IMG/VR virus record: IMGVR_UViG_3300031992_004563
Coordinates: 64,001-128,000 of that record
DNA: 64,000 nt
Strand: one strand, 5' to 3'
Origin: a virus
Taxonomy: Duplodnaviria; Heunggongvirae; Uroviricota; Caudoviricetes
Part shown: positions 1 through 64,000 of the stretch, piece after piece
Position numbering within the stretch: the first letter of the stretch is position 1
Layout: each line of letters starts with the position of its first letter
Position numbers and translations under genes: made by a program
The notes under the pieces: generated by a model
The model's database searches: none
What the model was told of the DNA's origin: nothing
What the model saw: the letters and a program-made list of their open reading frames with translations, nothing else

Positions 1-114
1 AGTAAGAAGATGCAAATTCCGAACAGTGGCTTGGGGAAATATAATTGCATGTTTATTTCCCTATAATCCAATAGTTGAGAAAACAACTTAAATAAATCAA
101 AGTAAATTTACTTC

Positions 115-196
115 AGCGAGATAGTTTAATATTTGCTACCAGAATACTGTGCACATGACACAGTGGATGTCAGTTGAAGTCTGGCTCTCGCAACCA
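115..196 (+). tRNA. Atypical tRNA-Met(CAT)-like RNA with encoded CCA
   Basis: GCGAGA/TCTCGC acceptor with 1:72 mismatch and ACCA end; CTGTG-CACATGA-CACAG anticodon arm with A33 instead of U33; T-arm GTCAG-TTGAAGT-CTGGC. Confidence 0.6.
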
Positions 197-584
197 ATAG
201 TTGATGTAAACAACTTTAAAAACCAATATTAAACCACGAAAAAGACTAGAGTTACAGCGATTTCCAGTAGCCGAGGACGAAGCCGTGTGGGTCACCATTG
301 AAATCAAGACCTCTTCTAGTGAGAAGGGTGACATTACTCTCTGGAATTTACGAGTAATGGGATGGGCCAAAAACAACACTATGTGGTTTATACTTATAGT
401 TGAAGGAAAACAACTTTAAAAAAGACAATAACCTATGAATAATTAGGTGCGTTAAACCAGCTACACAAATGCTGTATGTGATAGTGATAAAATGCAGCCA
501 TGGAGGCTAACAAAAAGATTGCAAGCTTTTTGAATGCATTAATAACTTCCATGATTAAATAGTTGAAGGACATACAACTTTAAA

Positions 585-671
585 AACCCGTTGGTGTTTC
601 AGCGGATACAAACACACAAAGGGAGCGTCGGCCGAGTCCACAGAGGGTTGAACCCGTAGACCCTCAAACTT
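585..671 (+). ncRNA. Structured RNA, paralog 1
   Basis: Shares AACCCGTTG..ACAAAG..GAGRGTTGA..TAGACYCTCAAACTT layout with 882-1007. Confidence 0.55.
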
Positions 672-881
672 ATAGTTGAGGTACAACAACTGAAAAAACC
701 AATAAAAGTATTATAACTGAAGTTATTTTACTACGTTAACATATCCACAACCGTATATCTTGAAAAATAGTGGTGGTTCACAAAACAAATGTTTATCATT
801 CGAATAATTCATAAGTATCCATGGAAGGCTTATGATGCGGATACTGTTAATATTTTATAGTTGAGGGACAACAACTTACCA

Positions 882-1007
882 AACCCGTTGATGGCTCAGT
901 GCTGGAATATGCGAGTTGGAACCATACAAAGTGCGGTTACGTTACGAGGCACCACGAGAGTTGATTGGGTATCAGGTATTTAACCGTCGGACTAGACTCT
1001 CAAACTT
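882..1007 (+). ncRNA. Structured RNA, paralog 2
   Basis: Same layout as 585-671, with a compensatory stem change GAGGGT/ACCCTC to GAGAGT/ACTCTC. Confidence 0.55.
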
Positions 1008-1103
1008 ATAAAATATCTTATTTAAGGGCTGTCTTAAGGACACTTTGGATAGGGTGGAGAATACATAAAAAGAGTATTCGTATAAAATAAGATATTTTAA
1101 TAT

Positions 1104-1177
1104 TGCCCTGTAGCTCAATTGGCTAGAGCGTCTGATTTTGGTTCAGAAGGTTGGGGATTCGAACTCCTCCAGGGCAA
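1104..1177 (+). tRNA. tRNA-Gln(TTG)
   Basis: Cloverleaf; TCTGA-TTTTGGT-TCAGA anticodon arm. Confidence 0.85.
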
Positions 1178-1184
1178 CATAGTG

Positions 1185-1273
1185 AAATATATAGCTCAAT
1201 GATGGCGCACTAAAACATGTAGAGCACCGGCCAGTTAAGTCGGCGATATGAGGTTTGATTCCCATTATATTTT
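1185..1273 (+). tRNA. Atypical tRNA-Asn(GTT)-like RNA
   Basis: AAATATA/TATATTT acceptor, enlarged D-loop, CCGGC-CAGTTAA-GTCGG arm with A33, weak T-arm. Confidence 0.5.
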
Positions 1274-1344
1274 GAATCGGTCACTGATATTGTCAGGAAG
1301 CAATTTCTGGCTGGGATATAAAAGTATCACACTGATAAACTATT

Positions 1345-1650
1345 TTGAAACTTATATATAAATTATATTATATTAGTAAAACTAAAGAGATAAAGAAAAA
1401 TATAGTTAGACCAAATCTGACTGAATTTAGAGAGTTATATCTTAAGTCATTGGAAGAATTTGAGTTATAGCCAATTTATAAAGATTTGATTGAACTATAT
1501 TATGAATTCAAAAAGTCTAAACTTAAGTATAGACTTTCTATAGACTAGTTTGATCTATAGTTTTCTAGTTTAAACTCATCTAAATCTAATAAGTGCATTT
1601 ATATTTTGATTCTTTTGAATTTTTGTTCTAAAAGTTATAAAATTGTATAA
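1345..1650 (+). CDS. Possible hypothetical protein (TTG start, 3 in-frame TAG)
   Basis: Open for 101 codons only under code 15; no homology recognised. Confidence 0.3.
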
Positions 1651-1753
1651 ATGTTAATAGTTTAAATACCTAATAAACAATATTGCATAAGGATGTTCCT
1701 ATTTTATAATCACAAAGTTTGATTGCAGTTCATACTCCTCGCAATATTTAAAT

Positions 1754-1826
1754 TGGGAGATCAGCTAATCGGTTAGGCTTCATCTCTGATAAGGATGCCA
1801 TCCGGGTTCAAGTCCCGGTCTCCCAA
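1754..1826 (+). tRNA. tRNA-Ile(GAT)
   Basis: TGGGAGA/TCTCCCA acceptor; CATCT-CTGATAA-GGATG; GGTTCAAGTCC T-arm. Confidence 0.85.
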
Positions 1827-1870
1827 CAAATGAAACAATTTAATATATTTGTAATATAATATATAAATAA

Positions 1871-1945
1871 CGGGTAGTAGTTCAGTCCGGTTAGAATGCT
1901 GCATTTGGGATGCAGAGGTCGTGAGTTCGAATCTCGCCTACCCGA
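1871..1945 (+). tRNA. tRNA-Pro(TGG)
   Basis: Cloverleaf; CTGCA-TTTGGGA-TGCAG. Confidence 0.93.
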
Positions 1946-2532
1946 CAAAATAATAATTAAAAATATTGTTTAATGCATTTGGGCGAGAAGCATTGAACGA
2001 TTGATGCTCATCCTGAACAATGGTTTGACTCCAATACGTCCATGCTAAACGGCAATATAAAATAAGGATTTATTATTAAATAATAGAAAATAATAATTCA
2101 ATGTCTCTCATGTTAGGCGATCAGGTACAGAGACGGATGATTATAGATAGTATAATTTGTTAATTAAAAAGTCGGTGCAAATCCGGCGTAAAATTTAAAA
2201 AATAATTTAATTTTTGCACATAGTATTAAATTATAATTTGTTGTTAAATAAAAGTGCAATATAAAAATTAAATTATAATACATAAATTTTAAATAGATTT
2301 AAATGAAATTGAATTATTATTTAAATTTCCAAGTAAATTTAAAAATCGCTAATATGCTCGGATAGGTATAAGCATACATTAATTCGATGGCCAAATGATT
2401 AATTATGAGTTGGTGGGTGATTATATTGAAAATTGCATATTGAAAAGGAGCAAATTTAATAGAGAAATATTATAATTATTTGTTTAATTATAATAGAGTA
2501 GCTCGCAACAATTATTTTCCGAATTTTTAAAT

Positions 2533-2675
2533 GGCCCATTCGTCTATCGGCTAGGACGCCAGATTTACGTTGGAAAGAAAACCATACTATTAAAAACTCC
2601 AGTTTGGAATATAATATTTGATTATATTATATTTCACTCATTCTGGAAAGAGCAGTTCGATTCTGCTATGGGCTA
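2533..2675 (+). tRNA. tRNA-Glu with 71-nt insertion in the anticodon loop (CTC or TTC)
   Basis: 5' half GGCCCAT..CCAGATT and 3' half (C)TCATTCTGG..ATGGGCTA flank an insert at about 2566-2637; the anticodon arm matches the neighbouring intact tRNA-Glu. Confidence 0.85.
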
Positions 2676-2699
2676 CTTTACAATTAAAATTAAAAATAT

Positions 2700-2778
2700 G
2701 GATCATTCGAATATCGGTTAGTTCGCCAGATTTTCATTCTGGAAAGGTTTTAGGGTTCGACTCCCACATGATCTACCA
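2700..2778 (+). tRNA. tRNA-Glu(TTC)
   Basis: CCAGA-TTTTCAT-TCTGG; encoded CCA; imperfect T-stem. Confidence 0.8.
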
Positions 2779-2897
2779 AATTAAACTTGCAATCCAACGA
2801 TTACTATATGTAAGTTCGGGATTTGGATGGGCACTACCAAACGGACCGAGAACCGCGTGCATTCGAGATTGGTGACGGTGTGGAGAGACACACTCTT

Positions 2898-2972
2898 GGT
2901 CCGGTAGCTCAGTGGTGTAGTAGCAGGACACTCATAATGTCAAGGTCGGGGGTTCAAATCCCTCTCGGACCA
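2898..2972 (+). tRNA. tRNA-Met/Ile2(CAT)
   Basis: Cloverleaf; GACA-CTCATAA-TGTC. Confidence 0.85.
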
Positions 2973-3309
2973 CGTGAAAAACCGTAGTGTATACTTTATA
3001 TGTTTCACCAAAATGCGGTAACCTCCATATGCCGGCAAACATAAAATATGGCAAGGACAAAGTGAAAACGTATTTTCAGAAAAAAGTTGAAATTATATAC
3101 TGAATGTAATAGAGTCTGGTCATGGCCTGACATTTTGTAGGAGAGTTAACTATTCTGCAAGGTCATATGGAATCAACCCAGTGAAAGACTACGTATATAT
3201 CTCATGAGATTTCAACTTCATTATGGTGCTCTTCTAGAGAGCATGCGGGACAGCGACGTGGCAACCGCAGTGGAAGATTCTCTTCTCCAATAAATACTAG
3301 GCGTCTCCA

Positions 3310-3341
3310 ATAGTTGAAATATGGATAACAACTATAAAACC
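3310..3341 (+). repeat. Seventh copy of the ATAGTTGA..CAACT hairpin motif
   Basis: ATAGTTGAAATATGGATAACAACTATAAAACC, directly after TCTCCA and just before a tRNA-Met. Confidence 0.75.
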
Positions 3342-3350
3342 ATATAATAT

Positions 3351-3422
3351 AGCGGGGTAGAGCAGTGGTAGCTCGTCAGGCTCATAACCTGAAGGCCGGG
3401 GGTTCGAATCCCTCCCCCGCAA
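3351..3422 (+). tRNA. tRNA-Met(CAT), initiator-like
   Basis: 1:72 mismatch, GCGGGG/CCCCGC acceptor, TCAGG-CTCATAA-CCTGA. Confidence 0.9.
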
Positions 3423-3529
3423 CAGAGGCCCATGTCTGAAATGGCTTGCAGGTTCGAGTCCTGTCTTTGGTGTTTCATCATTTTATGGTGTTCCTACCGA
3501 GGTGGCGAAAGTGGTAAACGCGTGGGTAA
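3423..3529 (+). tRNA. Circularly permuted tRNA-Leu-type gene (3' half 3423-3472, 5' half 3496-3529)
   Basis: Long variable arm, GGTTCGAGTCC T-arm and CTTTGGT come before ACCGAGG-TGGCGAAAGTGGTAAACGCG; acceptor strands and TGGGT/GCCCA anticodon stem pair across the halves. Confidence 0.75.
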
Positions 3530-3736
3530 GATTGTTGTTGGCTATAACAACATTAAACAAATATAGCAACTTTAACTAATATATTATGTTAGACACTAAT
3601 TATATTCCTTAAATGAAAAGTAAAGTATTGAGTAATAGAATACATGAGGGTTCGTACCCTGGAGTAGAAATCGACCAAGAAATGCATATAATTATATGGG
3701 TGCAACTCCCATAATAATATTTTAGTTAATCATATT

Positions 3737-3811
3737 GGTATCATCGTTCAACGGCTAGGATGCAACACTGTCACTGTTGTGATGCGGGTTCGATTCCCGC
3801 TGGTACCGCCA
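3737..3811 (+). tRNA. tRNA-Asp(GTC)
   Basis: CAACA-CTGTCAC-TGTTG; encoded CCA. Confidence 0.93.
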
Positions 3812-3848
3812 ATTTAGGTTAAGTCCAAAGATATCCAGGTAGTTTGTA

Positions 3849-4121
3849 AGGATTAAAGAATAGAACTTTAAACACTTCGCTAATATGCTTTTGAGGGAGC
3901 ACATGGAATATCGAATTGTTACCGGCGTAACATGAACCGGGAGTCGTAAGGAACATAGTCCGAAGTCAACAAAATGAGAATTTGATGCGTAAGCCAGGTG
4001 TGCGACGAACTGGACATCGCCTCTCAATAACGCAAACTGGACAAGTGTAACCAGATAGCTGTCGTATATTAGTCTATTCAATGGTATACGTCTCAGAGCA
4101 CTTCGGCGGACCTCTAATCCT
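3849..4121 (+). ncRNA. Candidate ~270-nt structured RNA
   Basis: GC-enriched, non-coding, closed by AGGATTA/TAATCCT. Confidence 0.4.
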
Positions 4122-4554
4122 AAATTTTTAATTTAAACATAAATTTGTAAATCAAATCCTGGGTTAATCGCCGGGTTGACGGTTCGGAAAAAAGACGAAC
4201 TAGGCATGCAATACTGCTAAGAGAAACTTTTTGTATTGCGCGGACTTTGGTGGTTGAAGCGCAGAATGCAGATATTGATTAACTGAAAACCATCTTTTGG
4301 ATATATGTTATTGGTTTAACATATATTCACTCTAAAGCAACACGCATTATCAATTAAGTAGGTTGCTCCATATTAAGTGAAAGTAATAGTTGACTACTAT
4401 ATGATAACTTAAAGAAGAGTTGAAGTGGTACATAGACTAATTAGGGCTAAATAAATTGGTTGACGAGATAAAATGGGAACTAGTCATTCCCATTCTCGAA
4501 AAAGTTAATTCTTTAAGAATTTTTGGAAAACTTTAAAAACGAAAAATTCACCGA

Positions 4555-4629
4555 GGGCCCTTCATATAGTCTGGTTTAGTATGTCAGCTCTGCAAGCTGA
4601 TCACGCCGGTTCGAATCCGGCAGGGTCCA
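4555..4629 (+). tRNA. tRNA-Ala(TGC)
   Basis: G3:U70 pair in GGGCCCT/AGGGTCC; loop TCTGCAA (C33). Confidence 0.75.
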
Positions 4630-5376
4630 CTGATTTTCAATAAGTAACAGAAACGAGGTTGAGGTATAGATGATGGGAAAATATGACAGAGACTAAACAG
4701 AGACGACTTATTGAAACAACACTATAATATCTAATATTCAGTGGGGAGTAGGCTTGACCGAAATTAAAACATCTGACCCATGTTGGTAGTTAGATATTTG
4801 AAATAACGTACGAAAAAGATGAAACAAACTCCACCGTTTCATACATTGGGAGATGATCTTTTGGTGTTGTGGAAGCCTGCAATGGTGTAAGAAAATCGCA
4901 ATGGTTTATCCATATTATAACGTGTAATATGGGATTTAAATTCCACCAATTTTTGAATTATAATTAAATGCGTAGAACGATCAATAAAATGCGACATACG
5001 AAAGTCACATGGGATAAATGGAATTTGCTATTATACCGCAATTCATAAGTATGTTCACTGTGGAGAATCGGGAATCAGTGGTTTAATTATTTACACTTGG
5101 AGATTACGTATCAATATAGGTGTGTATATTTTAAAAGTGACGGTCGGGGTGAAAATCCAAGCGAGTTTAAACGGGAAGGAAGAGAGAAAATTTATCAAGT
5201 CATATGCTCCTGATAAATATACGGCTTTTAAAATAAATTATATCCTGTATGGGTTCTATACACCGAGCACTTATAATCCTCGTCATTATATACTGCTCGT
5301 TAAAATTATTTGGTTTATAGCACTAGTCTTGATTTTTCTTAAATAAATATAATATAAAATACATTTATTAGTTAAT

Positions 5377-6093
5377 ATGTTATATTGTAAATATTGTGGC
5401 AAAGAATGTAAAAATTTAAATTCATTAAGACAGCATGAGATTAGGTGTAAACAAAATCCTAATAGAATTAAAATGGATTTATCAAAATGGAAGTGCCCAC
5501 CAGAAAAAAGAAAATTAGGAACAAAAAATAAAGTTGCTTTAACTAATGGAAATAAAAACAAATATCTATTTCCTAATGAAGCAGAAGAATTTTTACAAAA
5601 TAATTTAGATTGGCATAAAGGATTTACAATTATAAATCATGGTCCAAATTTAGGAATTGCATCCACTCCTGAAAAAGAGGCTGAGAGAAAAAGAAAAATT
5701 TCAGAAACAATGAAGAAAAATCCATTAGCTGGTGGTAGAAGAATAGGTAGTGGACGAGGAAAACAAGGATGGTATAAAGGAATTTATTGTGATAGTTCTT
5801 GGGAACTTGCATTTTTGGTATATTATTTAGATCATAATAAAAATATAAAGAGATGTGAAGAACGAAGAGAATATATTTTTAATAATGAAAAACATACTTA
5901 TATTCCTGATTTTATAACAGATGATGGTATTATAGAAATAAAGGGATATAAAACACAACAATGGAAATCCAAATTAGAACAAAATCCTGATATAAAAGTT
6001 TTATATGAAGATGATATTAAACCATATTTAGATTATGCAACATCATTATATGGCCAGTATTATTGGGAAGTTCTATATGAAAATAAAAAATAA
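5377..6093 (+). CDS. Free-standing homing-endonuclease-like protein (Zn finger, NUMOD3-like, PD-(D/E)XK)
   Basis: CKYC..HEIRC, KRKISETMK, DSSWE, YIPDF..IEIKG motifs; located inside the tRNA array. Confidence 0.75.
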   Translation: MLYCKYCGKECKNLNSLRQHEIRCKQNPNRIKMDLSKWKCPPEKRKLGTKNKVALTNGNKNKYLFPNEAEEFLQNNLDWHKGFTIINHGPNLGIASTPEKEAERKRKISETMKKNPLAGGRRIGSGRGKQGWYKGIYCDSSWELAFLVYYLDHNKNIKRCEERREYIFNNEKHTYIPDFITDDGIIEIKGYKTQQWKSKLEQNPDIKVLYEDDIKPYLDYATSLYGQYYWEVLYENKK

Positions 6094-6097
6094 GTTT

Positions 6098-6182
6098 GGA
6101 GGCATGCCGAAGTGGTCATAACGGCACTGACTTGAAATCAGCTGTGGCTCACGCCCCGGGGGTTCGAATCCCTCTGCCTCCG
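6098..6182 (+). tRNA. tRNA-Ser(TGA)
   Basis: Long variable arm; CTGA-CTTGAAA-TCAG. Confidence 0.92.
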
Positions 6183-6311
6183 CCGTTAAATATAAACCTG
6201 CATAGTAAAGTTCCTATTATAGGTTCGATTCCTAAAATTACTGGATGGTTATTACTTTCCGCGGGTTTAACTTATAATAAAATGCATAAAGTTGTTCCTA
6301 TTTAGTTTATT

Positions 6312-6399
6312 GAAAAGCAGGAAGTCGGGGGTTCGAGTCCCTCTCTCCACACAAATAATATAAAATGTGGAGATAACTCAGATGGTAGAGTGCCCGCCT
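6312..6399 (+). tRNA. Circularly permuted tRNA-Phe(GAA) (3' half 6312-6351, 5' half 6367-6399)
   Basis: GAAAAGCAGG..GGTTCGAGTCC..TCTCCACA precedes GTGGAGATAACTCAGATGGTAGAGTGCCCGCCT; joining gives a perfect GTGGAGA/TCTCCAC acceptor and loop CT-GAA-AA. Confidence 0.85.
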
Positions 6400-6459
6400 A
6401 AACATACACTTCGCGTTTTATCCCCCTTATAATAGTTTGAACATTGCTATTTAAATAAT

Positions 6460-6643
6460 GTTACGCCTTACCCGGTTTAAGTTGAAAGAGTGCCCGGGCT
6501 GTAGATCTAAAAGCCAAAAGCTAATCTATAAAAAACTTATCGCTCCATTTGCACTTGGAAGGTTGAGTGCAATTTTTAATATATCATTACTGAGGTGGAT
6601 AGGAGAAGCATATAAAACCCGAATCCTGAGGAAATGGCGTAAC
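6460..6643 (+). ncRNA. Candidate structured RNA
   Basis: Closed by GTTACGCC/GGCGTAAC; internal hairpin TTGCACTT..GAGTGCAA. Confidence 0.4.
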
Positions 6644-6995
6644 GACAAAAAGTTAGAAGGGCCGAAGAAACCGTCGTTGCTTGATATACGGTGTGGAAAG
6701 GCGTGGTAAGTAATGATTATTTTTATAATTCTCAAACCTTGTGGGTGCCAGAAAACACCACATGCAGAAAGTATTTAATATTGCTAGCGATTAAAGAAAT
6801 TTGGTTCGTTATTGAGAATTTTTTCTTTAATAAACATTATCGAATCCATTTAAGTAATATTCGATATAACTGAGAATAATTACATTAATATTAAATGGCG
6901 TTGCTACTCATCTGGTATGGAGGCATACTGAGTACCTTGGTCTATTACGAGAAGATAGGCCGGTGTTTAAATTTAAGATAATGTTTATTTTTAAT

Positions 6996-7078
6996 GGGAG
7001 AGTTCCTAATGCGGTAATTAGGACCAGACTGTAAATCTGGCGGCTTAGCCTTCGGGGGTTCGAATCCCTCCTCTCCCA
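6996..7078 (+). tRNA. tRNA-Tyr(GTA)
   Basis: CCAGA-CTGTAAA-TCTGG; long variable arm. Confidence 0.92.
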
Positions 7079-7099
7079 CAGTTTTTAATAAACTTATAT

Positions 7100-7174
7100 G
7101 GTGTCCGTAGCTCAATTGGTAGAGTGCTGGATTGTGGTTCCAGTGGTTCTCGGATCATACCCGAGCGGGCACCC
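7100..7174 (+). tRNA. tRNA-His(GTG)
   Basis: G-1; CTGGA-TTGTGGT-TCCAG. Confidence 0.9.
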
Positions 7175-7307
7175 CTACTTAGGATGTACACCAGGCAGAC
7201 TGTTGAGTCATATAAACAGTATAATCCTATTTTGAATGTTGGTTTTAGAGTGAGGGGTTCTGAAAGACTTAAAGAGAACTCACCTACTGGATGCATACAG
7301 TGATTAT

Positions 7308-7375
7308 CGCCACGGGAATCGTAGTTGATTTTTAGAGCCCTTAGCTAAGGTGTCGGAGCGTTACCGGCCGTGGTG
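7308..7375 (+). ncRNA. Anticodon-less tRNA-like RNA
   Basis: CGCCACG/CGTGGTG acceptor and T-arm GTCGG-AGCGTTA-CCGGC; anticodon arm replaced by CCTT-AGCT-AAGG. Confidence 0.5.
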
Positions 7376-7387
7376 TCAAAATTACAT

Positions 7388-7469
7388 GGGCTTATGGCGT
7401 AATAGCGAGCCGCGCCAGACTTAGGATCTGGTTCCGAAAGGAGTAAGGGTTGGAGTCCCTTTAAGCCCA
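7388..7469 (+). tRNA. tRNA-Leu(TAG)
   Basis: CCAGA-CTTAGGA-TCTGG; long variable arm. Confidence 0.9.
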
Positions 7470-7483
7470 CATTTAAAAAGAAT

Positions 7484-7677
7484 AATCATTCGATATTTTT
7501 ATGATGTTATATTAAGGGTTCAAATCCCAATTGGGGGCTTGTCGACGAACAAGATATGTATCTTATATAGCTATACTCAAAGTCCCTCGCATTTTTCGAG
7601 TGTTATATAAGTAAGGTCGGACATTATAAAGAAATTGTTAAAACCGTGGAGAGGTGCACATCAAAACGTGAATGATT
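7484..7677 (+). ncRNA. Candidate structured RNA with a T-loop-like hairpin
   Basis: Closed by AATCATTC/GAATGATT; contains GGGTTCAAATCCC. Confidence 0.35.
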
Positions 7678-7680
7678 AAT

Positions 7681-7756
7681 GGTCCTTTAGCTCAGCTGGT
7701 ATTAGAGCACTTGGCTTACATCCAAGGGGTCGTAGGTTCGAATCCTACAGGGACCA
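7681..7756 (+). tRNA. tRNA-Val(TAC)
   Basis: CTTGG-CTTACAT-CCAAG. Confidence 0.93.
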
Positions 7757-7850
7757 CAATAAGAATAAGAAAAAATAAAGGATTCCAAACAGTTATTCAA
7801 AGTATCTTTTCTTTTTATGTTGTTTTTCTTGGTTCTAACTTTGAATATTT

Positions 7851-7921
7851 GCAGGTATAGCACAACAGTCGTGCACCAGTTTGCCATACTGGGGATCCCG
7901 GGGCAGCACCGGGTATCTGCT
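7851..7921 (+). tRNA. tRNA-Gly(GCC)
   Basis: CCAGT-TTGCCAT-ACTGG; atypical T-loop. Confidence 0.8.
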
Positions 7922-8035
7922 CAACATTGCAGGTTCTTATTAGAATGAAAGTCTGGAAAATCCAGTGCTAATAAGGTGAAATTAAAATTGTAAGAGACTG
8001 CAAAGGGGTTGAATAATGTGGTCAACCCATAAAAA

Positions 8036-8111
8036 CTAGGTGTAGAGGAGCCCGGTTTATCTCGCGTGAATTGGAATCACGAGCACGCAGGTTCGAATCC
8101 TGCCATCTAGA
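8036..8111 (+). tRNA. tRNA-Pro(TGG), second copy
   Basis: CGTGA-ATTGGAA-TCACG; CTAGGTG/CATCTAG acceptor. Confidence 0.85.
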
Positions 8112-8114
8112 CTT

Positions 8115-8319
8115 CGCGAATTAGTGTAATATGTGCCCGTAAAATTTCAGATGTACGGTTAACACAACGGCCAATGTTAATTAGTCTGAATGGTGTTCCT
8201 TTAGTATGAAATGTATATACAATGTACAGTGTGTATACAAAGTAAGAAACAGGTTGGGAGGATCAGAGCACGGCACCCGGAGATGGTGTTAGTTACGTGG
8301 AAGTCGTAGTTCGCAACCA
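8115..8319 (+). ncRNA. Enlarged tRNA-like RNA ending in ACCA
   Basis: C-GCGAAT/GTTCGC-A-ACCA acceptor, D-stem GTGT/ACAC, T-arm TACG-TGGAAGT-CGTA; about 125 nt in place of the anticodon arm. Confidence 0.5.
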
Positions 8320-8793
8320 ATAAATTAATATTCGAGGGTCTACGAGTGAATTAACACGGAGAGCCAAACCAAAAACAACCGAGTAGGTTTGGAGAGAGTA
8401 GAGATGGTGTGGCGTAAGTGGACAGGTTGTAGTTTGTGATATGCCTAGAAGTGGTGGCCTGCTGGAAAATGGTGGCATGTAGAATATTGATTTTTAATTT
8501 TTTAATGTGAAGGATAACACAATAAAACCCTTGTTGCTAACATTCTTGGGCAGGTAATGAAAATGGCTAGGTGTATGACCGGTGACTTGGTGAAATTCCA
8601 ACATTCCTAGTGAAGAAAAATGATTCGCGGTTAATTTTTCTTAAAGGTCATTTTTAAATATAATCACGATACTAAGACGCGTACCGACGGGTCAGTTCCA
8701 GTATTCTGGTATAAAACTCTCATATATGTCCAAATATATTTTGGTGCACCTGAAGTTGGATGAAGAGAGGAACATTAGTATGTGTGGTTTTTT

Positions 8794-8865
8794 GCCCCGG
8801 TGGTGAAATGCATATCACGAGTGACTACGGATCACTTATTCTGGGTTGGAATCCCAGCTGGGGTA
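8794..8865 (+). tRNA. tRNA-Arg(ACG)
   Basis: AGTGA-CTACGGA-TCACT. Confidence 0.9.
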
Positions 8866-8925
8866 CTATAGAAACAAAGTTCATTTAGAGCCTATAATAA
8901 TTAAAATAATAAAACTATATTATAT

Positions 8926-9471
8926 ATGAGAATCGATTCATTAGAAAGCATCTGGAATAACTTGGGGTATGTTATTCAGAAACATAATGATTATAAAAAG
9001 ACTAAGAGAAATCTTAGAAAGCTGGTTTATAATTGTTCTCCAAAACATATGAAAGATGGTTCAATAAAAAACACTTTTATTGAAGTTGGATATCTTTATT
9101 TAACAAGTGCTGTTAAAGATGATTCTCAAGGTTTTGTATGGTTTGATTGTACTGATCATATTAATTATGATGAAGAACATAGAATTATATTCCCAACAAT
9201 GCCTGCACAATTTTGGGATAAATTAGTTGGAAAGCATAATACTAATATTGCTCAACTTTATAATGATAAAACAAAAGAATATTTGCATAAAGATTCTAAT
9301 ATAGAATGGAATATTGTAAAGGGCCAAGCATTATTTACTACAAGGCAAGAAGCAGAGGATTATATTAAACAATGTGAAAATGGTGAAATTGAGCTTCCTG
9401 AATTCTTTTTAAAAGTTGAAAGAGTTATGACTAATCCAACACGAGAAGATTATGAGAACATTGGAAAATAA
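8926..9471 (+). CDS. Hypothetical protein
   Basis: 181-aa ORF with phage-like composition. Confidence 0.8.
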   Translation: MRIDSLESIWNNLGYVIQKHNDYKKTKRNLRKLVYNCSPKHMKDGSIKNTFIEVGYLYLTSAVKDDSQGFVWFDCTDHINYDEEHRIIFPTMPAQFWDKLVGKHNTNIAQLYNDKTKEYLHKDSNIEWNIVKGQALFTTRQEAEDYIKQCENGEIELPEFFLKVERVMTNPTREDYENIGK

Positions 9472-9483
9472 ACAACAATAATT

Positions 9484-9723
9484 ATGGAACTTAAAGATAT
9501 TGTAAAAGGCCAAGCCGATTTATCTTGTGTAATTGCAGGAGGAATTGCTGAATATATTTTAACAGATATAAATGGAATCAAATATCAATTGCAAATTAAT
9601 TTGGCAGATAAACATGATGTTGGTGAAACTGCTACATTCCAAACACATTATGATAAAGCAATTATTTTAATGAGATGGATTCGTAGAGCAATTGAAAAAG
9701 ATGAATTAATTAAACTTAATTAA
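9484..9723 (+). CDS. Hypothetical protein
   Basis: 79-aa ORF in tandem with the previous gene. Confidence 0.75.
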   Translation: MELKDIVKGQADLSCVIAGGIAEYILTDINGIKYQLQINLADKHDVGETATFQTHYDKAIILMRWIRRAIEKDELIKLN

Positions 9724-9731
9724 TAATTCTT

Positions 9732-9804
9732 GAGCCGGTAGCTCAGATGGTAGAGCAGCAGACTCTTAATCTGCGGGCCGTGGGTTCGAGTCCCACCCGG
9801 CTCA
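9732..9804 (+). tRNA. tRNA-Lys(CTT)
   Basis: GCAGA-CTCTTAA-TCTGC. Confidence 0.95.
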
Positions 9805-9809
9805 CAAAT

Positions 9810-9883
9810 GGCGAGGTAGCTCAGTTGGTTAGAGCGCAGCATTCATAATGCTGAGGTCGTGGGATCGTGACCCTCCCTCGCTA
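9810..9883 (+). tRNA. tRNA-Met(CAT)
   Basis: CAGCA-TTCATAA-TGCTG. Confidence 0.88.
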
Positions 9884-9890
9884 CATAAAT

Positions 9891-9964
9891 ATCCTATTAG
9901 CCCAATCGGTAGAGGCAATAGTTTCAAAAACTATACAGTGTTGGTTCGAATCCAACATGGGATA
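9891..9964 (+). tRNA. tRNA-Leu(CAA), short variable arm
   Basis: ATAGT-TTCAAAA-ACTAT; GGTTCGAATCC T-arm. Confidence 0.8.
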
Positions 9965-10032
9965 CAAAAGATAAATGACATTTATGGTTATTGCACATCC
10001 AAAAAGCATGTATAAAAATAAAAATAAATGTT

Positions 10033-10359
10033 ATGAAGAAGATTTTTTTAATTATGTGTCTTCTATCATCATTTATCTTTTGTAATGCCGAACCTTCGTA
10101 TGAAAGTTCAACAAAAAAGGCAAAAGAATCACGCATAGAAGTGGTGAATGAGAAGACAGTTATTTTCAAAAATGTCGTAAAAATAGAAATAATTACTAAA
10201 GATAAAAATCAAATAACATATGTATATGATTTGAAAAACAGTAAATTAGTAATTGTTGCTAAAGGTGCATTTGAGATTGATACAAAAATGGGTGATTATT
10301 TAGTTCAATCTTCTAAGAAAATAACAAAAACCGAATATGATTTTATTGAAGAAATTTAA
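10033..10359 (+). CDS. Hypothetical protein with signal peptide
   Basis: MKKIFLIMCLLSSFIFCNA N-terminus. Confidence 0.7.
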   Translation: MKKIFLIMCLLSSFIFCNAEPSYESSTKKAKESRIEVVNEKTVIFKNVVKIEIITKDKNQITYVYDLKNSKLVIVAKGAFEIDTKMGDYLVQSSKKITKTEYDFIEEI

Positions 10360-10582
10360 TCATATTTATTTATGTTAAATATAATTAAATATATTTATGA
10401 ATAATTATATTTTTATATTTAACAAAATTTTTGAAATAAATATAAAAAGAAAATAATTTTTAAGAGGTGGTATCCTTAAAAACTATTTTTAGAAATATAA
10501 GTTATAATTATAAAGCATTTTAATGTTTTATTATACAAGATACCACTTTTAAGTATAATAATCATTTTAATGCTTTTATTTT

Positions 10583-11785
10583 ATGAAGTTAGTTGAACAA
10601 CATATTATAAAATCTAATCATTAGTTTTACAAAGAACTTGATAATTTATGCTTTTTATCTAAGAATCTATATAATCAAGCTCTTTATAGGATTAGACAAT
10701 AGTTTTTTGAAGATAAAACTTTTAAAAATTATTATGATTTAAATAGAGAGCTTCATGATGAAAACTAGATAGACTATAGATCACTTCCATCTAATACATC
10801 ACAAGAAACATTAAAACTAGTTAACCAAAATTATAAATCATTTTTCTAGAGTTTAAACAAACAAATTAAAGGCGTTAAAATTCCTAAATATTTAGATAAA
10901 ATTAAAGGAAGATAGATAGTTGTTTATAATTATTCAACAATATGTGGAAAAAAAGATTTAGGATTTTTTAAAATTCCAAAAACTAATTTACAATTTAAAA
11001 CTAAATAGAAAAATATTAAGCAAGTTAGAATAGTTCCTAAAAATAATTATATAGTTTTAGAAGTTATTTATGAAGCTTCTATCAAAGAATTATTAAAAGA
11101 TAATAAAAGATATATGTCTATTGATTTAGGAATTGATAATTTAGCTAGTTGTTCTAGTAATGTAACTAAATCTTTTATAATCAATGGAAAACCTGCCAAA
11201 TCAATAAATCAATATTATAATAAAAAGAAAGCTAATCTTCAATCTGAATTAAAACTTAAACAAAATAAAAATACATCAAAGCAAATATAGAATTTAACTT
11301 TAAAGAGAAACAATAAAATAAAAGATTATTTTCATAAAGCATCCAGATATATTGTTAATCAATTAGTTAACCAATCCATTAATACACTTATAATAGGAAA
11401 GAATGATGGATGGAAACAAGAGACAAATCTAGGTGTTGTTAATAATCAAAATTTTGTAAATATTCCTCATTAGATGTTTATAAATCAACTAAAATATAAA
11501 TGTCAATTAGAAGGAATAAATGTCATTGAACAAGAAGAAAGTTATACTAGCAAAGTAAGTTTTTTTGATAATGACTATATTCCAACTTATAAACAAAATG
11601 ATGAACTATTTAATCCATCTGGAAAAAGAATCAAAAGAGGTTTATATAAAACTAAAAATAATTTATTAATTAATGCTGATATAAATGGTTCATTAAACAT
11701 AATGAGAAAATATTTAAATGTAGTTTGTGATGACTTAATTAGTTTAACAAATAGAGGGTTTGTGATTAATCCAGTTAAAATTTAG
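10583..11785 (+). mobile_element. tnpB: IS200/IS605-family TnpB RNA-guided nuclease, 400 aa under code 15
   Basis: MKLVEQHIIK..SKNLYNQALY, SIDLGIDNL (RuvC-I), QEESYTS, NADINGSLNI; about 8 in-frame TAG; no tnpA; inverted repeat GTGGTATC/GATACCAC upstream. Confidence 0.9.
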
Positions 11786-11854
11786 TTTTAACAAATAAAA
11801 ACTTGTGAATAGTTTTTAATATCATTTGATTCCAAATGTATCAGAAATTTATAA

Positions 11855-12028
11855 GAATTTATGCAGTCCATCGCGCCCATTCCAAAAGATATAAGAGGTG
11901 AGGAAGTTCAGGACACTTATTTGGAAGTGAAAGTCTAAGTATAGGAGGTTACCCAAATTACTGCCCCATGGTAAGACGAATAGTTAAATGATGGAAATAG
12001 GTACAGAATCCTGGCTATTACATAATTC
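11855..12028 (+). ncRNA. rnpB: Minimal RNase P RNA
   Basis: GAGGAAGTTCAGGA (11900) and ACAGAATCCTGGCT (12003) match CR-I/CR-V and form P4 with a bulged U; termini GAATT(T)ATG/CATAATTC pair as P1. Confidence 0.8.
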
Positions 12029-12197
12029 ATATATTTAATAAAAATAAATGTTTAATAATTATGATACCAACATTAACAGTTTACATGCTAATTGCTATAC
12101 CTATTATCTATATAGCAATTAAAAAATAAATAAAATGGTGTTATAATTAAAATTTACAACACCATTTATTTTTATTTAAAATTAAAACCTAAACACA

Positions 12198-12596
12198 ATG
12201 AATTACAACATTCAAGAAAAGAAACACTATTTCATTGTAAATGGCGTTAAAGTTCATTGGAATTTTAAATTATTGCCTAAAGGTTTTGAAGCAATAACAT
12301 TATTTGGGCATGTTTATGATGTTCATCCAAAAAATGAATTAAAAACATTTTTAGAAACCTATTGGGGAAGAGTAATGGTTAATCATGAAAGAATTCATAT
12401 AATGCAAGCCGAATCTTTTAAACTTAGATATTTTGCATTTTATATAATATATCTATGGTGGTGGATAAAAGGTTTGTTTAAATATAATTTTAGTAATTTT
12501 GAATCATACTATAAAATTCCATTTGAAAGAGAAGCTTATCATAATGAAAAAGATTTTTATTATGATGAAGTACATTGGAAAGAATTTAAATGGTGA
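12198..12596 (+). CDS. Hypothetical protein with HExxH motif
   Basis: NHERIH..IPFEREAY. Confidence 0.75.
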   Translation: MNYNIQEKKHYFIVNGVKVHWNFKLLPKGFEAITLFGHVYDVHPKNELKTFLETYWGRVMVNHERIHIMQAESFKLRYFAFYIIYLWWWIKGLFKYNFSNFESYYKIPFEREAYHNEKDFYYDEVHWKEFKW

Positions 12597-12640
12597 TTTT
12601 TGTAATGGTCTTTACAAAAATGATCATTTATTTTTTATTT

Positions 12641-12715
12641 GCGGGTGTAGCTCAGTTAGCTTAGAGCGTCTGACTTCCAATCAGAAGGCCCTGGGTTGAA
12701 GTCCCAGTACCCGCA
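12641..12715 (+). tRNA. tRNA-Gly(TCC)
   Basis: TCTGA-CTTCCAA-TCAGA. Confidence 0.92.
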
Positions 12716-12800
12716 CGAATGTTAAGGTAGCGCCTTAACTAGTTGCAGTTATGAGATCGCGGAATCTGCAATGAATAAAAATAATAAAAGCCGCGTACAT

Positions 12801-12886
12801 GTCTCCGTAGCTCAGTTGGTTCCGCAAGGCTTGAGAGCACCCGCCTTTTAAGCGGGGGGTCGTGGGTTCGAATCCCACCGGGGACA
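12801..12886 (+). tRNA. tRNA-Lys(TTT) with enlarged D-loop
   Basis: CCCGC-CTTTTAA-GCGGG; D-loop carries a CC-GCAA-GG mini-hairpin. Confidence 0.88.
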
Positions 12887-13142
12887 CAAAAATCCAATTT
12901 AATTTGGTTGACTAAATTTCAATAAGAAATTCGCTACAAACACATAGCGTTACGATTGCTGTTTGACTTGAATATTCAAAACGAATATTAGATTTGTTAA
13001 TTAGATTAAATTAACACTATTTAGGACTATATTAGATTGCTATGAAAAATGAGTGATTCTAATGATATGGCGAGGAGTCCTTCACGAGGTCAGTGTTTTA
13101 GAGCCATATCTTATTTTTAATCTCAATACGCAAGTATATGAA

Positions 13143-13175
13143 AAAGGAGACTGGAATGAGTCTCCTTTATTTTTT
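13143..13175 (+). terminator. Intrinsic terminator
   Basis: AAAGGAGACT-GGAATG-AGTCTCCTTT then a T-run. Confidence 0.75.
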
Positions 13176-13189
13176 ATTTTTATTAAATT

Positions 13190-13240
13190 AACTTCTATTT
13201 TTTAGATTACATAAAAAATTATAATTTTGTATCGTTAATT
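13190..13240 (+). promoter_or_regulatory. Class 1 promoter (AACTTCTATTTTTTAG..TAATTTTG)
   Basis: Recurs at about 18766, 28379, 30038 and 61534; TAnnTTTG is the Bacteroidetes -7 element. Confidence 0.75.
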
Positions 13241-13257
13241 TAAAAAAGATAAAAATT

Positions 13258-14100
13258 ATGGCATTTATCAAAAATGAAAGTCCAAAAATTGGCGATTGGG
13301 TAATCACACAGAAATCACACTCTGCATGTGCTGGTACAATGACTAAAGGCAGTCGTGTAAAAATCACTGACGTTGATCCAATGAGAGGTTATTCAATTGT
13401 TGATGAGGAAGGAAATCGTCTTTGTGAAATTGGGTGGATAATTTAAAACATAAAATTATGGAAGGTTGGTTAGCACGAGATAAATCTGGTTCTTTATGTT
13501 TTTATATATATGAACCATATAAGTCAGCTGCTGGTTTTTGGAAGCCAGTTGAGGATGAACCATTAGGAAACCAAGTAGATGAATGTGAAGCATCTAAAAA
13601 TATTAAATGGGAAGATAATCGAGCCACTCATGTAAAAGTTAATTTTGAAATTTTGTAATAATATGAAAACATCTATTAGAAAAAATGCATATGCTGTTCC
13701 AAGTGGAAGTTGGGATATCGCTGAACGAGTTCATGTTTCCGGAAAACATGGACGTGATAGAAAACAACATTATCTTTCCAAACAAGCGCGTTTGGCTGTT
13801 AAAAATGGAAAGGTTGATGGTGTTGATCTTAAAAATATTGAGGAGTAAATAACTACAAAATAAATTTTAAAAATGGATTCAAAACGACAACAAGAAATTA
13901 AAAATGAAATGGCAGGCCGAATAATTGATGCCTGTGGTAGCACCGGGGTTTTAGCGGCAGTGGATAACGATAAACTGGAAGGCGATGTTAAAGTTCGTCA
14001 TCAGAAAGCTATGGCAGAAGCTAAAAAGCTTACCGGTCGAAAGAAACGAATTGATCCTAATGTTCAAGCAATATTTGCACGAATGTATGGATTAATTTAA
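13258..14100 (+). CDS. Four small hypothetical genes (13258-13446, ~13458-13658, ~13663-13848, 13873-14100)
   Basis: Tightly packed ORFs after a class 1 promoter. Confidence 0.7.
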
Positions 14101-14221
14101 AGCAAAGTAGACTTTTTCAGAAAATAGTCTATAATAAATAATAAGAATTAATTTTGTATAAGGTTTATTCAAAAGGTTGAATTTATATACCTTACAAAAT
14201 TTATTTTGATCTTTGATTTAT

Positions 14222-14309
14222 GGCGCGGTGGTGGAATTGGTATACACGAGGGACTTAAAATCCCTTGGGGGCCTATTGCTCCTTGAGAGTTCGAGTCTCT
14301 CCCGCGCTA
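14222..14309 (+). tRNA. tRNA-Leu(TAA)
   Basis: AGGGA-CTTAAAA-TCCCT; long variable arm. Confidence 0.93.
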
Positions 14310-14317
14310 CAATCATT

Positions 14318-14352
14318 AAAAGCTAGATGATTAATTTCATCTAGCTTTTTTC
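14318..14352 (+). terminator. Intrinsic terminator
   Basis: AAGCTAGATGA/TCATCTAGCTT followed by a T-run. Confidence 0.75.
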
Positions 14353-14356
14353 ATTA

Positions 14357-14384
14357 AACTATCTTTTATTTTTTTCATATAATA
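14357..14384 (+). promoter_or_regulatory. Class 2 promoter (AAACT-N16/17-TATAAT)
   Basis: Same spacing at 18717, 25613, 26691, 32639, 43178, 48639 and 60105, each upstream of a gene start. Confidence 0.65.
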
Positions 14385-14404
14385 TAAAAATTAATTTTAT
14401 ATTT

Positions 14405-14788
14405 ATGGATAGTTTAAAAGAAACTTTTGAAAAACACGGAATTTCTGCTAAAGAATTTGATGATTTTTTAAAAGGCAGATTGAATTTAGAAGTTATTAAA
14501 GATTTGAAAACATGTTGGGATAAACACGCATTAAGTTTTTATACTAAAAAGACATATAATGATTTTGAAGAATGCGTAAGAAATGCTCTAAATAGAATAG
14601 GATTAGGAGAGCATTCATTTGGTGTTGTTTGTGATGAAAGAAATAATCCGCCTGAAATTATAGATAGTCAAAAATTACGAGTGGCAATTAGATTTTGCGC
14701 ATTAATATATGGGTCATTTTATGAAACAGAATACACATTGCCAGATGCATTTGAACAATTAGAACTTAAAAAACATTTATTGGTATGA
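14405..14788 (+). CDS. Hypothetical protein
   Basis: 127-aa ORF. Confidence 0.75.
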   Translation: MDSLKETFEKHGISAKEFDDFLKGRLNLEVIKDLKTCWDKHALSFYTKKTYNDFEECVRNALNRIGLGEHSFGVVCDERNNPPEIIDSQKLRVAIRFCALIYGSFYETEYTLPDAFEQLELKKHLLV

Positions 14789-14936
14789 GAGGAGTTATTA
14801 CATTAACACAAGATGAGATTAAGAAGTTATATAAAACTATTAAAAAATGGAATGACCCATCTGCATTATTAAAATACTCTTCAGACAAAATAGAAATATT
14901 AATTGAAGATTTAGAAAATTATAAAACACATAAATT

Positions 14937-15272
14937 ATGAAATATAGAAAAAAACCTGTTATTATAGAAGCATTACAATGGAATTGTGATATGCTGCATA
15001 TAGATGAAATGATACATTTTTTAGGTTATTCTGATGATCTAAAATTTACATTTGAAAATGAGTATGAAATTGATACACCAACATTTAAAATGAAATTATG
15101 GCCAGATCCAGAATATACAAGTTTTAATAATGAAGTTACTTTAGATATTAAAACGCTTGAAGGATTAATGCATGTTAGCAAAGGTGACTATGTAATTAAA
15201 GGTGTAGAAGGAGAATATTATCCTTGTAAACCAGACATTTTTGAGAAAACATACGAAAAAGTTGATGAGTAA
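14937..15272 (+). CDS. Conserved phage protein
   Basis: MKYRKKPVIIEALQW..YPCKPDIFEKTY signature. Confidence 0.85.
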   Translation: MKYRKKPVIIEALQWNCDMLHIDEMIHFLGYSDDLKFTFENEYEIDTPTFKMKLWPDPEYTSFNNEVTLDIKTLEGLMHVSKGDYVIKGVEGEYYPCKPDIFEKTYEKVDE

Positions 15273-15747
15273 TAAACCAACAAATATTATTGATCGTGCT
15301 GACGAATATAGAGAATTATGGAGAACTAATCGTCAACAAGGATTTAGATTTGCCAGATTAGATTATGAAGATTTCAATTATTTTTTGAAAAAATCTGATT
15401 TAATAATGTGCAAAAGAAATAGTTTTAGAAAGAATAGTGAATTTTATGTATTAACATATGGATATGATAATTCTGGTGATATTCTTGCTGCAGCATGTGT
15501 TATTGAAAACCCTGAGCCAAGGAAACTATTTATAAAACTATTTGAAGTCTCTCCAAGTTTTTATAGGCAAGGCCTTGGAACTGATTTATTTACATGTATA
15601 AAGGATTTTAATCATGATAGATGGTACTATTGCACGTATGAATTAGAATCTCTTGATGATGAATCAACTGAATTTTGGAAAAAACTTGGGTTTAAAGAGT
15701 TTGTAAATGAAGAGGGTGAAATATTAATGTCAAAAACAACTGTATGA
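15265..15747 (+). CDS. GNAT acetyltransferase
   Basis: EVSPSFYRQGLGT acetyl-CoA motif; FWKKLGF. Confidence 0.8.
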   Translation: MSNKPTNIIDRADEYRELWRTNRQQGFRFARLDYEDFNYFLKKSDLIMCKRNSFRKNSEFYVLTYGYDNSGDILAAACVIENPEPRKLFIKLFEVSPSFYRQGLGTDLFTCIKDFNHDRWYYCTYELESLDDESTEFWKKLGFKEFVNEEGEILMSKTTV

Positions 15748-15965
15748 TAAAATGTGATTTATATTTACATGGAAGCAAAAAGTTTATAATAACTTTGTCA
15801 TTTTATGAAATTCCAAAAGTTAATGAATCAATTCATTTGGATGGATTTAATATGTATTATGTTACTGAAGTTAGACATGTATTTAGTTGTAAATATATTA
15901 ATAGTAACACAATTGAAACAATTACTGATGAAAGTGAAATACAAATATTTGTAAAAGAATTATGA
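15744..15965 (+). CDS. Hypothetical protein
   Basis: ATGA overlaps with both neighbours. Confidence 0.7.
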   Translation: MIKCDLYLHGSKKFIITLSFYEIPKVNESIHLDGFNMYYVTEVRHVFSCKYINSNTIETITDESEIQIFVKEL

Positions 15966-16342
15966 AGAAATTTATTATAGCTATAGATTTTGATGGTGTA
16001 ATTGCGCAAATTAACAAAGATTGGGTACCAGGTACACCAAACTATCCAGGACCACTTGTTGAAGATGCAGCAAAATATATTCGTCAATTACATAAAGATG
16101 GGCACCAAATAATTATTTGGACATGCCGTGGAGGACAAAATCTTTATTTAGCAGAACAATTCCTTGATGAACATAATATTCCATATGATAGAATCAATGA
16201 TAATGTTGATGGGTTTTATGATAGATTTAAACATAACACAAGAAAGGTTCATGCTGATATTTATATTGATGATAATCAGATAGGAGGCCTTCCTTCATGG
16301 GCAGAAATGTATGAAATAATAACAAATAAAAGTAAACAATAA
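15962..16342 (+). CDS. HAD-superfamily phosphatase
   Basis: IAIDFDG, IWTCR, ADIYIDD motifs. Confidence 0.88.
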   Translation: MKKFIIAIDFDGVIAQINKDWVPGTPNYPGPLVEDAAKYIRQLHKDGHQIIIWTCRGGQNLYLAEQFLDEHNIPYDRINDNVDGFYDRFKHNTRKVHADIYIDDNQIGGLPSWAEMYEIITNKSKQ

Positions 16343-16343
16343 T

Positions 16344-16616
16344 ATGAGAATAAAAGATTGTAAACATTATGCAGTTGTTAATATTTTTACTGCAACATCT
16401 GTTCTACAAGAACAAATTATGCGTGATGAACCATTTAATGAAGAGGCCGATGTATATGAAGAGAATGAACAGCCTGGGCTTAATGGCCATCAATTAACAT
16501 ATATTGGTTATATAAACATTAAGAATTCTTTTAATTTTTTTAAAAGTGAGCCAAATTCTTTTAAATTACATATTTTTGTAGATAATTATTGGGGTGTTTC
16601 ATCTGGTGAAAAATGA
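16344..16616 (+). CDS. Hypothetical protein
   Basis: 90-aa in-operon ORF. Confidence 0.7.
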   Translation: MRIKDCKHYAVVNIFTATSVLQEQIMRDEPFNEEADVYEENEQPGLNGHQLTYIGYINIKNSFNFFKSEPNSFKLHIFVDNYWGVSSGEK

Positions 16617-16631
16617 TTATGAAATTTAATT

Positions 16632-17729
16632 ATGGAATTATTTAAAGATGCATATTTCTCAAAGTCTGGAATGTTGGTTGGTAAAGAACTAGATCATTGT
16701 TTTGATTGTGCTTATTGTCGAGCACATAATGGTGAATTATTAAATTATACAAAATATTTACCAACAGATTTAAATCCTGATTTTACAAATATACCAGTAT
16801 TGGTTAATTTATTTTATGGTGATCCTACATTACAAACAGATGAAACTATTGATATTCTTGATAGATTAGAAAAAGCCGGACATGAAGGCCATATTGTTAT
16901 TATCACAAAAGGCGATATGAACAAATTAGCAAAAAATTGGTGGCCACTTAATATTCATTATGGAATTTCTACATTTGGAATTAACTCTAAATATGATGGT
17001 AGCACAATAGAACGGTTTGAGAAAAATTTAAACATTTGTAAAAATAATAAATTATCATATTCAATTGAGTTCAGACCTATAATCAAAAACATAAATGATT
17101 CTGATGAAGTATTCAATTATGTAGTAAGTGTAGCAAAGAAACACAATGTAGGAATTGGATATTGTGGTTTACAAGTTTCAGATGAAACTAGAGAGAGATT
17201 AAATCGTGAAGGTATTGTATTTGAGCCTTATAATGAAAAAGTTGGGTTTGGATTAAAGAAATTTATTTCAAAAGAACGTGATAATGCACTTAGAAATATT
17301 GCTCATAATAATGATGTAAATGTATTTAAGAAAACTTCGTGTCTAATTGCAACTGCAAATCATGTGCCTGATTATAATGCACATTATTATAGACCTAATG
17401 AAGTAGGTTGTCCTGATTGTCCAAATAAAAAGATATGTCAAGAATATAAAGACAATTTATTTAACAATCCGGACATTTGGAAACTAAGGGCAACAATTCC
17501 ATTTAAATTTGATTTGATTGATAAAGTTGATCATGTATGTACATTATATCAAAATGGATTGTGTCAATTTCCAAGCAATGATTGTATGCATATAACTGGT
17601 AAGATGATTAAAATAGATGATGAAATTACAACAACAGATGTAAGACTTATCAAATGGCTCACAGGATATACGGTAGACGCAAAATTTATTGAATCTCCTT
17701 ACATGAGTAAAGCATGGCTTAAAAAATAA
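16632..17729 (+). CDS. Radical-SAM-like Fe-S protein
   Basis: CFDCAYC, YGDP, IITKG, FRPII motifs; extra C-terminal Cys clusters. Confidence 0.65.
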   Translation: MELFKDAYFSKSGMLVGKELDHCFDCAYCRAHNGELLNYTKYLPTDLNPDFTNIPVLVNLFYGDPTLQTDETIDILDRLEKAGHEGHIVIITKGDMNKLAKNWWPLNIHYGISTFGINSKYDGSTIERFEKNLNICKNNKLSYSIEFRPIIKNINDSDEVFNYVVSVAKKHNVGIGYCGLQVSDETRERLNREGIVFEPYNEKVGFGLKKFISKERDNALRNIAHNNDVNVFKKTSCLIATANHVPDYNAHYYRPNEVGCPDCPNKKICQEYKDNLFNNPDIWKLRATIPFKFDLIDKVDHVCTLYQNGLCQFPSNDCMHITGKMIKIDDEITTTDVRLIKWLTGYTVDAKFIESPYMSKAWLKK

Positions 17730-17791
17730 AATGCAAATATATTATAAACTATATAAATTTATAAAATCTATAAAAATTAACAAACAAATTT

Positions 17792-18700
17792 ATGAAGTAT
17801 AAAATTGAGTATACTGGTAAATCAATACCAGAATGGGTTATTAATAATAGCCTAACAGTTGAATTAGCTAATCGTGGAACAAATTTCCAATTTGATAAAT
17901 GGCTAATGAATAATACCAATTTATTTGGTAATGAAAAAAATTTTTCTTTTAGCGATGAACATCGTGAAATTATTTCTTGTTTTTTAAAAGCAGGATTTAC
18001 ACCAATTGTAAATTGTTATGGAACATCATTAAAAGATGATCCCCGTAAAATAGTTGTTGAAAATGATATAACTTGGTTTTTATTTGATGGATGTGATAAT
18101 ACACATTTTATTAATATTGCTGTAAATTATAATAAAAATAAAGGAAATTTTACTGTTTATAATCATTCAGGAAAAGACAATAGTAGAATTGGCATATTTG
18201 ATAATATGTTTACAATTTTAAATATGACTAGATGTTATATGCCTATTAATATTATACATGCTGGAACAGATTTTTATAAACCAGATTGGGAAAAATTAAT
18301 TCTAAAAAATTCTGTTAATTTAGTAGACTCTAAATTATTTGATGAAAATTTAAAATACATAATTTCAAAAGTTGCTGAATCTTCATGGCATCAAGAAGGA
18401 ATAATTCCAAGGTTTAGTGATTCACCTAATGAAAGTTCAATTCAAATAGATAATTACTATTATTTAAAATTTAAAATTGTAAACCATCATATACGAATAA
18501 CATTATGTACACCAAAAAATAAATTTACATCAGATTCTATATATGGCAGTGATTATAATAGTGATTGTTACATTGATGTTTTTAGAGAAAATGATTATAA
18601 AGAGGGTGAAGATGATTCACAAATATTACATTCAGAAATTTTGGAATTATTACCAAAATTAGGAATTATTATAAGAGAAGATAAAAAGGCTGGTGAATAA
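17792..18700 (+). CDS. Hypothetical protein
   Basis: 302-aa ORF. Confidence 0.8.
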   Translation: MKYKIEYTGKSIPEWVINNSLTVELANRGTNFQFDKWLMNNTNLFGNEKNFSFSDEHREIISCFLKAGFTPIVNCYGTSLKDDPRKIVVENDITWFLFDGCDNTHFINIAVNYNKNKGNFTVYNHSGKDNSRIGIFDNMFTILNMTRCYMPINIIHAGTDFYKPDWEKLILKNSVNLVDSKLFDENLKYIISKVAESSWHQEGIIPRFSDSPNESSIQIDNYYYLKFKIVNHHIRITLCTPKNKFTSDSIYGSDYNSDCYIDVFRENDYKEGEDDSQILHSEILELLPKLGIIIREDKKAGE

Positions 18701-18830
18701 CTAGCCTTAATTTTTTAAACTTTTAAAATGAATTAAATATAATTTTAAATTTAATATTTTAAAATAACTTCTATTTTTTAATTTAAAAAATTTTTATTAA
18801 TTTTGTAACGTTAATTAAAAAATGTAATAT

Positions 18831-19232
18831 ATGAAGTTAGGTTATGTGTATCATGATGGTGGCCGTTCTAATTACTTCAAGGCCGGTAATGTTGGGGATT
18901 GTGTAATTAGAGCGCTTGCTATAATTAAAGGAATGAATTACAAAGAGGTATATGATACTGTTAAAAGTATCATTGGAGAAAGTCCACGCAATGGTGTTCC
19001 ACGTAAAAAATTGCAAAATGTTATGAAACATTTTGGTGGTGTATGGGTACCATTATCTGGAATAGGCACAGGTTGTAAAGCACATTTGGCTGCATATGAA
19101 ATTCCAATGTCAGGAAAAATCATATGTAATGTTAGTAAACATGTAACAGCTGTTATTGATGGAGTAAATTATGATACATATGATTCCAGCCGAAATGGAA
19201 CACGATGTGTATATGGATATTGGAAATTTTAA
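18831..19232 (+). CDS. Conserved phage protein (possible Cys-His peptidase fold)
   Basis: GDCVIRALA..HVTAVIDG..YDTYD. Confidence 0.75.
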   Translation: MKLGYVYHDGGRSNYFKAGNVGDCVIRALAIIKGMNYKEVYDTVKSIIGESPRNGVPRKKLQNVMKHFGGVWVPLSGIGTGCKAHLAAYEIPMSGKIICNVSKHVTAVIDGVNYDTYDSSRNGTRCVYGYWKF

Positions 19233-19243
19233 ATAATAAATTT

Positions 19244-19906
19244 ATGAATAATGAACGAATAAAATATCCTAGAACATTTCATTTGCCTTATTCACAATCA
19301 AAGACAGATGATGATAAGACATTGCCAAATGATGATCAATTCAAAGGAATGGAAGTCGTGGTAACAATCAAGATGGATGGTGAAAATACAACTGTCTATC
19401 CTGATGGTTATATTCATGCTCGTTCTCTTGATGGAACTGGCTATACATGGCAAAATTGGTTGAAGTCATATGTTTGGGAATTTTGTGGCGCACTTGCAGA
19501 TGATGAACGAATAATTGGTGAAAACTTGTATGCAAAACATTCAATTGGTTATAAGTTCAATGATATAAAAGATACATTCCAGGTATTTGCAATGTGTTTT
19601 AATTTTGATGGTGTTGATTATTTCTATGATTGGGACTATATTGAAATGTTTTGTGAAGGTTATGGATTAAAACATGTTGATGTAATATATAGAGGTATTT
19701 ATGATAAAGAAAAAATCATGGAGGCCTTTGAAAATAAGAAAAAAGAACTAGCAGAACAAGGACAAGATATTGAAGGTTTTGTTGTTCGTGATGCTTATGA
19801 ATTTCCAACAAGTGAATTTCAAAAACACGTTGCAAAGTTTGTTCGCGCAAATCATGTTCAAACTGATAAACATTGGAGAGAAACTTGGACTAAAAATGAA
19901 TTTTAA
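19244..19906 (+). CDS. ATP-dependent RNA ligase family protein
   Basis: KYPRTFHLP, KMDGEN (motif I), GENLYAKHSI, EGFVVR, AKFVRANHVQTD. Confidence 0.88.
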   Translation: MNNERIKYPRTFHLPYSQSKTDDDKTLPNDDQFKGMEVVVTIKMDGENTTVYPDGYIHARSLDGTGYTWQNWLKSYVWEFCGALADDERIIGENLYAKHSIGYKFNDIKDTFQVFAMCFNFDGVDYFYDWDYIEMFCEGYGLKHVDVIYRGIYDKEKIMEAFENKKKELAEQGQDIEGFVVRDAYEFPTSEFQKHVAKFVRANHVQTDKHWRETWTKNEF

Positions 19907-19910
19907 AACT

Positions 19911-20309
19911 ATGGCAGAAGTATATACATCATATTTTGCAAACTTAAAAAATCTACCAGATAATTTATGTCCAATATCAATCTGTGGTAAAGCCCCAGAT
20001 TGGTATAATGGCATTCAATATAAAGTACTTGCACCTAAATATTGGTTCTTTAAGAAATATGAGGAAGATGGCGATAAGGAATTTTATACTGAAGCATTTA
20101 ATCGTGATGTATTAAATAATCTTAAAGCCTGGGAAGTACTTAATAAATTAAAAGAACTTGCAGGTAATAAAATACCATGTTTGATATGTTATGAAAAACC
20201 GGATGATTTTTGCCATAGACATCTTGTAGCAGAATGGCTTCAAAATAATTGTAATATTAAAGTTGAAGAATTTGAAATAGAAAAAACACATAAATTATTT
20301 AAATTATGA
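19911..20309 (+). CDS. DUF488-family protein
   Basis: YTSYFA..LAP..LICYEKPDDFCHRHLVAEWL. Confidence 0.8.
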   Translation: MAEVYTSYFANLKNLPDNLCPISICGKAPDWYNGIQYKVLAPKYWFFKKYEEDGDKEFYTEAFNRDVLNNLKAWEVLNKLKELAGNKIPCLICYEKPDDFCHRHLVAEWLQNNCNIKVEEFEIEKTHKLFKL

Positions 20310-20539
20310 AAGTACGAATTGAATATCGATATAGTAATGATCATGGATATTGTCGTGATTTTGTTTGCGATGAAAATAATATGCCTTTACCTGGTATGAA
20401 AGTGCGGGATTTGGTTAGTTATTCAACATTAGTTAATATTCAACAAACTAGAATCGATGGAGATGGATTAAAACATTATGTTGGGTTAATTAAGGAAGAT
20501 AATGGTGAATCAAGCAATGGGCAAATATATGATTTCTAA
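20306..20539 (+). CDS. Hypothetical protein
   Basis: In-operon ORF. Confidence 0.7.
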   Translation: MKVRIEYRYSNDHGYCRDFVCDENNMPLPGMKVRDLVSYSTLVNIQQTRIDGDGLKHYVGLIKEDNGESSNGQIYDF

Positions 20540-20542
20540 TAT

Positions 20543-21007
20543 ATGAAATACTATAAAGGCAATATAAATCCGGAACCTAATACAATTTTTGTATTTGGCA
20601 GTAATCCAGAAGGTAGACATGGCGCAGGTGCAGCAAAAATAGCAAGAGAAAAATTTGGTGCTATTTATGGAGTTGGTGAAGGATTACAAGGTAATGCATA
20701 TGCATTGCCTACAAAGGATTTAAGAGTAAAAGAAAATAATGGTTATCGTTCTATTTCAAAAGAACAAATTATTGAGAATATCAAAAAACTATATAAATGT
20801 GCAATTGAATATCCGGAATTAGATTTTAAAATTGCATATCGAAATATAGAAAAACCATCATTAAATGGATATACTGGAATTGAAATGATAAAAATGTTTG
20901 ACAATGCAGGCCCTATTCCAGAAAATATTTGGTTTTCACAAGAATGGCATGATTTTTATTACAGACATTTACATAATGATGGGCAAACAGTAGAAAATTG
21001 GTTTTAA
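20543..21007 (+). CDS. Macro-like phage protein (A1S_2505 type)
   Basis: IFVFGSNPEGRHGAGAA..GEGLQGNAYALPTK. Confidence 0.8.
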   Translation: MKYYKGNINPEPNTIFVFGSNPEGRHGAGAAKIAREKFGAIYGVGEGLQGNAYALPTKDLRVKENNGYRSISKEQIIENIKKLYKCAIEYPELDFKIAYRNIEKPSLNGYTGIEMIKMFDNAGPIPENIWFSQEWHDFYYRHLHNDGQTVENWF

Positions 21008-21012
21008 ATAAT

Positions 21013-21441
21013 ATGAGAACAATTAAATTTAGAGGTAAATTTGTTTATGCAAATCCTGATGGATCTCTTAAATGGGTTTATGGAGATTTTGGCCATAGTG
21101 TTGTACCTGGAAAAGCAGTAATTAATGAAATAATTCCTTATAATGAAGGTGATTTTATTGCACATACAGAAGTATTAATTGGAACAATTTGCCAATTTAC
21201 TGGGGTTCATGATAAAAATGGTGTAGAAATATATGAAGGTGATATTATTCGTGCATATGATAGTAAAAATAATGTAATTCTTCATCAAATTTATTATCTT
21301 GAAAAAGATGCACGATTTGCTACAAAGTTAATTGGATATGATGAATTAAGCGAAGGTGAGCTTACACAAAAATGGGTTAATGAAATAGGTTTTGAAGTTA
21401 TTGGAAATATATTTGATAATCCAGAATTAATTAAAAAATGA
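21013..21441 (+). CDS. YopX family protein
   Basis: MRTIKFRG..QFTGVHDKNGVEIYEGDI..EVIGNIFDNPEL. Confidence 0.92.
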   Translation: MRTIKFRGKFVYANPDGSLKWVYGDFGHSVVPGKAVINEIIPYNEGDFIAHTEVLIGTICQFTGVHDKNGVEIYEGDIIRAYDSKNNVILHQIYYLEKDARFATKLIGYDELSEGELTQKWVNEIGFEVIGNIFDNPELIKK

Positions 21442-22076
21442 TTGATTTAAATAAACATATTATTTGTAGTTTTCCATACGGTTCTGCAACATATGGAATT
21501 AAACCTACTGAATATTCAGATGTAGATATAGTTACTATAGTGGATGATTCTGTAGATTTTTCAGCATATTATAATGAAATATATGAGGAAAAAATATCTA
21601 AAGATGGTGTAGAAATTGATACTCAATATATAAAAGAGTCTAATTTTATTGAGATGGTTAAAAACCATCATATTATTGGCTTGGAAAGTATGTGGCTTCC
21701 TAAAGAAATGATTAATGGTGATTATAAATATGCTCAATATTTTGAATTGGACCTATGGAAACTACGTCAAACCATTTCAAGCATTGTAAGTAATGCATGG
21801 GCAAAATGTCATAAGAAACTTACAGTAGAAAAAGATTATGATTTTTATCGTGGTTTAAAATCATTATTTCATTGTTTAAGATTACTTGATTTTGGTATTC
21901 AAATTGCAACATATGGAAAGATTGTAAATTATGCATCAGCAAATCATTATTGGATAGATTTATGGGATAATGATATAGTTCCATCTCATAAATGGGAAGA
22001 TTATAAAGCAAAGTATCAACCAGAATTGAATAGACTAAAGAGTGAATTTGTAAAACTTTGCCCAAAACCTATATAA
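21438..22076 (+). CDS. Pol-beta superfamily nucleotidyltransferase
   Basis: YGSATYG..SDVD motif; KSLFHCLR helical C-domain. Confidence 0.8.
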   Translation: MIDLNKHIICSFPYGSATYGIKPTEYSDVDIVTIVDDSVDFSAYYNEIYEEKISKDGVEIDTQYIKESNFIEMVKNHHIIGLESMWLPKEMINGDYKYAQYFELDLWKLRQTISSIVSNAWAKCHKKLTVEKDYDFYRGLKSLFHCLRLLDFGIQIATYGKIVNYASANHYWIDLWDNDIVPSHKWEDYKAKYQPELNRLKSEFVKLCPKPI

Positions 22077-22098
22077 AATATAAAAATAAAAATTTTAT

Positions 22099-24177
22099 AT
22101 GAAAACTTATATTGTATCATGTATATCATATTATACAGGCTTTGATGATAAATTTTATTTAGAAAAAGTACATCCATCATTTTTTGAAGGAAATTGTAGA
22201 GTTGATTTAGAATGGACGGATGACATATATAAAACACGATGTTTTTGTGATAAACAAACCGCTAATTATTTTATTAAAGAAATTAAAGCTAAATTAAACA
22301 ATAAATCATCTATCGTACGTAGTCTTGGATTACATGATACAATAAAAGATTTAAAGGTTCAAAAAATTGAAATTAATATTAAAGAATTGGATTAAATAAT
22401 GAAAAATAAATTTAAAAATTTTATAAAAAGAATTAAATTTCTTGATTTAATAATATTTCCAATTGTAATTGCACTAATTGGATGTGCAATATATTTGAAA
22501 CCGGAGGTTTTAATATATTTGTTTGTTGGTATAATATTTTTGTATATATATGAGCGATTAAAATGAATTAATTATGGAGGAACACAGTAAAACTGCTGGT
22601 GCACTTATATATGATAGTATATATAGTTTTGCACTTAAACAATTTCATTTAAATCATGGGAAATTGTGTAATATTAAACCAAAACAAAGTAAACGCAAAC
22701 ATTAAATTATGTTAACTGCATTAGGATCTTGGATATATTGGTGTATATGGCCATTAATATGTACAATAATTGTATATTTAATAGTAACACATGGAGATTT
22801 AAACAGATGTGTAATTGATCATGTGAAAGGAAGTTTAATAATTTTGCCTTTTTCATATTTAATAGGCGTATTAACAGGAATACTTGTTTTTATGGTGCCA
22901 TTTTGTATGGCATATAGTGATGCTACAGTTAAAACTATAGCAGTTAATGAAATGTCTATTAAATCTTTATCAAGTACAGATAAATCGTTTCAAATTGGCC
23001 AAAGTGATATTGATGGAGAAAAGTCATATATTGTATTAGTATATAAAGATAGTCATTATGATCCAAAAGAAGTACGTGCTGATAAATTTAAAATTGTATG
23101 TACAGATTCAATACCTCCAAAAATATCTATAGTTATAAAAGATTGTACAACACCAAAAAAGTTTAAATGGCTATTTAATGAAATGATAATGGATAATGTT
23201 GAAGAATTTCAATATGGTACAATATATGTGCCAAAAAGATATACATTAATGCCATATAAAAAATAAGAAAAATAAATTTAATAATTATGATACCATACGA
23301 TAAAGAAGATGTAAAAACCTTTCATGAAAAAGGATTAATGTGGATGGTTTTTGGAATATTAATTCCATCAGATACATTTGCAAAACTTAAAGAATATGAA
23401 GATTCCATTAGAATCTTAGGAAAACTTCAAAAATCTATTCCTGAAGCAGATATTAATCAAGAAGATAAGGATAAGTATATTGAAAAAGCAAATAAAGTTA
23501 TGGATCTTCTTCAAAAGGAATATGATGAAAAGAAGAAAAAGATTGAGAAAAGAAAGAAATATACTAAAAAGCATAAATCTCAACAACTAAAAGAGATTAA
23601 AGTAACAGATGGAAAGCTCTATTTGTAAAAATATTATTTAGAATGATAATGTTTATAGTTCAAAGAAAAAATTAGAACAAATAATTAAAGAATTTCCAAT
23701 ATTATATAAAGGAGTAAATTTTATAACATATTTAGAAAGTTTACAATATTGGGCAAAAAACATTTGCCCCTTTTTACAATATAATTTTTAAATTATATTT
23801 TATTAAATATGAATATTGATGAACAACGTTATTCTCAAGATGAGATTAAAAAACATACAGATAAAAAATTAAATGAATTAATTGATTATAAAATTATTGT
23901 TTCATTAGATTATTATTTAAATGTATTACCAAATAATCCATTTTACTGGTCATATTTTTGTGAAGGCACAATGAAGGGAAAGCCAGATATAATACATGGC
24001 GATGATGTTTACTTTATAGGCGCAATAATTGATGCAACTTCAAAAATTGGAGTATATGTATTTGCTGATGAATTTAACAAATATCATGAAGAACAAATAC
24101 AAAAATATAGAGAACAATGTAAAAGAGAAAGAGAAGAACGATTAAAACAATATAATGAAGCAAAACTAGAAAAATAA
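22099..24177 (+). CDS. Hypothetical genes (22099-22395, 22709-23266 membrane, 23287-23628, 23809-24177)
   Basis: Co-directional ORFs. Confidence 0.7.
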
Positions 24178-24567
24178 ATGAAAAATGATATGTCAGAAGT
24201 AATAGAAGAGTTATTGTATACAAAGGACCATGAATGGGTTCGTATTGAAGGTGATGAAGCATATGTAGGTATTACCGATTATGCACAATCTGAGCTTGGT
24301 GAAATTGTATTCATTGATGTTCCATCAATTTGTGAAAGTATTCAGCAATTTGATATTTTTGGTTCTATTGAAGCTGTTAAAACTGTTGCTGATTTAAATA
24401 TGCCAATGTCTGGTACCGTTAAAGAGTTTAACAAAAGACTTGATAATGAGCCTGAATTGGTAAACAATGATCCTTATGGTGATGGATGGATTATTAAAAT
24501 TTCACTTGATGATCCACGAGAAGTTGCTAATCTTTTAGATGCAAAACAATATAGAGAAATTTGTTAA
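24178..24567 (+). CDS. gcvH: Glycine cleavage system H protein
   Basis: [24 protein letters not shown] lipoyl-Lys motif, PYGDGW. Confidence 0.95.
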
Positions 24568-24569
24568 TT

Positions 24570-25232
24570 ATGAAAGAACAAACACAATATTATTTAAGAA
24601 TATTTTTCTCTGCAATATTTGCAGGAATTTGTATAGGCCTTGCAGGTTTTGGTTTTTTAACTAATCCTGCAATTGGTATGTTTTTATTCGTATTTGGATT
24701 GGCTGCGGTAGTTAATTATCAAGTCAAATTATTTACAGGCACGGCTGGATTTTTAGATAAGCCATCTGACTTATGGATGCTTTTGGTATGTCTATTAGGA
24801 AATTTAGTTGGGTGTTATTTTATGTCATTAATTAGTATGGCATCACCAGCCGAATTAGCATTAGCAGCAGAAGCAATATTAACTAAACGAATTTCACTCG
24901 GTTATTTGAAAGCTGGTGTAATGGCAATTGGATGTGGTATATTAATGTCTGCATCTGTTGAATTCGCAAGAAAAGGAAAAGATTTTGGATATTGGCTTCC
25001 ATTATGTATGGGTGTTCCTTTGTTTATTTTATGTGGATTCCCTCACTGTATAGCCGATGCATTTTATTACATGAGTTGTTCTAATTCATTTTTAGCATCT
25101 CATTGTTTAGAAACATTGGGAACCTATGGATCTATAGTTTTAGGAAACTTTATTGGTTGTAATGTTTATCATATTAAAGATGTTATTAAAGAAAAGAAAG
25201 ATGATATATCTAATATGACGTTGAATGATTAA
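24570..25232 (+). CDS. Formate/nitrite transporter family channel
   Basis: AGICIG, LFTG, GNLVG, FILCGFPHCIAD, GNFIG. Confidence 0.85.
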   Translation: MKEQTQYYLRIFFSAIFAGICIGLAGFGFLTNPAIGMFLFVFGLAAVVNYQVKLFTGTAGFLDKPSDLWMLLVCLLGNLVGCYFMSLISMASPAELALAAEAILTKRISLGYLKAGVMAIGCGILMSASVEFARKGKDFGYWLPLCMGVPLFILCGFPHCIADAFYYMSCSNSFLASHCLETLGTYGSIVLGNFIGCNVYHIKDVIKEKKDDISNMTLND

Positions 25233-25249
25233 AATAAAGTAAATTAATT

Positions 25250-26620
25250 ATGTTTGAACAAATGAATTGCGATGCATTTAAGCATTTAATAGAATATGAT
25301 AATAATGAAAAAATAGATTTATATTTAATTTTTAAACCAACTCGTGAAGAATATTCATTTATATTTACAGATGGGAGCAGTTTATATACAGATGTTATCA
25401 AAGGTAGATATAGTATAAAAAGAAATGGTATTGAAGAGGAAATGTGTACAACTAAAATAATTTCATGGAAAGAATTAGCTAAAGGATTTGATGGCATTGA
25501 TGAAAATAATTATAATGAAATTATAAGAAATTGTAAAAAGGTTGGAGAACCTATAAATTTTTCTAATAAAAAGATTAAAAAACAAATACATCATACAATT
25601 GAGCGTGATTAAAAACTTTAAAATAAATTTAATATATAATATTTAAATATAAAGTGAATATGTTATCAATTTTATCAATTTTATTAAGTGGTGGATATTT
25701 AGCAATAATTTTATATGCACTATTATTAAATAATGATGGATTTAGAGATTATGTAACAGCATTTGCAGAAACTATTATAAAGATGTATAAAATTAAAAAA
25801 ATGCATCCTTATTCATTAATACAAATTTTTGGTGTTATATTATTATTAACTTCATGGCTAGGAATAGCAATAATCATACTATTATTAGTTGATTATTGTT
25901 TCAATTATAAAAATAAACAAGATTAAAATATGAAAAATTGGACATGGAAAGAATGGACTGCATTTGGTTTGGTTGCAGCTGTTATTGTAGCTGAAGTTGT
26001 TTCAGTATTTGTTGCTCCTTGGGCAGCTGTTCTTGGTGCTGGTACAGCAGTATTTGCATTTGTTGCAGGTTGGCTTGCTGGAAAGCATGTTGTAATTAAA
26101 GATAACGATAACAATAAAGAAGAAAATGCAGCTCGAATGAGTCAACGTTAAAAAATAAAATTAATTAAATATGTTTTACTATATTTTAGGTGCTTGTGTA
26201 TCTGGGTTATTATTTTTATTATTAACTTTTAGTTCTTCATTTTATGAGTTTTTAATAGATAATGTTGAGAATGCTAAAAATGAAATAAAAAGTAGTGAAA
26301 AATATAACACTGTTGAAAAAACCTTATTAGACGGGGTTGATAATAATTCAGTAATTAATTGTCTAAATTGGACAATCGCCATATTATCATGGATAGGGCT
26401 TTTATTAGTACTTTATTATATAATAGCATATTTGTTTAATAAGTAAAAATTAAAATTTTATAATTATGAAGAAAATTGTATTTATTGTATGTGCATGTGT
26501 TGCAATGGTATTTGCATCTTGCACAGGTTGTAGAGGTGGCCAAGGTCAACATGATCAAGATACGGTTGTAGTTGAAGACACCGTAGTAGTTGAAGAAGTT
26601 GATACTTTGGTTGCAGAGTA
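25250..26620 (+). CDS. Small hypothetical/membrane genes (25250-25612, 25654-25926, 25930-26151, 26171-26446, 26466-26621 lipoprotein-like)
   Basis: Hydrophobic ORFs; the last has a FASC lipobox. Confidence 0.65.
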
Positions 26621-26743
26621 ATTTAAATTTGAAAACTAATTGAATTATTCGAAGGAGGATTATCTTAATTGATAATTCTCCTTTATTATTAAACTATTAA
26701 TATTTTTAAACATATAATATTTGAATAAAATTTAAATTATAAT

Positions 26744-27925
26744 ATGGGAAAATTAAAAACAGTAGGTTATGAATTAAGAGATGTTGCAGTAATGCAAGCA
26801 CCTGTTTCATTTTGTAATCATCGTGGAGATGTAAATCCATTTATTGAAGTATGTGGTAGAGAGGTATATCCAATTTTTGTATCACCGATGGCATCTGTCA
26901 CAGATCAGAATAATTATAAAACATGGATTGAAAATAAATTGACACCAGTAATTCCACGTAGTGTTCAAAAGAGTGAGAATAACCCAAATGGTTTAACATT
27001 TGAAGAGCGAATGGAATTAGCAAAAGAAACATTTGTATCTATATCATTAAAAGAATCGCAAAATGAATTATTAAATTATTTAAGAGGGCAGGTAGTTTAT
27101 CATACTGAAATAAGCTTTAAAATTAATAATGTTTATTATATATGTATTGATATTGCGCATGGAACATTAAGCGAGTTATATGATATCTGTAAAAAGATTA
27201 AAGGACTATATAAAGAACAAGTTCAAATTATGACAGGTAATGTAGCAAATCCAAGTGCATATTCATTTTATGCTGATGCAGGAATTGACTGGATGCGAGT
27301 TGGAATTGGTGGTGGTTCAAGATGTACATCTTCAGCAAATGTTTCTATTCATTATGGAATGGCAACACTTTTGGATCAATTGAATGAAGACCGTAAATCC
27401 TATGCACATAGTCATAATGGAAATGCTCCTACAAAACTTATTGCAGATGGTGGTATTGGTTGGTTTGATGATATTCAAAAAGCCCTTGCACTTGGAGCAG
27501 ATGCAATTATGGCAGGAAAAATCTTTGCTGAATGTGAAGAAGCATGTGAACCTACATATTGGCTTGGATGTTATGATAGAAAATTACCTGATAGGATAAC
27601 AAAACATACAATTAAATATGAAGATGAATGGCATGTACAACGTGCATTTAGTGGAACATCTGCCGCGCCAGTTCGTTGTAGAGATTATTTTGGAATGAGT
27701 AGTAAGCGCGCCCAAAAAATTACCGGTGGATCTGGAAATAAAACATCTGAAGGTATTGATAGACCTGTAGAAGTTAAATATCCAGTAGCTAAATGGATTG
27801 ATAATATGCAATCATATCTTCGTTCTTGCATGACATATACAAATTCACATACTATTAAAGAACTTAGAGAGAATGCACAGGTTATTATTCTTGGCGGTTC
27901 TGGTGATGCTGCATATAGAAAATAA
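26744..27925 (+). CDS. GMP reductase / IMP dehydrogenase family
   Basis: IDIAHG, GNVA, VGIGGGSRCTS, IADGGI, GMSS, SEG motifs. Confidence 0.9.
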   Translation: MGKLKTVGYELRDVAVMQAPVSFCNHRGDVNPFIEVCGREVYPIFVSPMASVTDQNNYKTWIENKLTPVIPRSVQKSENNPNGLTFEERMELAKETFVSISLKESQNELLNYLRGQVVYHTEISFKINNVYYICIDIAHGTLSELYDICKKIKGLYKEQVQIMTGNVANPSAYSFYADAGIDWMRVGIGGGSRCTSSANVSIHYGMATLLDQLNEDRKSYAHSHNGNAPTKLIADGGIGWFDDIQKALALGADAIMAGKIFAECEEACEPTYWLGCYDRKLPDRITKHTIKYEDEWHVQRAFSGTSAAPVRCRDYFGMSSKRAQKITGGSGNKTSEGIDRPVEVKYPVAKWIDNMQSYLRSCMTYTNSHTIKELRENAQVIILGGSGDAAYRK

Positions 27926-27936
27926 AATTTATAAAT

Positions 27937-28380
27937 ATGAAACTAACATTTAATAATTATTAGAAATATGCCAGAGAAACTGCTATCTATAAAGATGGAA
28001 TATTTTATCCCGCTTTAGGATTATGTGGTGAATCTGGTGAAGTTGCAGATAAAATTAAAAAGATTTATCGAGATAATAATGGTATAATTAGTGAAGATAA
28101 TAAAGAACAACTTGTTAAAGAAATGGGAGATGTTCTTTGGTATCTTGCTAATATGGCAACTGATTTGAATGTGACATTAGAAGATGTCGCAAAGAAAAAT
28201 TTAGAAAAAATTCAAATTCGCCAACAAAAGAATTTAATTCATGGTGAAGGGGACAATAGAGAAGAATTAGATCCAGAAAAACTAATGTGGGAATTATTGC
28301 ATAGCCCAGATTATCTTGAATAGGGTAAAGAATTTGATCAAAAATTGGCAAAACAAATATTATCACCTGATTTAGCATAA
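27937..28380 (+). CDS. MazG-like nucleotide pyrophosphohydrolase (2 in-frame TAG)
   Basis: FNNY(TAG=Q)KYARETAIY..LGLCGESGEVADKIKK..EMGDVLWYLA. Confidence 0.9.
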
Positions 28381-28444
28381 CTTCTATTTTTTAGATTGAA
28401 TTAAATTTATTAATTTTGTATCATTAATTTAAAAATATAATAAT

Positions 28445-28714
28445 ATGGAGAAAGAAGAGATTAAATTCAACATTGTTATTTTAGGTGATCCATTGCTTAA
28501 GTATAGTCCTTTTGCATTTGGAAATGCATTTATCAATATTGAATATTTGTTAGATGAAAAAGTATCCAAAACACAGAAAAATCTTGATGATTACTTTAAG
28601 ATTTATGGGCCAATTACTGATTATGAAGGAAACTCATATGTATTTAAAAGTGTTACAACTTTTTATGATATGGGAAAAGAATCTTATCATATAAATTTCA
28701 AAAAAATAAATTAA
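28445..28714 (+). CDS. Hypothetical protein
   Basis: Follows a class 1 promoter. Confidence 0.7.
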   Translation: MEKEEIKFNIVILGDPLLKYSPFAFGNAFINIEYLLDEKVSKTQKNLDDYFKIYGPITDYEGNSYVFKSVTTFYDMGKESYHINFKKIN

Positions 28715-28721
28715 AAACAAT

Positions 28722-29684
28722 ATGCCATTAAATGTAAATGAAACAGAACATGCAATAAAACTTATTAAAGATACTTTTGAAACTTTACTATCCAGTTCCT
28801 TACATCTTCGTAGGGTAACTGCACCATTATTCGTTAAAAGCAATCAAGGATTAAATGATACTCTTAATGATAATGCAGATCCAATAAAGTTTAAAGTACC
28901 TGCGCTTAATAATGAAGAATGCGAAATTGTTCAATCACTTGCTAAGTGGAAAAGATTAAAGCTCGCTGAAATGAAAGAACAACCAGGGTTTGGTATTTAT
29001 ACTGATATGAATGCTATTCGCCCAAATGAAACACTTGATTTTCTTCATAGCTTATATGTAGATCAGTGGGATTGGGAAAAGGTTCTTACACCTAATCAAT
29101 TCAATAATGGCAATATAACAGGTATGTCATATGCAATACAGATTTATTCTGCAATTAAAAACACAGATTATGTATTGCGTGAACATTATAAAGATCTTGG
29201 TAAATCATTTTTGCCTGATCAAATACAACCTATAATGTCTAGCCAACTTGCGACAAAATACCCAGATTTATCACCAGCTGAAAGAGAATATGAATATTGT
29301 AAAAAACATAAGGCTGTATATATTATGTGTATTGGTGGAAAAAATCATGATGGAATGAGAGCGCCTGATTACGATGATTGGGATAAAAATGGAGATATTT
29401 TAATCTGGTCACCTATTTTAAATAGACCAATAGAAATATCATCTATGGGTATTAGAGTGAATGCAGAGTCATTACATAAACAACTAGAGGCATCTGGTCA
29501 TTTAGATTGGGAAAAATATGAATATCATAAAAAGATTTTAAATAATGAATTGCCACAAACAATTGGAGGTGGAATTGGCCAATCTAGATTATGTATGTTA
29601 TTACTTCAAAAGAAACACATTGGTGAAGTTCAAGTAAGTGTTTGGCCAGATAATGAAATAAAAAAATATGAAAATATACTATGA
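28722..29684 (+). CDS. asnA: Aspartate-ammonia ligase
   Basis: VQSLAKWKR, HSLYVDQWDWE, RAPDYDDW, TIGGGIGQSR. Confidence 0.97.
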   Translation: MPLNVNETEHAIKLIKDTFETLLSSSLHLRRVTAPLFVKSNQGLNDTLNDNADPIKFKVPALNNEECEIVQSLAKWKRLKLAEMKEQPGFGIYTDMNAIRPNETLDFLHSLYVDQWDWEKVLTPNQFNNGNITGMSYAIQIYSAIKNTDYVLREHYKDLGKSFLPDQIQPIMSSQLATKYPDLSPAEREYEYCKKHKAVYIMCIGGKNHDGMRAPDYDDWDKNGDILIWSPILNRPIEISSMGIRVNAESLHKQLEASGHLDWEKYEYHKKILNNELPQTIGGGIGQSRLCMLLLQKKHIGEVQVSVWPDNEIKKYENIL

Positions 29685-32596
29685 TACAAACAGATTTAGA
29701 TAAAATTAATTTAACTCAATCAATTCTAAAAGATAAAAGAAACAGATTCGGATATCAACCAAATTCATTATGGGTTGATGAAGATGATAATTATATTGAA
29801 GAAACTCATATTTGGATTTGGGGAGAAAGAAAAATTAGTAAATCATATGAAGAGGATGAATACCCATCATTTTTCATTGTTGAAGAGAAATTAGGAAATG
29901 GACATAATGCATATTATTTTAGGATTGCACCAGGAGATGCAAAAGTTAGATTAAAAACGGTAGGAGATTTACAACGACTTATGGATATTTTTAGAATTAA
30001 TAGAGATATTGTTTATGAATAAAATAGAGGTTAATTAAACTTCTATTTTTTAGTTTAAATAAAAAGTATTAATTTTGCATCGTTAATTTATTAAGGCAAT
30101 AAACAAAATTAAAAATCAAAACATTATGTTATCATCGTATTCAAATTCAAAATTCAAAATTTGTGATGTTGGCAGTTATTATCTTATCGAAACTAACTGT
30201 TACTCAAGTGAAAAAGTTGCTACTGTAAGTTATGGCGGCACTGTTCAATTTGATGGCAAATCAAATCACGACAAATCTTTACAAAAAGAGATACTTGAAT
30301 TTGTTGATGAATGGAATAGTAATTCATGTTTGCCGGTTGATAAATTCAAAGTAAGTCATCCAAGTGAAGATGAAGACAACAGCAATAAATCATCAAAAAC
30401 TCTATGGTACGAAGATGGTGAAGAAGAAGGCTATCGTCCATTAGGATATCCACAGCATGGCCCAGTATGGATTTAATAAGAATATTTATACAAAACAAAA
30501 ATTTAAAAAGTTATGAATTATCATGTTACTAAATTATGTGGAATTTATTGGGTTTATAATTGGAATAATCAATCTGTTGCAAGATTAGATTGGCTTGATA
30601 AAAATACATATAAATTACAAATTACTGATTATGATTATGTTCCTGATGATAAACTTAAGGATTTATTTAAAGTCGTTAAAGATTGGGGAGATAAAAATGG
30701 ATATATTATAAAATATTGTTCACACTCAAAATGGATAGAGCCAAAATATGAACAGAAAAAAGTATGGGTAGAACCAGAATATCCAGGATATGAATTTGGA
30801 CATTATGAAAATATTACAATTAAAAAGTCTGATGGTCATTGGAATAATCATTATGAAAATTTATAAAATTATAAAAGAAGAAAACATATTGAATCTAGTT
30901 CATTAATAAACTGAATAACTAAATAAAAATAATTATATGAAACTTTTTAAAGACACAGAAAAATCAACATTTGCTTATTGGTTTGCACATTGGAAAGCAT
31001 TTAATCTTACTGCAATGCTTTTAGGTGTATGGCAGTTTAGATTTCTATTTCATGATATCGAAAAACCATTTTTGATGTGGTTTTGGAAAGATTATCCAAG
31101 AGTAAAGAAATTCCATCGTGCTCATGCTCGTCATCACTTTGCTTATGAAGGCGATAAAGGTTATGACTATCTTGGCATGGTAATTGATTGGGAATGTTCT
31201 CGTTTTTCAAAAGCAGATGCTCAAATGAATGCAATTGAAACATATGATTATGAATTGCATAAATACATGGATGCAGGTAATATGAGAATTGTTAAAGAAT
31301 TACAACTTAATATATTTCCTATTATAGTAAACTTAAATCTGGTTAAAACAGATAAAGATATCAAAGATTTATATGCAAATATAAAACCAATTGAAACAAA
31401 TTGACAAATCTAAATAAAATAATATGAATTAAAATTTAAAACTTTAAAACTATGGGTGCATTTATTCTTGGCGTAGTGATTACATACGCAATTATTAGGA
31501 TTGTAAATCGTTAACATTTAAAACTTAAATGGCAGGGATATTAATTCCCTGCCAATGACATTATTATGGACAATAAAGAACAAACAACAAATTGTCTTGC
31601 ATATATTCAGAAAAAATATCCATGCATAACATCATTATCAATAAGAGATATTGTTAGCATTGCTTTACAATATGGTGAAGATGATGCACGTAAACATGCA
31701 GCTGAATATTATGAGGCTAAGCTTAAACGTGAAGAAGAACAACGAAAGTTAGAAGCTACACGTGAAGATTATAGAGAAGAGGTCGATGATGAAGGAAAGA
31801 TATGGTATCATGAAACACATGGTTCTCACCAACGTGATTCATCTAGAAAATTAAAGCCTGGAGATATTATTCAATATAAAGGATATTTGCCAGGATATGA
31901 AGGTGAAATGCATGGCATAATGCTTATTAATAGTTTTGATTTTAAATCAGATTTTGCATGTAGATCATATTTTAATTTTGAAGTATGTGAACGATATAAA
32001 AAAGCTGATAAATGGGAAGATCGCTTTAAAGAAAAAGAAGAACCATATATAAGTTGGAGTGCTGGCAGCGCACCAAGTATAAATGTATTTTCATTAGCAA
32101 CAGAACAAGAAATAGAAAATTTCTTTAAAACTATTAAAGAAGATTGGCCAGAACAATATGAATTTTATTTTCTTACAGATTTTAAATATAAACCAAAATA
32201 TCTTGAAGAAAGATATGCAAAATATATTAATTGAAAATAATTATGGAAAAGAAAGATTTGTCAAATATTGATTGGGATAAGTTAATTGAAGGCGTTAGTA
32301 AATTATATGACCCAGAATACAATACTACAGAATGTAGAGGTTATGATTTTGTATGTACATGTCATGCATGTCCTGAACAATATGATGTTTATAAAGGCGA
32401 TTATAAAAATGGAAACCAAGTTGCATATGTTCGAAAACGTTGGGGGCATCTTGCAGTGCATCCAGTAAAATATGGAAAAACTGATTGGGATAAAACTATT
32501 TATGAAGAATCCGATAATGATGCATGGAATGGTATGATTGATGATAAAGAATATACATTTAATAAAATTGTAGATGCCATAGAAGCAATTGCATAA
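29681..32596 (+). CDS. Hypothetical genes (29681-30022, 30126-30476, 30513-30866, 30937-31404 HD-like, 31566-32234, ~32243-32596)
   Basis: Co-directional ORFs; 30937 has FHDIEK..HARHH..DWE. Confidence 0.72.
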
Positions 32597-32691
32597 ATTA
32601 AATGAACATATTAAATATAAAAAGCATTTAAGGCCTAAAAACTTTAAGTGCTTTTTATATTATAATTATTAAGAAAAAATGATGTTATATT

Positions 32692-33390
32692 ATGAAGAAC
32701 GATTTTTAGAGTTTTGCCACTACAAAGTGTGGAATTAGTGGTGCCACATTAGATAAGTTTAATAATTTAAATAATATAATTTTACCTCAAGCATATATTA
32801 ATCCAACTATTCTTGAGGAACGTACATTAAATGTAACTCAAATGGATGTATTCTCTCGCCTTATGGCTGATAGAATTATCTTTTTGGGTACTGAAATTGA
32901 TGACACTGTTGCTAATGTTATTATTGCACAGTTGCTTTATCTTAGTTCTCAAGATCCAGAAGCACCTATTACAATGTATTTAAATACACCTGGAGGCTCG
33001 GTATATAGCGGTTTAGCAATTTATGATACAATGCAATATATTCCTAATCCTATTCAAACTGTATGTACTGGATTGGCTGCATCAATGGGTTCAGTTCTTT
33101 TATGTGCAGGTTCAAAAGGAAAACGTTATGCATTGCCTCATAGTCGTGTAATGATTCATCAACCAAGTGGTGGAACAGGATATGCACAAGCATCTGATAT
33201 TGAAATCACTGCAAAAGAAATTAATAAATTGAAAAAAGAATTATATCAAATTATTTCAGATCATACTGGAACACCTGTTAAACAAATTGAAAAAGACGCA
33301 GATAGAGATCATTGGTTGACAGCTGAAGAAGCACTTCAATATGGTTTAATTGATGAAGTTTTTTCATTTGATAAAAAGAATAAGGCTTAA
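32692..33390 (+). CDS. clpP: ClpP protease (TAG at codon 6)
   Basis: Bacteroidetes-type N-terminus YINPTILEERTLNVTQMDVFSRLM; AASMG, MIHQP, DRD. Confidence 0.95.
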
Positions 33391-33392
33391 TT

Positions 33393-34556
33393 ATGACAAA
33401 AGAAGAATTGCAAAATAAATTTAACGAAGCATCATTAACAGCATCATCATTTTTGGATAATAGATCACAAGAAAAATGGTTTAAAGCTGTTTATACTTTG
33501 ATGTTTGGAGAATTTCCACATTCAATTGCTATTATGACAGATGGGAAATATTTAAATCCAAAAACTAAAAATTATGAGTTTGGTGGATATAATACACCAT
33601 ATGATGAATTTGAAGCAAATGATTTAGATGATGATGAAGTTGAAGATGAAGATTTAACAACATTCGAAAATGTTGCAATTCAATCATCATTCATTAAATT
33701 ATATGAAAAATTTAAAGATACTTGTCATATCATAAGAGATGATAAATTACCAATAATTATTGGTGATAAATTTATAATTTTCTATGATTGGTTTGATGAA
33801 GATATGTATGTTTTACAAGACACTGAATTCTTAAAAGATGATATTAAATCATGCATAGTAGATGATAAAACTGATAAGAACATTAGAAAAGTATCATATA
33901 TTACACATGATAGTATGGGATTCAATAAAACAAAAATTCAAGTATCAAATCAAGAAACAAATCTTCAAGAATTATATAATGACGATCTTCCAGATAAAGA
34001 AATATTTGAGTTTTTAAATAGTAATCAATCCGGATTATTATTACTTCATGGTGAATGTGGAACTGGAAAAACTTCATATATTAGAAATATGATGTATCGT
34101 TTAAAGAAACATGAATTTATGGTTCTTGATAATAGTGTATTTGCATATATTACAGATGCATCATTTATTAAATTGTTAATGAGTAATAAAAATTCAGTTA
34201 TTATTCTTGAAGATTGTGAAGAGATGCTTGCTGATAGAGTTGCAGGAAATAGTAGAATATCGGCATTATTAAATCTTAGTGATGGAATTCTTGGTGATAG
34301 TTTTAGATTTAAGTTTATTTGCACATTTAATACAAATGTTAAACAACTTGACCAAGCATTGTTGCGTAAAGGACGAATGAAAATGAAATATGAGTTTAAG
34401 AAATTATGTGCTGAAAAAACATATAATCTTGGTCAAAAACTTGGTAAAAATATTCCACAGGGTGAATCTCATACACTTGCAGATATTTTTAATTATGGTG
34501 TTGAAAATGGAAATAAAAATATGAAAACCACTATTGGTTTTGGATCACAAAAATAA
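33393..34556 (+). CDS. AAA+ ATPase
   Basis: GECGTGKT, IILED, LDQALLRKGR. Confidence 0.9.
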   Translation: MTKEELQNKFNEASLTASSFLDNRSQEKWFKAVYTLMFGEFPHSIAIMTDGKYLNPKTKNYEFGGYNTPYDEFEANDLDDDEVEDEDLTTFENVAIQSSFIKLYEKFKDTCHIIRDDKLPIIIGDKFIIFYDWFDEDMYVLQDTEFLKDDIKSCIVDDKTDKNIRKVSYITHDSMGFNKTKIQVSNQETNLQELYNDDLPDKEIFEFLNSNQSGLLLLHGECGTGKTSYIRNMMYRLKKHEFMVLDNSVFAYITDASFIKLLMSNKNSVIILEDCEEMLADRVAGNSRISALLNLSDGILGDSFRFKFICTFNTNVKQLDQALLRKGRMKMKYEFKKLCAEKTYNLGQKLGKNIPQGESHTLADIFNYGVENGNKNMKTTIGFGSQK

Positions 34557-34571
34557 AAATTATTATTTAAC

Positions 34572-34832
34572 ATGGAAGAACAATATTATGTAATTTATTT
34601 TGAAGGCTATTAGAATATGCCATATTGCAGAGTTAATTACGATGTTAAAGATAATAAATTAGTTTTAAATGGATATTCATTAATGGCCGATTGGAAAGAT
34701 GCAACTTTAACTAAAAGCAAAGAAGATGCAATTAAAACAATTATGGAAAATAATGATACAAATATTCAAAAAGATAAATTAAAAGTTTTAAGTATTAATA
34801 TTAAAAAGTACATAGTTTATGAAGGAAATTGA
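34572..34832 (+). CDS. Hypothetical protein (1 in-frame TAG)
   Basis: Upstream ATG in frame with the 34617 ORF through a TAG. Confidence 0.65.
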
Positions 34833-35402
34833 AGAAAATTCTAATATACATGGATATATAAAAGGCGATTTTATAATATTGCATAGCGAGAAACAAATAC
34901 ATTATGATCCAGCAACAAATCATAGTACTTATGGACCGCATGAATTTGCAATAAATCCAGAATGTATTAAATGCATGCAATCTTATTCAGAATCAGAACA
35001 TACAATTAAAACTAAAATTTATTTCATACCAGATGATAGCGAAAGCGTATATGAAAGTTTACATGAAATATTAGAATTAATAAATGAATTTAAAGAATTA
35101 AAAAACAAATTTAAAAAATGAAACAAATTGAAGATAAAAAATATGATGTTCATGGATATATAAAAGGCGATTTTATAGTATTACACCATATGGATTTTGA
35201 TCATAAAGATGAGAATGGCAATTCTGTTGAAGTTCCAAAATTATGTGTATTTAATCCTAAATATATTGAAAATATTCGGGATGAACATTATTATAGAGGA
35301 ACAGTTATAGAATGTAATCATGAGGGATATAATGATATTTGTGAATCTGTTGAAGAAATTCTAGATTTGTTAGAAGAATTTAAAAATAAAGATAAAAATT
35401 AA
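34819..35402 (+). CDS. Tandem paralog pair (34819-35121, 35118-35402)
   Basis: Both carry HGYIKGDFIxLH..NP..ES..EILxL. Confidence 0.8.
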
Positions 35403-35414
35403 ATTAGTATAATT

Positions 35415-36112
35415 ATGAATATAAAATTTATCAAATTGACAAGTTTTACTAAAGAAATTAAAAGCCTTTTAGTAAATATGAATGATATTACTTTTGTAGC
35501 AGATTATGGGGACTACAGAAAAGTAAGTGTAAAAATGAATGATAGAATTCAAGATTTTAAAGTTACTGATTCAATTGATACAATTTATTCAACAATTGAA
35601 GCTTATAAAAATACAGAATTTAAGCCTTTATACGATTAATGGACGAAAATAATCAAAATAATCAAACTAATCAACCACAAACAGTTGATGAAATGTTAAC
35701 TGAACAACGTGCTAAATGGACAAAGGAGATTGAGGAACTTAATAATTCAATGTCCTCTTTAGTTAAAGTTGATGAGTTAATGAATACTGTTTATTCAAAA
35801 CGCCAATCAGCCGTTGATTATTATTATGCTATGAATAATGTTATTCTTAAGCAATCAAAGGAATATAAAGCATCTTTTAATAATATGTTCAATAATATTA
35901 AAATCAATGGTTTTAATGGAATGCGTTTTACAAGTGATCAAGGAATTCAACGTCAAGTTGAAGTTGAATTACAAGATAAAAAGGAACTTATTGATTTATT
36001 AGTAAGCCAAAATGCATTTATTAAGGAAACAATTGCCACAATTGATAATATTATATATGCAATTAAGGATAAGATTAAGATTAAAGAAATGTTAAATGGA
36101 ATGAAATTTTAA
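35415..36112 (+). CDS. Hypothetical genes (35415-35639; 35639-36112 coiled-coil, possibly UvsY-like)
   Basis: ORFs; the UvsY resemblance is weak. Confidence 0.65.
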
Positions 36113-36123
36113 ATAACAATTAT

Positions 36124-36861
36124 ATGATAATTAAAGCCCCAAATAGTTTTGAAGGAAATACTGACAAATGGAAAGTATTTTTAGCCGGTCCAATTCAAGG
36201 CGCACCTAAATGGCAAAATGAATTACCAGAGTTAGATAATGTTATATGGATTTCTCCTCGTAGAGATGATGCAGTATTAAATGATGAAACCCATAGACAA
36301 CAAATGGAATGGGAGACTAGGGCATTACGTACTGCTAATATTATTTTATTTTGGATTCCTGAAGAAGTTGAACATGTTGAAGGCCGTGGATATGCACAAA
36401 CTACTAGATTTGAATTAGGTGAAAATCTTGGTAGAGGAAAACGAATCATTATTGGCGCGTATGAAGGATTTCCTGGAAGAGAATATCTTGAATATAAAGC
36501 TAATAAGTATGATAATGTAATTTTTCATGGCACTGTTTATAAAACACTAGATGAATGTGTTAATGCCCTTAAAAATTATATTAGTAGCTGTGAAGAGTGC
36601 CCGTTAACATATCAAAAGTTTAATTCTGATTTTGATGAAGAATATAATTCAATGGTTGAAAAAATAAAACCGGGTAGTGATAGAAGAACATATGATCCAT
36701 TTTATTTTATCGAAAGCGAAGATTGGAAAAAAATTGAAAAATGGAATACGCAGGTAAATCCTTGTGATACTGTATACCATTTTGGAAAATTTGGTTATGA
36801 ATGGCCATTAAATTATTTAACAGGAAAAATAAAAAGATATTATTCAAGAGAACTAAAATGA
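36124..36861 (+). CDS. Nucleoside 2-deoxyribosyltransferase-like protein
   Basis: VFLAGPIQ..WQ..SPRR..QMEWE..TTRFELG. Confidence 0.8.
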   Translation: MIIKAPNSFEGNTDKWKVFLAGPIQGAPKWQNELPELDNVIWISPRRDDAVLNDETHRQQMEWETRALRTANIILFWIPEEVEHVEGRGYAQTTRFELGENLGRGKRIIIGAYEGFPGREYLEYKANKYDNVIFHGTVYKTLDECVNALKNYISSCEECPLTYQKFNSDFDEEYNSMVEKIKPGSDRRTYDPFYFIESEDWKKIEKWNTQVNPCDTVYHFGKFGYEWPLNYLTGKIKRYYSRELK

Positions 36862-37217
36862 TTATTTATAAGATTTTTTATAAAGAATATCAAGTATTTG
36901 ATATTTCACTTACACTTAGTTATTGTGATGCTGGTGATTTATATTGTTCTGAAATTCATAGTTATATTGTTCCAGAAGGATTTGCACATTATGTATTTGA
37001 TAAAGTGAAAACTAAAGAAGAATTAAATAAAGTAATTTTTAGATTTGGTGAAATTGATGATTTAAGATTAGTTTTATGGGAATCATTAGATTGGAATAAT
37101 AAACCAATGCATCTTAAAGAAGCTGAAGAAAGAGAAACAAAAATATTTAGACCATTTTTTGAAACAGAAATGAAAAGATTTTGTGAAGAATTTGGTTTGG
37201 GAATGGTTACAGATTAA
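36858..37217 (+). CDS. Hypothetical protein
   Basis: ATGA-type overlap with the previous gene. Confidence 0.65.
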   Translation: MIIYKIFYKEYQVFDISLTLSYCDAGDLYCSEIHSYIVPEGFAHYVFDKVKTKEELNKVIFRFGEIDDLRLVLWESLDWNNKPMHLKEAEERETKIFRPFFETEMKRFCEEFGLGMVTD

Positions 37218-37248
37218 TAATGGTTGAGAAAATTCTCAACCATTTTTT
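37217..37248. terminator. Terminator between convergent genes
   Basis: AATGGTTGAGAA/TTCTCAACCATT hairpin with a T-run. Confidence 0.75.
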
Positions 37249-38437
37249 AATTATATACCGGGCGAATTGATATTCCTTCTTTTCTTTTTTGATGATGTCC
37301 AAAATGTGGTTTATATACATCATGTTTATCAAACCAAAGACTATGTGCCTCATTAATTGATTCTTCACTTATAGTTGATGTCCAATAAACACCGTGTTCA
37401 CCAGATTTTTTAAGCTCAGTTGTATACCAACCTGCTGCAGGCAAAAATATATAATTTTCATTAACAAGACTTTTTAATAACATTCCATTTAATCCTTCAT
37501 ATCCTAAATAATTAGTCTTCCATTCATGACTAGTATTATCTATTAATTCTTCTACCTATTCTTTTGTTGGAATATGAAATTTAAATTCTCCAATATGCAA
37601 TTTCTAATATGCAGCATCATCTTCTGGCAATAACTATGTTAAATTATCTTGATATGTGTATTTTATCATATTATACATATTATTATAATAAACTGATGGT
37701 TTTGCATATTTATATGTTTTATCAGTGTACTCATCTTTTAATCCATCTAATTCACCCCACGCATATTTGTCACCAAGCCAATCTGCTTTACAATCACAGT
37801 ATTTATGTTTATATCTATCATAATCAAATCTTTTATCACACCCTAAATTAAATTTACACCACCATGTTTTAGATGGAAGACCTAAATCAACAAAATATTT
37901 TTCTAACTAAAGTCTATTTCCTATAGCATCATTACTATCAATAATATCTTTTAATGATGTAGTATCAATTTTCTCATTATCTTCTAAATCATCTAATGCC
38001 AATGCAAGATTATGCATTTTTTCTATTAATGGCTTTTGATAATATTCAATATCATGCTTCTATATATAATATTCTATATCAGAATCATCATCTATTTGAA
38101 TTGGATTAAAATCGCATTTAATGTGTTCAATATAAATATTTTCATCTACAAATATATTGAATAAATCGTCTTCTCTAATAGAACCTTTATAGAATAAAAC
38201 AAAATCAATATCTGAATTTTTTCTTGGATTGCCAAAAACCCTGGAGCCATGCGCATATATACAAAGATAATCTATTTCATTTTCCCCAGTGTAATTGGTA
38301 TTAATTATCTAATTATCTTCTAAAACTTCATAGACATTATATTGTGCAACTTCCTCAAGTTCTGCACAAGAATGATAATCTAAGAATCCTTGAACTTCCT
38401 AATTTTTATGTATTTTATGATAACACTCTATAAACAT
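37247..38437 (-). CDS. Nucleotidyltransferase domain fused to LALDD linker and VDLGLPS domain (code 15)
   Basis: HGSRVFGNPRKNSDIDF; LALALDDLED; FVDLGLPSKTWW..IFLPAAG..YWTS..SIRPV; single frame through several TAG. Confidence 0.8.
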
Positions 38438-38439
38438 AA

Positions 38440-39225
38440 TTATTTTAATCCATTTACAGTTTGATTTATAATCATTTTCTTTAACCAACTTGGAATATTT
38501 TTTAATTCCATTTTAGATCTTGAAAACATTGCAGTAACTTTACAATTTTGGTGTATATGCCAATGCCAATTATTTATATTCTAATTAAATTTAGATGCCA
38601 TGAACATTAATTGCATATTATCTACATTAGAAACATTCCAATTTTTAATAGAATCATTATTAAATTTAGAATTGCTAAACATAGAATTCATATTTTTTAC
38701 ATTTAAAATATTCCATTTACTAAGATCACCATTAAAATTGCTGCCAGCAAATAACCCATCCATGTTAATTACATTACTAACGTTCCATTCAGAAACATCT
38801 ACATTACCAGGGAAATTTGCAAGTAAATATGACATATTTGTAACTTTTGATGTATCTATCCAATTTAAATCTATGTTTTTATATTTGTCAACTAAACCAA
38901 AAATAATATTTGGCACCGCTTTTCTAAACTAAAAATCCCCAATATCTCCTGGTAATGCAAGTTTAACTTTTATATGAAGTTTATTAACGGCATCTACAAA
39001 TTTAAAATAATTTTCATATGTTATACATTCAGCTAATGATTTTTCGCATGTTTTAATTATAGCTGGAAGATATTTTTTATATATCATTTTACATCTAATA
39101 ATATCTTCAACATCTATTATATCACTTGATGCTGTATAATTATTATCTTCAATATTTTCAAAATCGTCAAGTGCTAACTAGATACCTCTATTGACGGCTT
39201 CTAATATTTGTTTATAATTCTTCAT
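38440..39225 (-). CDS. LALDD-leader protein with DUF285/BspA-like repeats (code 15)
   Basis: WIDTSKVTNMSYL, WNVSNV repeats; FN(TAG)NI. Confidence 0.85.
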
Positions 39226-39995
39226 AATTTCTTTAAATTTATTACTGGACGAATTGGCATACCACAATATCGAGCCTAAGATGACATGCTACATTCAAAA
39301 TCTAAATGCCAAGCACAATTATGATCCCATCTATAAACAGTTGAAGACCAAATATAAGGGCCATCAAGATGTAAAGTAGAACTCTTTGCTCTCTTTATAC
39401 AAGTATAAGGAATAAATAATTCATTTCCATTTGTTCCTTTAAATATTCTTCCATTTAATCTTCTGAGTCCTTGATAGTTTTTTTCTGGATAACTAATGCA
39501 ATACTATATTAATTCTTCAAACTATTCTTTTGTAGGTATATGAAATTTATAATTTCTAATATGCATATTCTAATAAGCAACATCATCTTCTGGCAATAAC
39601 TACGTTAAATTATCATCATCATTATATTTTATATCTATATCAGCTTTAATAGAATTCGTTTTAATATAACCAAATTTATATGTATCATTTATAAAACAAG
39701 ATTTATTTGGCTCTAATTCACCCCATGCATAATAATCACCAATCCAATTTTCTAGATGATCTGGATTATTTAAATATTTAGGATTTACGCCGAGATTATA
39801 CTTACACCATAAAGTTCCAGAAGGTAAACCCAAATCAACAACATATTTAGATAATTCTATTCTTTGTTTAATAATGTCACTGGTATTAATGACATCACTT
39901 GATATAGAACTATTATCTTCAATATTTTCAAAATCGTCAAGTGCTAACTAGATACCTTTATTGACTGCCTCTAATATTTGTTTGCTTAATTTCAT
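39222..39995 (-). CDS. LALDD-leader protein with VDLGLPSG domain (code 15)
   Basis: VDLGLPSGTLWCKYNLG..YYAWGE..DDVAY..PIRPV. Confidence 0.85.
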
Positions 39996-41656
39996 TTTTT
40001 AATAAATTTTGGTTTATACTATCTTTTCATAAAGTTTCTTCCGCCAAACATTGCTGTATGATTTGCTCCTGGTTTTGTTTTCCATTTACTAATATTTTGG
40101 CAGAATGATTGAGCATCATAAAACATTTTAGTAAAGCCACTAACATTTGAAACATCCCATTTATCTAGAGGCTAATTAAAATCTTTATTCTTTTCAAACA
40201 TAAATGTCATTGATTCTACTTTAGAAACATTCCAATTATTTAATGGCTAATTAAATGGACATCTTGCAAACATTTCTGCCATATGCGTAACATTTTTAAC
40301 ATCCCAATTTGAAATATCTTGATTAAATGCTGAATCTTTAAACATGCATGACATATTTGTTACTTTAGAAGTGTTCCATTTTGAAATATCACAATTGAAT
40401 CTACTTGCATTAGCAAACATATATTCCATTCTTGTAACATTAGATGTATCCCATTCTGAAATATCAGCATTGAAAAAAGAATTTTGAACTAAATAACTCA
40501 TATCAGTTATGTTAGAAACATCTAACCAATTTAAATTTTCTGTGCTAAGTTCAAATAATCTTGTAACATTATGAATAATTCTTTTTAATTCGTCTCTATC
40601 TTTAACTGGATATTTCTTACCAAGTTTTAACATTAAATTTCTAAATTCAATGTATTCATGACGAGTCATTAATCTTATATTTTCATCTAAATGTCCAGAT
40701 GCATAAACTCTATCATCTTCTAAATCAATTAAAGAATTTGTTCTTACAAGAAATAATTCAGCAATAGTTGATTTAAATAATGGATATAATTTATCAAGTT
40801 TAATTCTATCTGCAATTGCATCTGGTGAATCAATAATATCAGTTTTATGATTTGACTATTGCACATTATCATTAAAATCAAAATCATCTATAGATAAATT
40901 TAAATGATTCGATTCAACTAATTGATAATTTGATTTAAATTTTGGTTTATGCTCATTTTTTATTGGGCATCCATCAAATACATGCATACATTGTGTATCA
41001 CTTTCAATATGCGCCAAATCCCAATTAGAAATATCCTAATCAAAACATTTAGCATTAACAAACATATTAGTTATGTCTGTAACATTTGAAACATCCCATT
41101 TAGAAATATCTTGATTAAATTCCCATGCATTTTCAAATGTTCTATTCATATGTTTTACTTTAGATACATTCCATTCTGATATATCACCATTAAAATTTGA
41201 TTCACCAAACATATAATTCATATTTGTAACATTGCCAACATCCCATGCACTAATATCACCATTAAAAACTGTATGATGAAATAACCATGACATATCAGTT
41301 ATATCAGAAACATCAAAGAAATTTAAATTTGCATCTGATATAAAATGCGAAATATTACGAATAGCTGTAATTAAACTAGCTTTTTGAGTGAATTTATATT
41401 TAATATTAAATTTTAAAGATGTATCTTTAAATTCATTGAATTCCTCAACTGACATAAATATTGGAATTCCTGGATCATATATATTCTATGCAATGAAGCA
41501 CTTAAATTTATTTAAAAGTACTTTATATCTAATAATATCATCTGTGTCAATAATATCTAATTTATTAGATGATTTATTATCAATATCTTCAAAATCATCT
41601 AATGCCAACTAAATACCTCTATGTACAGCTTCTAATATTTTATTATAATGTTTCAT
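39992..41656 (-). CDS. LALDD-leader protein with two DUF285 repeat blocks, 554 aa (code 15)
   Basis: The 41036 and 40247 fragments share one frame joined by TAG; FN(TAG)PL matches FNQxI/L repeats. Confidence 0.85.
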
Positions 41657-41659
41657 AAT

Positions 41660-42406
41660 TTATTTACATTTAACTGGTCTAATACTACATCCAATATATT
41701 TTCTTTCATCCATTATATATGGTTGACCATTGTTATATCCAAAAATATCTGCAAAAAAGAAACAATCTGCCAGCCAGCTTTTATCTTTATTTGAATTTGA
41801 TGACCAGTAAAATCCTTGAATAGTATCATACCACCCTTTAAATTGTCCAGTTGCATATCCAGCCGCTGGAAAAAATATTTTATTTCCATTTTTGCCTTTA
41901 AAAATTCTGCCTTTTAATCCAACTATGCCATTATAATCTTTTACCCAATAATTTTCAGTATTATATTTTAGTTCATCTAATTGTTCTGTTGTTGGTGTAC
42001 ACATATGAAATGTTTTATTAAGTGTACGTATAGTTTGGTATGCAGCATCATTATTTAAAGTAAACTAATGTTCTTCATTATCATGATCTTTATAATTATC
42101 ATAATCATAGTTATCCTTAATTTTAGTTTCACCCCATGCATAATAATTTCCATACCAATCTTCTGGTGTATCTAATTTGTTATAATTAACACCTAAATTA
42201 TATTTGTACCATAATGTTCCAGATGGTAATGCTAAATCAACGAAATTTAATTCCATCATAAATGTTTTCGTTAAATCATCATTATCATTTTCAATGACAT
42301 CACTTGATTGAGATATAGAACTATTATTTTCTATGTCTTCAAAATCATCTAGAGCCAATTTAATGCCTCTATTAACAGCTTCTAATATTTGTTTGTTTAA
42401 TTTCAT
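41660..42406 (-). CDS. LALDD-leader protein with VDLALPSG domain (code 15)
   Basis: Two track fragments in one frame joined by one TAG. Confidence 0.85.
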
Positions 42407-43137
42407 TTAAATATTAAATTATTTCCTCTATTTGTTCTATTATTTACAAAAACCACCTAATCTCTACTTGGCATTGTTGGTATTGGTTCTTTTATCTAAT
42501 TTTCTGTTCTATCAATCTTTGTTTCAACCGCGCCTTGGAATTTAAGCATTCCATCATCAGGATTCATATTCATTTTAACACGATTACCATTTTCATCTCT
42601 ATAATAAATGTCAAAATAATTATATTTAAATCCCCATGTAAATGTATTAAATGAACCAGGTTTAGCTGCATATGATAAATCAAAATCACTTAAACTTACA
42701 GGTGTTAATTGATAATATGTATATGTAATATTTTCAAAACCACCTTCATCTAATATTGTTACATTAATAGGTGGAAAATATAATGGTCTTTGCTTACCAT
42801 ATTTTAAATATAAATCCATTTGTTGGCGTGCAATAAAATATGTCATATAACTCTCTGACAATTTAATTGTAAGAGTTAAATCTTTTCCCATATCTTGATC
42901 TAACTATCTACCAGAACGTTTAGTAATTTGATAGTTTTGATTCTATTGTGTCACTGAATTTGATGCAACACTTGGAAATGATAGTGTTGTTATTTGTGAA
43001 TTAAACATATCTTCTACTGTTAAATATGGTAAAAACATACGTTTAAAAACAGGTGTCCAAAGCTTAACAACTTCATCGTAAAAGAAGTTTGCAGGTAGCC
43101 AAATAACAAAATTCTATGATAATGGATTTAATAACAT
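42403..43137 (-). CDS. Tail tube/terminator-like structural protein (T4 gp3-like), code 15
   Basis: PVSLSDFDLSY..TFTWGFKYNYFDI pattern; family assigned from memory. Confidence 0.55.
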
Positions 43138-43232
43138 TTATGTAAATTTATATGTTTTTATATTTATTTTTATGAAAAAACTTTATGAGTTGATGTCCGT
43201 ATAATAAATAACAAAGTTATTTAATTAGATGA

Positions 43233-43505
43233 ATGAACTAGATACACGTGAACATACCTCAAATTCAATGGTTTAATCATGGTGAAAAGACTATTGAAGA
43301 ATTAGATAATTTATCATTATAGAGATTTAACATTAAAAATATCAAATCAGTCGACGACTACAAAGATTTAAAGAATTTTTATGCTTTTAAGGTGCTTGAT
43401 TTAGATGAAAAATCTGAAACAGGCTATTATGGTATGTTCATTAATAAAGAATATGCGGCAGCAGTTAAAGCTGCATTAGATAAATGGAAAAATAGCAAAA
43501 AATAA
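43233..43505 (+). CDS. Hypothetical protein (2 in-frame TAG)
   Basis: 90-aa ORF after a class 2 promoter; missing from the track. Confidence 0.6.
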
Positions 43506-43509
43506 TATT

Positions 43510-44313
43510 ATGAATAAAAATTTAAATGAGGCATTATCTATAGCAAATGAAATATTAGAAGAAACAATATTAATACATAATAATATTGAAAATGATATAT
43601 TATCACAAACAGATAATGATTATGCTGGTAAATATTATTATGGTAAATTTAATAAAAATATTTTTGGTTTAGATTTTACAGTTCAATATAAATGTTACAC
43701 TGAAATAGAAAATTATAATGTATTACATGGAAGAACAACAATTAAAGATAGATTATTAGAATTAATTGTTTATAATGGTTTTAAAACATTTGATAATATC
43801 TTAATTCATGAACTTTTACATATATATCAATATGTTAAAAATAAAATAGATTATGATGAACAAGGTGCTAATAAAGAATTGTATAAAATTGTTGGAAATA
43901 TTTTAGGTGATAGAGATCGTAATTACTTAGATATAGAAAAAACATTTGCAGGAGCATTATATTTGACATTTCCTTATGAACAAGATGCAATGGCGCATGG
44001 ATTATATATGACATTAGATAATTTTCCATCAGTAATGATTAATAATGTTGTAAAAAATACTGATGAATATTTATATTTAACAGATCTTAAGTATGCAATA
44101 GATAATATTGATATTTTTGATGAAGCTTTATTTAATAATTTATTGACAAAAAATAAGTTTTTAAATATGTGTAAGAAATCATATAATAGATATAAAACAA
44201 AAATTGAACATGTTGTTCAACATATTATAGATGATAAATCAAAATTAAATGAAGGATTGACACATTTTATTCCTTCTCATCATATAGAACGTATAAAAAA
44301 TAATAAACAATAA
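43510..44313 (+). CDS. Hypothetical HExxH protein
   Basis: ILIHELLHIYQ..EQDA. Confidence 0.75.
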   Translation: MNKNLNEALSIANEILEETILIHNNIENDILSQTDNDYAGKYYYGKFNKNIFGLDFTVQYKCYTEIENYNVLHGRTTIKDRLLELIVYNGFKTFDNILIHELLHIYQYVKNKIDYDEQGANKELYKIVGNILGDRDRNYLDIEKTFAGALYLTFPYEQDAMAHGLYMTLDNFPSVMINNVVKNTDEYLYLTDLKYAIDNIDIFDEALFNNLLTKNKFLNMCKKSYNRYKTKIEHVVQHIIDDKSKLNEGLTHFIPSHHIERIKNNKQ

Positions 44314-44314
44314 T

Positions 44315-44656
44315 ATGGATAAAAAACAACCTACACCCACTGTAGCAGCATTTGGTGTTGAATCTCAACCTACACCTGTTGTAGCACCATCTGGTACTGA
44401 ATCTCAACCAATGACGTATGAGCATGTAAATCACCCAAATCATTATAACAATTATGACATTGAAGTAATTGATATGATGGAAAAAATTTGGGGGCCTGCA
44501 TATCTTTATATTTGGTGTACCCTTACAGCTTTTAAATATCGTATGAGAATGGGTACAAAACCAGGCGAAGATATTATTACCGACATAAATAAAGAAAAAT
44601 GGTATCTTGATAAAGCAGCAGAACTTAAAGAAAAATTAAATCAACAAAAGAAATGA
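44315..44656 (+). CDS. DUF3310 protein (T7 gp1.7-like nucleotide kinase)
   Basis: VNHPNHY..EVID..KY..R.G.K..DINKEKWY. Confidence 0.85.
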   Translation: MDKKQPTPTVAAFGVESQPTPVVAPSGTESQPMTYEHVNHPNHYNNYDIEVIDMMEKIWGPAYLYIWCTLTAFKYRMRMGTKPGEDIITDINKEKWYLDKAAELKEKLNQQKK

Positions 44657-46014
44657 AAACTAAAGAAGATTTATTAAAACGTGTTAATGAATTGACCGAA
44701 TATTTTAATTTACGTGGTTGGCATCAACATATTGATCGTAGCCGTTATAGTTGTGATGCAATTAAAGATCTTGAAAAATCAGATGATATGATTAATTTTT
44801 TAATTGAATTGGTTAATATCATGAAGAAATACAATATTTCTGCGTCTGGTGTAAATGGCCATTGGTGCAATTTTCATACAATAACTGAAAACCAAGATGA
44901 TGAAACACGATTTGGAGTATCAAATATGTGGTATCTTCTCAAATCTCAAGAAGAAATGGATGAAGAAATAGAAAAAGGCAAAAAAGCACAATATGAGCGA
45001 ATGTTAAATAATCGTGTAAAATTTTCTTTACCAGAAGATTTAAAACTTTCAAAATATCCTGATGAAGATGAGGATGATTGTAAGTGTTTAGAACCAGAAG
45101 AAGAAACAGAATGTGCAGATGAGCAAGAAATAGAATCAAAAGATTTTAATGCAGAATTTACAGGTGATATTGAAACATATGTAAAAGTAAATCATTTAGA
45201 AACATTTATAAGTAAAGATGATAAAATAAAAGAGATATGTAATAAATTAGTACAGGTACTTAATAAATATCGTTTCTATAATGGTCAAATTGAAATAAAA
45301 AATCCAGAAGAAATTATTAATAAAATTCAATTAGAATTAATAATGGATAATTCTAATAGTGTTGATGAAAAAAATGAAGAATCATATGCAGTATTAGTCA
45401 AAAATGTATTATTTAAATATATAGAATCATATTATGAAGATTCATATGATGTTACACAATATTCTTTAAAAAATTCAATTAATAACTCATGTATAATTGT
45501 TAATATTGAAGATAATATTAGTATTAAAAACATTGAAATTACTGAGCCTAAATGGCTATTAGATGAACCTATTAATGATGGCTTTTTTGAATCTGACAAT
45601 GAAGTTGATGATAGAGATGATGAAGATGATGAATATGAAGAATTATGTGATTATGATGCAATTGGCTCATTTACAGCCGATATTGAATTAAATATTGGAA
45701 AAGTTGAATCTAATGATGTAGATGAAGATTTGATAAATACATGTTATGAGAAAGTATATGATATTCTTGAGAGTGATGGTGTTTCAATAGATTCGGATGA
45801 AGATGAATTATTTGAAAGAATAAAAATTAAAGAGCTTAAAGATGGAACGACTTTAGTAACTATTGATGAAGTAGAATGTTCTGTACGAGTAGATATTCAA
45901 GCATCTTGTTTAGATGAAGCTAATGATGAAAGATGGTCAGCATTTGATAATATTATATGTTCACTTGATTATCTAAAAAATATTAGAAATGAGCATGTGT
46001 CAGAAGCTGATTGA
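44653..46014 (+). CDS. Acidic hypothetical protein
   Basis: 453-aa ORF. Confidence 0.8.
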   Translation: MKTKEDLLKRVNELTEYFNLRGWHQHIDRSRYSCDAIKDLEKSDDMINFLIELVNIMKKYNISASGVNGHWCNFHTITENQDDETRFGVSNMWYLLKSQEEMDEEIEKGKKAQYERMLNNRVKFSLPEDLKLSKYPDEDEDDCKCLEPEEETECADEQEIESKDFNAEFTGDIETYVKVNHLETFISKDDKIKEICNKLVQVLNKYRFYNGQIEIKNPEEIINKIQLELIMDNSNSVDEKNEESYAVLVKNVLFKYIESYYEDSYDVTQYSLKNSINNSCIIVNIEDNISIKNIEITEPKWLLDEPINDGFFESDNEVDDRDDEDDEYEELCDYDAIGSFTADIELNIGKVESNDVDEDLINTCYEKVYDILESDGVSIDSDEDELFERIKIKELKDGTTLVTIDEVECSVRVDIQASCLDEANDERWSAFDNIICSLDYLKNIRNEHVSEAD

Positions 46015-46055
46015 TTTCTAACACATATAAATAATAAAATGAAATTAGTTGAATA

Positions 46056-48059
46056 ATGAATAATCATTGGAAACGCATCGAGGGGATTGGTTTAGGAATA
46101 GTCGCATTTGAGGGGACAGAACATCTTGCTAATATAATCACTGAATTTAGGGATATTGTTGATTATGTTGTTATTGGTCTTCAAAGAAAATCATATCATG
46201 GAGACCCAATTGATCCAACAGATTTAAATGAAATATTTAGATTAAAGGATGAGGATCATTTAGTTGATAATGTTCTTGAAGTAGAATTAGATACTAAAAA
46301 AGAACCTAGAATTCAAGAAACTGATAAACGAAATATGCTTATTCAAGATATTGAAAATCATGGCTGTTCACATGCAATTATTATAGATTCTGATGAATAT
46401 TATACACATAAAAGTATTTTAAGAGCTGTACAGGAAATTGATGAAAATGATTATGAAATAACATATTGTCAATATGTTAATTATTATGCAGATTATAATC
46501 ATTTCTTAGTATATCCATTTAAAGATGGAATGTATGTTCCATTTATAACAAAAACTAAATATAGACATTCATTTGAATGTTATGACACCGTTAATGGGCA
46601 TAGATTCCAATTTCCTGATTTTGCGCTTCCGTCAGACCCAACTAGAAGATATGTTAGGCCATTTGATAGAATTGATATTGTTCAATTACCTCAAGGCCAA
46701 ACAATTAAAGATGCTTCTGGACAACAACTAAGCTGGATGCCTAAAAAACACTATTTAGTTGAATATCATATTTTCCCATGGGAAACCGTTAAGATGCATC
46801 ACTTATCATGGCTTCGTGCCGATATGAGAAAAAAGGTTAATAACTGGTCATCAAAAACATGCTTTCAAAATTATAATGACTTAATTGATAAAGCAATAGA
46901 TGTATATAATCATTTTGATCATGAATCAAAAGAACAACAAATGGCATCATTATTATTTAATACTCCAAATCATGAAGTATTTGTAAGAGCCTTCCCTAAA
47001 CAATATATACATCCAAAATATGATTATCAAACCAGACTTCGCCCAGTAAGAAATGAAAAGAAAATTGCTATTATGAATTTGTCTACAACTAATAGCAAAA
47101 TTCATTTATATGAAAAATTAGAACAATGCGGACAAGAAACATGGGCAAAAGATATTATTAACGGTAAATATCCAAACATAGATTATTGGGCAGTTATCGA
47201 TTGTCATGAAGAATCACATATTGATTTAGATAAACATATCATTTATATTAAAACTGACTATACAAAAGATAATATTCAACAATTATTGCAACGCTGGTTA
47301 AGTGCATATGAATTAGTATCTAAACATAAAACATATGATTATATTGTTAGAACTAATATTTCAACTTGGGTAAATGTGGAATTTATTAATGAAATGCTTG
47401 CATATGAAACAGATGATTCTAAAATCTTTTCTCATTGTTTCCAAACTGCATTTTGGTCAAGTTTTAATATATATCCACAAGGATCAATGATGGTATGGTC
47501 AGCCAGAAATATTCAAGTTTTGAAAGACTTAATTAATCAAACTTCACAGGATTTATTAAATGCGGTATATGATGATGTATTAATAGGAATATTATGGAAA
47601 CGCCGTGCTGAATATATAGGATTAACTAATTATATAAATTGCTATACTTCGCTTGATGGAAATTGTTTAAGAGAAGAATATGATAAAATTAATTGGGAGA
47701 ATGTTGAAATCCTTCCAACAATGCAAATAAAAACCCGTTCAATAAATGAAACATTGGCTAAAGATGAAACATATAGATTAAATAATGATATCCCAAAAAT
47801 GAAAAAATATGATGAACAATATAGAAATTGGAGAAGTTCATTATCATATGAAGAATTTACTAAATACGTTAAAGATTATATGAAATATAACATAAATAAA
47901 TTCATTAATGTATTAGGTATGACAAGGAATGAATGGATTAATGGAAAATGGGAAGATAAAGAATTATCATTACATAATTATATGCAATATAATCAAAAAA
48001 CATTAGATTGGCTAAAAAACAAACGAATTGAATGCGGATATGAAAAAAAGGAGGATTAA
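46056..48059 (+). CDS. Two-domain glycosyltransferase-like protein
   Basis: ETDKRN..IIDSDEYY (GT-A DxD); second domain YDYIVRTNISTWVN..DDV. Confidence 0.7.
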   Translation: MNNHWKRIEGIGLGIVAFEGTEHLANIITEFRDIVDYVVIGLQRKSYHGDPIDPTDLNEIFRLKDEDHLVDNVLEVELDTKKEPRIQETDKRNMLIQDIENHGCSHAIIIDSDEYYTHKSILRAVQEIDENDYEITYCQYVNYYADYNHFLVYPFKDGMYVPFITKTKYRHSFECYDTVNGHRFQFPDFALPSDPTRRYVRPFDRIDIVQLPQGQTIKDASGQQLSWMPKKHYLVEYHIFPWETVKMHHLSWLRADMRKKVNNWSSKTCFQNYNDLIDKAIDVYNHFDHESKEQQMASLLFNTPNHEVFVRAFPKQYIHPKYDYQTRLRPVRNEKKIAIMNLSTTNSKIHLYEKLEQCGQETWAKDIINGKYPNIDYWAVIDCHEESHIDLDKHIIYIKTDYTKDNIQQLLQRWLSAYELVSKHKTYDYIVRTNISTWVNVEFINEMLAYETDDSKIFSHCFQTAFWSSFNIYPQGSMMVWSARNIQVLKDLINQTSQDLLNAVYDDVLIGILWKRRAEYIGLTNYINCYTSLDGNCLREEYDKINWENVEILPTMQIKTRSINETLAKDETYRLNNDIPKMKKYDEQYRNWRSSLSYEEFTKYVKDYMKYNINKFINVLGMTRNEWINGKWEDKELSLHNYMQYNQKTLDWLKNKRIECGYEKKED

Positions 48060-48073
48060 TTCCTCCTTTATTT

Positions 48074-48637
48074 TTATAATAAACCAAGCTACTAAAAGGT
48101 TCGTTCAGTTATTACCATGAATTCGGCCCCACGTGATTCAAAGTATTCTTTAGCAGCTGACCATTTACTTTGGTTTGTTAAATATGTTTGTGCAGCTTTA
48201 TTATAGGCTTTATGATCTTTTAATGTTGCAGTTTCAGTTAATGGCTTTGGACACTGTGTTTGATCATATGGTTTTACTTCAATAAAAATTCTCTTTTTTC
48301 CATCTGGTTTCGATTCATCAGCAAGTTCAATCCAAAAATCAGTGTAATAAGTTCTTGGCTTCCAATACTATGGATTATTTGGATCTAAATTATTTTTCAT
48401 ACAATAATCTAAATTGCCAACTGGATCTAAATATTTAACACCAATTGGTTCAGACGCTACTTTAAGAATTAAAGGATTTTCATCAGCCCAACGCATAAAT
48501 AAAAATTCCCAACTACTTCTATAGACATTATTTAAAGTTAGCCATTTTTCAGGATGTTTTGGTGTATAATATCCCTAATGGTATTTAACTTTATCACTTA
48601 TAATAGGTTTATGTGTATATTTATATTGATCGTTCAT
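48074..48637 (-). CDS. Head completion nuclease (T4 gp4/TnsA-like), code 15
   Basis: YH(TAG=Q)GYYTPKHPEKW..YRSSWE..SEP..YYTDF..IEVKP; missing from the track. Confidence 0.88.
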
Positions 48638-48697
48638 AAAACTTTATTAGTTTTTTGTATATAATTATTGAGTTTTTAAGAAATTTTAATATTTATT

Positions 48698-49198
48698 ATG
48701 GCGAGAAAAAAGGCTGAAAATACAGAAGAAATTAAAAAACCAAAGGCTATTAGCCCATTTGATATTATTAAAATGATGTTTACAGATGTAAATGCATTTA
48801 ATAATTTGTCAAACATAATATTGGCAAAGAATTTCTTTATGATTAATAGAATTCTTTCTATTATGTTTCCAATGCAAGCACAATGTTTTAATAATGTTGA
48901 AATTAATCAAGCTGAAGTTATTAGAACATGGCAAAGATTTGTAACTGCTAAAATGGGATATGGACGAGTGCCAGGATTTGTATATACAAAAGGCGCAAAA
49001 GCTACGCAAGAATTAAATAAACTTGATGATATTTCTAAAGAAAATAAAGAATCTTATTGTAAACATTACCAAATATCTTTACGGGATTTTGATGATATGC
49101 TTTATTTTACACACGATAGTGTAATAGAGCATTTTAACAATTTTGTGAAAATTAATTCACAATCTGAACAAAATAAAACATTTACAAAATCTAAATAA
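48698..49198 (+). CDS. Possible clamp-loader small subunit (gp62-like)
   Basis: SPFDII..FMINRILS. Confidence 0.5.
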   Translation: MARKKAENTEEIKKPKAISPFDIIKMMFTDVNAFNNLSNIILAKNFFMINRILSIMFPMQAQCFNNVEINQAEVIRTWQRFVTAKMGYGRVPGFVYTKGAKATQELNKLDDISKENKESYCKHYQISLRDFDDMLYFTHDSVIEHFNNFVKINSQSEQNKTFTKSK

Positions 49199-49200
49199 TT

Positions 49201-49807
49201 ATGACACCAAAGTATTTTAATTTAAAAGAACAATATGCAATTTTATCAAATATTGCTAAACATATAAATATACTTAATGAGATAAAATATACATATGGCG
49301 CAGGAAATATGACAGTTGATGAATTGGATAAATTTTTATCTGAACGATATGCTAAAATAGAACAAGATATTGAACAAGAAATAAAAAGTTAACATGGAAA
49401 ATAATTTTGTAAATATTGAAAATGCTAAACTATTAAAAGAACTTGGGTATAATATTCCATGTAAAAGTAGATTTGCAGATATAGATTATATTCATCCATT
49501 AGATATTACTTTAAGTAATATTGAAGATTGTAAAGAAGAAAAAAATTGGAATGCTACAGAAGATAGTGTATCGGTTCCAGAATTTGAAGATGTAAGAACT
49601 TGGCTGCATAAAAAATATAATGTTGGAATAGGAATAACACCATCATTTTGGGAAATTAATTTAGGACATGAAGTTGATGATCCATATACATGGTTTTGCC
49701 GATCAAGTTTTGGTATATCTGATGGTACAAATTTTAATGAAGTTTATAATAAAGAATTAAAAAGAGTTTTAATGAACTTATTAAAAATAGAAAAAGATTA
49801 TGAGTAA
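49201..49807 (+). CDS. Two hypothetical genes (49201-49392, 49394-49807)
   Basis: In-operon ORFs. Confidence 0.7.
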
Positions 49808-50342
49808 AAAACAAGAAAACACTAAGAAAGAAAAAGTGGAAGCACCTAAAATGGAATGTGCAAGTAATGAAACTGTAAATTCATCAGTATCGAATGCTCA
49901 AGCAGAAGAGCCAAATTTTAAAGATTTGTATCTTCGTACACTTGCTGATATGGATAATCTTCGTAAAAATACTAATAAACGTATTTCTGAGATTTATCAA
50001 TCTGCAAATGAAAAAATTATTTATGAAATGCTTTCATATTTAGATTCTTTAAATTTAGCAGTTGAACATGAAGCGTGTAGATTAGATACAAATGAATATA
50101 ATGATGGGTTTGAGGCATTACAATCACAATTTAAAAGTATTCTTAGTAGATTTGGTGTAAAAGAAATTGAAATTCTTGCAGTTGAACCATTTGATGATTC
50201 AAAAATGAATGCAATTATGACAATGGCAACTAAAGATAAAAATTTGCATAATAAAGTATGTGATGTAACAAAAAAGGGTTATATGTTATATGATAAAGTT
50301 CTTCGTTATGCAGATGTAGTGGTTTATAATTATTCAGAATAA
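49800..50342 (+). CDS. grpE: GrpE nucleotide exchange factor
   Basis: LRTLADMDNLRK..PFD..KGYMLYDKVLRYADVVV. Confidence 0.92.
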   Translation: MSKKQENTKKEKVEAPKMECASNETVNSSVSNAQAEEPNFKDLYLRTLADMDNLRKNTNKRISEIYQSANEKIIYEMLSYLDSLNLAVEHEACRLDTNEYNDGFEALQSQFKSILSRFGVKEIEILAVEPFDDSKMNAIMTMATKDKNLHNKVCDVTKKGYMLYDKVLRYADVVVYNYSE

Positions 50343-50355
50343 AATTTTTTAAAGT

Positions 50356-51539
50356 ATGCAAGCAAATTATAGAATTATTAAAATTGGAAAAAAGTATTTT
50401 CCACAATCTCGATTTCAACATGTTGTAACAGTAGGAAAGGTCGATATTCAGCCTATTCATGATTGGATATATTTTAAAGATGCACATGGAGATGACCAAT
50501 GGTTTAATACATATGAAGAAGCATTAAATGCATGTATTGAAGACGAGAAAACAGAAGTATTCGATGAAATTACTGAAGTTACAATTAATCACGGGAAAGT
50601 GATAGAAGAGCAAAAAGTATTTGCTTAAAAAGAATTTGCAACATAACAATAAAAATTATTTTTATGTATAAATGATAAATTATCCAGATATTGATTGGCA
50701 TAATCAATGTAAAGTTTGTTTAAAAGCATTAAATACATCTCATTGTATGAAAAATCAAGGATTTATTGAGAAACTTAATACAATGAAGAATGAATATATT
50801 GGTGATGTGGAGTTTGAATGTGAATATTTCTCTCCAGATAATGAAAAATTGAAAAATAATTAATATGAAAGAAAGCACAGAAGAAAATATTATTGATGTT
50901 CAAAAAAATTATTCTGAAGAAATTATTTCAGAAATTCAAAACGCAATAGATTCTAATAATGCATCAATAAAAGTATTATCAAATATTGATGAATTGCCAA
51001 AAGTAATTTTTATAGATAACGCAAAAATTGTTTTAACATACATAAATAATAGGTATGATAGTTGTTTATATCTAGAAAATTGTATGGATAAGGAAACATC
51101 TAAAAAATGGAGATCCGAATCACCATATGTATTCTATCATAAAGATTGGAAACGATTAAATAAAAATGTAGATATTTTTGCCAATAATAATTATATTGAA
51201 TTAAGATTTAATGTAAAAGATGCAGAAATAGTTGTACTATTACGTAGAGTTGATTTAGAATTGGCAGAAAATACATTTGCATTGATGGAATATGGTGAAG
51301 TATGTTACAATGATGCTCATTATACAATTATTAAAGCATTTTCACCAACAATTGGAGAAAGTTATTCAAGTAAATCAATGCTTGAAAATACCAATTATAT
51401 AGAAAAATTATATGATAATTATGGGTCTGAAATTATATTTGGCGCAGATGGCAAATATAATATTGCAAGTAGTGATGAAGACAATACTACAATGTCAATT
51501 GATGAAATTCCAGATCCAGAATCAGAAGAATTATTTTAA
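50356..51539 (+). CDS. Three hypothetical genes (50356-50628, 50672-50863, 50865-51539)
   Basis: In-operon ORFs. Confidence 0.7.
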
Positions 51540-51541
51540 TT

Positions 51542-52381
51542 ATGAGTAAGGAAGAATTAATAGAAGTTTTTAAAGATACCGAAGATCTTTATACAAATTA
51601 TTCTGGTATTGAAGATGCTGCAGAATATTGCAAGAAACATACGCATATATATGATAATATTATTATAAAGAAACGTGACAATATATATCCATGTCCAGCA
51701 CTCATTAAAGTTACAAATAGAGATACAATAACTGCCGCTCAGGAATATTCTAAAATTGCAGATACAATGGATGATGGATTTGCTGGAATTCTTAATTTTG
51801 CATCAGCAACAACACCTGGTGGTGGAGTAACTAAAGGAAGTTCTGCACAAGAAGAATGTATATGTAGATGCTCTACATTATATCCAGCATTAAATCAAAG
51901 AAAATGTTGGGACAAATATTATAATGTTAATAGAGCGTCTGGAACTAATCTTGGAAGCGATACCATTATTTATACACAGGATGTTTTAATCATAAAAGAT
52001 AAAAATTATAAACGTCTTAATGATACATTTTATGTTGATGTAATTACTTGTGCAGCTCCTAATCTTAGAGAAAAACCAAATAATTTATATAATGATGGTG
52101 CAAGTAAAACGCAATTAACACTTACAGACGAGGAATTATATGATATTCATGTAAAAAGAGCAAAATGTATTTTTGAAGTTGCCATTGAACAAGGCATAGA
52201 TTATTTGGTTCTTGGTGCTTTTGGATGTGGTGCATTTAAAAACAATCCAGAAATAGTTGCTAAAGCATATAATGATGTATTGTCAGAATATAAGTATAAT
52301 TTTAAAATTATTGATTTTGCAATTATTGATGGTAAAAATTCAAATAATTATGAAGTATTTAAACGAATTTTACTTCAATAA
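51542..52381 (+). CDS. Bacterial-type PARG macrodomain (TIGR02452/DUF2263)
   Basis: LNFASATTPGGG..AQEE..RCSTL; LGAFGCGAFKN. Confidence 0.9.
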   Translation: MSKEELIEVFKDTEDLYTNYSGIEDAAEYCKKHTHIYDNIIIKKRDNIYPCPALIKVTNRDTITAAQEYSKIADTMDDGFAGILNFASATTPGGGVTKGSSAQEECICRCSTLYPALNQRKCWDKYYNVNRASGTNLGSDTIIYTQDVLIIKDKNYKRLNDTFYVDVITCAAPNLREKPNNLYNDGASKTQLTLTDEELYDIHVKRAKCIFEVAIEQGIDYLVLGAFGCGAFKNNPEIVAKAYNDVLSEYKYNFKIIDFAIIDGKNSNNYEVFKRILLQ

Positions 52382-52420
52382 ATAAGAAAAGAATTTTAAT
52401 AAAAAATAAAAATTAAAATT

Positions 52421-53482
52421 ATGATTAAACCCATTGAAAAATTAAAAGAGCAATCTGCAAAGTACATTAAAGATTTTATGCTTAATTGTACTATTGAAGA
52501 AAAAATAGATACACATTATGTTTGTGTAGAAGTCATTGCTAAAAATGAAATTAAAATTAAAAAAGCCAATGGAAAAGAAATAGATCGAGTTGATTTAATT
52601 CTTAATTCTATGTGGAGTAAATTATTTCTTGATTGGAATTATCTTTTACTTTCTAATAAAGAATGGTTTGAAAATCATGTTGGATATGGAATAAAAATGT
52701 TTTATTTTCCATGTGAAAAACCTATTAATACATTATATGATAAAGATTTAAGATATATTTTTGATTATGCATATTTTAAAGATGAAATTTATGATGTAGA
52801 AAAGGTATTATCAGATTTAAAATTTCCTGATGCATATAAAGTTAATTATAAATGTTTATTGAATAAAGTTAGTGTTAGTTCAATTCGAGCCATTTATCAA
52901 CACCATATACAAAAACTATTAAATGGAGAAGATGATTTCACTACAGTGTTCATGAGGCTTATCAAAGATGATTCTAAGATATATGCAATAGAAAAACCTG
53001 AAGGATTTATATTTAAATTTAATAAGAAAATTTTCCAAATAGAAAATAATAAAATTGAAATTGATCCTCAAGAAAAATCAAGTTATGAGTTTTTACTTTC
53101 AGATTTTATCAAATTTTCTAAAATGCATAATTATATTGATAGAGTTAATGCGTCATATACAAAAACAGTATGTAATCTTTTTAACAATTATATAATTAAT
53201 GGTGAAAAGATTAATCATACTATAGAGAATAATATAGATATAAAAGGAATTGAAAGCCCTTACATTGGAGAAAAATTCGATATTGGATATGAATATGTTC
53301 CAGATCAAGTAACAAAAGAACTTTGTAAAGAATCAGAACTTTATAAGAATATATTTAAAGTGCTTCTTGCAAATCTACGAAAGGGCAAAGATGAAACACA
53401 TTGTATATTTTTAACTAAGAAAGAAGTTAATGACTGGAATCTAATGATGAAGTCTATAAAAATGAGAAACCTCTACATTTAA
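52421..53482 (+). CDS. Hypothetical protein (possible ligase-like fold)
   Basis: EEKID and PEGFIF resemble nucleotidyltransferase motifs I and IV; weak. Confidence 0.6.
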   Translation: MIKPIEKLKEQSAKYIKDFMLNCTIEEKIDTHYVCVEVIAKNEIKIKKANGKEIDRVDLILNSMWSKLFLDWNYLLLSNKEWFENHVGYGIKMFYFPCEKPINTLYDKDLRYIFDYAYFKDEIYDVEKVLSDLKFPDAYKVNYKCLLNKVSVSSIRAIYQHHIQKLLNGEDDFTTVFMRLIKDDSKIYAIEKPEGFIFKFNKKIFQIENNKIEIDPQEKSSYEFLLSDFIKFSKMHNYIDRVNASYTKTVCNLFNNYIINGEKINHTIENNIDIKGIESPYIGEKFDIGYEYVPDQVTKELCKESELYKNIFKVLLANLRKGKDETHCIFLTKKEVNDWNLMMKSIKMRNLYI

Positions 53483-53498
53483 TTGTAGAGGTTTTTTA
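53467..53498. terminator. Terminator between convergent genes
   Basis: AAACCTCTACA/TGTAGAGGTTT hairpin with a T-run. Confidence 0.75.
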
Positions 53499-54278
53499 TG
53501 GTTTACAAACTGGGCAAATTGGCAAACCATTACATTTTTGTATATAATCTAATTTACAAAAATTTGAACCAAATGATAAGTACCATGCCTATCTAATACT
53601 ATACATTGTGGATGACCATAAATATCCACCCATAAATGAATCCTGTGTAGATTTTGCTGATGCAAATGGGAAAAATATAGATTTGCCATTTATTTTACTT
53701 ATAAGTTCACCACCCCATTTATGTTTATAATCAAATGTATATTCATCTATGTATTTATAAGTAGTATATTTTAATAATTCTTCAAACTATTCTTTAGTTG
53801 GAATATGAAATTTAAAATTATGAATATGTATGTTCTAATATGCAGCATCATCTTCCGGCAATAACTATGTTAAATTATTAAGATCATTATATTTGTATTG
53901 GTTTTCTATCATAAATTTATAATTAACCCATCCAAATTTAGCATCACCTCGTGCACCTTTATTAGGTTCAGTTTCACCCCATGCATAATAATTTATACAA
54001 TTATTGTCAGATCTTGGATCTGTCTTTTTCACTAATTCACCAGATGGAGATTCAATATATTCTATTCCCATATAATGTTTACACCATAATGTACCTGATG
54101 GAAGGCCTAAATCAACAAATATTTTATTTAGATCTACTCTCTTTTTAATTGTATCCTCTGTATCTATGACATCATTTTGATTTGATGATAAATCATTTAA
54201 ACCATCATCTTGATAATCGTCAAGTGCTAACTAGATACCTCTATTAACTGCTTCTAATATTTTATTATTAAATTTCAT
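53496..54278 (-). CDS. LALDD-leader protein with VDLGLPSG domain (code 15)
   Basis: MKFNNKILEAVNRGI(TAG)LALDD..VDLGLPSGTLW..PICPV. Confidence 0.85.
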
Positions 54279-57200
54279 TAAATATATGAATAATTTTGGT
54301 ATTCACCATTTTGTTTTTCTTTAACAAATAATAAACCTTCACCTAAATTAACTAATCTATTTCCATATATATCTGTGCATGTTAATTCAATATCATGACT
54401 TCCTAACATATATGGTGTAATTGTTAAATGATCATTTACGCTTCTAAATAGTGTTTCTTTATGATTATTATTAATATGATATTTAGTATTACTTAAATCA
54501 TCAACAGATTTAACAGCAACTCTCCATTCCTTTTTATAGCCTTCTTTAAATGTATTATTAGAATTATGAGATCTAAATATTGTATCAGTTCCCTGTTCAA
54601 TTGTTGTTGGGAATTGATGATAGTAATATATGCTCATATCAGATGAATTCTAAATATATTTATGATAATTTACCCAATATTTTTCACCATTCATATAATC
54701 ATAATCATTGACTTCAATTCCATATCTATCATCAATATAATCATTTAAGAATAGTTTTGTTGCACTAAAATCAAAACGATCTCGTATAATTGAATAATCA
54801 CCAATACCAATTATTTGATTAAATTCATATGCACCACCTACAATATTTGTTGAATATCTTACTGGATGCTATGCATCATACATCATAACAACATTAACAT
54901 CCGGATTATTTAATAAATTTGTATTTGGCAAACCATCTATAGTATAAATAAATCCATCGCATGTTTTATCAATTTCATTATAATTAATAGGTGATATGTT
55001 CTTAATTCTATATGCAGTTTCATTAATAATTTGTGCATTCCACATATCATCTCTTAATTTAAATTGCTCAAATGACCATGCGCCAATAGGTGAATTATAA
55101 TAAGGATATTGATTATTAGTACTAATATCCATATAATAGCGAAGTTTAATAACGTCCTCATCATTAAATATTTTTTTATCTGTTAAGAAAGTTACATATG
55201 TTTCTTTACTATCATAATTTAATTCTACGCATAATGGGTTAAATGGATATTCAGTAGTATTTAAAACAAATATCTTATGTTCGTCATCAATATAATCTGA
55301 TAAACTACAATTATTAATACTTATATCAATATATGAATCAGCATTATAGTTATTATCTTTATTTTCATCAACTTTATAAAAATCTAATACTGAACAATTT
55401 TCTATTTGGTATTCAATTTTTTTAGTTAATTGATTATATGCAAATGCAGAAATTTTCTTAGTAACATTAAATGTCATAGATGCATCAGGTGTAGAATTAA
55501 CTATTGTAGCTTTAAGTATTGATACATCTGTGTATAATCCAATTTTATTTGGATTTTCATCAAGCATCCATAATCTAGTATTACCATTGCTAACATTTTC
55601 AATATTAACACATCTTTCAGTTAATGTATCAAATATTACAATATCATTATTTTTTGGCGTATCAAATGCGTATGATATATTATCGAATTCGACATAATCA
55701 CCATCTAAATTATAATCAATATCATAAATATGATAAGATTTTGGGTATTTTATATCATTATCACATAATGTAATAATTTCATTTAATTGTGATGCATCCT
55801 ATAGAACTCCATTTTTATTATATCTATAAAATTCATATTCATTATTAGAATTTTCATTACAAATAAATGTATCAATTGGAATAGGCGCAGCAATAACATC
55901 TATTGTATTATCATATTTAGATGTAAATATATTGTTATATTTGTCAAATGCGCGAGTTATTAATTCATACTGTCCAAGACGTGTAATATCAACATCTATA
56001 GTTTTATTACATGTATAATTATCATTAATAATTTGTTCTAATGATGAATTCAATATTTCTTGCTTTTTAATAACTTTACATATGTTTAAGAATGTTGATT
56101 CGTCCTAAATATATGTGCTAGATGATTTAAAATCTACAATATCTTTATGTGATAATCCATTTAAACCTGGCAAATACCATGATCTCATTCTTTTACGCAT
56201 ATCTTCATACGCATTATCAATACCTTCTTTTAAACTTGTGCTTAAATCATTTATTACATTAGAACACTCTATAGATGTATCTAATGAATGAATCATTGTA
56301 CTAGGATTTAAATTAATATTAACAAATGGTTTTCGTTCTGAATGATATGTATAAGTTGGTTGAATCTCCTATTCATTTGCATACTTATTAATTCCATTTT
56401 TAATTAAATCTGTTGAAAATGAAACTTGACAACCACACCCGTCTTTATCTCTAAATAACATATCGCCTTTTAGAATTTCAAGTATAAAATCGCAAGATGC
56501 ATCTTCTAGATTATAATATTCATGCTCATCTATATACATACTTGAATTAGATGAATCACCAATATAAAGGCTTGAGTTAAATTCAACATTTGAAAATTTA
56601 TACCCACTAATTATAAACATTGGTGCATCCCATTTATTCTTTTCTGAGTATTTAATATATGGCATATTAATAATATTACCACTTACATCTACTTTTATGT
56701 CCGGTTCAATTACAATATATTTGTTATCAACCTTTTTGTGATTAATATCCTAATATAATTGGTAATTTTTTAATTCATATTCAATGTTTCCAGTTTCATT
56801 GTTAATTGCCTCTCTAATAAGCCATTTAATGTTAGAACGCCAATTTCCATATGCATTATGAATATTTGCATTTTCCAATGTTATAATTGGAAGACAACTT
56901 GAATCAATATATGCTTCAGTATCTTTATCTTTTAATATTTTTATTTCACCATCTTGAATTAAAATCTATGCAGAACTATCATCCCCCATTGTCCATTCAT
57001 ATAATGTTCCAGATTTTGGCCTATTAACTAAATCAAATTCATATTCATCACCAAGAACAGGTGCTTCAATTGAATTAGAAATTGTTAATATAGATGTATC
57101 TATCATTGTTCCATCATCTGTTGAAAGATTAATAGAAACATCATATTTGTCAAATGCAGCAATTTGTGTTTCATCATAATCTATAAATCTAACTGCATTA

Positions 57201-59092
57201 TTTAATTCATTTAATGTACATGCAATTTTACCATGTGATTTAATAAATGGAAGAACACATTTAACATCCGGTGTATAATATTGTGCTTGTGAAAAATCAT
57301 TAAGATAATGTTGTGTTGAGTATCCTTGTGTTTTTTGCCAACCAAAATAAACACCTTCACCTGTAATATCTGAAATATATGCGCCAAGACCAATAATATG
57401 TTGTTCAAGCCACTATTTAACTGCAAACAATTTAGCTAATATTTCATCTGTTCTATAAATGTATACTGGCTATGTTAATGGAACTTCAGATATAAATGTT
57501 CTTGGAATAGCAGTTGATACATCTATATGACCAGTAGATGGATTATACTATGATAGCTAAACTTTAACTCTTTCTACATTATCGCTTATTTCATTAAGAT
57601 GATAAATCATAGAAATTTTATTTAACTTATCATAATTATTAAAGTCCTCAATAGATATTCCGTAATCAGCAAGTTTCTATTTTAAGAAACTTCCAGTAGA
57701 TGAATCAAATACCTAAACAGCAATATCAGATAACTAATCATTATGGTCTTTAATTGTATACCATTCTTTAAATACAATATCCTAATATCCTAAGAATTTA
57801 ATAGCTCTGAATAATGCTTTATATGTTCCAACATATGAAAATATCTAATCATATGTAAGCATTAATTCTTTAGATTTTCTATTAATTAAATCAAAATCCT
57901 TTCCTTCTTCTTGATAATCCTATTCTGCAAATATATTTGAATAATTTATCGGGTCTGGCACGCCAAAATTGGTTAATAATGTTCTAAATCTCTCATCTTC
58001 ACCTACAACTTCAGACTTAATAGAAATCGCACCCATAAAGAATATATGCTCTCTATTATCTCCATGTGCTAAATAAATTCCTAATAAATTTTGGTATGCA
58101 CCTTCCTCTTCAGCCTAAAATGCAATTGTAAATGAAAATGGTTCAGCCGCATTTTTAGATGTTTGTGGATTTGCCATTGTAAATGCCATCTCATCTTTAT
58201 ATAAAATATCATATTCAGATGATTTGTCAATAAGTTTTAATTCACTATTTTTTGATGGCTAAAAAATTAATGAATATCCAGAGTCACCATTAATAAATGG
58301 TCTTACATAATCATATGTATCATCTTCATTTCTAACTTCTTCTAAAACCAAGATTGTATCAGCAGCAATAAAATCTGCAGATACTTTATCTTGATAATAG
58401 TCACCAGCATATCTAATAAATGGAAAATAAATTCCAAGATTTGGAACAGTATCTTCAAATACCTATTGAATAACTGAATTATTATATATTGTGCCAGTTT
58501 CATCCTCATATTTAATTAAATCAACTTTTGACACACCAATCATTTGGTAAAATTCTTGGTTCTAACCAAGATTTTCACCTGTGTATATTGTTGATACAGT
58601 TGTATAATCTTGATATGTTGATGCATCTCCAATTAATTCAAATATACTACCTATACCAAACGTATATGTAAATGACTTATTTTTAATATTAATTGCGACT
58701 TTTACTTGGTTTTCATCATCTAATAATACTCTATTTAAATAATCATAATAACATGATGCATCAAGCAAATTTGTTTCAGTATCTACATTATCATATAAAT
58801 ATACAGGCATTCCATTAATATCTGTTGTTTCATTGGTTGCAAATCTTACATAAATTTGGCCTTGATTTATAAATGCAGTTTCTAATGTTCCTTCTTTAAT
58901 TTTTAACTATGATGGATCATTAAAATCTATATCACCAATAAAATAACCCGATATAGGAGATTTAATATATTGTGAAGCTAATTTGCCAGGAATAAGTTCC
59001 CATGTCAAAACATAAGATTTTTGCATAGGAATTTCATAGCCTTTGGCTGTATAAAATTTTAAATTGTTAATGTCATTAATTGTTTCAGCCAT
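54278..59092 (-). CDS. 1604-aa structural protein, baseplate-wedge-like (code 15)
   Basis: Seven track fragments share one frame, broken at TAG; contains VGTYKALFRAIKFLGY. Confidence 0.75.
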
Positions 59093-59096
59093 ATTA

Positions 59097-59351
59097 TTAA
59101 TTTAATTTCTTTGAATTTTTTGGTAAAGTAAAATTATATTCTAATTTGATTCGTTTAACTTGATGAATTAAAAATTCAAACATACGTTCTAACTAACGAA
59201 TTGGTGTATCATTTACAGGATTTGCAAACATTTCAGGAGAAAGAACATTTTTCATAATATTCCTATCAAAATCATATCCTAAATTAGTATAATTATCATG
59301 AATATGATTTTCATCTTCAAAAAATGAATCTGTATATTTTAATTTAGCCAT
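59097..59351 (-). CDS. Hypothetical protein (1 in-frame TAG)
   Basis: 84-aa ORF directly upstream of the large gene. Confidence 0.65.
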
Positions 59352-59440
59352 TAAACCCAATATAATTTTTATTATTTATTATTAAAATAGGTATATATAC
59401 ACGTGCAATATAAATAATAAAACTTTATATTTTAAATAAT

Positions 59441-60094
59441 ATGTTATCGCTTGATGATATAATTGGAGATACTGGTGAAATTACAACAACTTCATCAAAT
59501 CAATCTAATAAAGATTTATATAAAGATGTATTTGTAGATAGGGGTGTATTTAGTAATATTAGTCTATCATATCCTGTAATATATAATGCAAGAATTAAAA
59601 AATTTATACCAGGAAATAGTTTAACAAATAAAAATAATGCATTTCTTGGTTGGTTAATTGGATATGACGATAATACACAATATGTTGATGTTTTATATAG
59701 AGGTTTTTTATTTAAAGAACCTGTTAAAATTCCAATTAATCTTCAATAGCAATTTGTGCAATGTTATGTATGGGATCAATTTAAACTTGCAGCAAATTCA
59801 ATAATAGAAAATATGCCAAGAATTAAGAAATTAAAAAGACTTAATTTAAAAATGGTGTCAAAAACATATGCATTATTCATATATAAAAATTTGGATAAAC
59901 TTATTAGACAATATGAAGTAATGTATGGATATGAAAATGCATAGTTATTAAAAGCATAGATTGTTACTTCACCATTTTATATAAATGATAATGGTGTAAT
60001 AAAAATATATGATATGCAGACAAATGAACTAACAACACCTGAATTAGAATCAGAAGCATATTTTCTTGCATATTTTACATTTCTTAACAAATAA
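59441..60094 (+). CDS. Hypothetical protein (3 in-frame TAG)
   Basis: Two track fragments join in frame. Confidence 0.7.
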
Positions 60095-60161
60095 TAAAAA
60101 TTTAAAACTTTTGCAGTTTTTCGTATTATAATAAAAGAATATTTAAAATAATAGATAGTAT

Positions 60162-61535
60162 ATGAAGATAGTAGAGCGTATTAAAAATTACTTAAGTGAC
60201 AAATTTGGTAAAAAACAACCAGAAGTAGAAGAAACACAAGATGAACAAGAAGAGCAATATGAGGAAAAATGTTGTTGTTTATGTGGTGTTCCTGAATCAG
60301 AATCTGGAATGTTAATTAGAAGTAGTATTGGTAATCAATATATTTGTGAAAAATGTGCAACATTAATTCACGAACAAATTACTGAAATTGAAAAATATAC
60401 ACAGGATTTAGAAGAAACGGTTGAGGAAACAAGAAAAATGTTAGAAAATCCTGTACAAGAAAAGAAAAAATCTATTAAAGAACTTATTCCAACACCACAT
60501 GAAATTAAGGAATTTCTTGATGAATATGTAATTGGACAAGACGCGGCCAAGATTAAATTATCTGTTGCAGTTTATAATCATTATAAACGAATTAATCAAA
60601 AGGAAGATGACACAGATATTGAAAAAGCATCTATCCTTTTACTTGGTGCAACAGGATCTGGCAAAACACTTTTAGCAAAAACAATTGCTAAACTTTTAGA
60701 TGTACCTATTACAATTGTAGATGCAAATACATTTACTCAGGCTGGTTATGTGGGTGAAGATGTTGAATCTATTTTATCACGTCTTTATCAAAATGCTGAT
60801 GGGGATTTAGAAAGAGCTGAACGAGGTATTGTGTTTATTGATGAAATTGATAAAATTGCTAAACAAGGCGATAGCCCATCTATTACAAAGGATGTATCAG
60901 GCGAAGGTGTTCAACAGGCTTTACTTAAAATTCTTGAGGGCAGTAAAGTTAAATTTTCACCTAATGGTGGACGTAAACATCCCGAAAAAGAAATGGTTGA
61001 AATTGATACTAAAAATATTCTCTTTATTTGTTCTGGCGCATTTGTTGGAATTGAAAAGAGAATTGAAAAACGCTTAAATATGCGAGCAATCGGATTTGCA
61101 TCAGATCAATCTCATAAAAATGTATCTAAAGAAAATATTATTGAATATTTGACAGCTGAGGATGTTAGAGCATTTGGTATGATTCCTGAATTGGTTGGTC
61201 GTCTTCCAGTTATTACATACGTTAAGAATTTGACTAAAGAGGAAATGCGTCAAGTTTTAACAGAACCTAAAAATTCTATTATTAAACAATATGTTAAGTT
61301 GTTTAAGATGGATGGTGTTAAACTTGAATTTGAAGATGATGCTTTAGATTACATTGTTGAAAAAGCTTTGGTTATGAAAACTGGTGCTCGTGGTCTTAGA
61401 TCCATTGTAGAAGAAATCATGACCCAATATATGTATGATATTCCATCTACAAGAAAACGTAAGCTTGTAATAACAAAGGAATATGCTGAATCTGCATATG
61501 AAGCTAAACAAATTTATAAAGCTGCAAATAATTAA
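60162..61535 (+). CDS. clpX: ClpX ATPase
   Basis: Zn-binding domain, VIGQD, GATGSGKT, AGYVGEDVE, RKHP, GARGLR. Confidence 0.96.
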   Translation: MKIVERIKNYLSDKFGKKQPEVEETQDEQEEQYEEKCCCLCGVPESESGMLIRSSIGNQYICEKCATLIHEQITEIEKYTQDLEETVEETRKMLENPVQEKKKSIKELIPTPHEIKEFLDEYVIGQDAAKIKLSVAVYNHYKRINQKEDDTDIEKASILLLGATGSGKTLLAKTIAKLLDVPITIVDANTFTQAGYVGEDVESILSRLYQNADGDLERAERGIVFIDEIDKIAKQGDSPSITKDVSGEGVQQALLKILEGSKVKFSPNGGRKHPEKEMVEIDTKNILFICSGAFVGIEKRIEKRLNMRAIGFASDQSHKNVSKENIIEYLTAEDVRAFGMIPELVGRLPVITYVKNLTKEEMRQVLTEPKNSIIKQYVKLFKMDGVKLEFEDDALDYIVEKALVMKTGARGLRSIVEEIMTQYMYDIPSTRKRKLVITKEYAESAYEAKQIYKAANN

Positions 61536-61600
61536 CATCTATTTTTTAGATTAATAAAAATATATTATTTTTGTATCACATTTTAAAAATTAATTAAAAT

Positions 61601-63952
61601 ATGGCAACAAATGGTGGAAATCTACCAGCTTTAATTAAGTATAATAAAATTAAGGATGTGACTATTTATAAACTTCCAGGTTCTATGAAATCCGGAAGTT
61701 TTAATAGTGCGTATGGAATTAAGTTTACTGAAATTATTGAGGAAAAGGTTGTAAAACGTGGTATTTTCCGTAATAAAACTGAAATAAAAACAAATGAAAT
61801 TGCACGAATTGTTCCATTTTCATTTAAGACTCTTGAAATTGCTAAAGATTTTGCTCAATATCTTCCAGAAATGTCAATATGGGGTGATCGTTTATATGAA
61901 AATTCAGGAGATACAGTAAATGTTAAAAGCCAGGTATTGTATGAGACATATATAATTAAAGCTAAAGATATAAATGCCAATATTGGTGTTAAATTTTTAG
62001 ATGAATGTCTTCATCCAACTCAACAAACCATTAAGAAAAAAGAAACAAGTGATGGCAGTTCATGGCGTGAATACTATATTAATGACTTGGACAAAAAGAA
62101 TTTTGATGGCTCACAAGGCCATTGGTATGATCATACAGAATTGGTTGTTGATTATTTCTTTACGACTTATGAATTTAATTTCAATTTAAAACAATTTATA
62201 CCACGTGATAAATTTGAAACATTAGGAGAACGCCAAGCATTTGAAAATGAAAATACACATAAATTTATTTTAGTTGAGAATTAATGAATAAGCTTATTAA
62301 AACATATGTAGATATTGAAGAAATTCAGGATAATTATAATACATATTATTCTGCAACTTTTACATATCAATATGATGTGTATTTTTTAGGAATGTATGTT
62401 AAAACAAAAAATGTTGAATATCATGTGCCATTCCTATTTAAATCATTTAATATTGCTAAAAACTTTTGTGAGTTAAAGCCAGAAATTTTAGAATATTATT
62501 TTTCTAATAAAAACTATGATAATAGGGAAGTTGATTATTTTACATATAAAATAATAGTTAATGATAAAATATTTTATATAAAGTGGGAAGAAAATTCAAT
62601 ACGAGTAAGAGATCAACATGATATGGAATTTTATTTTAGAGAAAATCCAGTTGTCGATTCATTTGTAACAAATATTATTTTAAAAGATTGGATGCACACA
62701 CATAGATTAAGTGATGTTGAATTTTTAATGAAACTCCTGATTTATTAAATCTTGTTGAACACGTTAACTTAAAAACAAATAAAAAATGGCATTTTGAATT
62801 AGTTGAAAACAATTAAATTATGAAACATACACATACATATGTAGATATTAATGGCATTATTTTAGATAAAGTTACTTATTATGTAGTAACATTTACTAAA
62901 GTATATGAGATGTCTTTATTTGGAAAAGTAATAAAAGAAACTAAGAAAATTCAAGAAGTGCCATTTGTTTTTAAAAGCTATGAAATTGCAAAAGAATTTT
63001 GTGAATTAAATCCTGTATATAAACAAATTACTTTTTCACAATCTTCAAAATATGATGTTTACAATACAACATATGACACATATCGATTAATATTAAATAA
63101 TAAAGTTAATGCATATATTGTTTGGGAACATTTAACAGGAACATATAATTTTGCGCATGCAGAGTTTCATACAGATAAATCATATCCAATTGTTAAAGGA
63201 TTTATTAAAGATGAACTAAATAATATTAAATTACCAACAACATATTCAACTATTAGTACCGGGCCGCAAACACCAAATATGGTTGAAAAACTTTCTGATA
63301 TTTTTGCAATATCTAAAGATAAACATCACTTTGAATTAATTGAGCAATGATAGTAAAGTATAAAGAAAATATTTATGCAAATATACAGGAGCAGAATATT
63401 ACAAAATATATTCCTGCTGCTGGTATATCTAAATGTTATGCTGTAACATTTACAAGAGAAAAAGTATATACACTTTTTGGAAAAGTTATTAAGACACAAT
63501 CAAAAAGTGAAACAATGCCATTTGTATTCAAGTCATTGGATATTGCTAAAGATTTTTGTAAAATTTGTCCTACCGTAATATCTGATGTGTTTATTAATTC
63601 ACATAATTATTATAAAGTAAAATATGAAACATATAGATTGGTAAAAAATGAAAAAATACTTGGCTATATTAAATGGAATACATTTTATGCATATGATGCA
63701 AATTTGGATTATGCCGGTCAAGATACTCATAAACGATATACACGAAGTCTATCTGATCCAATTGTTGATAAGTTTGTTGAAGATATAGTAGTAAAAGATT
63801 GGATTCATACAAATAGTATAAAAGATATAAAATTTTTAAATGAAAGCGATAGTTTAAGTGAATTAATTAATAAAGTTGAAAATAAAAATAATTTAAAAAA
63901 GAAAAGCAAAGAAGTATATAAAGAGTGGAATTTTAAATTAGTTGAATCATAA
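61601..63952 (+). CDS. Four tandem paralogs (61601-62284, 62284-62748, 62820-63350, 63347-63952)
   Basis: Shared PFxFKS/TxxIAKxF and C-terminal FxLV/IE motifs; a probable fifth copy starts at 63954. Confidence 0.85.
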
Positions 63953-64000
63953 TATGAGAACAGAAAAACATATATATGTAAATATAGTAAGAAGTGAAAG

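Follow-up and report, generated by a model that had tools for sequence, protein, structure and literature searches.

What separates a run of unlike structured RNAs in a phage genome, and how might each be released from its neighbors? This question is raised by the start of the 64,000-nt stretch of DNA analyzed here (the window), which corresponds to G000:64001-128000 of a 380,519-nt virus contig with a G+C content of 28% and an estimated completeness of 76%. A preliminary description had proposed that six copies of an ATAGTTG..CAACT hairpin punctuate an array of different self-folding segments, forming a polycistronic small-RNA cassette in which the hairpin is a processing or protein-binding signal.

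The phage and its RNA-gene region

The coding density of the contig rises from 0.62 to 0.86 once TAG is read through, and profile scans of the ORFs identified genes of T4-like type for portal, terminase, and capsid. The capsid protein shares 63% identity with that of the Prevotella Lak phages. By its capsid identity, its T4-like genes, and its TAG recoding, the phage is a Lak-related, TAG-recoded jumbo phage, and its host would be a member of the Bacteroidota. A suppressor tRNA with a CUA anticodon was not found in the contig (~76% complete) despite the recoded TAG; a tmRNA and SmpB are both encoded by the phage. The repeat lies in an RNA region of ~19 kb (genome ~59,900-78,300) that holds 23 plus-strand tRNAs called by ARAGORN and few ORFs.

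A hairpin repeat confined to one strand

Six copies of the repeat start at 71, 197, 396, 559, 672, and 857, and a seventh at 3310, all as first described, and CCA does stand immediately 5' of three of them (71, 197, and 3310). The copies in the window, with one variant, are as follows.

71-88, plus strand: boundary hairpin 1; AT and AGTTG, loop AGAAAA, CAACT, then an A-run
197-215, plus strand: boundary hairpin 2; pattern match
396-415, plus strand: boundary hairpin 3; pattern match with the consensus loop AAGGAAAA
559-579, plus strand: boundary hairpin 4; pattern match
672-691, plus strand: boundary hairpin 5; pattern match
857-876, plus strand: boundary hairpin 6; pattern match
3310-3333, plus strand: boundary hairpin 7; after CCA (3307-3309) and before tRNA-Met(CAU) at 3351-3423
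8506-8521, plus strand: variant boundary hairpin; TGTG, AAGGATAA, CACA, and an A-run, heading a further candidate cargo

The pattern ATAGTTGA-N6..13-CAACT, which the copy at 71 escapes because its loop is shorter, matched six times in the window against 0.01 expected, and none of 100 shuffled sequences reached six. When the motif was scanned across the whole 380.5-kb contig, nine canonical sites were found, all on the plus strand and all within the RNA region, and none stands ahead of a protein gene. Five looser AGTTG..CAACT palindromes occur elsewhere in the contig, without the loop and the A-run. Three variant-stem copies (genome ~60166, genome ~62080, and window 8506) bring the total to ~12. 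The array had been expected to continue upstream of the window, and this was true in part: two canonical copies (genome 60292 and 60431) and two of the variant-stem copies lie there, but the run is broken and the canonical ones are 3.6-3.7 kb away. Likewise, the segments between hairpins, put at 85-170 nt, measure 92-180 nt (108, 180, 143, 92, and 165 nt, with ~131 nt after the sixth hairpin).

The repeat in related phages

When IMG/VR was scanned with the pattern, 37 loci matched. Of these, 12, from seven contigs, hold four to eight copies beside tRNAs; the other 25 consisted of a single match with no tRNA and were discarded as probable chance matches. A metagenome scan added 32 further loci with the motif, and 41 loci were taken into further analysis. 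Since some of these are overlapping or near-identical contigs, they represent fewer than 41 independent phages. Six to eight copies on a single strand were found in five of five whole related records, with 32 of the 34 copies in one cluster, while the reversed control gave one match. No capsid gene was found in a search of five related fragments. Two of the five carry the Lak-type paralog family, the shared RNA cassettes being the one sign of kinship in the other three. Blastn of window positions 1-1100 against 50,697 annotated phage records yielded one match, a 33-nt tRNA, and a search for related loci by way of a neighboring protein yielded none.

The 129 distinct canonical copies mostly have a loop of 8 nt (74 copies), followed by 7 nt (28) and 9 nt (21), within an overall range of 6-12 nt, and the commonest loop sequence is AAGGAAAA (58 of 129). 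The stem is flanked by AT on the 5' side and by a T-A-run and CC on the 3' side. For an unbiased view of the stem, every AAGGA[AC]AA word in the 41 oriented loci was collected with no pairing rule imposed. There were 114 such words in the sense orientation versus 3 in the antisense. A stem of at least three pairs surrounds 23 of the 53 sense words that lack the canonical arms, and one of at least four pairs surrounds 18; shuffled partners gave a mean of 5.3 and a maximum of 12 in 2000 trials, and outside the RNA region of this genome, as a control, 2 of 53 words sit in such a stem. The variant stems include TAAG/CTTA, CAAG/CTTG, CGAG/CTCG, AGTG/CACT, AGTTA/TAACT, and AGTAC/GTACT, and forms with G-U pairs, such as AGTTG/CAGCT, were also seen. 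With an A-rich loop that is kept and a stem that covaries and accepts G-U variants, the repeat is, on this comparative evidence, an RNA hairpin.

Structured cargo between the hairpins

The hairpins of the array delimit the following RNAs.

1-70, plus strand: 3' part of an upstream RNA; long hairpin at 31-61 and a CCA end (68-70) that abuts hairpin 1
115-196, plus strand: cargo 1, tRNA-like, with CAU at the place of the anticodon; the ACCA end is encoded
230-390, plus strand: cargo 2, multi-helix RNA closed by TAAACCAC/GTGGTTTA
424-558, plus strand: cargo 3, three-hairpin RNA (predicted fold)
587-671, plus strand: cargo 4, member of family X; helix 1 with a bulged A, AG, helix 2, CAN, and helix 3 (GARAG/CUYUC)
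700-856, plus strand: cargo 5, long A+T-rich branched hairpin (folding z -2.1)
884-1007, plus strand: cargo 6, second member of family X; extended helix 3, no hairpin downstream

One segment had been called tRNA-like, and cargo 1 indeed folds as a cloverleaf ending in ACCA, with a non-standard D-arm and base 33; neither ARAGORN nor Rfam called it. Hairpins flank it at three of three homologous loci, each with CCA in the same register, and 5 of its 22 pairs are changed on both sides among three sequences. For cargo 2, whose homologs in five other loci are 78-99% identical, 7 of 42 pairs are changed on both sides among four sequences. Cargo 3 recurs at 98% identity in four loci with other neighbors, and L019 carries cargo 2 and 3 in the reversed order relative to the window. 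Cargo 5 has a 97% identical copy in L023, followed by a different neighbor. No homolog of the upstream RNA was found in the other loci. The hairpin is not obligatory: in addition to the open end of cargo 6, cargo 2 has no hairpin at all in L023 and lacks the downstream one in L019.

The claim that each segment folds on itself is borne out by covariation for segments 1, 2, 4, and 6, whereas folding energies are no better than those of shuffled sequences (z of -1.7, -0.6, -1.8, -1.2, -1.7, and +1.4 for segments 1 to 6); segments 3 and 5 are uninformative on covariation because their homologs are 97-98% identical. The pairing CATGGAGG/CTTCCATG, thought to close a whole segment, closes merely the 3' hairpin of segment 3, and the segments are not all different, as 4 and 6 are paralogs. 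Searching each segment against Rfam 15 identified no family for any of the six, the best hit (E 0.13, minus strand) being at chance level.

The two paralogs belong to what we call family X. The search for it yielded 35 distinct members, and a third member in this genome lies at 62,098, behind a variant hairpin. The three-helix structure of the family was set by eye, and helix 3, which carries a conserved internal loop, formed part of the search pattern, unlike helices 1 and 2. On 24 members, 92% of the cells are paired, compared with 33-49% in slid controls, 10 of the 16 pairs change on both sides, and none of 500 shuffles reached the covariation score. Family X, which has strong covariation behind it and no entry in Rfam, makes at least one RNA family that is new. 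A family X model run against 40 kb of phage Lak-A1 identified no member (best E 0.63).

Over all loci, 201 hairpin-headed units (150 distinct) fell into 89 blastn clusters, a rough figure, because a single family is spread across many of them and certain units contain two RNAs. Closed units have a median length of 130 nt (10th-90th percentile 85-281) and the cassettes hold no ORFs. Downstream neighbors differ in 19 of the 34 clusters that were seen at least twice with a defined neighbor; recombination between repeats, acting on the DNA, is the probable cause of this reshuffling. Cargo in the relatives also includes ordinary tRNAs and tRNA-like RNAs without an anticodon arm, as well as copies of part of bacterial 23S rRNA with compensated stems (model positions 2127-2214; 54-60 bits), a part that we take to be the L1 stalk.

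L080 3202-3289; L106 3034-3119 (minus strand); L098: 23S-like cargo, hairpin-headed, in two sequence clusters

A DNA search found no such L1-stalk cargo in the present contig, and the window cargo showed no likeness to a proteobacterial rRNA operon in a comparison for which the L1-stalk cargo of the relatives served as the positive control. A 23-nt match to 23S rRNA in another cargo cluster was rejected, since shuffled sequences gave matches as good. The tRNA-like cargo with D- and T-arms and no proper anticodon arm, a candidate decoy, was observed in L015 (near 4915-4990), L098 (1480-1547), and L019. As a set, the cargo RNAs likely act on host translation and defence, as decoys or as helpers; this is the weakest step of our interpretation.

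One register at CCA ends and tRNA introns

Among 97 non-homologous upstream contexts, a CCA end lies exactly 2 nt before the stem in 13, compared with at most 5 at any other offset (Poisson ~1e-10); the remaining 84 have no CCA at this register. A comparable arrangement was found inside tRNA genes of this phage, of its relatives, and of published Lak genomes, exemplified in the window by the following.

2533-2676, plus strand: tRNA-Glu(UUC) with a 71-nt intron at 2567-2637; junction unique by alignment to intronless tRNAs

This intron consists of 2 nt, a hairpin with the loop AAAGAAAA, an A-run, a long helix, and a C (z -2.7). Junctions were placed by the best global alignment to 162 intronless tRNAs, with the hairpin ignored. 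They fell in the anticodon loop for 10 of 13 intron candidates (6 unique and 4 with two to three tied shifts), and three candidates failed. The predicted stem begins 1-2 nt past the junction in five of the six unique cases; in the sixth, a mismatched stem is visible at the same place and is not the minimum-energy fold. All 10 introns, which are 70-119 nt long, share the hairpin, the A-run, the long helix, and a final C that comes one (seven introns) or two (three introns) bases after the helix, and five of the 10 helices bear a T-loop arm. Insertion points range from 34/35 to 37/38, that is, over four anticodon-loop positions, which disfavors a ruler on the tRNA body.

It should be noted that the array consensus sequence is not shared by the intron hairpins. 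A generic scan of the genome for a hairpin followed by an A-run gave 140 plus-strand versus 82 minus-strand matches, 19 of them in 22 kb of RNA regions; because such a scan is unspecific in an A+T-rich genome, the link between hairpin and intron rests on position and not on the rarity of the motif. In 40 kb of Lak-A1, three of the six sense matches of the same scan are its three introns. By eye, the Lak Tyr, Phe, Thr, and Gly introns as given in Table S6 of PMC6784885 likewise begin with a small A-loop hairpin and an A-run, with a tRNA-like helix at the end.

RNA libraries

The window (positions 1-3500) shares words with 24 RNA runs, one of which shares 82%. Four runs were compared as contigs, which carry no information on ends, strand, or level and may hold DNA. 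The region is covered by contigs of two runs from one sheep-gut sample (X1 and X2). Near the first hairpins upstream, the depth in X1 rises from 0.6 to ~400, and a 1404-nt contig of this run that is 100% identical to this genome spans hairpins 4-6. Run X2 contains a variant strain with other cargo following cargo 2; one of its contigs skips exactly the predicted tRNA-Glu intron and could derive from the intronless tRNA of another organism. Runs X4 and X6 were rejected as evidence for the strain on account of patchy cover at 88-99% identity, and joints between distant places in RNA contigs were taken as relatives with other cassette orders. The region is likely transcribed.

Proposed processing and candidate enzymes

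The notion of a small-RNA cassette with a processing or protein-binding hairpin agrees with the single strand, the confinement to the RNA region, the covarying stem, the register, and the RNA contig that spans several hairpins; the cut itself is what we infer. CCA ends and 5' splice junctions show one and the same register, which would be accounted for most simply by a cut made two bases ahead of the stem. We therefore favor, with moderate confidence, a reading drawn from sequence in which the hairpin fixes the upstream cut, frees the RNAs, and starts tRNA splicing, which RNase Z and a phage RNA ligase would finish. A short hairpin with an A-rich loop, followed by an A-run, would head each unit of an operon of small structured phage RNAs, and an endonuclease would cut ~2 bases upstream of the stem, freeing the 3' end of the preceding RNA. 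The same cut would serve as the 5' cut of the tRNA introns. RNase P would strip the leader from tRNA-like cargo, and the hairpin left at the 5' end may shield the downstream RNA. RNase Z cuts after the discriminator base, and the host enzyme would make the 3' cut of the intron just past the discriminator-like base of its helix. Both cuts would yield a 3'-OH and a 5'-phosphate, ends that Rnl2-type ligases join; one such ligase, encoded by the phage, would seal the exons. Several findings weigh against this reading: the 84 contexts that lack CCA at the register, the cargo that does without a hairpin, the divergent sequence of the intron hairpins, and the lack of an array in the 40 kb of Lak-A1 examined. 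No terminator-like site was found on the sense strand inside the array.

Protein scans covered 351 of the 450 called ORFs, leaving out those under 95 aa and most members of one paralog family. Enzymes identified in the phage include three RNA ligases, Pnkp, a cyclic phosphodiesterase, a CCA-adding enzyme, and Thg1. The candidate splicing ligase is a PF09414 protein (genome 316,367-317,044, minus strand) that matches 19 of 50,697 phage records, 15 of the 19 being Lak, at ~60% identity; in Lak-A1, this near-Lak-restricted ligase sits ~9 kb from the intron tRNAs. Possible RNA-binding partners are an S1-domain protein (L069:2932-4191, minus strand), common to 15 of 15 Lak records, and an Sm-like WYL_2 protein (L064:18361-18774). 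No candidate nuclease or hairpin reader was found among the 351 ORFs (contig ~76% complete), nor was any match to Ro60/TROVE, RtcB, RNase III, or reverse transcriptase. CsrA was considered as a reader of the AGGA loop and rejected, as the contig has no PF02599 match. Likewise, RegB, EndA (PF01974, E up to 1), integrase (PF00589), RNase Z, and RNase Y are not in the contig; RNase Z and RNase Y both match in a Bacteroides control genome. The nuclease could be host RNase Y, an enzyme of the RNase E/G type, or an unannotated phage protein.

Several other roles for the repeat have to be weighed. The hairpin might be a protein-binding 5' leader or stabilizer, with host nucleases cutting the A+U-rich linkers and the hairpin blocking decay or recruiting a chaperone or packaging protein, for instance the S1-domain protein. 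A fixed loop on a stem of free sequence suits recognition by a protein, the phage encodes both RNA-binding candidates named above, and hairpins downstream of B. subtilis RNase Y sites have been described as stabilizing the processed product from its 5' end more than specifying the cut (10.1101/2023.03.12.532304). Splice junctions, however, need base exactness, the register of the hairpin is constant at four anticodon-loop positions, and a barrier to 5' decay would not define the 3' end of the upstream exon; we consider this explanation unlikely.

We hold it to be quite improbable that the repeat is a boxB-like antitermination signal reloading an elongation factor before each structured RNA. 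The short stem, the purine-rich loop, and the confinement to one strand of a long RNA-gene region resemble such a signal, as does a conserved leader at genome ~59,930 with what we take to be a boxA-like word, 80% identical in two related contigs; yet there is no sense-strand terminator-like site in the array, nut-type systems are far less densely spaced than the ~130 nt seen here, and antitermination gives no reason for a register to CCA or to splice junctions. Still less credence is due to a phage promoter that would make each cargo its own transcript. A fairly constant distance ahead of the RNAs, many of which begin with CC after the A-run, speaks for it, but a promoter would hardly have a loop varying from 6 to 12 nt or stems that covary and tolerate G-U, an element of similar build occurs within tRNA genes, protein genes of this genome are never preceded by a canonical copy, and sigma-70-type matches are not tied to the repeats. 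Least probable of all, in our judgment, is a DNA recombination site of the integron attC kind for moving RNA-gene cassettes. Cassette order is shuffled between phages, as such a site would predict; against it, the (incomplete) contig has no tyrosine recombinase, the stem is free to change in sequence and uses G-U pairs, and the RecA-like protein of the phage, recombining near-identical repeats of 25-30 nt, would explain the shuffling with no dedicated site.

Comparison with known systems

The locus had been likened to CRISPR arrays. What CRISPR and ToxI arrays share with it is only the layout, a constant repeat alternating with cargo, in units predicted to be released by endonucleolytic cuts. 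CRISPR differs in its unique foreign spacers of ~26-50 nt, whereas the units here are 90-280 nt, structured, conserved, and recurrent among phages, the stem is not fixed, and the cut would fall 5' of the hairpin; no Cas6 or other Cas family, beyond TnpB-type proteins, was found among the 351 ORFs. Type III toxin-antitoxin arrays consist of tandem, near-identical pseudoknot repeats, while neighboring units here are mostly unlike, and Pfam scans of the 351 ORFs found no ToxN, CptN, or TenpN toxin family.

The tRNA cluster of phage T4 yields, from a polycistronic precursor, two stable RNAs of unknown function, species 1 and 2 (rnaC and rnaD). Structured non-tRNA RNAs are placed among same-strand tRNA genes in both phages, but the T4 cluster has two fixed species and no repeated signal, compared with ~89 clusters in changing order under one motif. 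In tRNA punctuation and mascRNA-type release, RNase P and RNase Z free tRNA-like elements. A tRNA-like helix that sets a cut after the discriminator base is shared with what we propose for the intron 3' junction; here, however, a separate hairpin would set the second boundary, and the flanking exons would be joined to make a tRNA. Group I tRNA introns exceed ~200 nt and have a conserved core and a terminal G, unlike the short introns of this phage, which end in C and gave no group I match in Rfam. With respect to EndA-type introns, the predicted folds pair within the intron and not across the junctions. Theta (HDV-like) ribozymes of recoded gut phages lie directly 3' of the tRNA end and were proposed to make the 3' end (PMC10879173). 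They are similarly cis elements at a tRNA 3' end, but at 18-24 nt the present hairpin is too small for an HDV-like fold, and a protein nuclease would be needed. No ribozyme family of Rfam 15 matched in the window (E up to 10) or in the related loci.

The closest precedent is the short anticodon-loop tRNA introns of the Lak megaphages, called 'enigmatic' (Devoto et al. 2019, PMC6784885). They are of the same type as the intron of tRNA-Glu 2533-2676, a likeness of intron and not of array: no repeat-punctuated array was found in the 40 kb of Lak-A1 examined. The sections of the Lak paper considered here (PMC6784885) give no hairpin signal, mechanism, or array, and the word 'hairpin' is absent from the main text of the preprint, which does report highly expressed intergenic regions. 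Neither the array, family X, nor the hairpin rule for Lak introns is described in the parts of the literature covered (including PMC6784885, 10.1101/356790, PMC8346664, and PMC10879173), though RNA-motif catalogues outside Rfam and the Lak-paper supplements could hold some of the motifs. The cassette organization is real, conserved, and apparently undescribed.

A broader reading is possible, and we advance it tentatively: Lak-related phages would run a modular cassette system of a new kind, with one hairpin signal that divides a long transcript into dozens of interchangeable structured RNAs. Some of these would mimic host translation RNAs (tRNA-like, anticodon-less tRNA, 23S L1 stalk) and act as decoys. 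Lak introns would then be cassettes nested in anticodon loops, spliced through the hairpin-guided cut, RNase Z, and an Rnl2-type ligase, and neither self-splicing nor dependent on EndA. The processing model offers a base-exact, checkable mechanism for the tRNA introns of Lak phages, which have lacked an explanation since 2019, together with a candidate ligase. It would also provide a possible account of the highly expressed non-coding regions of Lak-type phages as a shuffled library of structured RNAs, and a portable signal of ~30 nt that releases arbitrary structured RNAs would serve as a tool in Bacteroidota.

Other features of the contig

A leader at the start of the RNA region (genome 59,880-60,170; L001 7880-8170) is kept at 80-85% identity in two related contigs and has a weak Rfam match to DUF2693 (E 3). 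One RNA contig starts with an adaptor at L060 1922, a possible transcript start. A tRNA-like gene with a 20-nt D-loop insertion at window 1185-1273 (Rfam tRNA, 41.9 bits) was missed by ARAGORN and is 84-98% identical in five related loci. At window 6310-6400, the 3' half of a tRNA-Phe(GAA)-like sequence (anticodon, T-arm, and acceptor 3' strand) lies directly ahead of the matching 5' half (acceptor 5' strand and D-arm), a layout that resembles a circularly permuted tRNA; ARAGORN called no tRNA-Phe(GAA) in the contig, and the relatives give only weak partial matches to this candidate. At genome 61,586-61,705 and 46,548-46,961 there are more tRNA-like genes, whose long insertions begin without the hairpin. 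Three zinc-finger/endonuclease-like ORFs amid the tRNA genes (window 5377-6093; genome 62,678-63,709 and 47,234-48,247), one of them with a DUF559 domain, are probably mobile homing-type nucleases, and the contig also carries several IS605 TnpB-type genes and an intein-bearing DNA polymerase. Finally, the phage encodes the anti-defence proteins Acb3, a CBASS inhibitor, and Tad6, a Thoeris inhibitor (L065:2561-3382 and L074:8773-9690, minus strand).

Follow-up and report, generated by a model that had tools for sequence, protein, structure and literature searches.

Discontinuous tRNA genes in a phage tRNA array

The window, i.e., the whole stretch of 64,000 nucleotides that was analysed, belongs to a gut jumbo phage that is related to the Lak megaphages and recodes TAG. 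The genome record of this phage (G000) is 76% complete, and its terminase is about 44% identical to that of the Lak megaphages. Three discontinuous tRNA genes are found in the window: a tRNA-Glu with an insert, a permuted Leu-type gene and a permuted tRNA-Phe (all window features described here lie on the plus strand). A default ARAGORN run on the window missed all three. A strict half-pairing scan of positions 1-15000 returned exactly these three genes, with 0 matches in 100 Markov-1 resamples, which confirms the claim of the first-pass annotation that three tRNA genes are broken in the anticodon loop. Half-pairs taken from two different real tRNAs pass the matching stem test (7/7 acceptor and at least 4/5 anticodon-stem pairs) in 35 of 42,368 cases. 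When the halves are joined by script, ARAGORN calls Glu, Leu and Phe. A fourth gene of this kind lies outside the window, at C1:46439-46679 of G000. Intact Glu(UUC) and Phe(GAA) genes are also present in this genome and, given this, the broken Glu and Phe copies are dispensable.

The interrupted tRNA-Glu gene spans 2533-2675. Its 5' exon (2533..2566; tRNA positions 1-34), for which the nearest intact bodies are Glu, is followed by a 71-nt insert (2567..2637) and by the 3' exon (2638..2675; positions 35-73). The insert is made of a short hairpin, an A-rich linker, a 12-bp hairpin (2606-2635) that has the size of an acceptor plus T arm, and then A and C. Joined at 34/35, the exons are called Glu(TTC) by ARAGORN, and removal of the insert restores a canonical tRNA; the anticodon arm is identical to that of the intact tRNA-Glu(UUC) at 2700..2778, which itself has the weakest tRNA score (40.1 bits) among the gathering-level matches. 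The boundary 2566/2638 also occurs in contigs bearing insert-less Glu genes, and the joint 2566>2638 was found in the contigs of one RNA run and likewise in those of two DNA runs. The best-supported Glu junction is 34/35.

In the permuted Leu-type gene, the 3' half (3424..3472; long variable arm, T arm and G73) comes immediately after N73-C74 of an initiator tRNA-Met (3351..3423), and the 5' half is found at 3496..3530. A cassette follows (3531..3721), with a hairpin at 3533-3552, an A-rich linker and a tRNA-like element (acceptor about 3582/3719, T arm 3696). The gene has the same parts as the Glu cassette, arranged in a permuted way, and its upstream N73-C74 comes from a real initiator tRNA. 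A contig of another strain (n=1) begins aligning at 3531, which is the predicted cassette start. The loop has the non-canonical A32/A33 in place of Y32/U33, and the product would have G73 along with an acceptor stem that contains three G-U pairs; this gene has probably degenerated or makes a mimic that does not decode.

The permuted tRNA-Phe(GAA) is made of a 3' half at 6310..6351, with A73 and a full 7-nt anticodon loop, and a 5' half (positions 1-33) at 6367..6399, preceded by a 15-nt AU-rich linker. There is no flanking tRNA-like end, and the pairing of the flanks is not significant, being equalled in 6.4% of shuffles. The Phe junction fits anywhere from 31/32 to 33/34 and, taken together with the Glu junction, this means that the break does not lie uniformly 5' of the wobble base. 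No back-joint of the Phe or Leu permuted gene is among the 15 joints listed (138 further; contigs only). The RNA-only joints 3981>4092 and 5076>4733 were left out of the count because they come from one sample only and the intervening bases are not known. Contig depth in RNA runs was left out as expression evidence, and runs with small word shares were excluded.

An RNase P-like RNA and the RNA-repair proteins

Downstream of the tRNA array, a minimal RNA of about 170 nt (11858..12027) carries P1, P2 and P4 motifs and is missing most of the S domain. An Rfam scan of this segment gave no match, including every RNase P model; whether or not splicing takes place, the locus shows how much of a jumbo phage's RNA array can escape the standard tRNA and Rfam scans. 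Both P4 motifs are present, at 11900 and 12003, and their A/U versus G/C covary in 22/22 matches bearing both motifs. Compensatory changes are seen in 17 of the 38 predicted pairs across eight homologues, and the P1 and P2 helices are supported by covariation. Judged from these sequence features, the segment is an RNase P-like RNA, and its cleavage of pre-tRNA 5' ends is putative. It shares with the type T RNase P RNA of Thermoproteaceae, which is described as minimal with its catalytic motifs kept (PMC7191817), the retention of catalytic-domain motifs and the loss of most of the S domain; it differs in being phage-encoded, about 170 nt long and invisible to Rfam models.

Three proteins named by the first-pass annotation were recovered with essentially the same assignments. 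The ORF at 19244..19906 encodes the catalytic domain only of an ATP-dependent RNA ligase (PF09414, E 1e-22); its structure model, built from 3 sequences, is too poor to use (pLDDT 39.5), and its profile matched no solved structure. The one at 15962..16342 encodes a small HAD phosphatase of 126 aa that is BT0820-like, albeit below the family cut-off; it stands alone with no fused kinase, unlike T4-type Pnk, and the fused T4-like kinase and HAD phosphatase (Pnk) of this phage is found at C1:155657-156637. The third, at 21438..22076, is a minimal nucleotidyltransferase of the Pol-beta superfamily with an RlaP-like lead: it has no Pfam match at E 0.01, RlaP PF10127 included, and its feature neighbours include RlaP clusters at 0.93-0.95. 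Its assignment as a class II CCA-adding enzyme was rejected, the sole PF01743 match in G000 being at C1:322108.

The tRNA array also encodes a 79-aa protein (9484..9723), common to Lak and G012 and found in 7 of the 40 tested. Its predicted fold has a pLDDT of 95, with a best VIA Z of 4.0 and no Foldseek PDB match at E 0.001, and its relatives are all unnamed viral proteins. From this model it is a candidate partner only, a nuclease being neither shown nor excluded by the fold search. RNase Z-like PF12706 is missing from 5/5 records. The protein-family scan covered the 141 proteins of 150 aa or more that are encoded up to C1:208 kb, plus 31 window ORFs, the rest of G000 being covered by single-family searches alone.

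Phage T4 repairs tRNAs by the Pnk/Rnl1 pathway. G000 shares with that pathway, and with the repair kits of jumbo phages, an ATP-dependent ligase, Pnk, a 2H phosphoesterase, a Pol-beta nucleotidyltransferase, a CCA enzyme and Thg1, and differs from T4 in that neither Rnl1 nor RtcB was found, the genes are scattered and the HAD of the window is stand-alone. RNA ligases, RlaP nucleotidyltransferases and phosphoesterases are common repair genes of jumbo phages (Iyer et al. 2021, PMC7824862). It is probable that the ligase, phosphatase and nucleotidyltransferase near the array belong to a general kit for RNA repair and not to a dedicated system.

Cassette design and the N74 boundary

Across the cases that were compared, the cassette has a common design, composed of a hairpin, an A-rich linker, a tRNA-like top half and N73-N74, and the 3' exon begins directly after N74, i.e., two bases past the nested tRNA-like end. 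This register is compatible with 10/10 cassette cases (eight tabulated by script, the window Glu taken from its fold and the G022 Leu read outside the script), which represent about four lineages, six of the cases being Lak; in seven of the ten, more than one register fits or the body is unclear. In three cases, N74 is the sole register that gives the loop of the nearest intact allele (Lak-A1 Thr versus Lak-C1, Lak-B1 Asn versus Lak-C1 and Lak-A1 Asn versus Lak-B1). The alternative cut after N73 would give Ala, Ser, Ser, and Val on an initiator body. The rule predicts exact junctions and is testable on short transcripts.

The leader hairpin starts 0-3 nt into the cassette in seven of the eight that were folded, and nine units of similar kind, with hairpin and A-tract, are found in the RNA array of G000. 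The fourth gene, at C1:46439, has an insert with a full T arm and reads Phe under the N74 rule, yet its nearest bodies are Ser. Lak-B1 carries nested introns. No intact ARAGORN-called twin of the nested Thr (A1), Gly(UCC) (A2, C1) or Phe was found in the Lak regions scanned.

Possible routes of maturation

The preferred reading, held tentatively with a probability of about 45%, is that the Glu insert is likely spliced with ends probably set by RNA shape, that the permuted genes likely give RNAs opened at the acceptor, and that the neighbouring proteins probably serve general repair. For Glu, the insert is likely removed by splicing, with its tRNA-like shape marking the ends: a first cut, 2-6 nt ahead of the leader hairpin, and a second after N74 would free two tRNA halves, which would stay paired, and an RNA ligase would seal them, this being either the phage PF09414 enzyme with the Pnk/2H healing encoded elsewhere or a host RtcB. 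The permuted Phe and Leu would yield tRNA-shaped RNAs opened at the acceptor stem. In the case of Phe, the 15-nt acceptor linker would be opened by RNase P together with 3' trimming and the addition of CCA, as happens with YrlA of M. smegmatis, on which RNase P cuts and CCA is added with no ligation step (PMC4201824). The anticodon-side ends of Phe might then be joined into a working tRNA. The earlier proposal that healing and sealing enzymes build these tRNAs survives in part: rebuilding by cutting and ligation is plausible and has gained a boundary rule, while the neighbours as the system are unsupported.

The alternative to be weighed first, unlikely but with a real chance of being correct, is that none of the three genes is spliced and that their products, YrlA-like permuted bodies and two-headed RNAs, are stable and imitate tRNAs or act as decoys, binding anticodon nucleases or proteins that recognise tRNAs. 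Phages often carry permuted tRNA-shaped RNAs (66 of the 83 matches that were parsed), and the order of T arm, closed acceptor stem and D arm in the permuted genes of the window is that of YrlA, which occurs in phages (Chen et al. 2014, PMC4201824). Permuted RNAs beside Ro60 are YrlA-type mimics, and one upstream motif is found in 20/20 TROVE-positive permuted matches. In some permuted matches a stable tetraloop or hairpin closes the acceptor, and several have Ser or Leu anticodons on short-arm bodies. The permuted element present in 15/15 Lak genomes keeps its stems by compensatory change and has no anticodon loop, and the window Leu has no canonical one. The window Phe matches the YrlA model RF02553 weakly (E 0.039, 26.8 bits, versus a gathering score of 69), and differs from YrlA in keeping a full anticodon loop and stem. 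Against mimicry, insert-less alleles in relatives reveal that the cassettes sit cleanly within normal tRNAs, with canonical loops restored by their removal. In addition, TROVE has no match in G000, G012, G016, Lak-A1 or Lak-B1; the Ro60 family (PF05731) has none in G000 (76% complete), where contiguous sequence extends for more than 4 kb to either side of both permuted genes. Neither family motif is present in the window Phe or Leu. The GNCGAAN0-1G motif near the 5' end is not in the window genes, nor is it in any of the 20 TROVE-linked matches as searched.

A bolder form of the splicing explanation, which is decidedly doubtful, holds that Lak-like phages have a BHB-free splicing in which the tRNA-shaped end (N74) and the leader hairpin define the sites, the permuted genes being cut likewise. 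With the same two cuts acting on a permuted order, Phe and Leu would therefore count as genuine circularly permuted tRNA genes whose maturation passes through RNA circles in the bacterial cell, with the 79-aa array protein possibly a factor.

It is improbable that the genes are leftovers of recombination, or selfish inserts, in a tRNA array that changes quickly, with nothing functional made from them. Besides the intact Glu and Phe copies of G000, this explanation draws on the scarcity of relatives: the three window genes have no conserved homologue in viral contigs or phage records, and the permuted Phe is not at the same site in the close relative G003, which has the ligase and the RNase P RNA. 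For the permuted Phe, an exact DNA search of viral contigs gave 0 matches and a degenerate one gave 2, neither permuted. Matches of blastn of 2400-8400 against phage records were limited to an endonuclease ORF and generic tRNAs, and protein-led searches for the locus gave few relatives. Recombination debris does exist in such arrays, given that tRNA 3' fragments directly behind tRNAs, with no matching 5' half, occur in G018. Nonetheless, the stems formed between the two halves are more intact than chance would allow, about four lineages share the cassette design with its 3' boundary fixed, and the cross-junction pairs are kept in 51 of 59 distinct permuted cases (null mean 10.5, maximum 19).

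The model of the first-pass annotation, a dedicated system made of the proteins at 19244, 15962 and 21438 with the phage RNase P RNA and a phage endonuclease, is very improbable. All of its parts are less than 20 kb apart on one strand, the ligase is the sole PF09414 match in G000, the nucleotidyltransferase is common to 4/4 Lak records tested (6/21 overall) and, in Lak, a different PF09414 gene adjoins the tRNA array. However, the expected co-occurrence of broken tRNAs with the ligase and rnpB does not hold: the ligase is matched by only 6 Prevotella-phage records, in pieces (A1, A2 and C1 among those listed), with no match found in Lak-B, and the RNase P CR-V motif is missing in 3/3 Lak genomes. 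In G016 (94% complete), RtcB and a permuted element are found without PF09414 (PF09414 is in 30/74 and RtcB in 7/74 records tested), and RNase P-like RNAs (22 of 32 pattern matches) are in many cases found in arrays without a scan-detected broken tRNA gene. Moreover, the T4-like Pnk, 2H phosphoesterase and class II CCA enzyme are encoded about 65-240 kb from the ligase gene.

The tRNA introns known from bacteria are self-splicing group I introns, which have a catalytic core and a terminal G. Group I-like introns do occur in tRNA anticodon loops of relatives, and algal and archaeal permuted tRNAs use BHB (PMC3978253), but a known route has almost no chance of applying here: the 71-nt Glu insert ends in C, has no core and no Rfam match, in none of the three genes do both BHB helices form at any junction from 29 to 37, and PF01974, sought for the EndA-type cutting enzyme that had been suggested, is absent from 5/5 records (G000 76% complete). 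Theta ribozymes were also set aside; the accessible part of their description has them cutting 3' of tRNAs, with no mention of introns or permutation.

The window genes share with the circularly permuted tRNA genes of algae and Thermofilum the order of 3' half, linker and 5' half, the complementary stems, the break in the anticodon arm and a linker whose removal would fall to RNase P and 3' processing. Those genes use a BHB motif and the splicing endonuclease (Soma 2014, PMC3978253, a review with no mention of 'phage' in its accessible part), whereas neither BHB nor EndA was found for the window genes. If true, a shape-defined and ligase-sealed phage route would bring the kinds of tRNA splicing to three.

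The Glu insert is a member of a class of tRNA introns already known from Lak. The 'enigmatic' non-group-I tRNA introns of Lak megaphages, one of which was noted as encoding a possible tRNA (Devoto et al. 2019, PMC6784885), are likewise inserts in anticodon loops of a related phage. They differ in that the Glu insert of G000 has shrunk to a 12-bp hairpin and that its parts are also seen in a permuted arrangement; the accessible part of their description gives no boundary rule, mechanism or permuted genes. Shape-defined splicing, if true, would account for these introns, unexplained since 2019. Under the N74 rule, the published Lak 'Tyr(GTA)' intron genes read Asn(GTT).

The discontinuous tRNA genes and their inserts

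The first-pass observation of discontinuous tRNA genes beside an RNase P-like RNA and neighbouring enzymes stands overall. A half-pairing scanner located the interrupted tRNA-Glu (2533-2675 of the window), the permuted Leu-type gene (3424-3530) and the permuted tRNA-Phe (6310-6399). A strict scan of window positions 1-15000 returned exactly these three and none in 100 Markov-1 resamples; when halves of real but different tRNAs are combined, 35 of 42,368 pairs match. When joined in script, the Glu halves read UUC at junction 34/35 and CUC at 33/34, Phe reads GAA for junctions 31/32 to 33/34, and the Leu anticodon comes out as CAG or GAG, in a loop that has A32/A33.

It has been reported that Lak phages carry tRNA introns, one possibly encoding a tRNA (Devoto et al., PMC6784885 with its Table S6, and the preprint). 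Ten inserts were collected from this genome (G000), four Lak genomes and two other phage records (G012, G022), representing about four lineages. All ten consist of a leader followed by a tRNA-like top half, and the leader is a hairpin with an A-rich linker in seven of the eight that were folded, the smallest cassette being the window Glu insert, with a 12-bp hairpin followed by A and C. A 3' exon starting after N74 of the top half is compatible with 10/10 cases, seven of which are not decisive, and in the other three (Thr of Lak-A1 and Asn of both Lak-B1 and Lak-A1) no other register restores the loop that the closest intact allele has. The exon junction shifts across cases (34/35 to 36/37) and its distance to the nested tRNA-like end is constant. 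Under this rule, cuts would fall behind N74 and 2-6 nt ahead of the leader hairpin. The scanner also found a fourth interrupted tRNA outside the window (G000 C1:46439-46679), which has G73 and, if the N74 rule is applied, the anticodon of Phe(GAA); its insert is 167 nt long, and a full tRNA-like element forms the end of it. Our preferred reading, tentatively put at a probability of about 0.45, is a cassette intron defined by shape together with a pair of permuted tRNA-like genes; if any enzymes serve them, these would be general repair enzymes.

A 5-bp hairpin with an A-tract occurs in nine copies (window 72-880 and 3310, C1:60294 and 60433), which divide GC-richer RNA-like units, also precede the initiator tRNA and resemble the insert leaders; these copies may be processing signals. 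A long variable arm marks tRNAs for Leu, Ser and Tyr, and G73 marks Asn. The published Lak Tyr(GTA) intron genes (L018:18187 and L099, minus strand, about 16150) have short-arm bodies with G73, and their nearest intact alleles are Asn. One insert family lies within two different Asn bodies, a hint that it may be mobile. Three tRNAs of the window were missed by ARAGORN: a CAU tRNA (115-190), an Asn-like gene whose D loop contains a hairpin (1185-1273) and a Gly(GCC) tRNA with an unusual T loop (7851-7921).

Permuted tRNA-like genes in the window and in other phages

The Leu 3' half starts directly after C74 of the initiator tRNA, and a hairpin, a linker and a tRNA-like element follow, in that order, 3' of the Leu 5' half; these are the parts of the cassette in permuted order. 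The anticodon predicted by the N74 rule is GAG, Leu(GAG) is the closest intact body, and one contig from another strain begins aligning at 3531. A phage record (G016) holds an element like the permuted Leu, flanked by two intact tRNAs. The loops of both are non-canonical, which makes a decoding product of either doubtful. That the genes give mimics that are never spliced is possible, if rather unlikely. It is less probable still that they are relics. For Glu(UUC) and Phe(GAA) the genome also has intact copies. Each of the 15 Lak records contains a permuted element without an anticodon, whose stems show compensatory changes between Lak A and B (L076:30960-31135, minus strand; L232:420-600).

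The pattern of a T arm followed by a D arm lacking U33 is found at at least 121 loci (about 220 estimated), 83 of which were read by the parser and 38 dropped. Among the matches listed, the downstream and upstream acceptor strands pair in 66/83 parsed (shuffle mean 5.3, maximum 13), pairing over the break at 27-28:42-43 occurs in 51/59 distinct cases (null mean 10.5, maximum 19), and U33 with a purine at 37 is seen in 47/59. A TROVE match was found in 20/53 records with permuted hits, again among the matches listed. All 20 TROVE-positive cases listed share one upstream motif, while 26 of the 29 TROVE-negative ones carry a different, CAGCA-type motif (49 of the 59 cases covered; many contigs are fragments). 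The TROVE-positive class fits YrlA as described in PMC4201824. The window Phe and Leu have neither upstream motif, and no TROVE (Ro60) match was found in G000, which is 76% complete. Given that the pattern excludes U33-bearing 5' halves, it cannot find the window Phe's own class. In the portions of the literature consulted, PMC10085705 and PMC3978253 included and bioRxiv preprint supplements aside, nothing on point was found on permuted phage tRNA genes.

Members of the TROVE-negative CAGCA-type class (L114, L119, L135, L162, L218 and others) have full anticodon arms and a paired flank. Other tRNA-like RNAs have long inserts replacing the anticodon arm (G000 C1:46781-46961 and 61586-61705; L025:150-275; L075:10296-10480), one of them with sequence common to G000 and G022. 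A small RNA with a T arm lies 3' of tRNA-Ser (window 6200-6262) and is kept, with one apparent compensatory change, in the close relative G003.

RNase P-like RNA, repair enzymes and RNA joints

The RNase P-like RNA at 11858-12027 has no Rfam match. A 17-letter pattern taken from it retrieved 32 viral loci, and a partner P4 motif lies downstream in 22 of them (A/U in 14, G/C in 8); P4 and the other helix names follow RNase P nomenclature. Compensatory changes were found at 17/38 predicted pairs among eight short homologues, the two outer helices included. The window RNA is similar to the S-domain-less type T (PMC7191817), in whose accessible text the word phage has 0 occurrences, and the sources consulted contained no publication about an RNase P RNA from phages.

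The ligase at 19244 belongs to PF09414, the HAD phosphatase at 15962 is BT0820-like, and the protein at 21438 is a minimal Pol-beta nucleotidyltransferase (NTase) with RlaP-like neighbours. Encoded elsewhere in the genome are a T4-like Pnk (C1:155657), a 2H phosphoesterase (C1:149163), a CCA enzyme of class II (C1:322108) and Thg1 (C1:53031). RNA-repair kits of this sort are described as common among jumbo phages in PMC7824862.

The proposal that ligase, HAD, NTase and phage RNase P RNA together form a dedicated system is improbable. The expected co-occurrence of split tRNAs with ligase and rnpB failed in Lak, where the ligase matches only six Prevotella-phage records of the 15 Lak records, in pieces (those listed being A1, A2 and C1), and the RNase P motif is missing from 3/3 genomes. 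The NTase was found in all four Lak records tested (6/21 overall), which counts in favour of a link. G003, a 17-kb fragment short of the Glu and Leu sites, has the ligase and the RNase P RNA and lacks the permuted Phe at the same site, and G016 has RtcB in place of the PF09414 ligase. The 79-aa array protein (ORF 9484-9723) is present in 7/40 records, six of those with nested inserts, a distribution confounded by kinship; its predicted fold is uninformative.

Known splicing routes are hardly credible. A BHB motif forms at no junction tested in the three genes, and Rnl1, RtcB, EndA and RNase Z-like proteins have no match in the 76%-complete G000. The RNA evidence consists of assembled contigs only. 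A Glu-skipping joint appears in the RNA run X4 and also in the DNA runs X1 and X5, so that it shows insert-less Glu genes and is no evidence of splicing. Of the 15 joints listed from contigs, none is a back-joint of a permuted gene. An ORF-free structured stretch (window 3815-5150, no Rfam match) has RNA-only joints 3981>4092 and 5076>4733 in one sample. Relatives have tRNAs with group I-like introns (L033:3034-3350; L022:9525-9885; L021:1228-1555; L083:17914, minus strand); after splicing, two such tRNAs would read CUA (Lak-B1, Gln body) and UCA (the phage record G002).

Genome setting

The G000 record, of which the window is C1:64001-128000, has 380,519 bases at 76% completeness, with 21 intact tRNAs called by ARAGORN and a terminase ~44% identical to that of Lak phages; the best-matching runs are sheep-gut metagenomes. 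The phage reads through TAG, as the TnpB-like ORF contains nine such codons in frame, and none of the intact tRNAs called in this 76%-complete genome is a CUA suppressor. The TnpB/IS605-type ORF (window 10583-11791) is open only if TAG = Gln. Free-standing endonuclease-like ORFs lie between tRNA genes (window 5377-6093, C1:47234-48247 and C1:62678-63709), and PARG-type and Acb3 (CBASS inhibitor) counter-defence genes were observed (window 51542-52381; L006:10217-11041).

Follow-up and report, generated by a model that had tools for sequence, protein, structure and literature searches.

A tRNA cluster of a phage genome contains, next to a tRNA-fMet gene, a circularly permuted gene that is conserved, descends from tRNA-Leu(GAG) and is built from the signals of Lak-type tRNA introns. 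The reading favoured here, tentatively, is that its RNA is processed, ligated into a ring and not used for decoding. The window, meaning the whole 64,000-nucleotide stretch of DNA analysed, corresponds to C1:64001-128000 of a single virus genome of 380,519 bases (G000, estimated to be 76% complete) and has a base composition of 28% G+C. The phage uses genetic code 15, with TAG read as Gln; open-frame cover is 0.88 with this assignment versus 0.72 with table 11, and Gln is the commonest residue opposite TAG (18 alignment columns). It should also be noted that 682 in-frame TAG codons occur in long ORFs of the genome, yet no tRNA with a CUA anticodon was predicted by ARAGORN in the 76%-complete record, and that the phage encodes a separate tmRNA. 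The best-matching sequencing runs carry the label sheep gut, and the host is probably a member of the Bacteroidota, judging from the likeness of the phage to Lak phages.

Structure and authenticity of the permuted element

The element sits in a tRNA cluster (21 ARAGORN genes within the window). Its parts, and the features that bear on its processing, are as follows:

3351..3423, + strand: tRNA-fMet (67 bits), with A73 (3422) and C74 (3423) encoded; putative source of the 5' cut of the 3' half
3424..3472, + strand: 3' half, positions 35-38 through G73
3424-3427, + strand: A35-G36-A37-G38, start of the 3' half
3428-3432, + strand: anticodon-stem 3' strand, in the 3' half
3433-3447, + strand: long variable arm, in the 3' half
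3448-3464, + strand: T arm, in the 3' half
3465-3471, + strand: acceptor 3' strand, followed by G73 at 3472, the end of the 3' half
3473..3495, + strand: linker hairpin (23 nt, 6 bp) closing the acceptor end, its first base being U74, not C74
3496..3530, + strand: 5' half, with acceptor 5' strand, Leu-type D arm, anticodon-stem 5' strand and A32-A33-G34; the end at 3530 is predicted
3531..3554, + strand: hairpin, then A-rich tract, the build of a Lak-type intron 5' end; putative 3' cut signal
3572..3729, + strand: large tRNA-like fold with a long closing stem and a T-arm-like hairpin at 3695-3713
19205..19906, + strand: RNA ligase gene (PF09414, E 1.3e-22); candidate trans-acting ligase

The initial annotation had described, at 3423..3535 and abutting tRNA-fMet, a variable arm, T arm and acceptor 3' strand ahead of a Leu-like 5' half, with both stems pairing across the halves and a small hairpin as the 23-nt linker. 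The parts were all found where they had been placed, pairing between the halves is complete in the acceptor stem (7/7) and the anticodon stem (5/5), and the 6-bp linker hairpin at 3473-3495 is more stable than most shuffled versions (z -2.15; 7 of 200 shuffles equally good). The adjacency to tRNA-fMet also held, but the start shifts to 3424, as C3423 most likely belongs to tRNA-fMet. The consensus bases U8, G18G19, R15:Y48 and U54U55C56 are kept. With the 3' half upstream and the intervening sequence at the acceptor ends, the layout is that of permuted tRNA genes, and reassembly yields a cloverleaf supported by cross-half pairing and covariation. The order of the parts, this pairing and the conservation in relatives bear out the annotation as a Leu-type permuted tRNA gene. 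The global fold of the precursor was no better than that of shuffled sequences (z -0.73; z -1.63), and no sigma-70-like promoter could be placed at 3424.

In its genomic order the element is called neither by ARAGORN nor by the Rfam tRNA model. The prospect, raised with the initial annotation, that rejoined forms might score as non-tRNA was not borne out, since 18 of 18 swapped-order forms (three genomes with six junctions each) were called as tRNA by ARAGORN at its default threshold; because all of them were called, ARAGORN is unable to pick the junction. When halves of intact phage tRNAs with mismatched anticodons were combined, none of the 9378 pairings reached 7/7 plus 5/5, compared with 72 of 99 for halves of the same tRNA. 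A detector for permuted genes returned two candidates in the 380-kb genome, the Leu element and a Phe case at 6311-6400, and none in 40 Markov-shuffled 35-kb regions; a looser initial version gave one additional AT-rich junk match.

It is well known that tRNA arrays are prone to misassembly, and the many further tRNA-like fragments around the element would be in keeping with an assembly artefact or with two unrelated halves lying side by side by chance. However, one contig of DNA run X1, which may be the source sample, spans 3367-3926 with 0 differences to the window, the same order with other linkers in independent records excludes misassembly, and no pairing of unrelated halves fitted equally well. 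Chance and misassembly are ruled out, and such an origin is given practically no weight. The initial annotation had considered both less likely on account of a second independent case; the exclusion stands on the other evidence, and the argument itself is weaker than supposed, the Phe case being built differently.

This permuted tRNA-Phe (window 6278-6420) and a permuted tRNA-Pro in a relative (L118:7295-7435, - strand) both have a 15-nt linker, A73-C74, flanks paired as an outer stem, which is long in the Phe case, and a 3' piece holding the whole canonical anticodon loop, compatible with a break at 31/32. They score 26.8 (Phe) and 38.2 bits (Pro) with the YrlA model, and both are built unlike the Leu element. 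The permuted Pro lies in one of a number of long-stem elements of L118 (- strand, reverse-complement ~9640-13370), which have a common short 5' motif and anticodon-loop-like sequences; no Rfam family was found for these elements at gathering score.

Copies in related phages

Full copies of the element were found in contigs L001 and L015 and in a contig of run X6, the protein encoded beside it in L001 being 76% identical to that of the phage. The linker has a length of 23 nt in the window, 83 nt in L001 and L015 and ~82 in run X6. Identity to the window amounts to 40/49 (L001) and 41/49 (L015) in the 3' half and to 30/35 and 31/35 in the 5' half. L001 differs at 14 of 84 bases, ten in stems and four at variable loop positions, with none of the 23 pairs broken (p about 0.006) and with double changes in two acceptor pairs whose partners lie in different halves; when its changes were placed at random, both features arose in 0.02% of 200,000 trials. 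L015 shows 12 differences and one broken pair, an A1-A72 mismatch. Relatives lacking cross-half covariation had been named as evidence against the annotation, and the two acceptor pairs changed on both sides run counter to this. The column-shuffle control for covariation on three sequences was not significant (39/500), and the double changes reflect one lineage split, since they are common to L001 and L015.

Downstream of the 5' half, eight pairs of the hairpin at 3531..3554 are kept in 3/3 sequences, and 7 of the 54 predicted pairs of the fold at 3572..3729 change on both sides (three sequences), with no Rfam family assigned to this fold at gathering score. Between copies, 189/200 and 170/200 bases of the downstream unit are identical (85-95%), compared with 82-89% for the halves.

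Several relatives carry the element in part or in altered form. G002 holds the 3' half alone, with a T loop damaged by a change at C56, and run X5 has the downstream unit alone, with similarity starting at 3531 behind an ordinary tRNA. In L001 a 298-aa ORF without a Pfam match runs into the 3' half and the upstream tRNA fold is absent. For L126 a 24-nt match was returned. An intact-order homologue in G001 reads A32-U33-GAG-A37, with similar variable and T arms and an abnormal acceptor end, and gave the best 3'-half score (63; none of 89 Leu genes, mostly bacterial, exceeded 53).

Elsewhere the element is sparse. A DNA search matched two of five related records; with the detector, L117, L119, L120 and L121, as well as 50 kb each of Lak-A1 and Lak-B1, gave no permuted gene, and L118 gave the permuted Pro. 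BLAST against GenBank phages gave no record covering the Leu element, with the Phe case uncovered at 80%, and run X24 had no piece on the element among the matches listed. Pattern searches of viral contigs returned 0 matches in some cases; elsewhere one match of 11 and one of two were the L001 contig and the others were unrelated, and a further search gave two matches, both already-known copies.

A number of other unusual RNA features were observed. A Leu(CAA)-anticodon tRNA with a short variable arm (window 9891-9965) has a near-identical counterpart at L001:12750-12824. Some tRNA genes carry D-loop inserts or nested tRNA-like inserts (window 1185-1273, 8140-8320 and 12803-12887; G000 C1:46438-46961), and three on the - strand of L117 have inserts of 230-445 nt which by eye resemble group I introns. 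A conserved structured RNA of ~320 nt (window 3815-4135; counterparts L015:2450-2765 and L124:1708-2040) has 7 of 80 pairs with both sides changed and no Rfam matches at E up to 1; a joint from 3981 to 4092 within it is present in both RNA runs and absent from DNA run X1.

Intron boundary signals and predicted processing

Many tRNA genes of this phage group have an anticodon-loop insert in which a small hairpin is followed by an A-rich tract and then by a tRNA-like fold, a build shared by the Lak introns in Table S6 of Devoto (2019), as far as that table presents them (PMC6784885). An intron-less Asn(GTT) allele in L118 uniquely fixes the 3' boundary of the intron in L001 and L120, which falls after N73-C74 of the nested fold. 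When this C74 rule was applied by eye to 13 hand-picked intron genes, a 7-nt loop with Y32-U33 was obtained in 13/13, which is not an unbiased count because eight other ARAGORN intron calls were left out (G000 C1:46781, four in L117, two in L118 and one in L121). The set came from 14 candidates (11 hand-picked and three Lak-A1 ARAGORN calls), one Lak-A1 call without the build being dropped. In 11 of the 13 genes the hairpin loop of the intron lies 6-8 nt from the intron start, the remaining two being ambiguous; two of the 13 require an acceptor of 8 bp, and one is a minihelix of 12 bp. Lak-type introns are predicted to be removed by cutting and ligation. A skip of the Glu intron, seen in RNA run X4, does not count as proof of splicing, since DNA run X1 shows it as well.

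Further observations were made on inserts of this kind. An intron of 71-72 nt is nearly identical in tRNA-Glu (window 2533-2677) and in a Gln(TTG)-type tRNA (L120:11306-11449), which suggests that introns move between tRNA genes. The Lak intron gene that carries the annotation Tyr(GTA) (L122:29707-29922; L123; Devoto Table S6) would read Asn(GTT) after splicing by the C74 rule. Arrays of repeated hairpins alternating with tRNA-like or structured units, some without an anticodon arm, occur at window 60-900, L001:4400-5500 and in L118, and resemble chained intron units.

The element carries both Lak-type intron signals, in reverse order. Its 3' half stands directly behind a tRNA or tRNA-like fold ending in N73-C74 in four of five copies (window, X6, L015 and L124), the exception being L001, which is without the upstream fold and has T at the register of the tRNA-fMet C74. 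The upstream folds represent three different sequences, each ending in C74 at the same register, and C74 is encoded in 29/29 intact + strand tRNAs of G000 (one unassigned call excluded). At the other end, 3/3 full copies and run X6 have the hairpin, A-rich tract and tRNA-like fold downstream of the 5' half, as is expected after a Lak-type 5' exon. With four bases given by the 3' rule and three by the 7-nt distance, a 7-nt loop with the anticodon GAG results; the register of the hairpin also permits a 6-nt distance and hence an 8-nt loop. The 7-nt loop agrees with Lak-type excision in length but reads A32-A33 in place of Y32-U33.

A junction at 34/35 with the anticodon GAG is predicted from these rules. 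The initial annotation had left the anticodon ambiguous between CAG and GAG, of which GAG is favoured by the boundary rules and the intact homologue. CAG (junction 33/34) was disfavoured, as its C is the C74 of the upstream fold in four of five copies and T in the fifth, and as the intact homologue reads GAG. CAG retains some probability, as three of the 96 loci listed are intact Leu(CAG) genes that also have the U31-G39 pair of the element. A micro-exon supplying C32-U33 beyond the downstream unit was also considered and rejected, conserved sequence being absent there.

The reversed signals allow exact cut sites to be predicted, after 3423 and after 3530, together with a 107-nt circle. It is likely that the ancestral tRNA-Leu(GAG) once carried a Lak-type intron; the permuted order could then have arisen when a gene with such an intron was duplicated in tandem and the outer exons were lost. 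It is likewise likely that the two cuts predicted for introns release the element from a longer transcript of the tRNA cluster, with the cut after C74 of tRNA-fMet giving a 5' end at 3424 and that 7 nt ahead of the hairpin loop giving a 3' end at 3530. The anticodon stem would keep both ends together for joining, and the released RNA is likely closed into a ring by the predicted intron-removal route, the putative intron ligase (PF09414 ligase of the phage or host RtcB) producing the circle. Its loop would be of 7 nt and all purine (A32, A33, GAG, A37, G38), and the linker may be retained or opened by host RNase P.

The RNA data available were two metatranscriptome runs of one sample (X3 and X4), examined as assembled contigs of non-small-RNA libraries without a silent-stretch control. 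In X3 and X4, RNA contigs that match the window exactly have their first base at 3424 and 3425, respectively, without overhanging letters. DNA contigs of X1 and X6 extend across this start point, and both RNA contigs continue uncut through 3531. No back-spliced joint was present among the joints listed for the assembled X3 and X4 contigs (15 of 18 in one comparison), and in the other run comparison the single joint was the longer linker of X6. Because the contigs are assembled and a silent-stretch control is lacking, the RNA starts are a weak hint of the 5' cut, and the missing joint is weak as well. Small or modified RNAs are likely to be under-represented in data of this type.

The PF09414 ligase is a candidate for joining the ends of the element, and a nucleotidyltransferase of the CCA/poly(A)-polymerase family is encoded elsewhere in the phage genome. 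Searches of the 76%-complete record turned up no RtcB, RNase Z-like fold, splicing endonuclease, Ro60 or RNase P RNA, PF01974 (tRNA splicing endonuclease) being among the families absent; the control genome, that of Bacteroides thetaiotaomicron, gave RtcB, TROVE and RNase P RNA matches, and the PF09511 search was run without a positive control. No BHB was seen at the junction, where the upstream flank varies among copies and conserved pairing by eye is at most 3 bp, and Rfam matches included no group I or II intron family (E up to 10 for 3400-3760; E up to 1 for 1-12000).

Nature of the product and comparison with known systems

Several bases of the element are abnormal for a decoding tRNA. 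A33 is present in every 7-nt rejoining, compared with 1 of 99 intact phage tRNAs, and G73 and U74 occur in 3/3 copies, compared with A73 in 4/4 ordinary Leu genes. A73 is the leucine identity base. The ordinary consensus bases, U33 included, and the normal identity set of a permuted tRNA are therefore departed from at A33 and G73. The need for an extra Leu tRNA is also small, because CUC and CUG are rare (each ~1.4 per 1000 codons in the phage) and Leu(AAG) and Leu(TAG) are already encoded. A Ser-type recoding of CUG/CUC by a long-arm tRNA with G73 was rejected, relatives having L seven times, I twice and S never at nine CTG/CTC columns, a small sample drawn from 32 protein alignments.

G73, U74 and A33 would result in poor charging and poor decoding, so that the ring may serve as a tRNA mimic or decoy, and these bases, the L001 ORF and the rarity of CUC/CUG place a non-decoding product above a working tRNA. 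On the sequence evidence a tRNA mimic is the more likely of the two; no target or partner for one was identified. A true permuted tRNA, ligated back at 34/35, matured by RNase P and 3' trimming and supplied with CCA to give a working, if weak, tRNA-Leu(GAG), is a possibility of limited weight. It agrees with the 7-bp acceptor, the U at -1, the cross-half covariation and the invariant D- and T-loop bases, as well as with the CCA-type nucleotidyltransferase and RNA ligase of the phage and with the failure of ARAGORN to find an intact gene for Leu(GAG) or Leu(CAG) in its genome, but fits poorly with A33, G73, U74, the A1-A72 mismatch, the little need and the lack of a junction in RNA contigs of one sample.

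The patchy spread described above, from the lone 3' half of G002 and lone downstream unit of X5 to the ORF in place of the signal in L001 and the relatives negative in the detector, could instead point to a decaying remnant with old compensatory changes, persisting passively or as processing punctuation between tRNAs. The non-standard bases and the fact that the halves are not better conserved than the downstream unit are in line with this, whereas the absence of any broken pair over the 14 changes in L001 is not. Moreover, the odd bases are not scattered but recur in every full copy, and the acceptor end of the intact homologue is abnormal too; decay is considered unlikely. A YrlA-like Y RNA, unligated, with a T-acceptor-D module mimicking tRNA and paired ends binding Ro60, is much less probable still. 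The order of T, acceptor-stem-loop and D is the same as far as YrlA is described in Chen (2014; PMC4201824), a weak full-length match to RF02553 was obtained (19.4 bits, E 0.12), and a TROVE gene is present in the Bacteroides control genome. The match falls far below the gathering cut-off of 69, however, the GNCGAA motif is absent, and no long end-to-end stem is conserved, given an upstream flank that changes from copy to copy; no TROVE gene was found in the 76%-complete phage record, and the 5-bp anticodon stem and anticodon remnants are retained.

There is a modest chance that the phage matures tRNA-Leu(GAG) by back-splicing in a bacterial cell, the signals being the 3' end of a neighbouring tRNA and an intron hairpin. 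This would represent a permuted tRNA pathway that works with neither a BHB nor a splicing endonuclease, and the element would be a minimal natural substrate exposing the Lak-type intron machinery. If the product is instead a mimic, it would be a new type of tRNA-derived, possibly circular RNA in phage biology. A splicing-endonuclease route for permuted tRNAs is not known from bacteria. Among the titles and abstract openings searched (subscription journals and bioRxiv supplements lie outside this scope), none reported a permuted tRNA gene from a phage or from bacteria; in the searched literature such genes are confined to algae and one archaeon and are handled by a splicing endonuclease.

The 34 permuted tRNA genes covered by the relevant part of the review by Soma (2014; PMC3978253) are all algal or archaeal, those of Thermofilum pendens included. 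As described there, they share with the element a 3' half placed first, an intervening sequence at the acceptor ends, a class II (Leu) body and a CCA that is not encoded (PMC3978253). They differ in that the element is carried by a phage of bacteria, has a predicted 34/35 junction in place of types I-V, is without an evident BHB, U33 or phage splicing endonuclease, and has a linker of up to 83 nt compared with the 1-74 given for known genes (PMC3978253). A circle and a mature tRNA belong to the known genes, as portrayed in the same review, while the circle of the element is a prediction. The two-piece (permuted) tmRNA outlined by Soma (2014; PMC3978253) is also encoded by a permuted gene with a linker at the acceptor end. 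Unlike it, the element has no G3-U70 pair, and no tmRNA family match was obtained on the + strand. The G3-U70 pair is the alanine identity pair.

With YrlA (RF02553) the element shares the T, acceptor-stem-loop and D order and a 7-bp acceptor which, going by the portion of PMC4201824 that deals with it, could be cut by RNase P. It has neither a Ro60-binding stem or motif nor a neighbouring Ro60 gene, reaches 19.4 of 69 bits, and keeps an anticodon stem, a long variable arm and Leu(GAG) ancestry. In build, the element also resembles the 'enigmatic' tRNA introns of Lak megaphages, which, in the sections of PMC6784885 that treat them, likewise join a hairpin to an A-rich tract and a tRNA-like fold in a code-15 phage; the word stem 'permut-' does not occur in the main text or three supplements of that paper (Devoto, 2019). 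Unlike in the Lak introns, no exon comes after the unit that trails the 5' half of the element, and the 3' exon is found on the upstream side, after a real tRNA. The Lak-type boundary signals are thus reversed in the element, with a real tRNA taking the place of the intron's tRNA-like end.

Follow-up and report, generated by a model that had tools for sequence, protein, structure and literature searches.

A permuted tRNA-Phe-like sequence in a jumbo phage tRNA array lies within a conserved RNA handle and is probably a tRNA mimic

The two swapped tRNA-Phe halves found in a phage tRNA array are the insert of a larger RNA of ~140 nt (6280-6418). The complete element is probably a protein-bound tRNA mimic with a YrlA-like layout and not the precursor of a translating tRNA. 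The original prediction had placed a circularly permuted tRNA-Phe(GAA) gene at 6301..6410, bounds that cut off the handle, and had it either matured by a cut-and-ligate route or acting as a nicked decoy. The cut-and-ligate route is unlikely and a mimic is preferred because the halves are enclosed by a conserved handle, a normal tRNA-Phe gene is present and strain variants break tRNA pairs. The decoy alternative was close to the reading preferred here. On the best reading, the RNA belongs to an uncatalogued RNA-protein family that has no Rfam family.

The window, that is, the whole stretch of 64,000 nucleotides that was analysed (C1:64001-128000), is part of a 380.5 kb record estimated to be 76% complete. 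The phage is a Lak-related, code-15 (TAG-recoding) jumbo phage, because the coding density rose from 0.62 to 0.86 once TAG was read through and a window protein was 44-46% identical to Lak phage proteins. The called ORFs of the whole record contain 703 in-frame TAG codons, and no tRNA with the anticodon CTA was found in the record by ARAGORN at default settings; this tRNA may be intron-split or may lie in the missing part of the genome. The sequencing runs that best contained the phage were from sheep gut. An ATP-grasp RNA ligase gene (window 19205-19906) and an enzyme of the CCA/poly(A)-polymerase family are encoded by the phage, which also has an ordinary one-piece tmRNA at C1:269450-269849, while a search of the whole record found no RtcB. 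T4 Rnl1 had no match either, in a search whose positive control also matched nowhere. Other genes observed in the window encode a PARG-type ADP-ribose hydrolase (51542-52381), a formate/nitrite transporter (24561-25232), AsnA (28722-29684) and an IS605 TnpB-like protein (10583-11791) that is open solely with TAG readthrough and has a copy, 83% identical, at another site in the related genome G001. An array of ~30-nt repeats (TAGTTGA...ACAACTT-AAAA) with varied, often structured spacers, at window 60-1010 and at L005 4360-5550, is common to this phage and G001/G006.

The element sits within a tRNA array of 21 ARAGORN genes (window 1104-14310). The permuted copy had been described as the only Phe tRNA of the window, and ARAGORN indeed calls none there; however, an intact tRNA-Phe(GAA) is located elsewhere in the genome, at C1:46703-46775, where Rfam detected it with 45.8 bits. 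It has an unusual T-loop and was missed by ARAGORN. The T-loop GGCAG(T/C)AC occurs in this tRNA and in the one at window 7851-7921, which Rfam likewise detects and ARAGORN misses. D-loop insertions were seen in tRNA-like genes at window 1185-1273 and 12801-12887, and anticodon-loop introns in tRNA genes at C1:46439-46680, C1:46781-46961 and window 2533-2676. The first of these introns carries an acceptor-stem/T-arm mini-domain at its end, as in Lak introns, and several tRNA introns of the relatives G001 and G002 start with a common short hairpin. A homing-endonuclease-like ORF (window 5377-6093; PHROG endonuclease, E 4e-9) lies immediately 5' of tRNA-Ser, and ORFs resembling it split tRNA arrays in relatives.

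The order of the halves was read directly from the sequence and is as predicted, with the 3' half upstream of the 5' half and a 15-nt linker between them (Table 1). The 7/7 acceptor stem and the normal D and T arms were also seen, and the Phe ancestry was borne out by a D-arm region that the element has in common with one canonical phage tRNA-Phe. Three further details held only in part. A perfect CT-GAA-AA loop could be rebuilt by rejoining the halves, but the break is not fixed at 33/34, since a complete 7-nt loop, TTGAAAA (6310-16), is already present on the 3' side alone. The rejoined tRNA is well paired in its acceptor stem, but the anticodon stem has 4 of 5 pairs, with a mismatch of C6395 and A6319 (29:41) that had gone unmentioned. 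Lastly, the GTTTA and TAAAC flanks are able to pair, but the predicted pairing probability was at most 0.04 for this stem, as it was for the anticodon stem, and 0.81-1.0 for the acceptor stem.

Table 1. Positions, in the window, of the handle RNA, its tRNA-like insert and related elements.
Feature	Position	Strand	Details
Handle 5' strand	6280..6300	+	P1 6280-85; unpaired AUA 6286-88; P2 6289-95 (U6293 bulged); UCCUA 6296-6300
Neck joining handle and tRNA body	6301..6311	+	GTTTA 6305-09, pairable with TAAAC 6399-6403
tRNA 3' half	6312..6351	+	read from sequence; GAA 6312-14; AA (A37 A38); discriminator A6351
Parts of the 3' half	6317-21; 6322-26; 6327-43; 6344-50	+	anticodon-stem strand; variable loop; T arm; acceptor strand
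AT-rich linker, 15 nt	6352..6366	+	read from sequence; closes acceptor stem
tRNA 5' half	6367..6399	+	acceptor 6367-73; D arm 6376-91; anticodon-stem strand 6393-97; CT (C32 U33) 6398-99
Handle 3' strand	6405..6418	+	UAC; P2' 6408-11; unpaired C6412; P1' 6413-18
Sister handle RNA, directly upstream	6195..6267	+	T-arm-only insert; orthologues in G002, G006
Third handle RNA	1680..1747	+	short hairpin insert; just before tRNA-Ile; similar copies in G001, G006
Second permuted tRNA-like element	3426-3535, conserved tail to ~3725		no handle; directly after tRNA-fMet

A loose scan for a T-arm, an acceptor hairpin and a D-arm in that order matched 53 of 10,200 shuffled controls (0.5%). In the whole genome the same scan found four places: this element, two tandem-tRNA junctions and the second permuted element. 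The permuted layout is not due to chance. An exact-pattern search for the halves returned no loci in viral contigs and none in metagenomes, and matched one ordinary tRNA-Phe. Several other candidates were rejected. Of the BLASTN matches to isolated phages, the one inspected (H2) was the junction of two intact tandem tRNAs. The halves do not belong to two adjacent intron-containing tRNAs, as there was no matching 5' exon within 6184-6312 and no T-arm from 6400 to tRNA-Tyr. A group I intron or known ribozyme was set aside, with no Rfam match to either at the element. Neither a sigma-70 promoter nor a terminator was found at 6050-6520, the Bacteroidales promoter type being outside the model used.

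The second permuted element begins with an anticodon-stem 3' strand, followed by a long variable arm, the T arm (3448-64), the acceptor 3' strand and a 24-nt linker. The acceptor 5' strand, a class-II D arm and ~190 conserved nucleotides lie 3' of the linker, without an anticodon loop. The element is kept in G001 with compensatory changes in the acceptor and T stems and a ~90-nt linker, and its layout recalls that of a two-piece tmRNA.

The handle that encloses the halves of the first element is made up of P1, GC-AUA facing a single C, a 4-bp P2 extended by GU/AC, and then UCCU. Its motif is GC-AUA-N4-GUUCC ... AC-N4-C-GC. The family form, GC-A(U/C/A)A-N4/5-GUUCC with P1 and P2 paired, is present in this element, with predicted pairing of 0.6-0.99 for P1/P2 and 0.88-0.99 for the outer stem. 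Three handle RNAs were found in this genome, all in the tRNA array and not beside the gene of the partner protein described below.

Fifty-five handle copies in 33 loci were collected from phages. The four outer P1 pairs, which had not been used in selection, form in 187 of 220 cells compared with 109 +/- 6 in 5,000 partner shuffles (kinship ignored; five hits without a 3' partner dropped). The handle thus shows base-pair covariation. Of 26 whole records searched, 21 contain a loose form of the 5' motif, with as many as 13 matches in one genome, chance matches included, and 15 of 16 matches in pattern scans for handles with long inserts were due to chance. In prokaryote genomes at least 120 loci had the 5' motif, with no convincing full handle among the matches listed, using a pattern tuned to this phage. 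A literature search retrieved no paper on the handle family or on its pairing with a TerD protein, although large RNA-motif catalogues may contain the motif.

The inserts carried by the handle are diverse. Most of the 97 distinct inserts are plain short hairpins, and 81 are 60 nt or shorter. Anticodon stem-loop look-alikes were found in 12 of the 81 short inserts, one of them really a T-arm and several of them related copies, compared with a mean of 2.3 and a maximum of 7 in shuffled sequences. Their anticodons include Lys, Cys, Ser and Phe, and L221 reads CT GAA GA. tRNA bodies make up the longer inserts. At L209 and L239 there are permuted bodies with a 4-nt loop capping the acceptor stem, for which the YrlA model scored 46.1, the best seen in the family, and 40.7 bits; permuted bodies with a linker or an encoded CCA occur in the second copy at L209, in L239 and in L287, and normal-order tRNA bodies also occur inside the handle. 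In L239, bodies are also joined to the handle at position 26/27 or through the variable arm. In L197, L207, L272 and L285 the permutation is reversed, such that a free-ended tRNA has its anticodon loop replaced by a loop-closed handle. Among nine bodies fused at the anticodon position, Y32-U33 was read by eye in only three, and for most of the family no anticodon loop could be rebuilt. At L239 (258-1136) the partner gene is preceded by an array of seven or more handle RNAs, three with a permuted tRNA body and one with a normal tRNA body, which makes this the most suitable locus for experiments on the family.

The partner protein was reached by searching with the handle pattern. In G004, two handles precede an unannotated gene for a protein of ~620 residues, which has 707 homologues at E<=0.001. 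It has no sequence match in Pfam, PHROG or PDB and no clear match in NCBIfam (1 of 56 members, E 0.003). When 71 loci were de-duplicated to 62 distinct viral loci, a complete handle was found on the strand of the partner gene in 38, upstream of the gene in 36; the opposite strand had none, and neither did the reversed controls. In the other 24 loci no handle was seen within about 1.5 kb. The AlphaFold2 model of the partner (pLDDT 85.8) has a helical N-terminal region and a C-terminal beta-sandwich domain. The modelled C-terminal domain is a TerD fold, matching TerD with Z 9.3, an rmsd of 3.0 over 134 aligned residues and a Foldseek probability of 1.0. The helical region had no clear fold match, the best (Z 7.2) being on a helical hairpin. 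Ro60 was absent from the matches listed in all fold searches of the partner, in which top Foldseek rows with a TM-score <=0.1 were disregarded. By ESM features the nearest named clusters were TerD and Prok-RING_4 (PF14447)/SCO0854-like helical+TerD proteins, with scores of 0.83-0.90. PF14447 is presumably the family of 'ROT/TROVE-like repeats'; the fold search of the partner gave no confirmation of that identity.

The partner gene was not found in this 76%-complete record. The relative G001 encodes the partner at 22289-24187 (E 2e-204), ~31 kb to the left of the start of this contig, and is collinear with the contig only from G001 ~54,900 (contig ~1,000) onwards; the partner gene therefore falls in a segment absent from the record and is probably in the ~120 kb of this genome that were not assembled.

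Strain variation was followed in contigs from other studies. An RNA-library contig is identical over 5489-7527, and each of three further studies supplies a contig that covers the element with few differences (X5, X6 and X7). Between 6279 and 6419, X5 differs at five positions, namely T6310A, C6352T, T6368C, C6395A and G6415A. T6368C breaks acceptor pair 2:71, C6352T lengthens the closed acceptor stem, C6395A swaps the 29:41 mismatch for another mismatch and G6415A improves P1 by turning a U-G pair into U-A. In X7, G6328T breaks a G-U pair of the T stem, whereas in X6 both halves are unchanged. In one low-depth contig of run X6, both handle ends flank 101 different letters, although the flanks are short and the evidence is weak. 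X7 and X10 have different upstream neighbours. In this small sample the shape is kept across strains and decoding-grade pairing is not strictly kept. That tRNA pairs are lost in the variants, whereas the handle is preserved or even strengthened, counts against a cut-and-ligate tRNA gene. No orthologue of the permuted insert was found in the related genomes G001, G002 or G003, all of which are fragments. G002 and G006 retain the sister RNA and have, at the position of the permuted insert, a degenerate, normal-order tRNA-like sequence.

In contigs from RNA runs (X3, X4 and X21) no junction of 6399 to 6312 was found: the linear form was seen in X3, and X4 and X21 do not reach the element. Assemblies of long RNA cannot show a modified tRNA of 76 nt, so that this result speaks neither for nor against splicing. 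The RNA contigs of two studies start at 6444/6445 (X4, depth 206; X21), just downstream of the element, a weak hint of an abundant ncRNA of ~550 nt at 6444-~7000. That region matched no Rfam family and had short matches only, in G002 and G006. Part of it, 6841-6936, is also present in other contigs.

On the preferred reading, the RNA would be transcribed within the tRNA-array operon and then released, and the helical+TerD protein would bind the handle. Host RNase P would cut at 6366/6367, a site predicted from the 7-bp acceptor stem and from the available text on the YrlA of M. smegmatis, which describes an acceptor stem of the same length, cleavage by RNase P and gain of CCA (PMC4201824). The linker would be trimmed from its 3' side towards 6351, CCA would be added by a host or phage enzyme, and the product would be a two-piece RNA held together by the handle. 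Host proteins that act on tRNA would then meet the elbow and the acceptor end of a tRNA on the particle, together with an exposed loop that bears GAA. This display is the weakest step and, granted the rest, is somewhat less likely than not. Most likely the RNA would serve to decoy or tether anticodon nucleases or other defences directed at tRNA. The arrangement may have arisen by capture of the 3' half and the 5' half of tRNA genes inside a handle gene. Alternatively, the handle may be a cis-acting element or a signal for processing.

The possibility was considered that the tRNA body is a drifting passenger, made of captured halves of tandem tRNAs, and that the handle alone is needed for the job while the body decays or merely stabilises the RNA. 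The preponderance of plain hairpins among the inserts, the pair-breaking variants in two of the three other fully spanning DNA strains (X5 and X7) and the degenerate sequence beside a retained sister RNA in G002 and G006 are in its favour. However, strains from sheep, cattle and goat, with different upstream neighbours, show little damage to the D loop, the T loop or the acceptor stem, and tRNA parts recur inside the handle in many independent forms. A passenger is accordingly an unlikely, though not a negligible, explanation.

A true permuted tRNA-Phe gene was also considered. The handle would be a split intron (permuted intron-exon) that is excised, the phage RNA ligase would join the anticodon loop, and the linker at the acceptor end would be opened by RNase P plus 3' trimming. 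The rejoined halves would give a canonical loop (CT + GAA AA) with a 7/7 acceptor stem and A73, of the Phe type, which most family members could not do. The phage has the RNA ligase and CCA-family genes, and the available text on Lak phages describes unexplained tRNA introns, in the anticodon loop, in these relatives (PMC6784885). These points count against the mimic as well. Furthermore, in L197 the handle interrupts the anticodon loop of a tRNA that ends in CCA, and removal of the handle would rebuild CT TCC AA with U73. Against this, a splicing signal is expected at one position, where it restores a loop, and the handle family does neither, which argues against splicing: six of the nine anticodon-position fusions are without Y32-U33, in other members the fusion point is 26/27 or the variable arm, or the handle surrounds an entire tRNA, and inserts of at most 60 nt predominate. 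In addition, the intact Phe gene elsewhere in the genome, the variants that break pair 2:71 and a T-stem pair, the 29:41 position that is mismatched here and in X5 too, and the absence of RtcB from the record weigh against it. Splicing, including the opening of the linker in this way, is improbable. The broader form of the same idea, in which the handle is a protein-guided excisable module both here and in reverse-permuted members of the L197 type, with the anticodon loop ligated by the phage enzyme, is equally doubtful. If splicing were true, this would be the first circularly permuted, re-spliced phage tRNA gene and a natural permuted intron-exon system, in which tRNA-Phe is stored in a form that offers host nucleases no closed anticodon loop. 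The original statement that no phage example is known stands for spliced permuted tRNAs, on which a literature search found no paper (most subscription journals lay outside its scope), but not for permuted tRNA-like RNAs in general, since YrlA RNAs of this kind are reported in 22 phages in the available text of PMC4201824.

That the element is a genuine YrlA, bound to a Ro60 (Rsr) protein of the host, is very improbable. The permuted layout is the same, the Rfam YrlA model (RF02553) gave a weak match over model positions 24-84, and TROVE was found in B. thetaiotaomicron, a Bacteroidales control genome. However, the score of 26.8 bits is below the cut-off of 69, and the Ro60-binding motif GNCGAAN0-1G is absent from 6279-6419 and present in only 1 of the 97 family inserts. 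PF05731 (TROVE) had no match in the whole 380-kb record, in which the positive controls matched, nor in G001, G003 or Lak-A1, so that the same strand has no Ro60/TROVE gene within about 4 kb, and the handle tracks a different protein, the helical+TerD partner. An assembly artefact, the misassembly that had been allowed for, can be dismissed: the record is metagenome-assembled, but an RNA-library contig and DNA contigs from three further studies, each a single contig, span the element in the same order.

The low YrlA score and the missing Ro60-binding motif also count against a mimic of YrlA-like layout, as do the unchanged halves in X6, the partner gene absent from the record and the 24 of 62 partner loci without a handle. 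Taken with these reservations, large gut phages appear to hold a modular RNA-protein system in which a single handle presents exchangeable parts of tRNA (elbow, T-arm, anticodon loop, acceptor end) and is paired with one unnamed protein, a system built like Ro60/YrlA but from different parts. If the RNAs decoy or steer host defences that cleave tRNA, this would be a new counter-defence route and would allow the role of the tRNA-like domain in Y RNAs to be tested directly. The present copy is informative because it is still readable as tRNA-Phe and so shows how mimics arise from tRNA genes. When swapped tRNA halves are met in phage genomes, the flanks should be checked before they are filed as permuted tRNA genes.

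The element can be compared with several known systems. In algal and archaeal permuted tRNA genes the termini form a bulge-helix-bulge junction. The likeness to them lies in the 3' half that precedes the 5' half, the halves rejoinable to a cloverleaf (here with one anticodon-stem mismatch), the flanks pairable beside the anticodon stem and the linker that closes the acceptor. However, the junction here would be an internal loop of 7 nt (6310-16) by 1 nt (6398) on a weakly predicted stem, and the flanks are part of a larger handle family. Theirs is a working gene that needs a splicing endonuclease and gives a translating tRNA, whereas this phage has a normal Phe gene. Two-piece tmRNA has a permuted gene, is processed by RNase P and CCA addition, and remains a two-piece RNA without ligation. 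The element resembles it in the permuted gene and in the two-piece product of the proposed route, but has neither a tag reading frame nor pseudoknots, and the tmRNA of the phage is an ordinary one-piece molecule. Permuted tRNA genes are known from red and green algae and Thermofilum, according to the available text of 10.1101/312249. The anticodon-loop introns of Lak megaphages (PMC6784885) share with the element the phage group and the anticodon-loop insertion, and such introns occur in this genome; in the available text they are in normal-order tRNAs, hold an acceptor-stem/T-arm mini-domain and are without the handle motif, and Lak-A1 had no exact match to the handle 5' motif. The partner shares the C-terminal TerD fold, as modelled, with Prok-RING_4 (PF14447)/SCO0854-like proteins, but differs from them in having no Pfam, PHROG or clear NCBIfam match.

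The closest likeness is to YrlA (RF02553). In YrlA, as described in the available text of PMC4201824 and 10.1101/312249, and in this element alike, the ends pair in a long stem and a T arm leads to a loop-closed acceptor and then a D arm, so that a permuted tRNA-like domain lies inside a terminal stem. The 7-bp acceptor stem recalls M. smegmatis YrlA in particular, both RNAs are found in phages, and the tandem sister RNA, which has a T-arm only, is like YrlB. The terminal motif here is nevertheless that of the handle, without GNCGAAG, and the element keeps anticodon letters, whereas YrlA in the same text is without an anticodon loop. YrlA is linked to the TROVE+vWA protein Ro60, whereas the handle is linked to a helical+TerD protein and its family also includes the reverse permutation and bare anticodon stem-loops.

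Follow-up and report, generated by a model that had tools for sequence, protein, structure and literature searches.

RNase P RNA is regarded as a two-domain cellular housekeeping ribozyme, and positions 11855-12028 on the plus strand of a viral DNA record raise the question whether a phage can encode such an RNA stripped of its specificity domain (S-domain). The stretch analyzed here, referred to as the window, comprises 64,000 nucleotides (bases 64001-128000) of an IMG/VR virus record of 380,519 bases, which is 76% complete according to CheckV. The locus stands out by a GC content of 0.38-0.39 compared to ~0.2 around it, and it begins 64 nt after the end of a TnpB gene. TnpB elements carry their guide RNAs at the 3' end, and a GC-richer stretch directly following a TnpB gene was therefore first suspected to be a guide-RNA scaffold. 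An earlier note had read the same nucleotides as a phage-encoded RNase P RNA of about 175 nt which lacks most of the S-domain.

Identity and extent of the RNA

A cmscan search of window positions 11840-12045 with lax filters matched RNaseP_arch (RF00373) to 11855-12028 on the plus strand (174 nt) with 32.5 bits and an E-value of 4.2e-8. All model positions from 1 to 288 were used in this alignment, 129 S-domain positions being reduced to 2 nt, and the extent of the match is exactly that given in the earlier note. For a 156-nt relative on a 364-kb phage contig (L103), RNaseP_bact_a (RF00010) gave 45.0 bits and an E-value of 2.9e-13. The latter alignment spans model positions 1-367 with the helices of the catalytic domain (C-domain) in canonical order, the S-domain blocks of 15+15+110 positions shrinking to 3+2+3 nt and 25 P18 positions to 1 nt. 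The Infernal search with RNase P models, which had been proposed as a check, hence yielded a match, albeit one below the gathering scores (32.5 versus 84 bits with RF00373 for the window RNA, 45.0 versus 100 bits with RF00010 for L103). E-values of 4e-8 and 3e-13 are significant for such small searches, and the shortfall in score matches the deleted S-domain and P18. For comparison, RF00373 tops out at 14.3 bits on random genomes and does not exceed 10.2 bits on authentic RNase P RNAs of type T, according to the available excerpts of PMC3579882.

When the entire window was scanned at the Rfam gathering scores, 20 tRNA matches and no RNase P were returned, and RNase P was not found in a scan of 10000-12700 at E ≤ 10 either; the match surfaced only when the searched stretch was about 200 nt long. 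Across the phage record, the RF00010 search gave nothing and the RF00373 search only a match of 11.7 bits (E 0.06) at window 47996-48073, the first-look filter of these genome-level covariance searches having passed over the real RNA as well. A full-size RNase P RNA was likewise not found in the phage record by these RF00010/RF00373 searches, which missed the mini RNA too. Minimum free energy folding compared to shuffled sequences gave no signal (z = 0.70 on the plus strand and 0.30 on the minus strand). Within the 380-kb record, the mini RNase P RNA occurs only once (one nhmmer match, E 2.5e-41), in agreement with BLAST.

Homologues, secondary structure and covariation

Relatives of the RNA were gathered by one exact and two degenerate motif scans. 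The looser degenerate pattern identified 6 loci on 6 contigs in IMG/VR, all of which were members, and 71 matches in metagenome contigs, where 37 were members and 34 were dropped as chance matches. With the same pattern, 21 matches were obtained in 185,579 prokaryotic species (one genome each) and none of the 21 was a member; the family is therefore unseen in cellular genomes at this stringency. A blastn search of 11790-12060 against 50,697 GenBank phage records gave no match. After one member cut by a contig end (L147) had been left out of the alignment, 28 distinct full-length homologues of 156-176 nt were available, the window RNA included, which originate from viral and metagenome contigs only. 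They fall into two subtypes, one with a long P3 and one with a P3 of 3 bp and a GNRA loop (GCUGGAAACAG).

To draw the secondary structure, the RNase P architecture was imposed on the MAFFT alignment A1, and the counted structure consists of P1, P2, one P3 pair, P4, P5, P6, P15 and P16, amounting to 46 pairs. Pairing was found in 98.1% of 1287 cells compared to a shuffle mean of 83.8%, and none of 500 shuffles reached as high a value. Compensatory changes on both sides were observed for 26 of the 46 pairs, in 201 cells compared to a shuffle mean of 56.6, and the covariation score was 0.445 versus 0.164 for the shuffles. Although the homologues are related by descent and the structure was chosen with the RNase P fold known, the slid controls, in which shifting the partners by 1-3 columns left only 31-42% of the cells paired, and the number of pair types argue against an artefact of the choice of fold.

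Following the plus strand from its 5' end, P1 is formed by 11855-11863 and 12021-12028 (CAUAAUUC), with 9/9 pairs compensatory and 96.8% of cells paired. P2 joins GUCCAUC (11866-11872) to GAUGGAA (11990-11996), where 5/7 pairs are compensatory and 96.4% of cells pair. The P3 hairpin (11874-11900) is variable in length and is closed by a C-G pair which is invariant in 28/28 sequences; the pairs further inside were judged visually on the alignment and left out of the pair counts, because the two subtypes align differently.

The earlier note had also proposed CR-I- and CR-V-like motifs that form a P4 helix with a bulged U, and this part of its reading is borne out. The CR-I-like segment GAGGAAGUUCAGGA (11900-11913) comprises J3/4 and the 5' strand of P4 with an unpaired U at 11907 or 11908, and positions 46-55 of the window RNA, which belong to this stretch, are invariant in 28/28. 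The CR-V-like segment ACAGAAUCCUGGCU (12003-12016) comprises J2/4 (ACAGAA) and the 3' strand of P4 (UCCUGGCU), and ACAGAAUC within it is invariant in 28/28. Between 11905-11913 (9 nt) and 12009-12016 (8 nt) a P4 of 8 bp with one unpaired U is formed, for which 100% of cells pair and 2/8 pairs are compensatory in the 28 homologues, the variants being UUCAGGA/UCCUGGCU, UUCGGGA/UCCCGACU and UUCAAGA/UCUUGGCU.

The P5 hairpin (11914-11929, 5 bp CACUU/AAGUG formed by 11914-18 and 11925-29, 2/5 pairs compensatory) sits where the S-domain would emerge and carries a 6-nt loop in 28/28 sequences. This loop (11919-11924) serves as the 5' strand of P6 and pairs with CCAAAU (11953-11958) in the loop closing P16; 100% of cells pair, 4/6 pairs are compensatory, and four variants were found (AUUUGG/CCAAAU, AAUGGG/CCCAUU, ACUUGA/UCAAGU and ACUGAG/CUCAGU). 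The long-range P4 and P6 pseudoknots are the most telling covariation. Neither S-domain elements (P7-P14, CR-II/CR-III) nor P18 were found in the window RNA or its homologues, as judged from the model alignments and the 28 sequences. Consequently, the loss of most of the S-domain as put forward earlier is correct with respect to the loss itself and too cautious with respect to its extent, the S-domain being wholly gone with a 6-nt loop left. The short hairpin ACTTA..TAAGT drawn by the earlier note did not survive the comparison, as only 72.9% of its cells pair with 0 compensatory pairs among the 28 homologues, and 3 of its 5 pairs cannot form in between 8 and 18 of the 28 sequences.

J5/15 is an AAA (11930-11932), invariant in 28/28. 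P15 is formed by GUCU (11933-11936) and AGAC (11974-11977), where 100% of cells pair and 1/4 pairs is compensatory (U-A in 20, C-G in 8 sequences). P16 pairs 11944-11949 with 11963-11967 (99.4% of cells); 3/6 of its pairs are compensatory and 3 vary on one side. The internal loop between P15 and P16 consists of AAGUAUA (11937-11943), invariant in 28/28, on the 5' side and AUGGUA (11968-11973) on the 3' side, in which G-U-A does not vary among the 28 sequences and the G before it hardly does. The 12-nt single strand J15/2 (11978-11989, GAAUAGUUAAAU) is CR-IV-like and mostly invariant.

Comparison of the core nucleotides with E. coli M1 RNA

While the helices vary, the single-stranded joiners are invariant in 28/28 sequences, namely GAGGAAGUUC, GUGAAAGUC, AAGUAUAG, the G-U-A of GGUA, GACGA, A-G..U..AAUGA and ACAGAAUC. 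The 5' and 3' parts of E. coli rnpB were aligned to the phage RNAs. The CR-I-like segment 11900-11913 aligns with E. coli G61-G74 including A65, A66 and U69, GAGGAA and the unpaired U corresponding to G61-A66 and U69. AAA at 11930-11932 takes the place of C247-A248-A249, GGUA at 11970-11973 that of G292-G293-U294-A295 (with GGU 11970-11972 on G292-G293-U294), and AGUUAAAU, in J15/2, that of A328-U335. The CR-V-like segment 12003-12016 aligns with A347-U360, ACAGAA at 12003-12008 being the counterpart of A347-A352. Two departures were noted: J3/4 reads GAGGAAG-UU in the phage RNA versus GAGGAAAG-U in E. coli, that is one A fewer, and below the unpaired U the phage P4 is longer by one pair.

In the bacterial enzyme, A248 contacts N(-1), the 3' CCA is paired by G292 and G293, and metal ions are bound around U69. 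These roles of core residues are stated in part in the available text of PMC10465520 and PMC11143913. Judged by the alignment, the joiners which build the active site and the substrate contacts of the bacterial enzyme are kept in the phage RNA.

The E-values, the covariation relative to the shuffles and the slid controls establish that the resemblance exceeds chance. We therefore regard 11855-12028 as almost certainly a homologue of the RNase P C-domain, an assignment made at the level of sequence and predicted fold.

Genome context and tRNA neighbourhood

The source of the window is, on its genomic features, a huge TAG-recoded phage, because it is a 380-kb virus record, contains a large-terminase (TerL) domain (PF03237, 62 bits) and shows the corresponding frame statistics. 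With TAG read as sense, stop-free frames of 100 codons or more cover 88.0% of the genome instead of 71.8%, and the number of such frames hardly shifts (521 to 544). A number of long genes, three TnpB genes among them, have an open frame only under this reading; genes of this kind carry 8, 11 and 13 in-frame TAGs. The GC content of the record is 28%. DNA and RNA runs which contain the stretch are labeled as sheep and bovine gut. The Jug phages (PMC12880540) were considered as members of the same group and rejected; no alternative code is reported for them in the available text of that source.

The phage record contains 30 tRNA genes and 1 tmRNA gene (ARAGORN), with nearly all of the 30 tRNAs located within 46-78 kb of the record and 21 of them in window 1-14,310, as well as a CCA-adding-enzyme-like gene (PF01743, 97 bits). 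At 17 of 27 homologue loci a tRNA gene on the same strand lies at most 8 nt from the RNA, and at 12 of these 17 a tRNA is found on both sides. In the window and in its nearest relative (L117), the RNA is flanked by a protein gene on each side, within the tRNA region. A search with model R1 (E ≤ 0.1) did not detect the RNA on 4 other huge-phage contigs with related TnpB genes (best E 0.28), one of which is a complete 504-kb genome; some phages of this kind hence do without the RNA.

Position -1 is a T in 16 of 20 tRNA genes of the window, and a C directly follows the tRNA gene in 20/20. CCA is encoded by 2/20 of them only, hence the full GGU-CCA contact would need prior CCA addition. The T at -1 and the following C would fit recognition by GGU and J5/15 in the roles given above. 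Furthermore, a non-canonical T loop occurs in 4 of the 20 tRNA genes, and two tRNAs combine G56 in the T loop with a C where G19 would lie. The idea that an enzyme without S-domain would be suited to tRNAs whose T and D loops are unusual has a weak basis, because only these 4/20 have a non-canonical T loop.

The RNA is covered by contigs from 4 metatranscriptome runs belonging to 4 studies. In run X1, one contig of 1,511 bases matches 11196-12706 without a difference and further contigs belong to other variants of the family, run X18 contains a 227-base contig over 11849-12025, and runs X20 and X23 contain short contigs confined to the RNA; parts of 11000-12900 which are uncovered in X18, X20 and X23 were not counted as evidence. 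The presence in RNA libraries is a weak hint of expression, as these are assembled contigs, which do not reveal ends, strand or level, with possible DNA carry-over.

Proposed function

The RNA at 11855-12028 on the plus strand, a type A C-domain homologue, likely serves a phage-directed RNase P as its RNA subunit, and this RNase P would trim the 5' leaders of pre-tRNAs; in other words, we expect the mini RNA to work in tRNA 5' maturation with good, if incomplete, confidence. In tRNA-array phages the RNA constitutes a spacer within the array and would be freed from the array transcript by 3' processing of the preceding tRNA and the RNase P cut of the next one. As an enzyme it would bind the acceptor stem, contacting the 3' end via GGU of the P15/P16 loop and N(-1) via J5/15, would make the cut in the P4 core and would ignore the tRNA elbow. 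Host RnpA is probably borrowed as the protein partner, which is presumed because RnpA (PF00825) gave no match in the phage record (76% complete).

Deletion studies provide a precedent for such an architecture. According to the available portions of PMC5839562, the E. coli C-domain alone cleaves substrates including hairpin-loop models, depends on a 'P6-mimic' and does not require P18, and a P18-less C-domain of Pyrococcus furiosus is active without S-domain or protein. The phage RNA, which keeps P6 and drops P18 together with the S-domain, has the layout that the deletion work found sufficient.

A broader reading, which we put forward tentatively and consider possible rather than probable, joins these points. 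The 156-176-nt RNAs might be the smallest natural bacterial-type RNase P ribozymes, with P6 alone holding the catalytic domain, by which huge recoded phages mature the 5' ends of their own tRNAs. Reading of the acceptor end only might admit tRNAs with odd elbows, e.g. the pair with G56, that the host enzyme may handle poorly, whereby the phage would shield its decoding from the host and could turn it on along with TAG recoding.

Relation to known RNase P RNAs and viral RNAs

Relative to bacterial type A (RF00010; E. coli M1 RNA/rnpB, 377 nt), the phage RNA shares the order and pairing of P1-P5, P6 and P15/P16, the unpaired U in P4 and the GGU in the P15/P16 internal loop, and its CR-I, CR-IV and CR-V align with M1 G61-C70, A328-U335 and A347-A352, as do the counterparts of A248 and G292-U294. 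It differs from type A by the missing S-domain, P17 and P18, by its size of 156-176 nt versus 377 nt, by one A fewer in J3/4 and an extra pair in P4, and by being phage-encoded and located in tRNA arrays. On its predicted structure, we file the phage RNA as a new structural variant of the type A C-domain and not as an ordinary member, because the curated score is unmet and two domains (S-domain and P18) are absent.

Among natural RNAs, the archaeal type T RNA is the closest analogue. As described in the accessible part of PMC3579882, it is a natural RNA with a type A-like catalytic domain from which most of the specificity domain is gone, and which escapes the standard Rfam models. Type T is a cellular, archaeal RNA of 61-78% GC with a 3-bp P2, a shortened P15, a 2-nt P5/P15 linker and archaeal proteins (PMC3579882, same part), whereas the phage RNA has a 7-bp P2, a 3-nt P5/P15 linker, ~39% GC, no S-domain stub and a phage record as its source. 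Moreover, the short form of the phage RNA has its best match with the bacterial model. The comparison uses these described features; cmscan lists only the best family per clan and hence shows no score for the type T model.

The engineered Eco CP RPR and Pfu C-domain of Mao et al. (2018) resemble the phage RNA in that they consist of the catalytic domain alone, use P6 or a 'P6-mimic' for efficient cleavage and can dispense with P18 (available portions of PMC5839562). These constructs are laboratory truncations, active with or without protein at reduced efficiency according to the same portions, whereas the phage RNA is a natural conserved family known from sequence. The camelpox (orthopoxvirus) RNase P-like RNA is also virus-encoded, but its likeness to RNase P RNA is one of secondary structure only, as far as the accessible text of PMC3001073 goes; the phage RNA, for comparison, has a full C-domain core, covariation, the core nucleotides and 30 tRNA genes alongside. 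Theta (HDV-like) ribozymes likewise occur in tRNA regions of TAG-recoding gut phages and were proposed to free tRNA maturation from the host, but they are small, self-cleaving and cis-acting, with a proposed role at the 3' trailer (available text of PMC10879173). The phage RNA is an RNase P homologue and would act in trans on the 5' end. For that 5' step the theta-ribozyme paper assumes RNase P, and its available text reports no phage-encoded one (PMC10879173). Full-text literature searches, subscription journals and bioRxiv supplements excepted, turned up no publication on an RNase P RNA encoded by a phage.

If the proposed function is true, a conserved viral RNase P RNA stripped of the whole substrate-recognition domain would be new. 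It would represent a natural experiment on the minimal catalytic core, in agreement with the deletion studies in which P6 is needed and P18 is dispensable. The 5' step would join the tRNA-maturation functions carried by large phages, which comprise tRNAs, a tmRNA and a CCA-adding-enzyme-like gene in the present case and theta ribozymes at tRNA 3' ends in related phages, and a phage hijack of host RnpA would become testable. Their small size of 156-176 nt would also make the RNAs attractive as scaffolds in structural studies and in RNase P tools based on guide sequences. The mini RNA escapes annotation pipelines, as it escaped the Rfam gathering scan and the two genome-level searches described above.

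Alternative readings

The protein-contact regions of the bacterial holoenzyme are located in the C-domain, i.e. in the part which the phage kept. This would suit a non-catalytic RNase P mimic which acts as a decoy for host RnpA or for pre-tRNAs and thereby depresses or redirects host tRNA maturation, and so would the missing RnpA in the phage record, hence any bound protein would be that of the host, as well as the departure of the J3/4-P4 sequence from the bacterial consensus. An inactive virus-encoded precedent is the camelpox RNA, which showed no pre-tRNA processing in vitro (accessible text of PMC3001073). However, a decoy needs no substrate-contact elements, and J5/15 AAA, GGUA, ACAGAA and the unpaired U of P4 are invariant or nearly so in the 28 variants. 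Engineered C-domains of like design are, furthermore, active (available portions of PMC5839562), and we consider a decoy function unlikely.

The RNA could also be catalytically active as an RNase P-type ribozyme and act mainly on substrates other than ordinary pre-tRNAs, such as the spacers of the polycistronic tRNA arrays, the precursor of the tmRNA, or mRNAs which contain tRNA-like or hairpin-CCA structures. The choice of substrate would have become more relaxed when the S-domain was lost, the phage encodes a tmRNA, the window copy and L117 are flanked by protein genes, and the C-domain alone cleaves hairpin-loop model substrates (available portions of PMC5839562). On the other side, 17/27 loci adjoin tRNA genes, the T at -1 and the C at +74 of the tRNA genes are as expected for RNase P substrates, and no alternative substrate was identified, which renders this reading rather improbable. 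Maturation of the 5' ends of pre-tRNAs hence remains the preferred function.

Scores below the Rfam thresholds and the absence of the RNA from other huge phages might point to a functionless, decaying relic of a captured host rnpB or to a chance likeness. Yet the 28 variants hold 98.1% of the pairings through 201 doubly changed cells with invariant joiners, which therefore indicates purifying selection on the fold and not decay; with E-values of 4e-8 and 3e-13 in addition, a relic or a chance likeness is very improbable.

Finally, the reading as an omega/reRNA scaffold of the upstream TnpB nuclease has practically negligible probability and was rejected, as the RNA lies outside the IS element, is absent beside related TnpB genes and is present at an empty site, although the TnpB gene (10586-11791; Pfam OrfB_IS605 8.4e-24, Cas12f1-like TNB 2.9e-10) is located directly upstream. 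Seven loci with 77-87% identical TnpB share the sequence up to ...TTTTTAATATCAT (window 11825) and then diverge, and none of 11855-12028 was found by BLAST beside any of 80 related TnpB loci. The RNA occurs at 27 other loci, mostly next to tRNAs and not to TnpB. L117 carries the RNA together with the upstream and downstream genes found in the window, and lacks ~1.4 kb (window about 10373-11810). By this comparison, the IS element is a later insertion, whose right end at 11825 lies 29 nt before the RNA.

A TnpB element and an indel flanking the RNA

Directly upstream of the 174-nt mini RNase P RNA homologue, which occupies positions 11855-12028(+) of the window and has no S-domain, lies a TnpB-only IS element on the plus strand (~10420-11825), whose tnpB gene spans 10586-11791. 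The left end at ~10420 was derived from comparison with five relatives, and the right end at 11825 terminates in ...TTTTTAATATCAT. The nearest relative locus, which carries the same RNA and the same flanking genes, represents an empty site for the element. A hairpin of ~30 nt between the tnpB stop codon and the right end was found in six of seven close relatives and is missing from the window copy. In a relative IMG/VR contig with a related tnpB (L015, 262,727 bases), the end of another ORF precedes tnpB in place of the usual left-end sequence, an arrangement that suggests a two-gene (TnpA + TnpB) form of the element.

Just downstream of the RNA we found a segment of ~155 nt (12044-12197). It contains a hydrophobic ORF of 22 codons (12062-12130, product MIPTLTVYMLIAIPIIYIAIKK) and, at 12133-12167, a hairpin of 14 bp with a T-run behind it. 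The segment is missing from the nearest relative locus, and a contig of the metatranscriptome run X20 connects 12025 directly to 12222. The segment is a between-strain indel.

TAG as a sense codon

The tnpB reading frame in the window is intact only if TAG is read as sense, with eight in-frame TAGs; an additional TAG stands two codons ahead of the TAA stop. Two further TnpB copies in the whole phage record contain 11 and 13 in-frame TAGs. Sense usage of TAG is seen in a subset of genes in this record, with 2 to 22 TAGs each, and many other long genes have none. TAG-containing genes of the window include those at 37247-38488(-), 39992-41656(-), 43381-44313(+) and 54278-59092(-). Of the tRNAs that ARAGORN called in the record, which is 76% complete, none carries the anticodon CTA; the program did report an odd 94-nt 'tRNA-???' at record positions 46548-46641.

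tRNA ends and elbows

The 20 tRNA genes between 1104 and 14309 were surveyed for their flanking bases. In this genome of 28% GC, C directly follows the discriminator in every one of them (CA in 12, CC in 4, CG in 2 and CT in 2); the complete CCA is encoded by only two. Position -1 is T in 16 of the 20 and G in tRNA-His. Furthermore, T-loop position 56 is G, not C, in tRNA-Gly (12641-12715) and tRNA-Leu (7388-7469), whose T loops read TTGAAGT and TTGGAGT, respectively, and whose D loops carry ..AGC.. at the usual GG place. On the basis of these loop sequences, both look like carriers of a swapped 19-56 elbow pair. Further unusual T loops occur in tRNA-His (ATCATAC) and one tRNA-Met (ATCGTGA).

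Other RNA-related genes and matches

In a genome-level search, the Rfam RNaseP_arch model (RF00373) matched 47996-48073(+) weakly (11.7 bits, E 0.06); the entire model is compressed into 78 nt, and the match is probably noise. Outside the window, contig C1 of the record encodes a PolyA_pol-family (CCA-adding-enzyme-like) protein at 322108-322506(-), which scores 97 bits and lies in a reading frame of 495 codons. The same contig carries a tmRNA at 269450-269849(-), whose tag is GEDEYAMAA.
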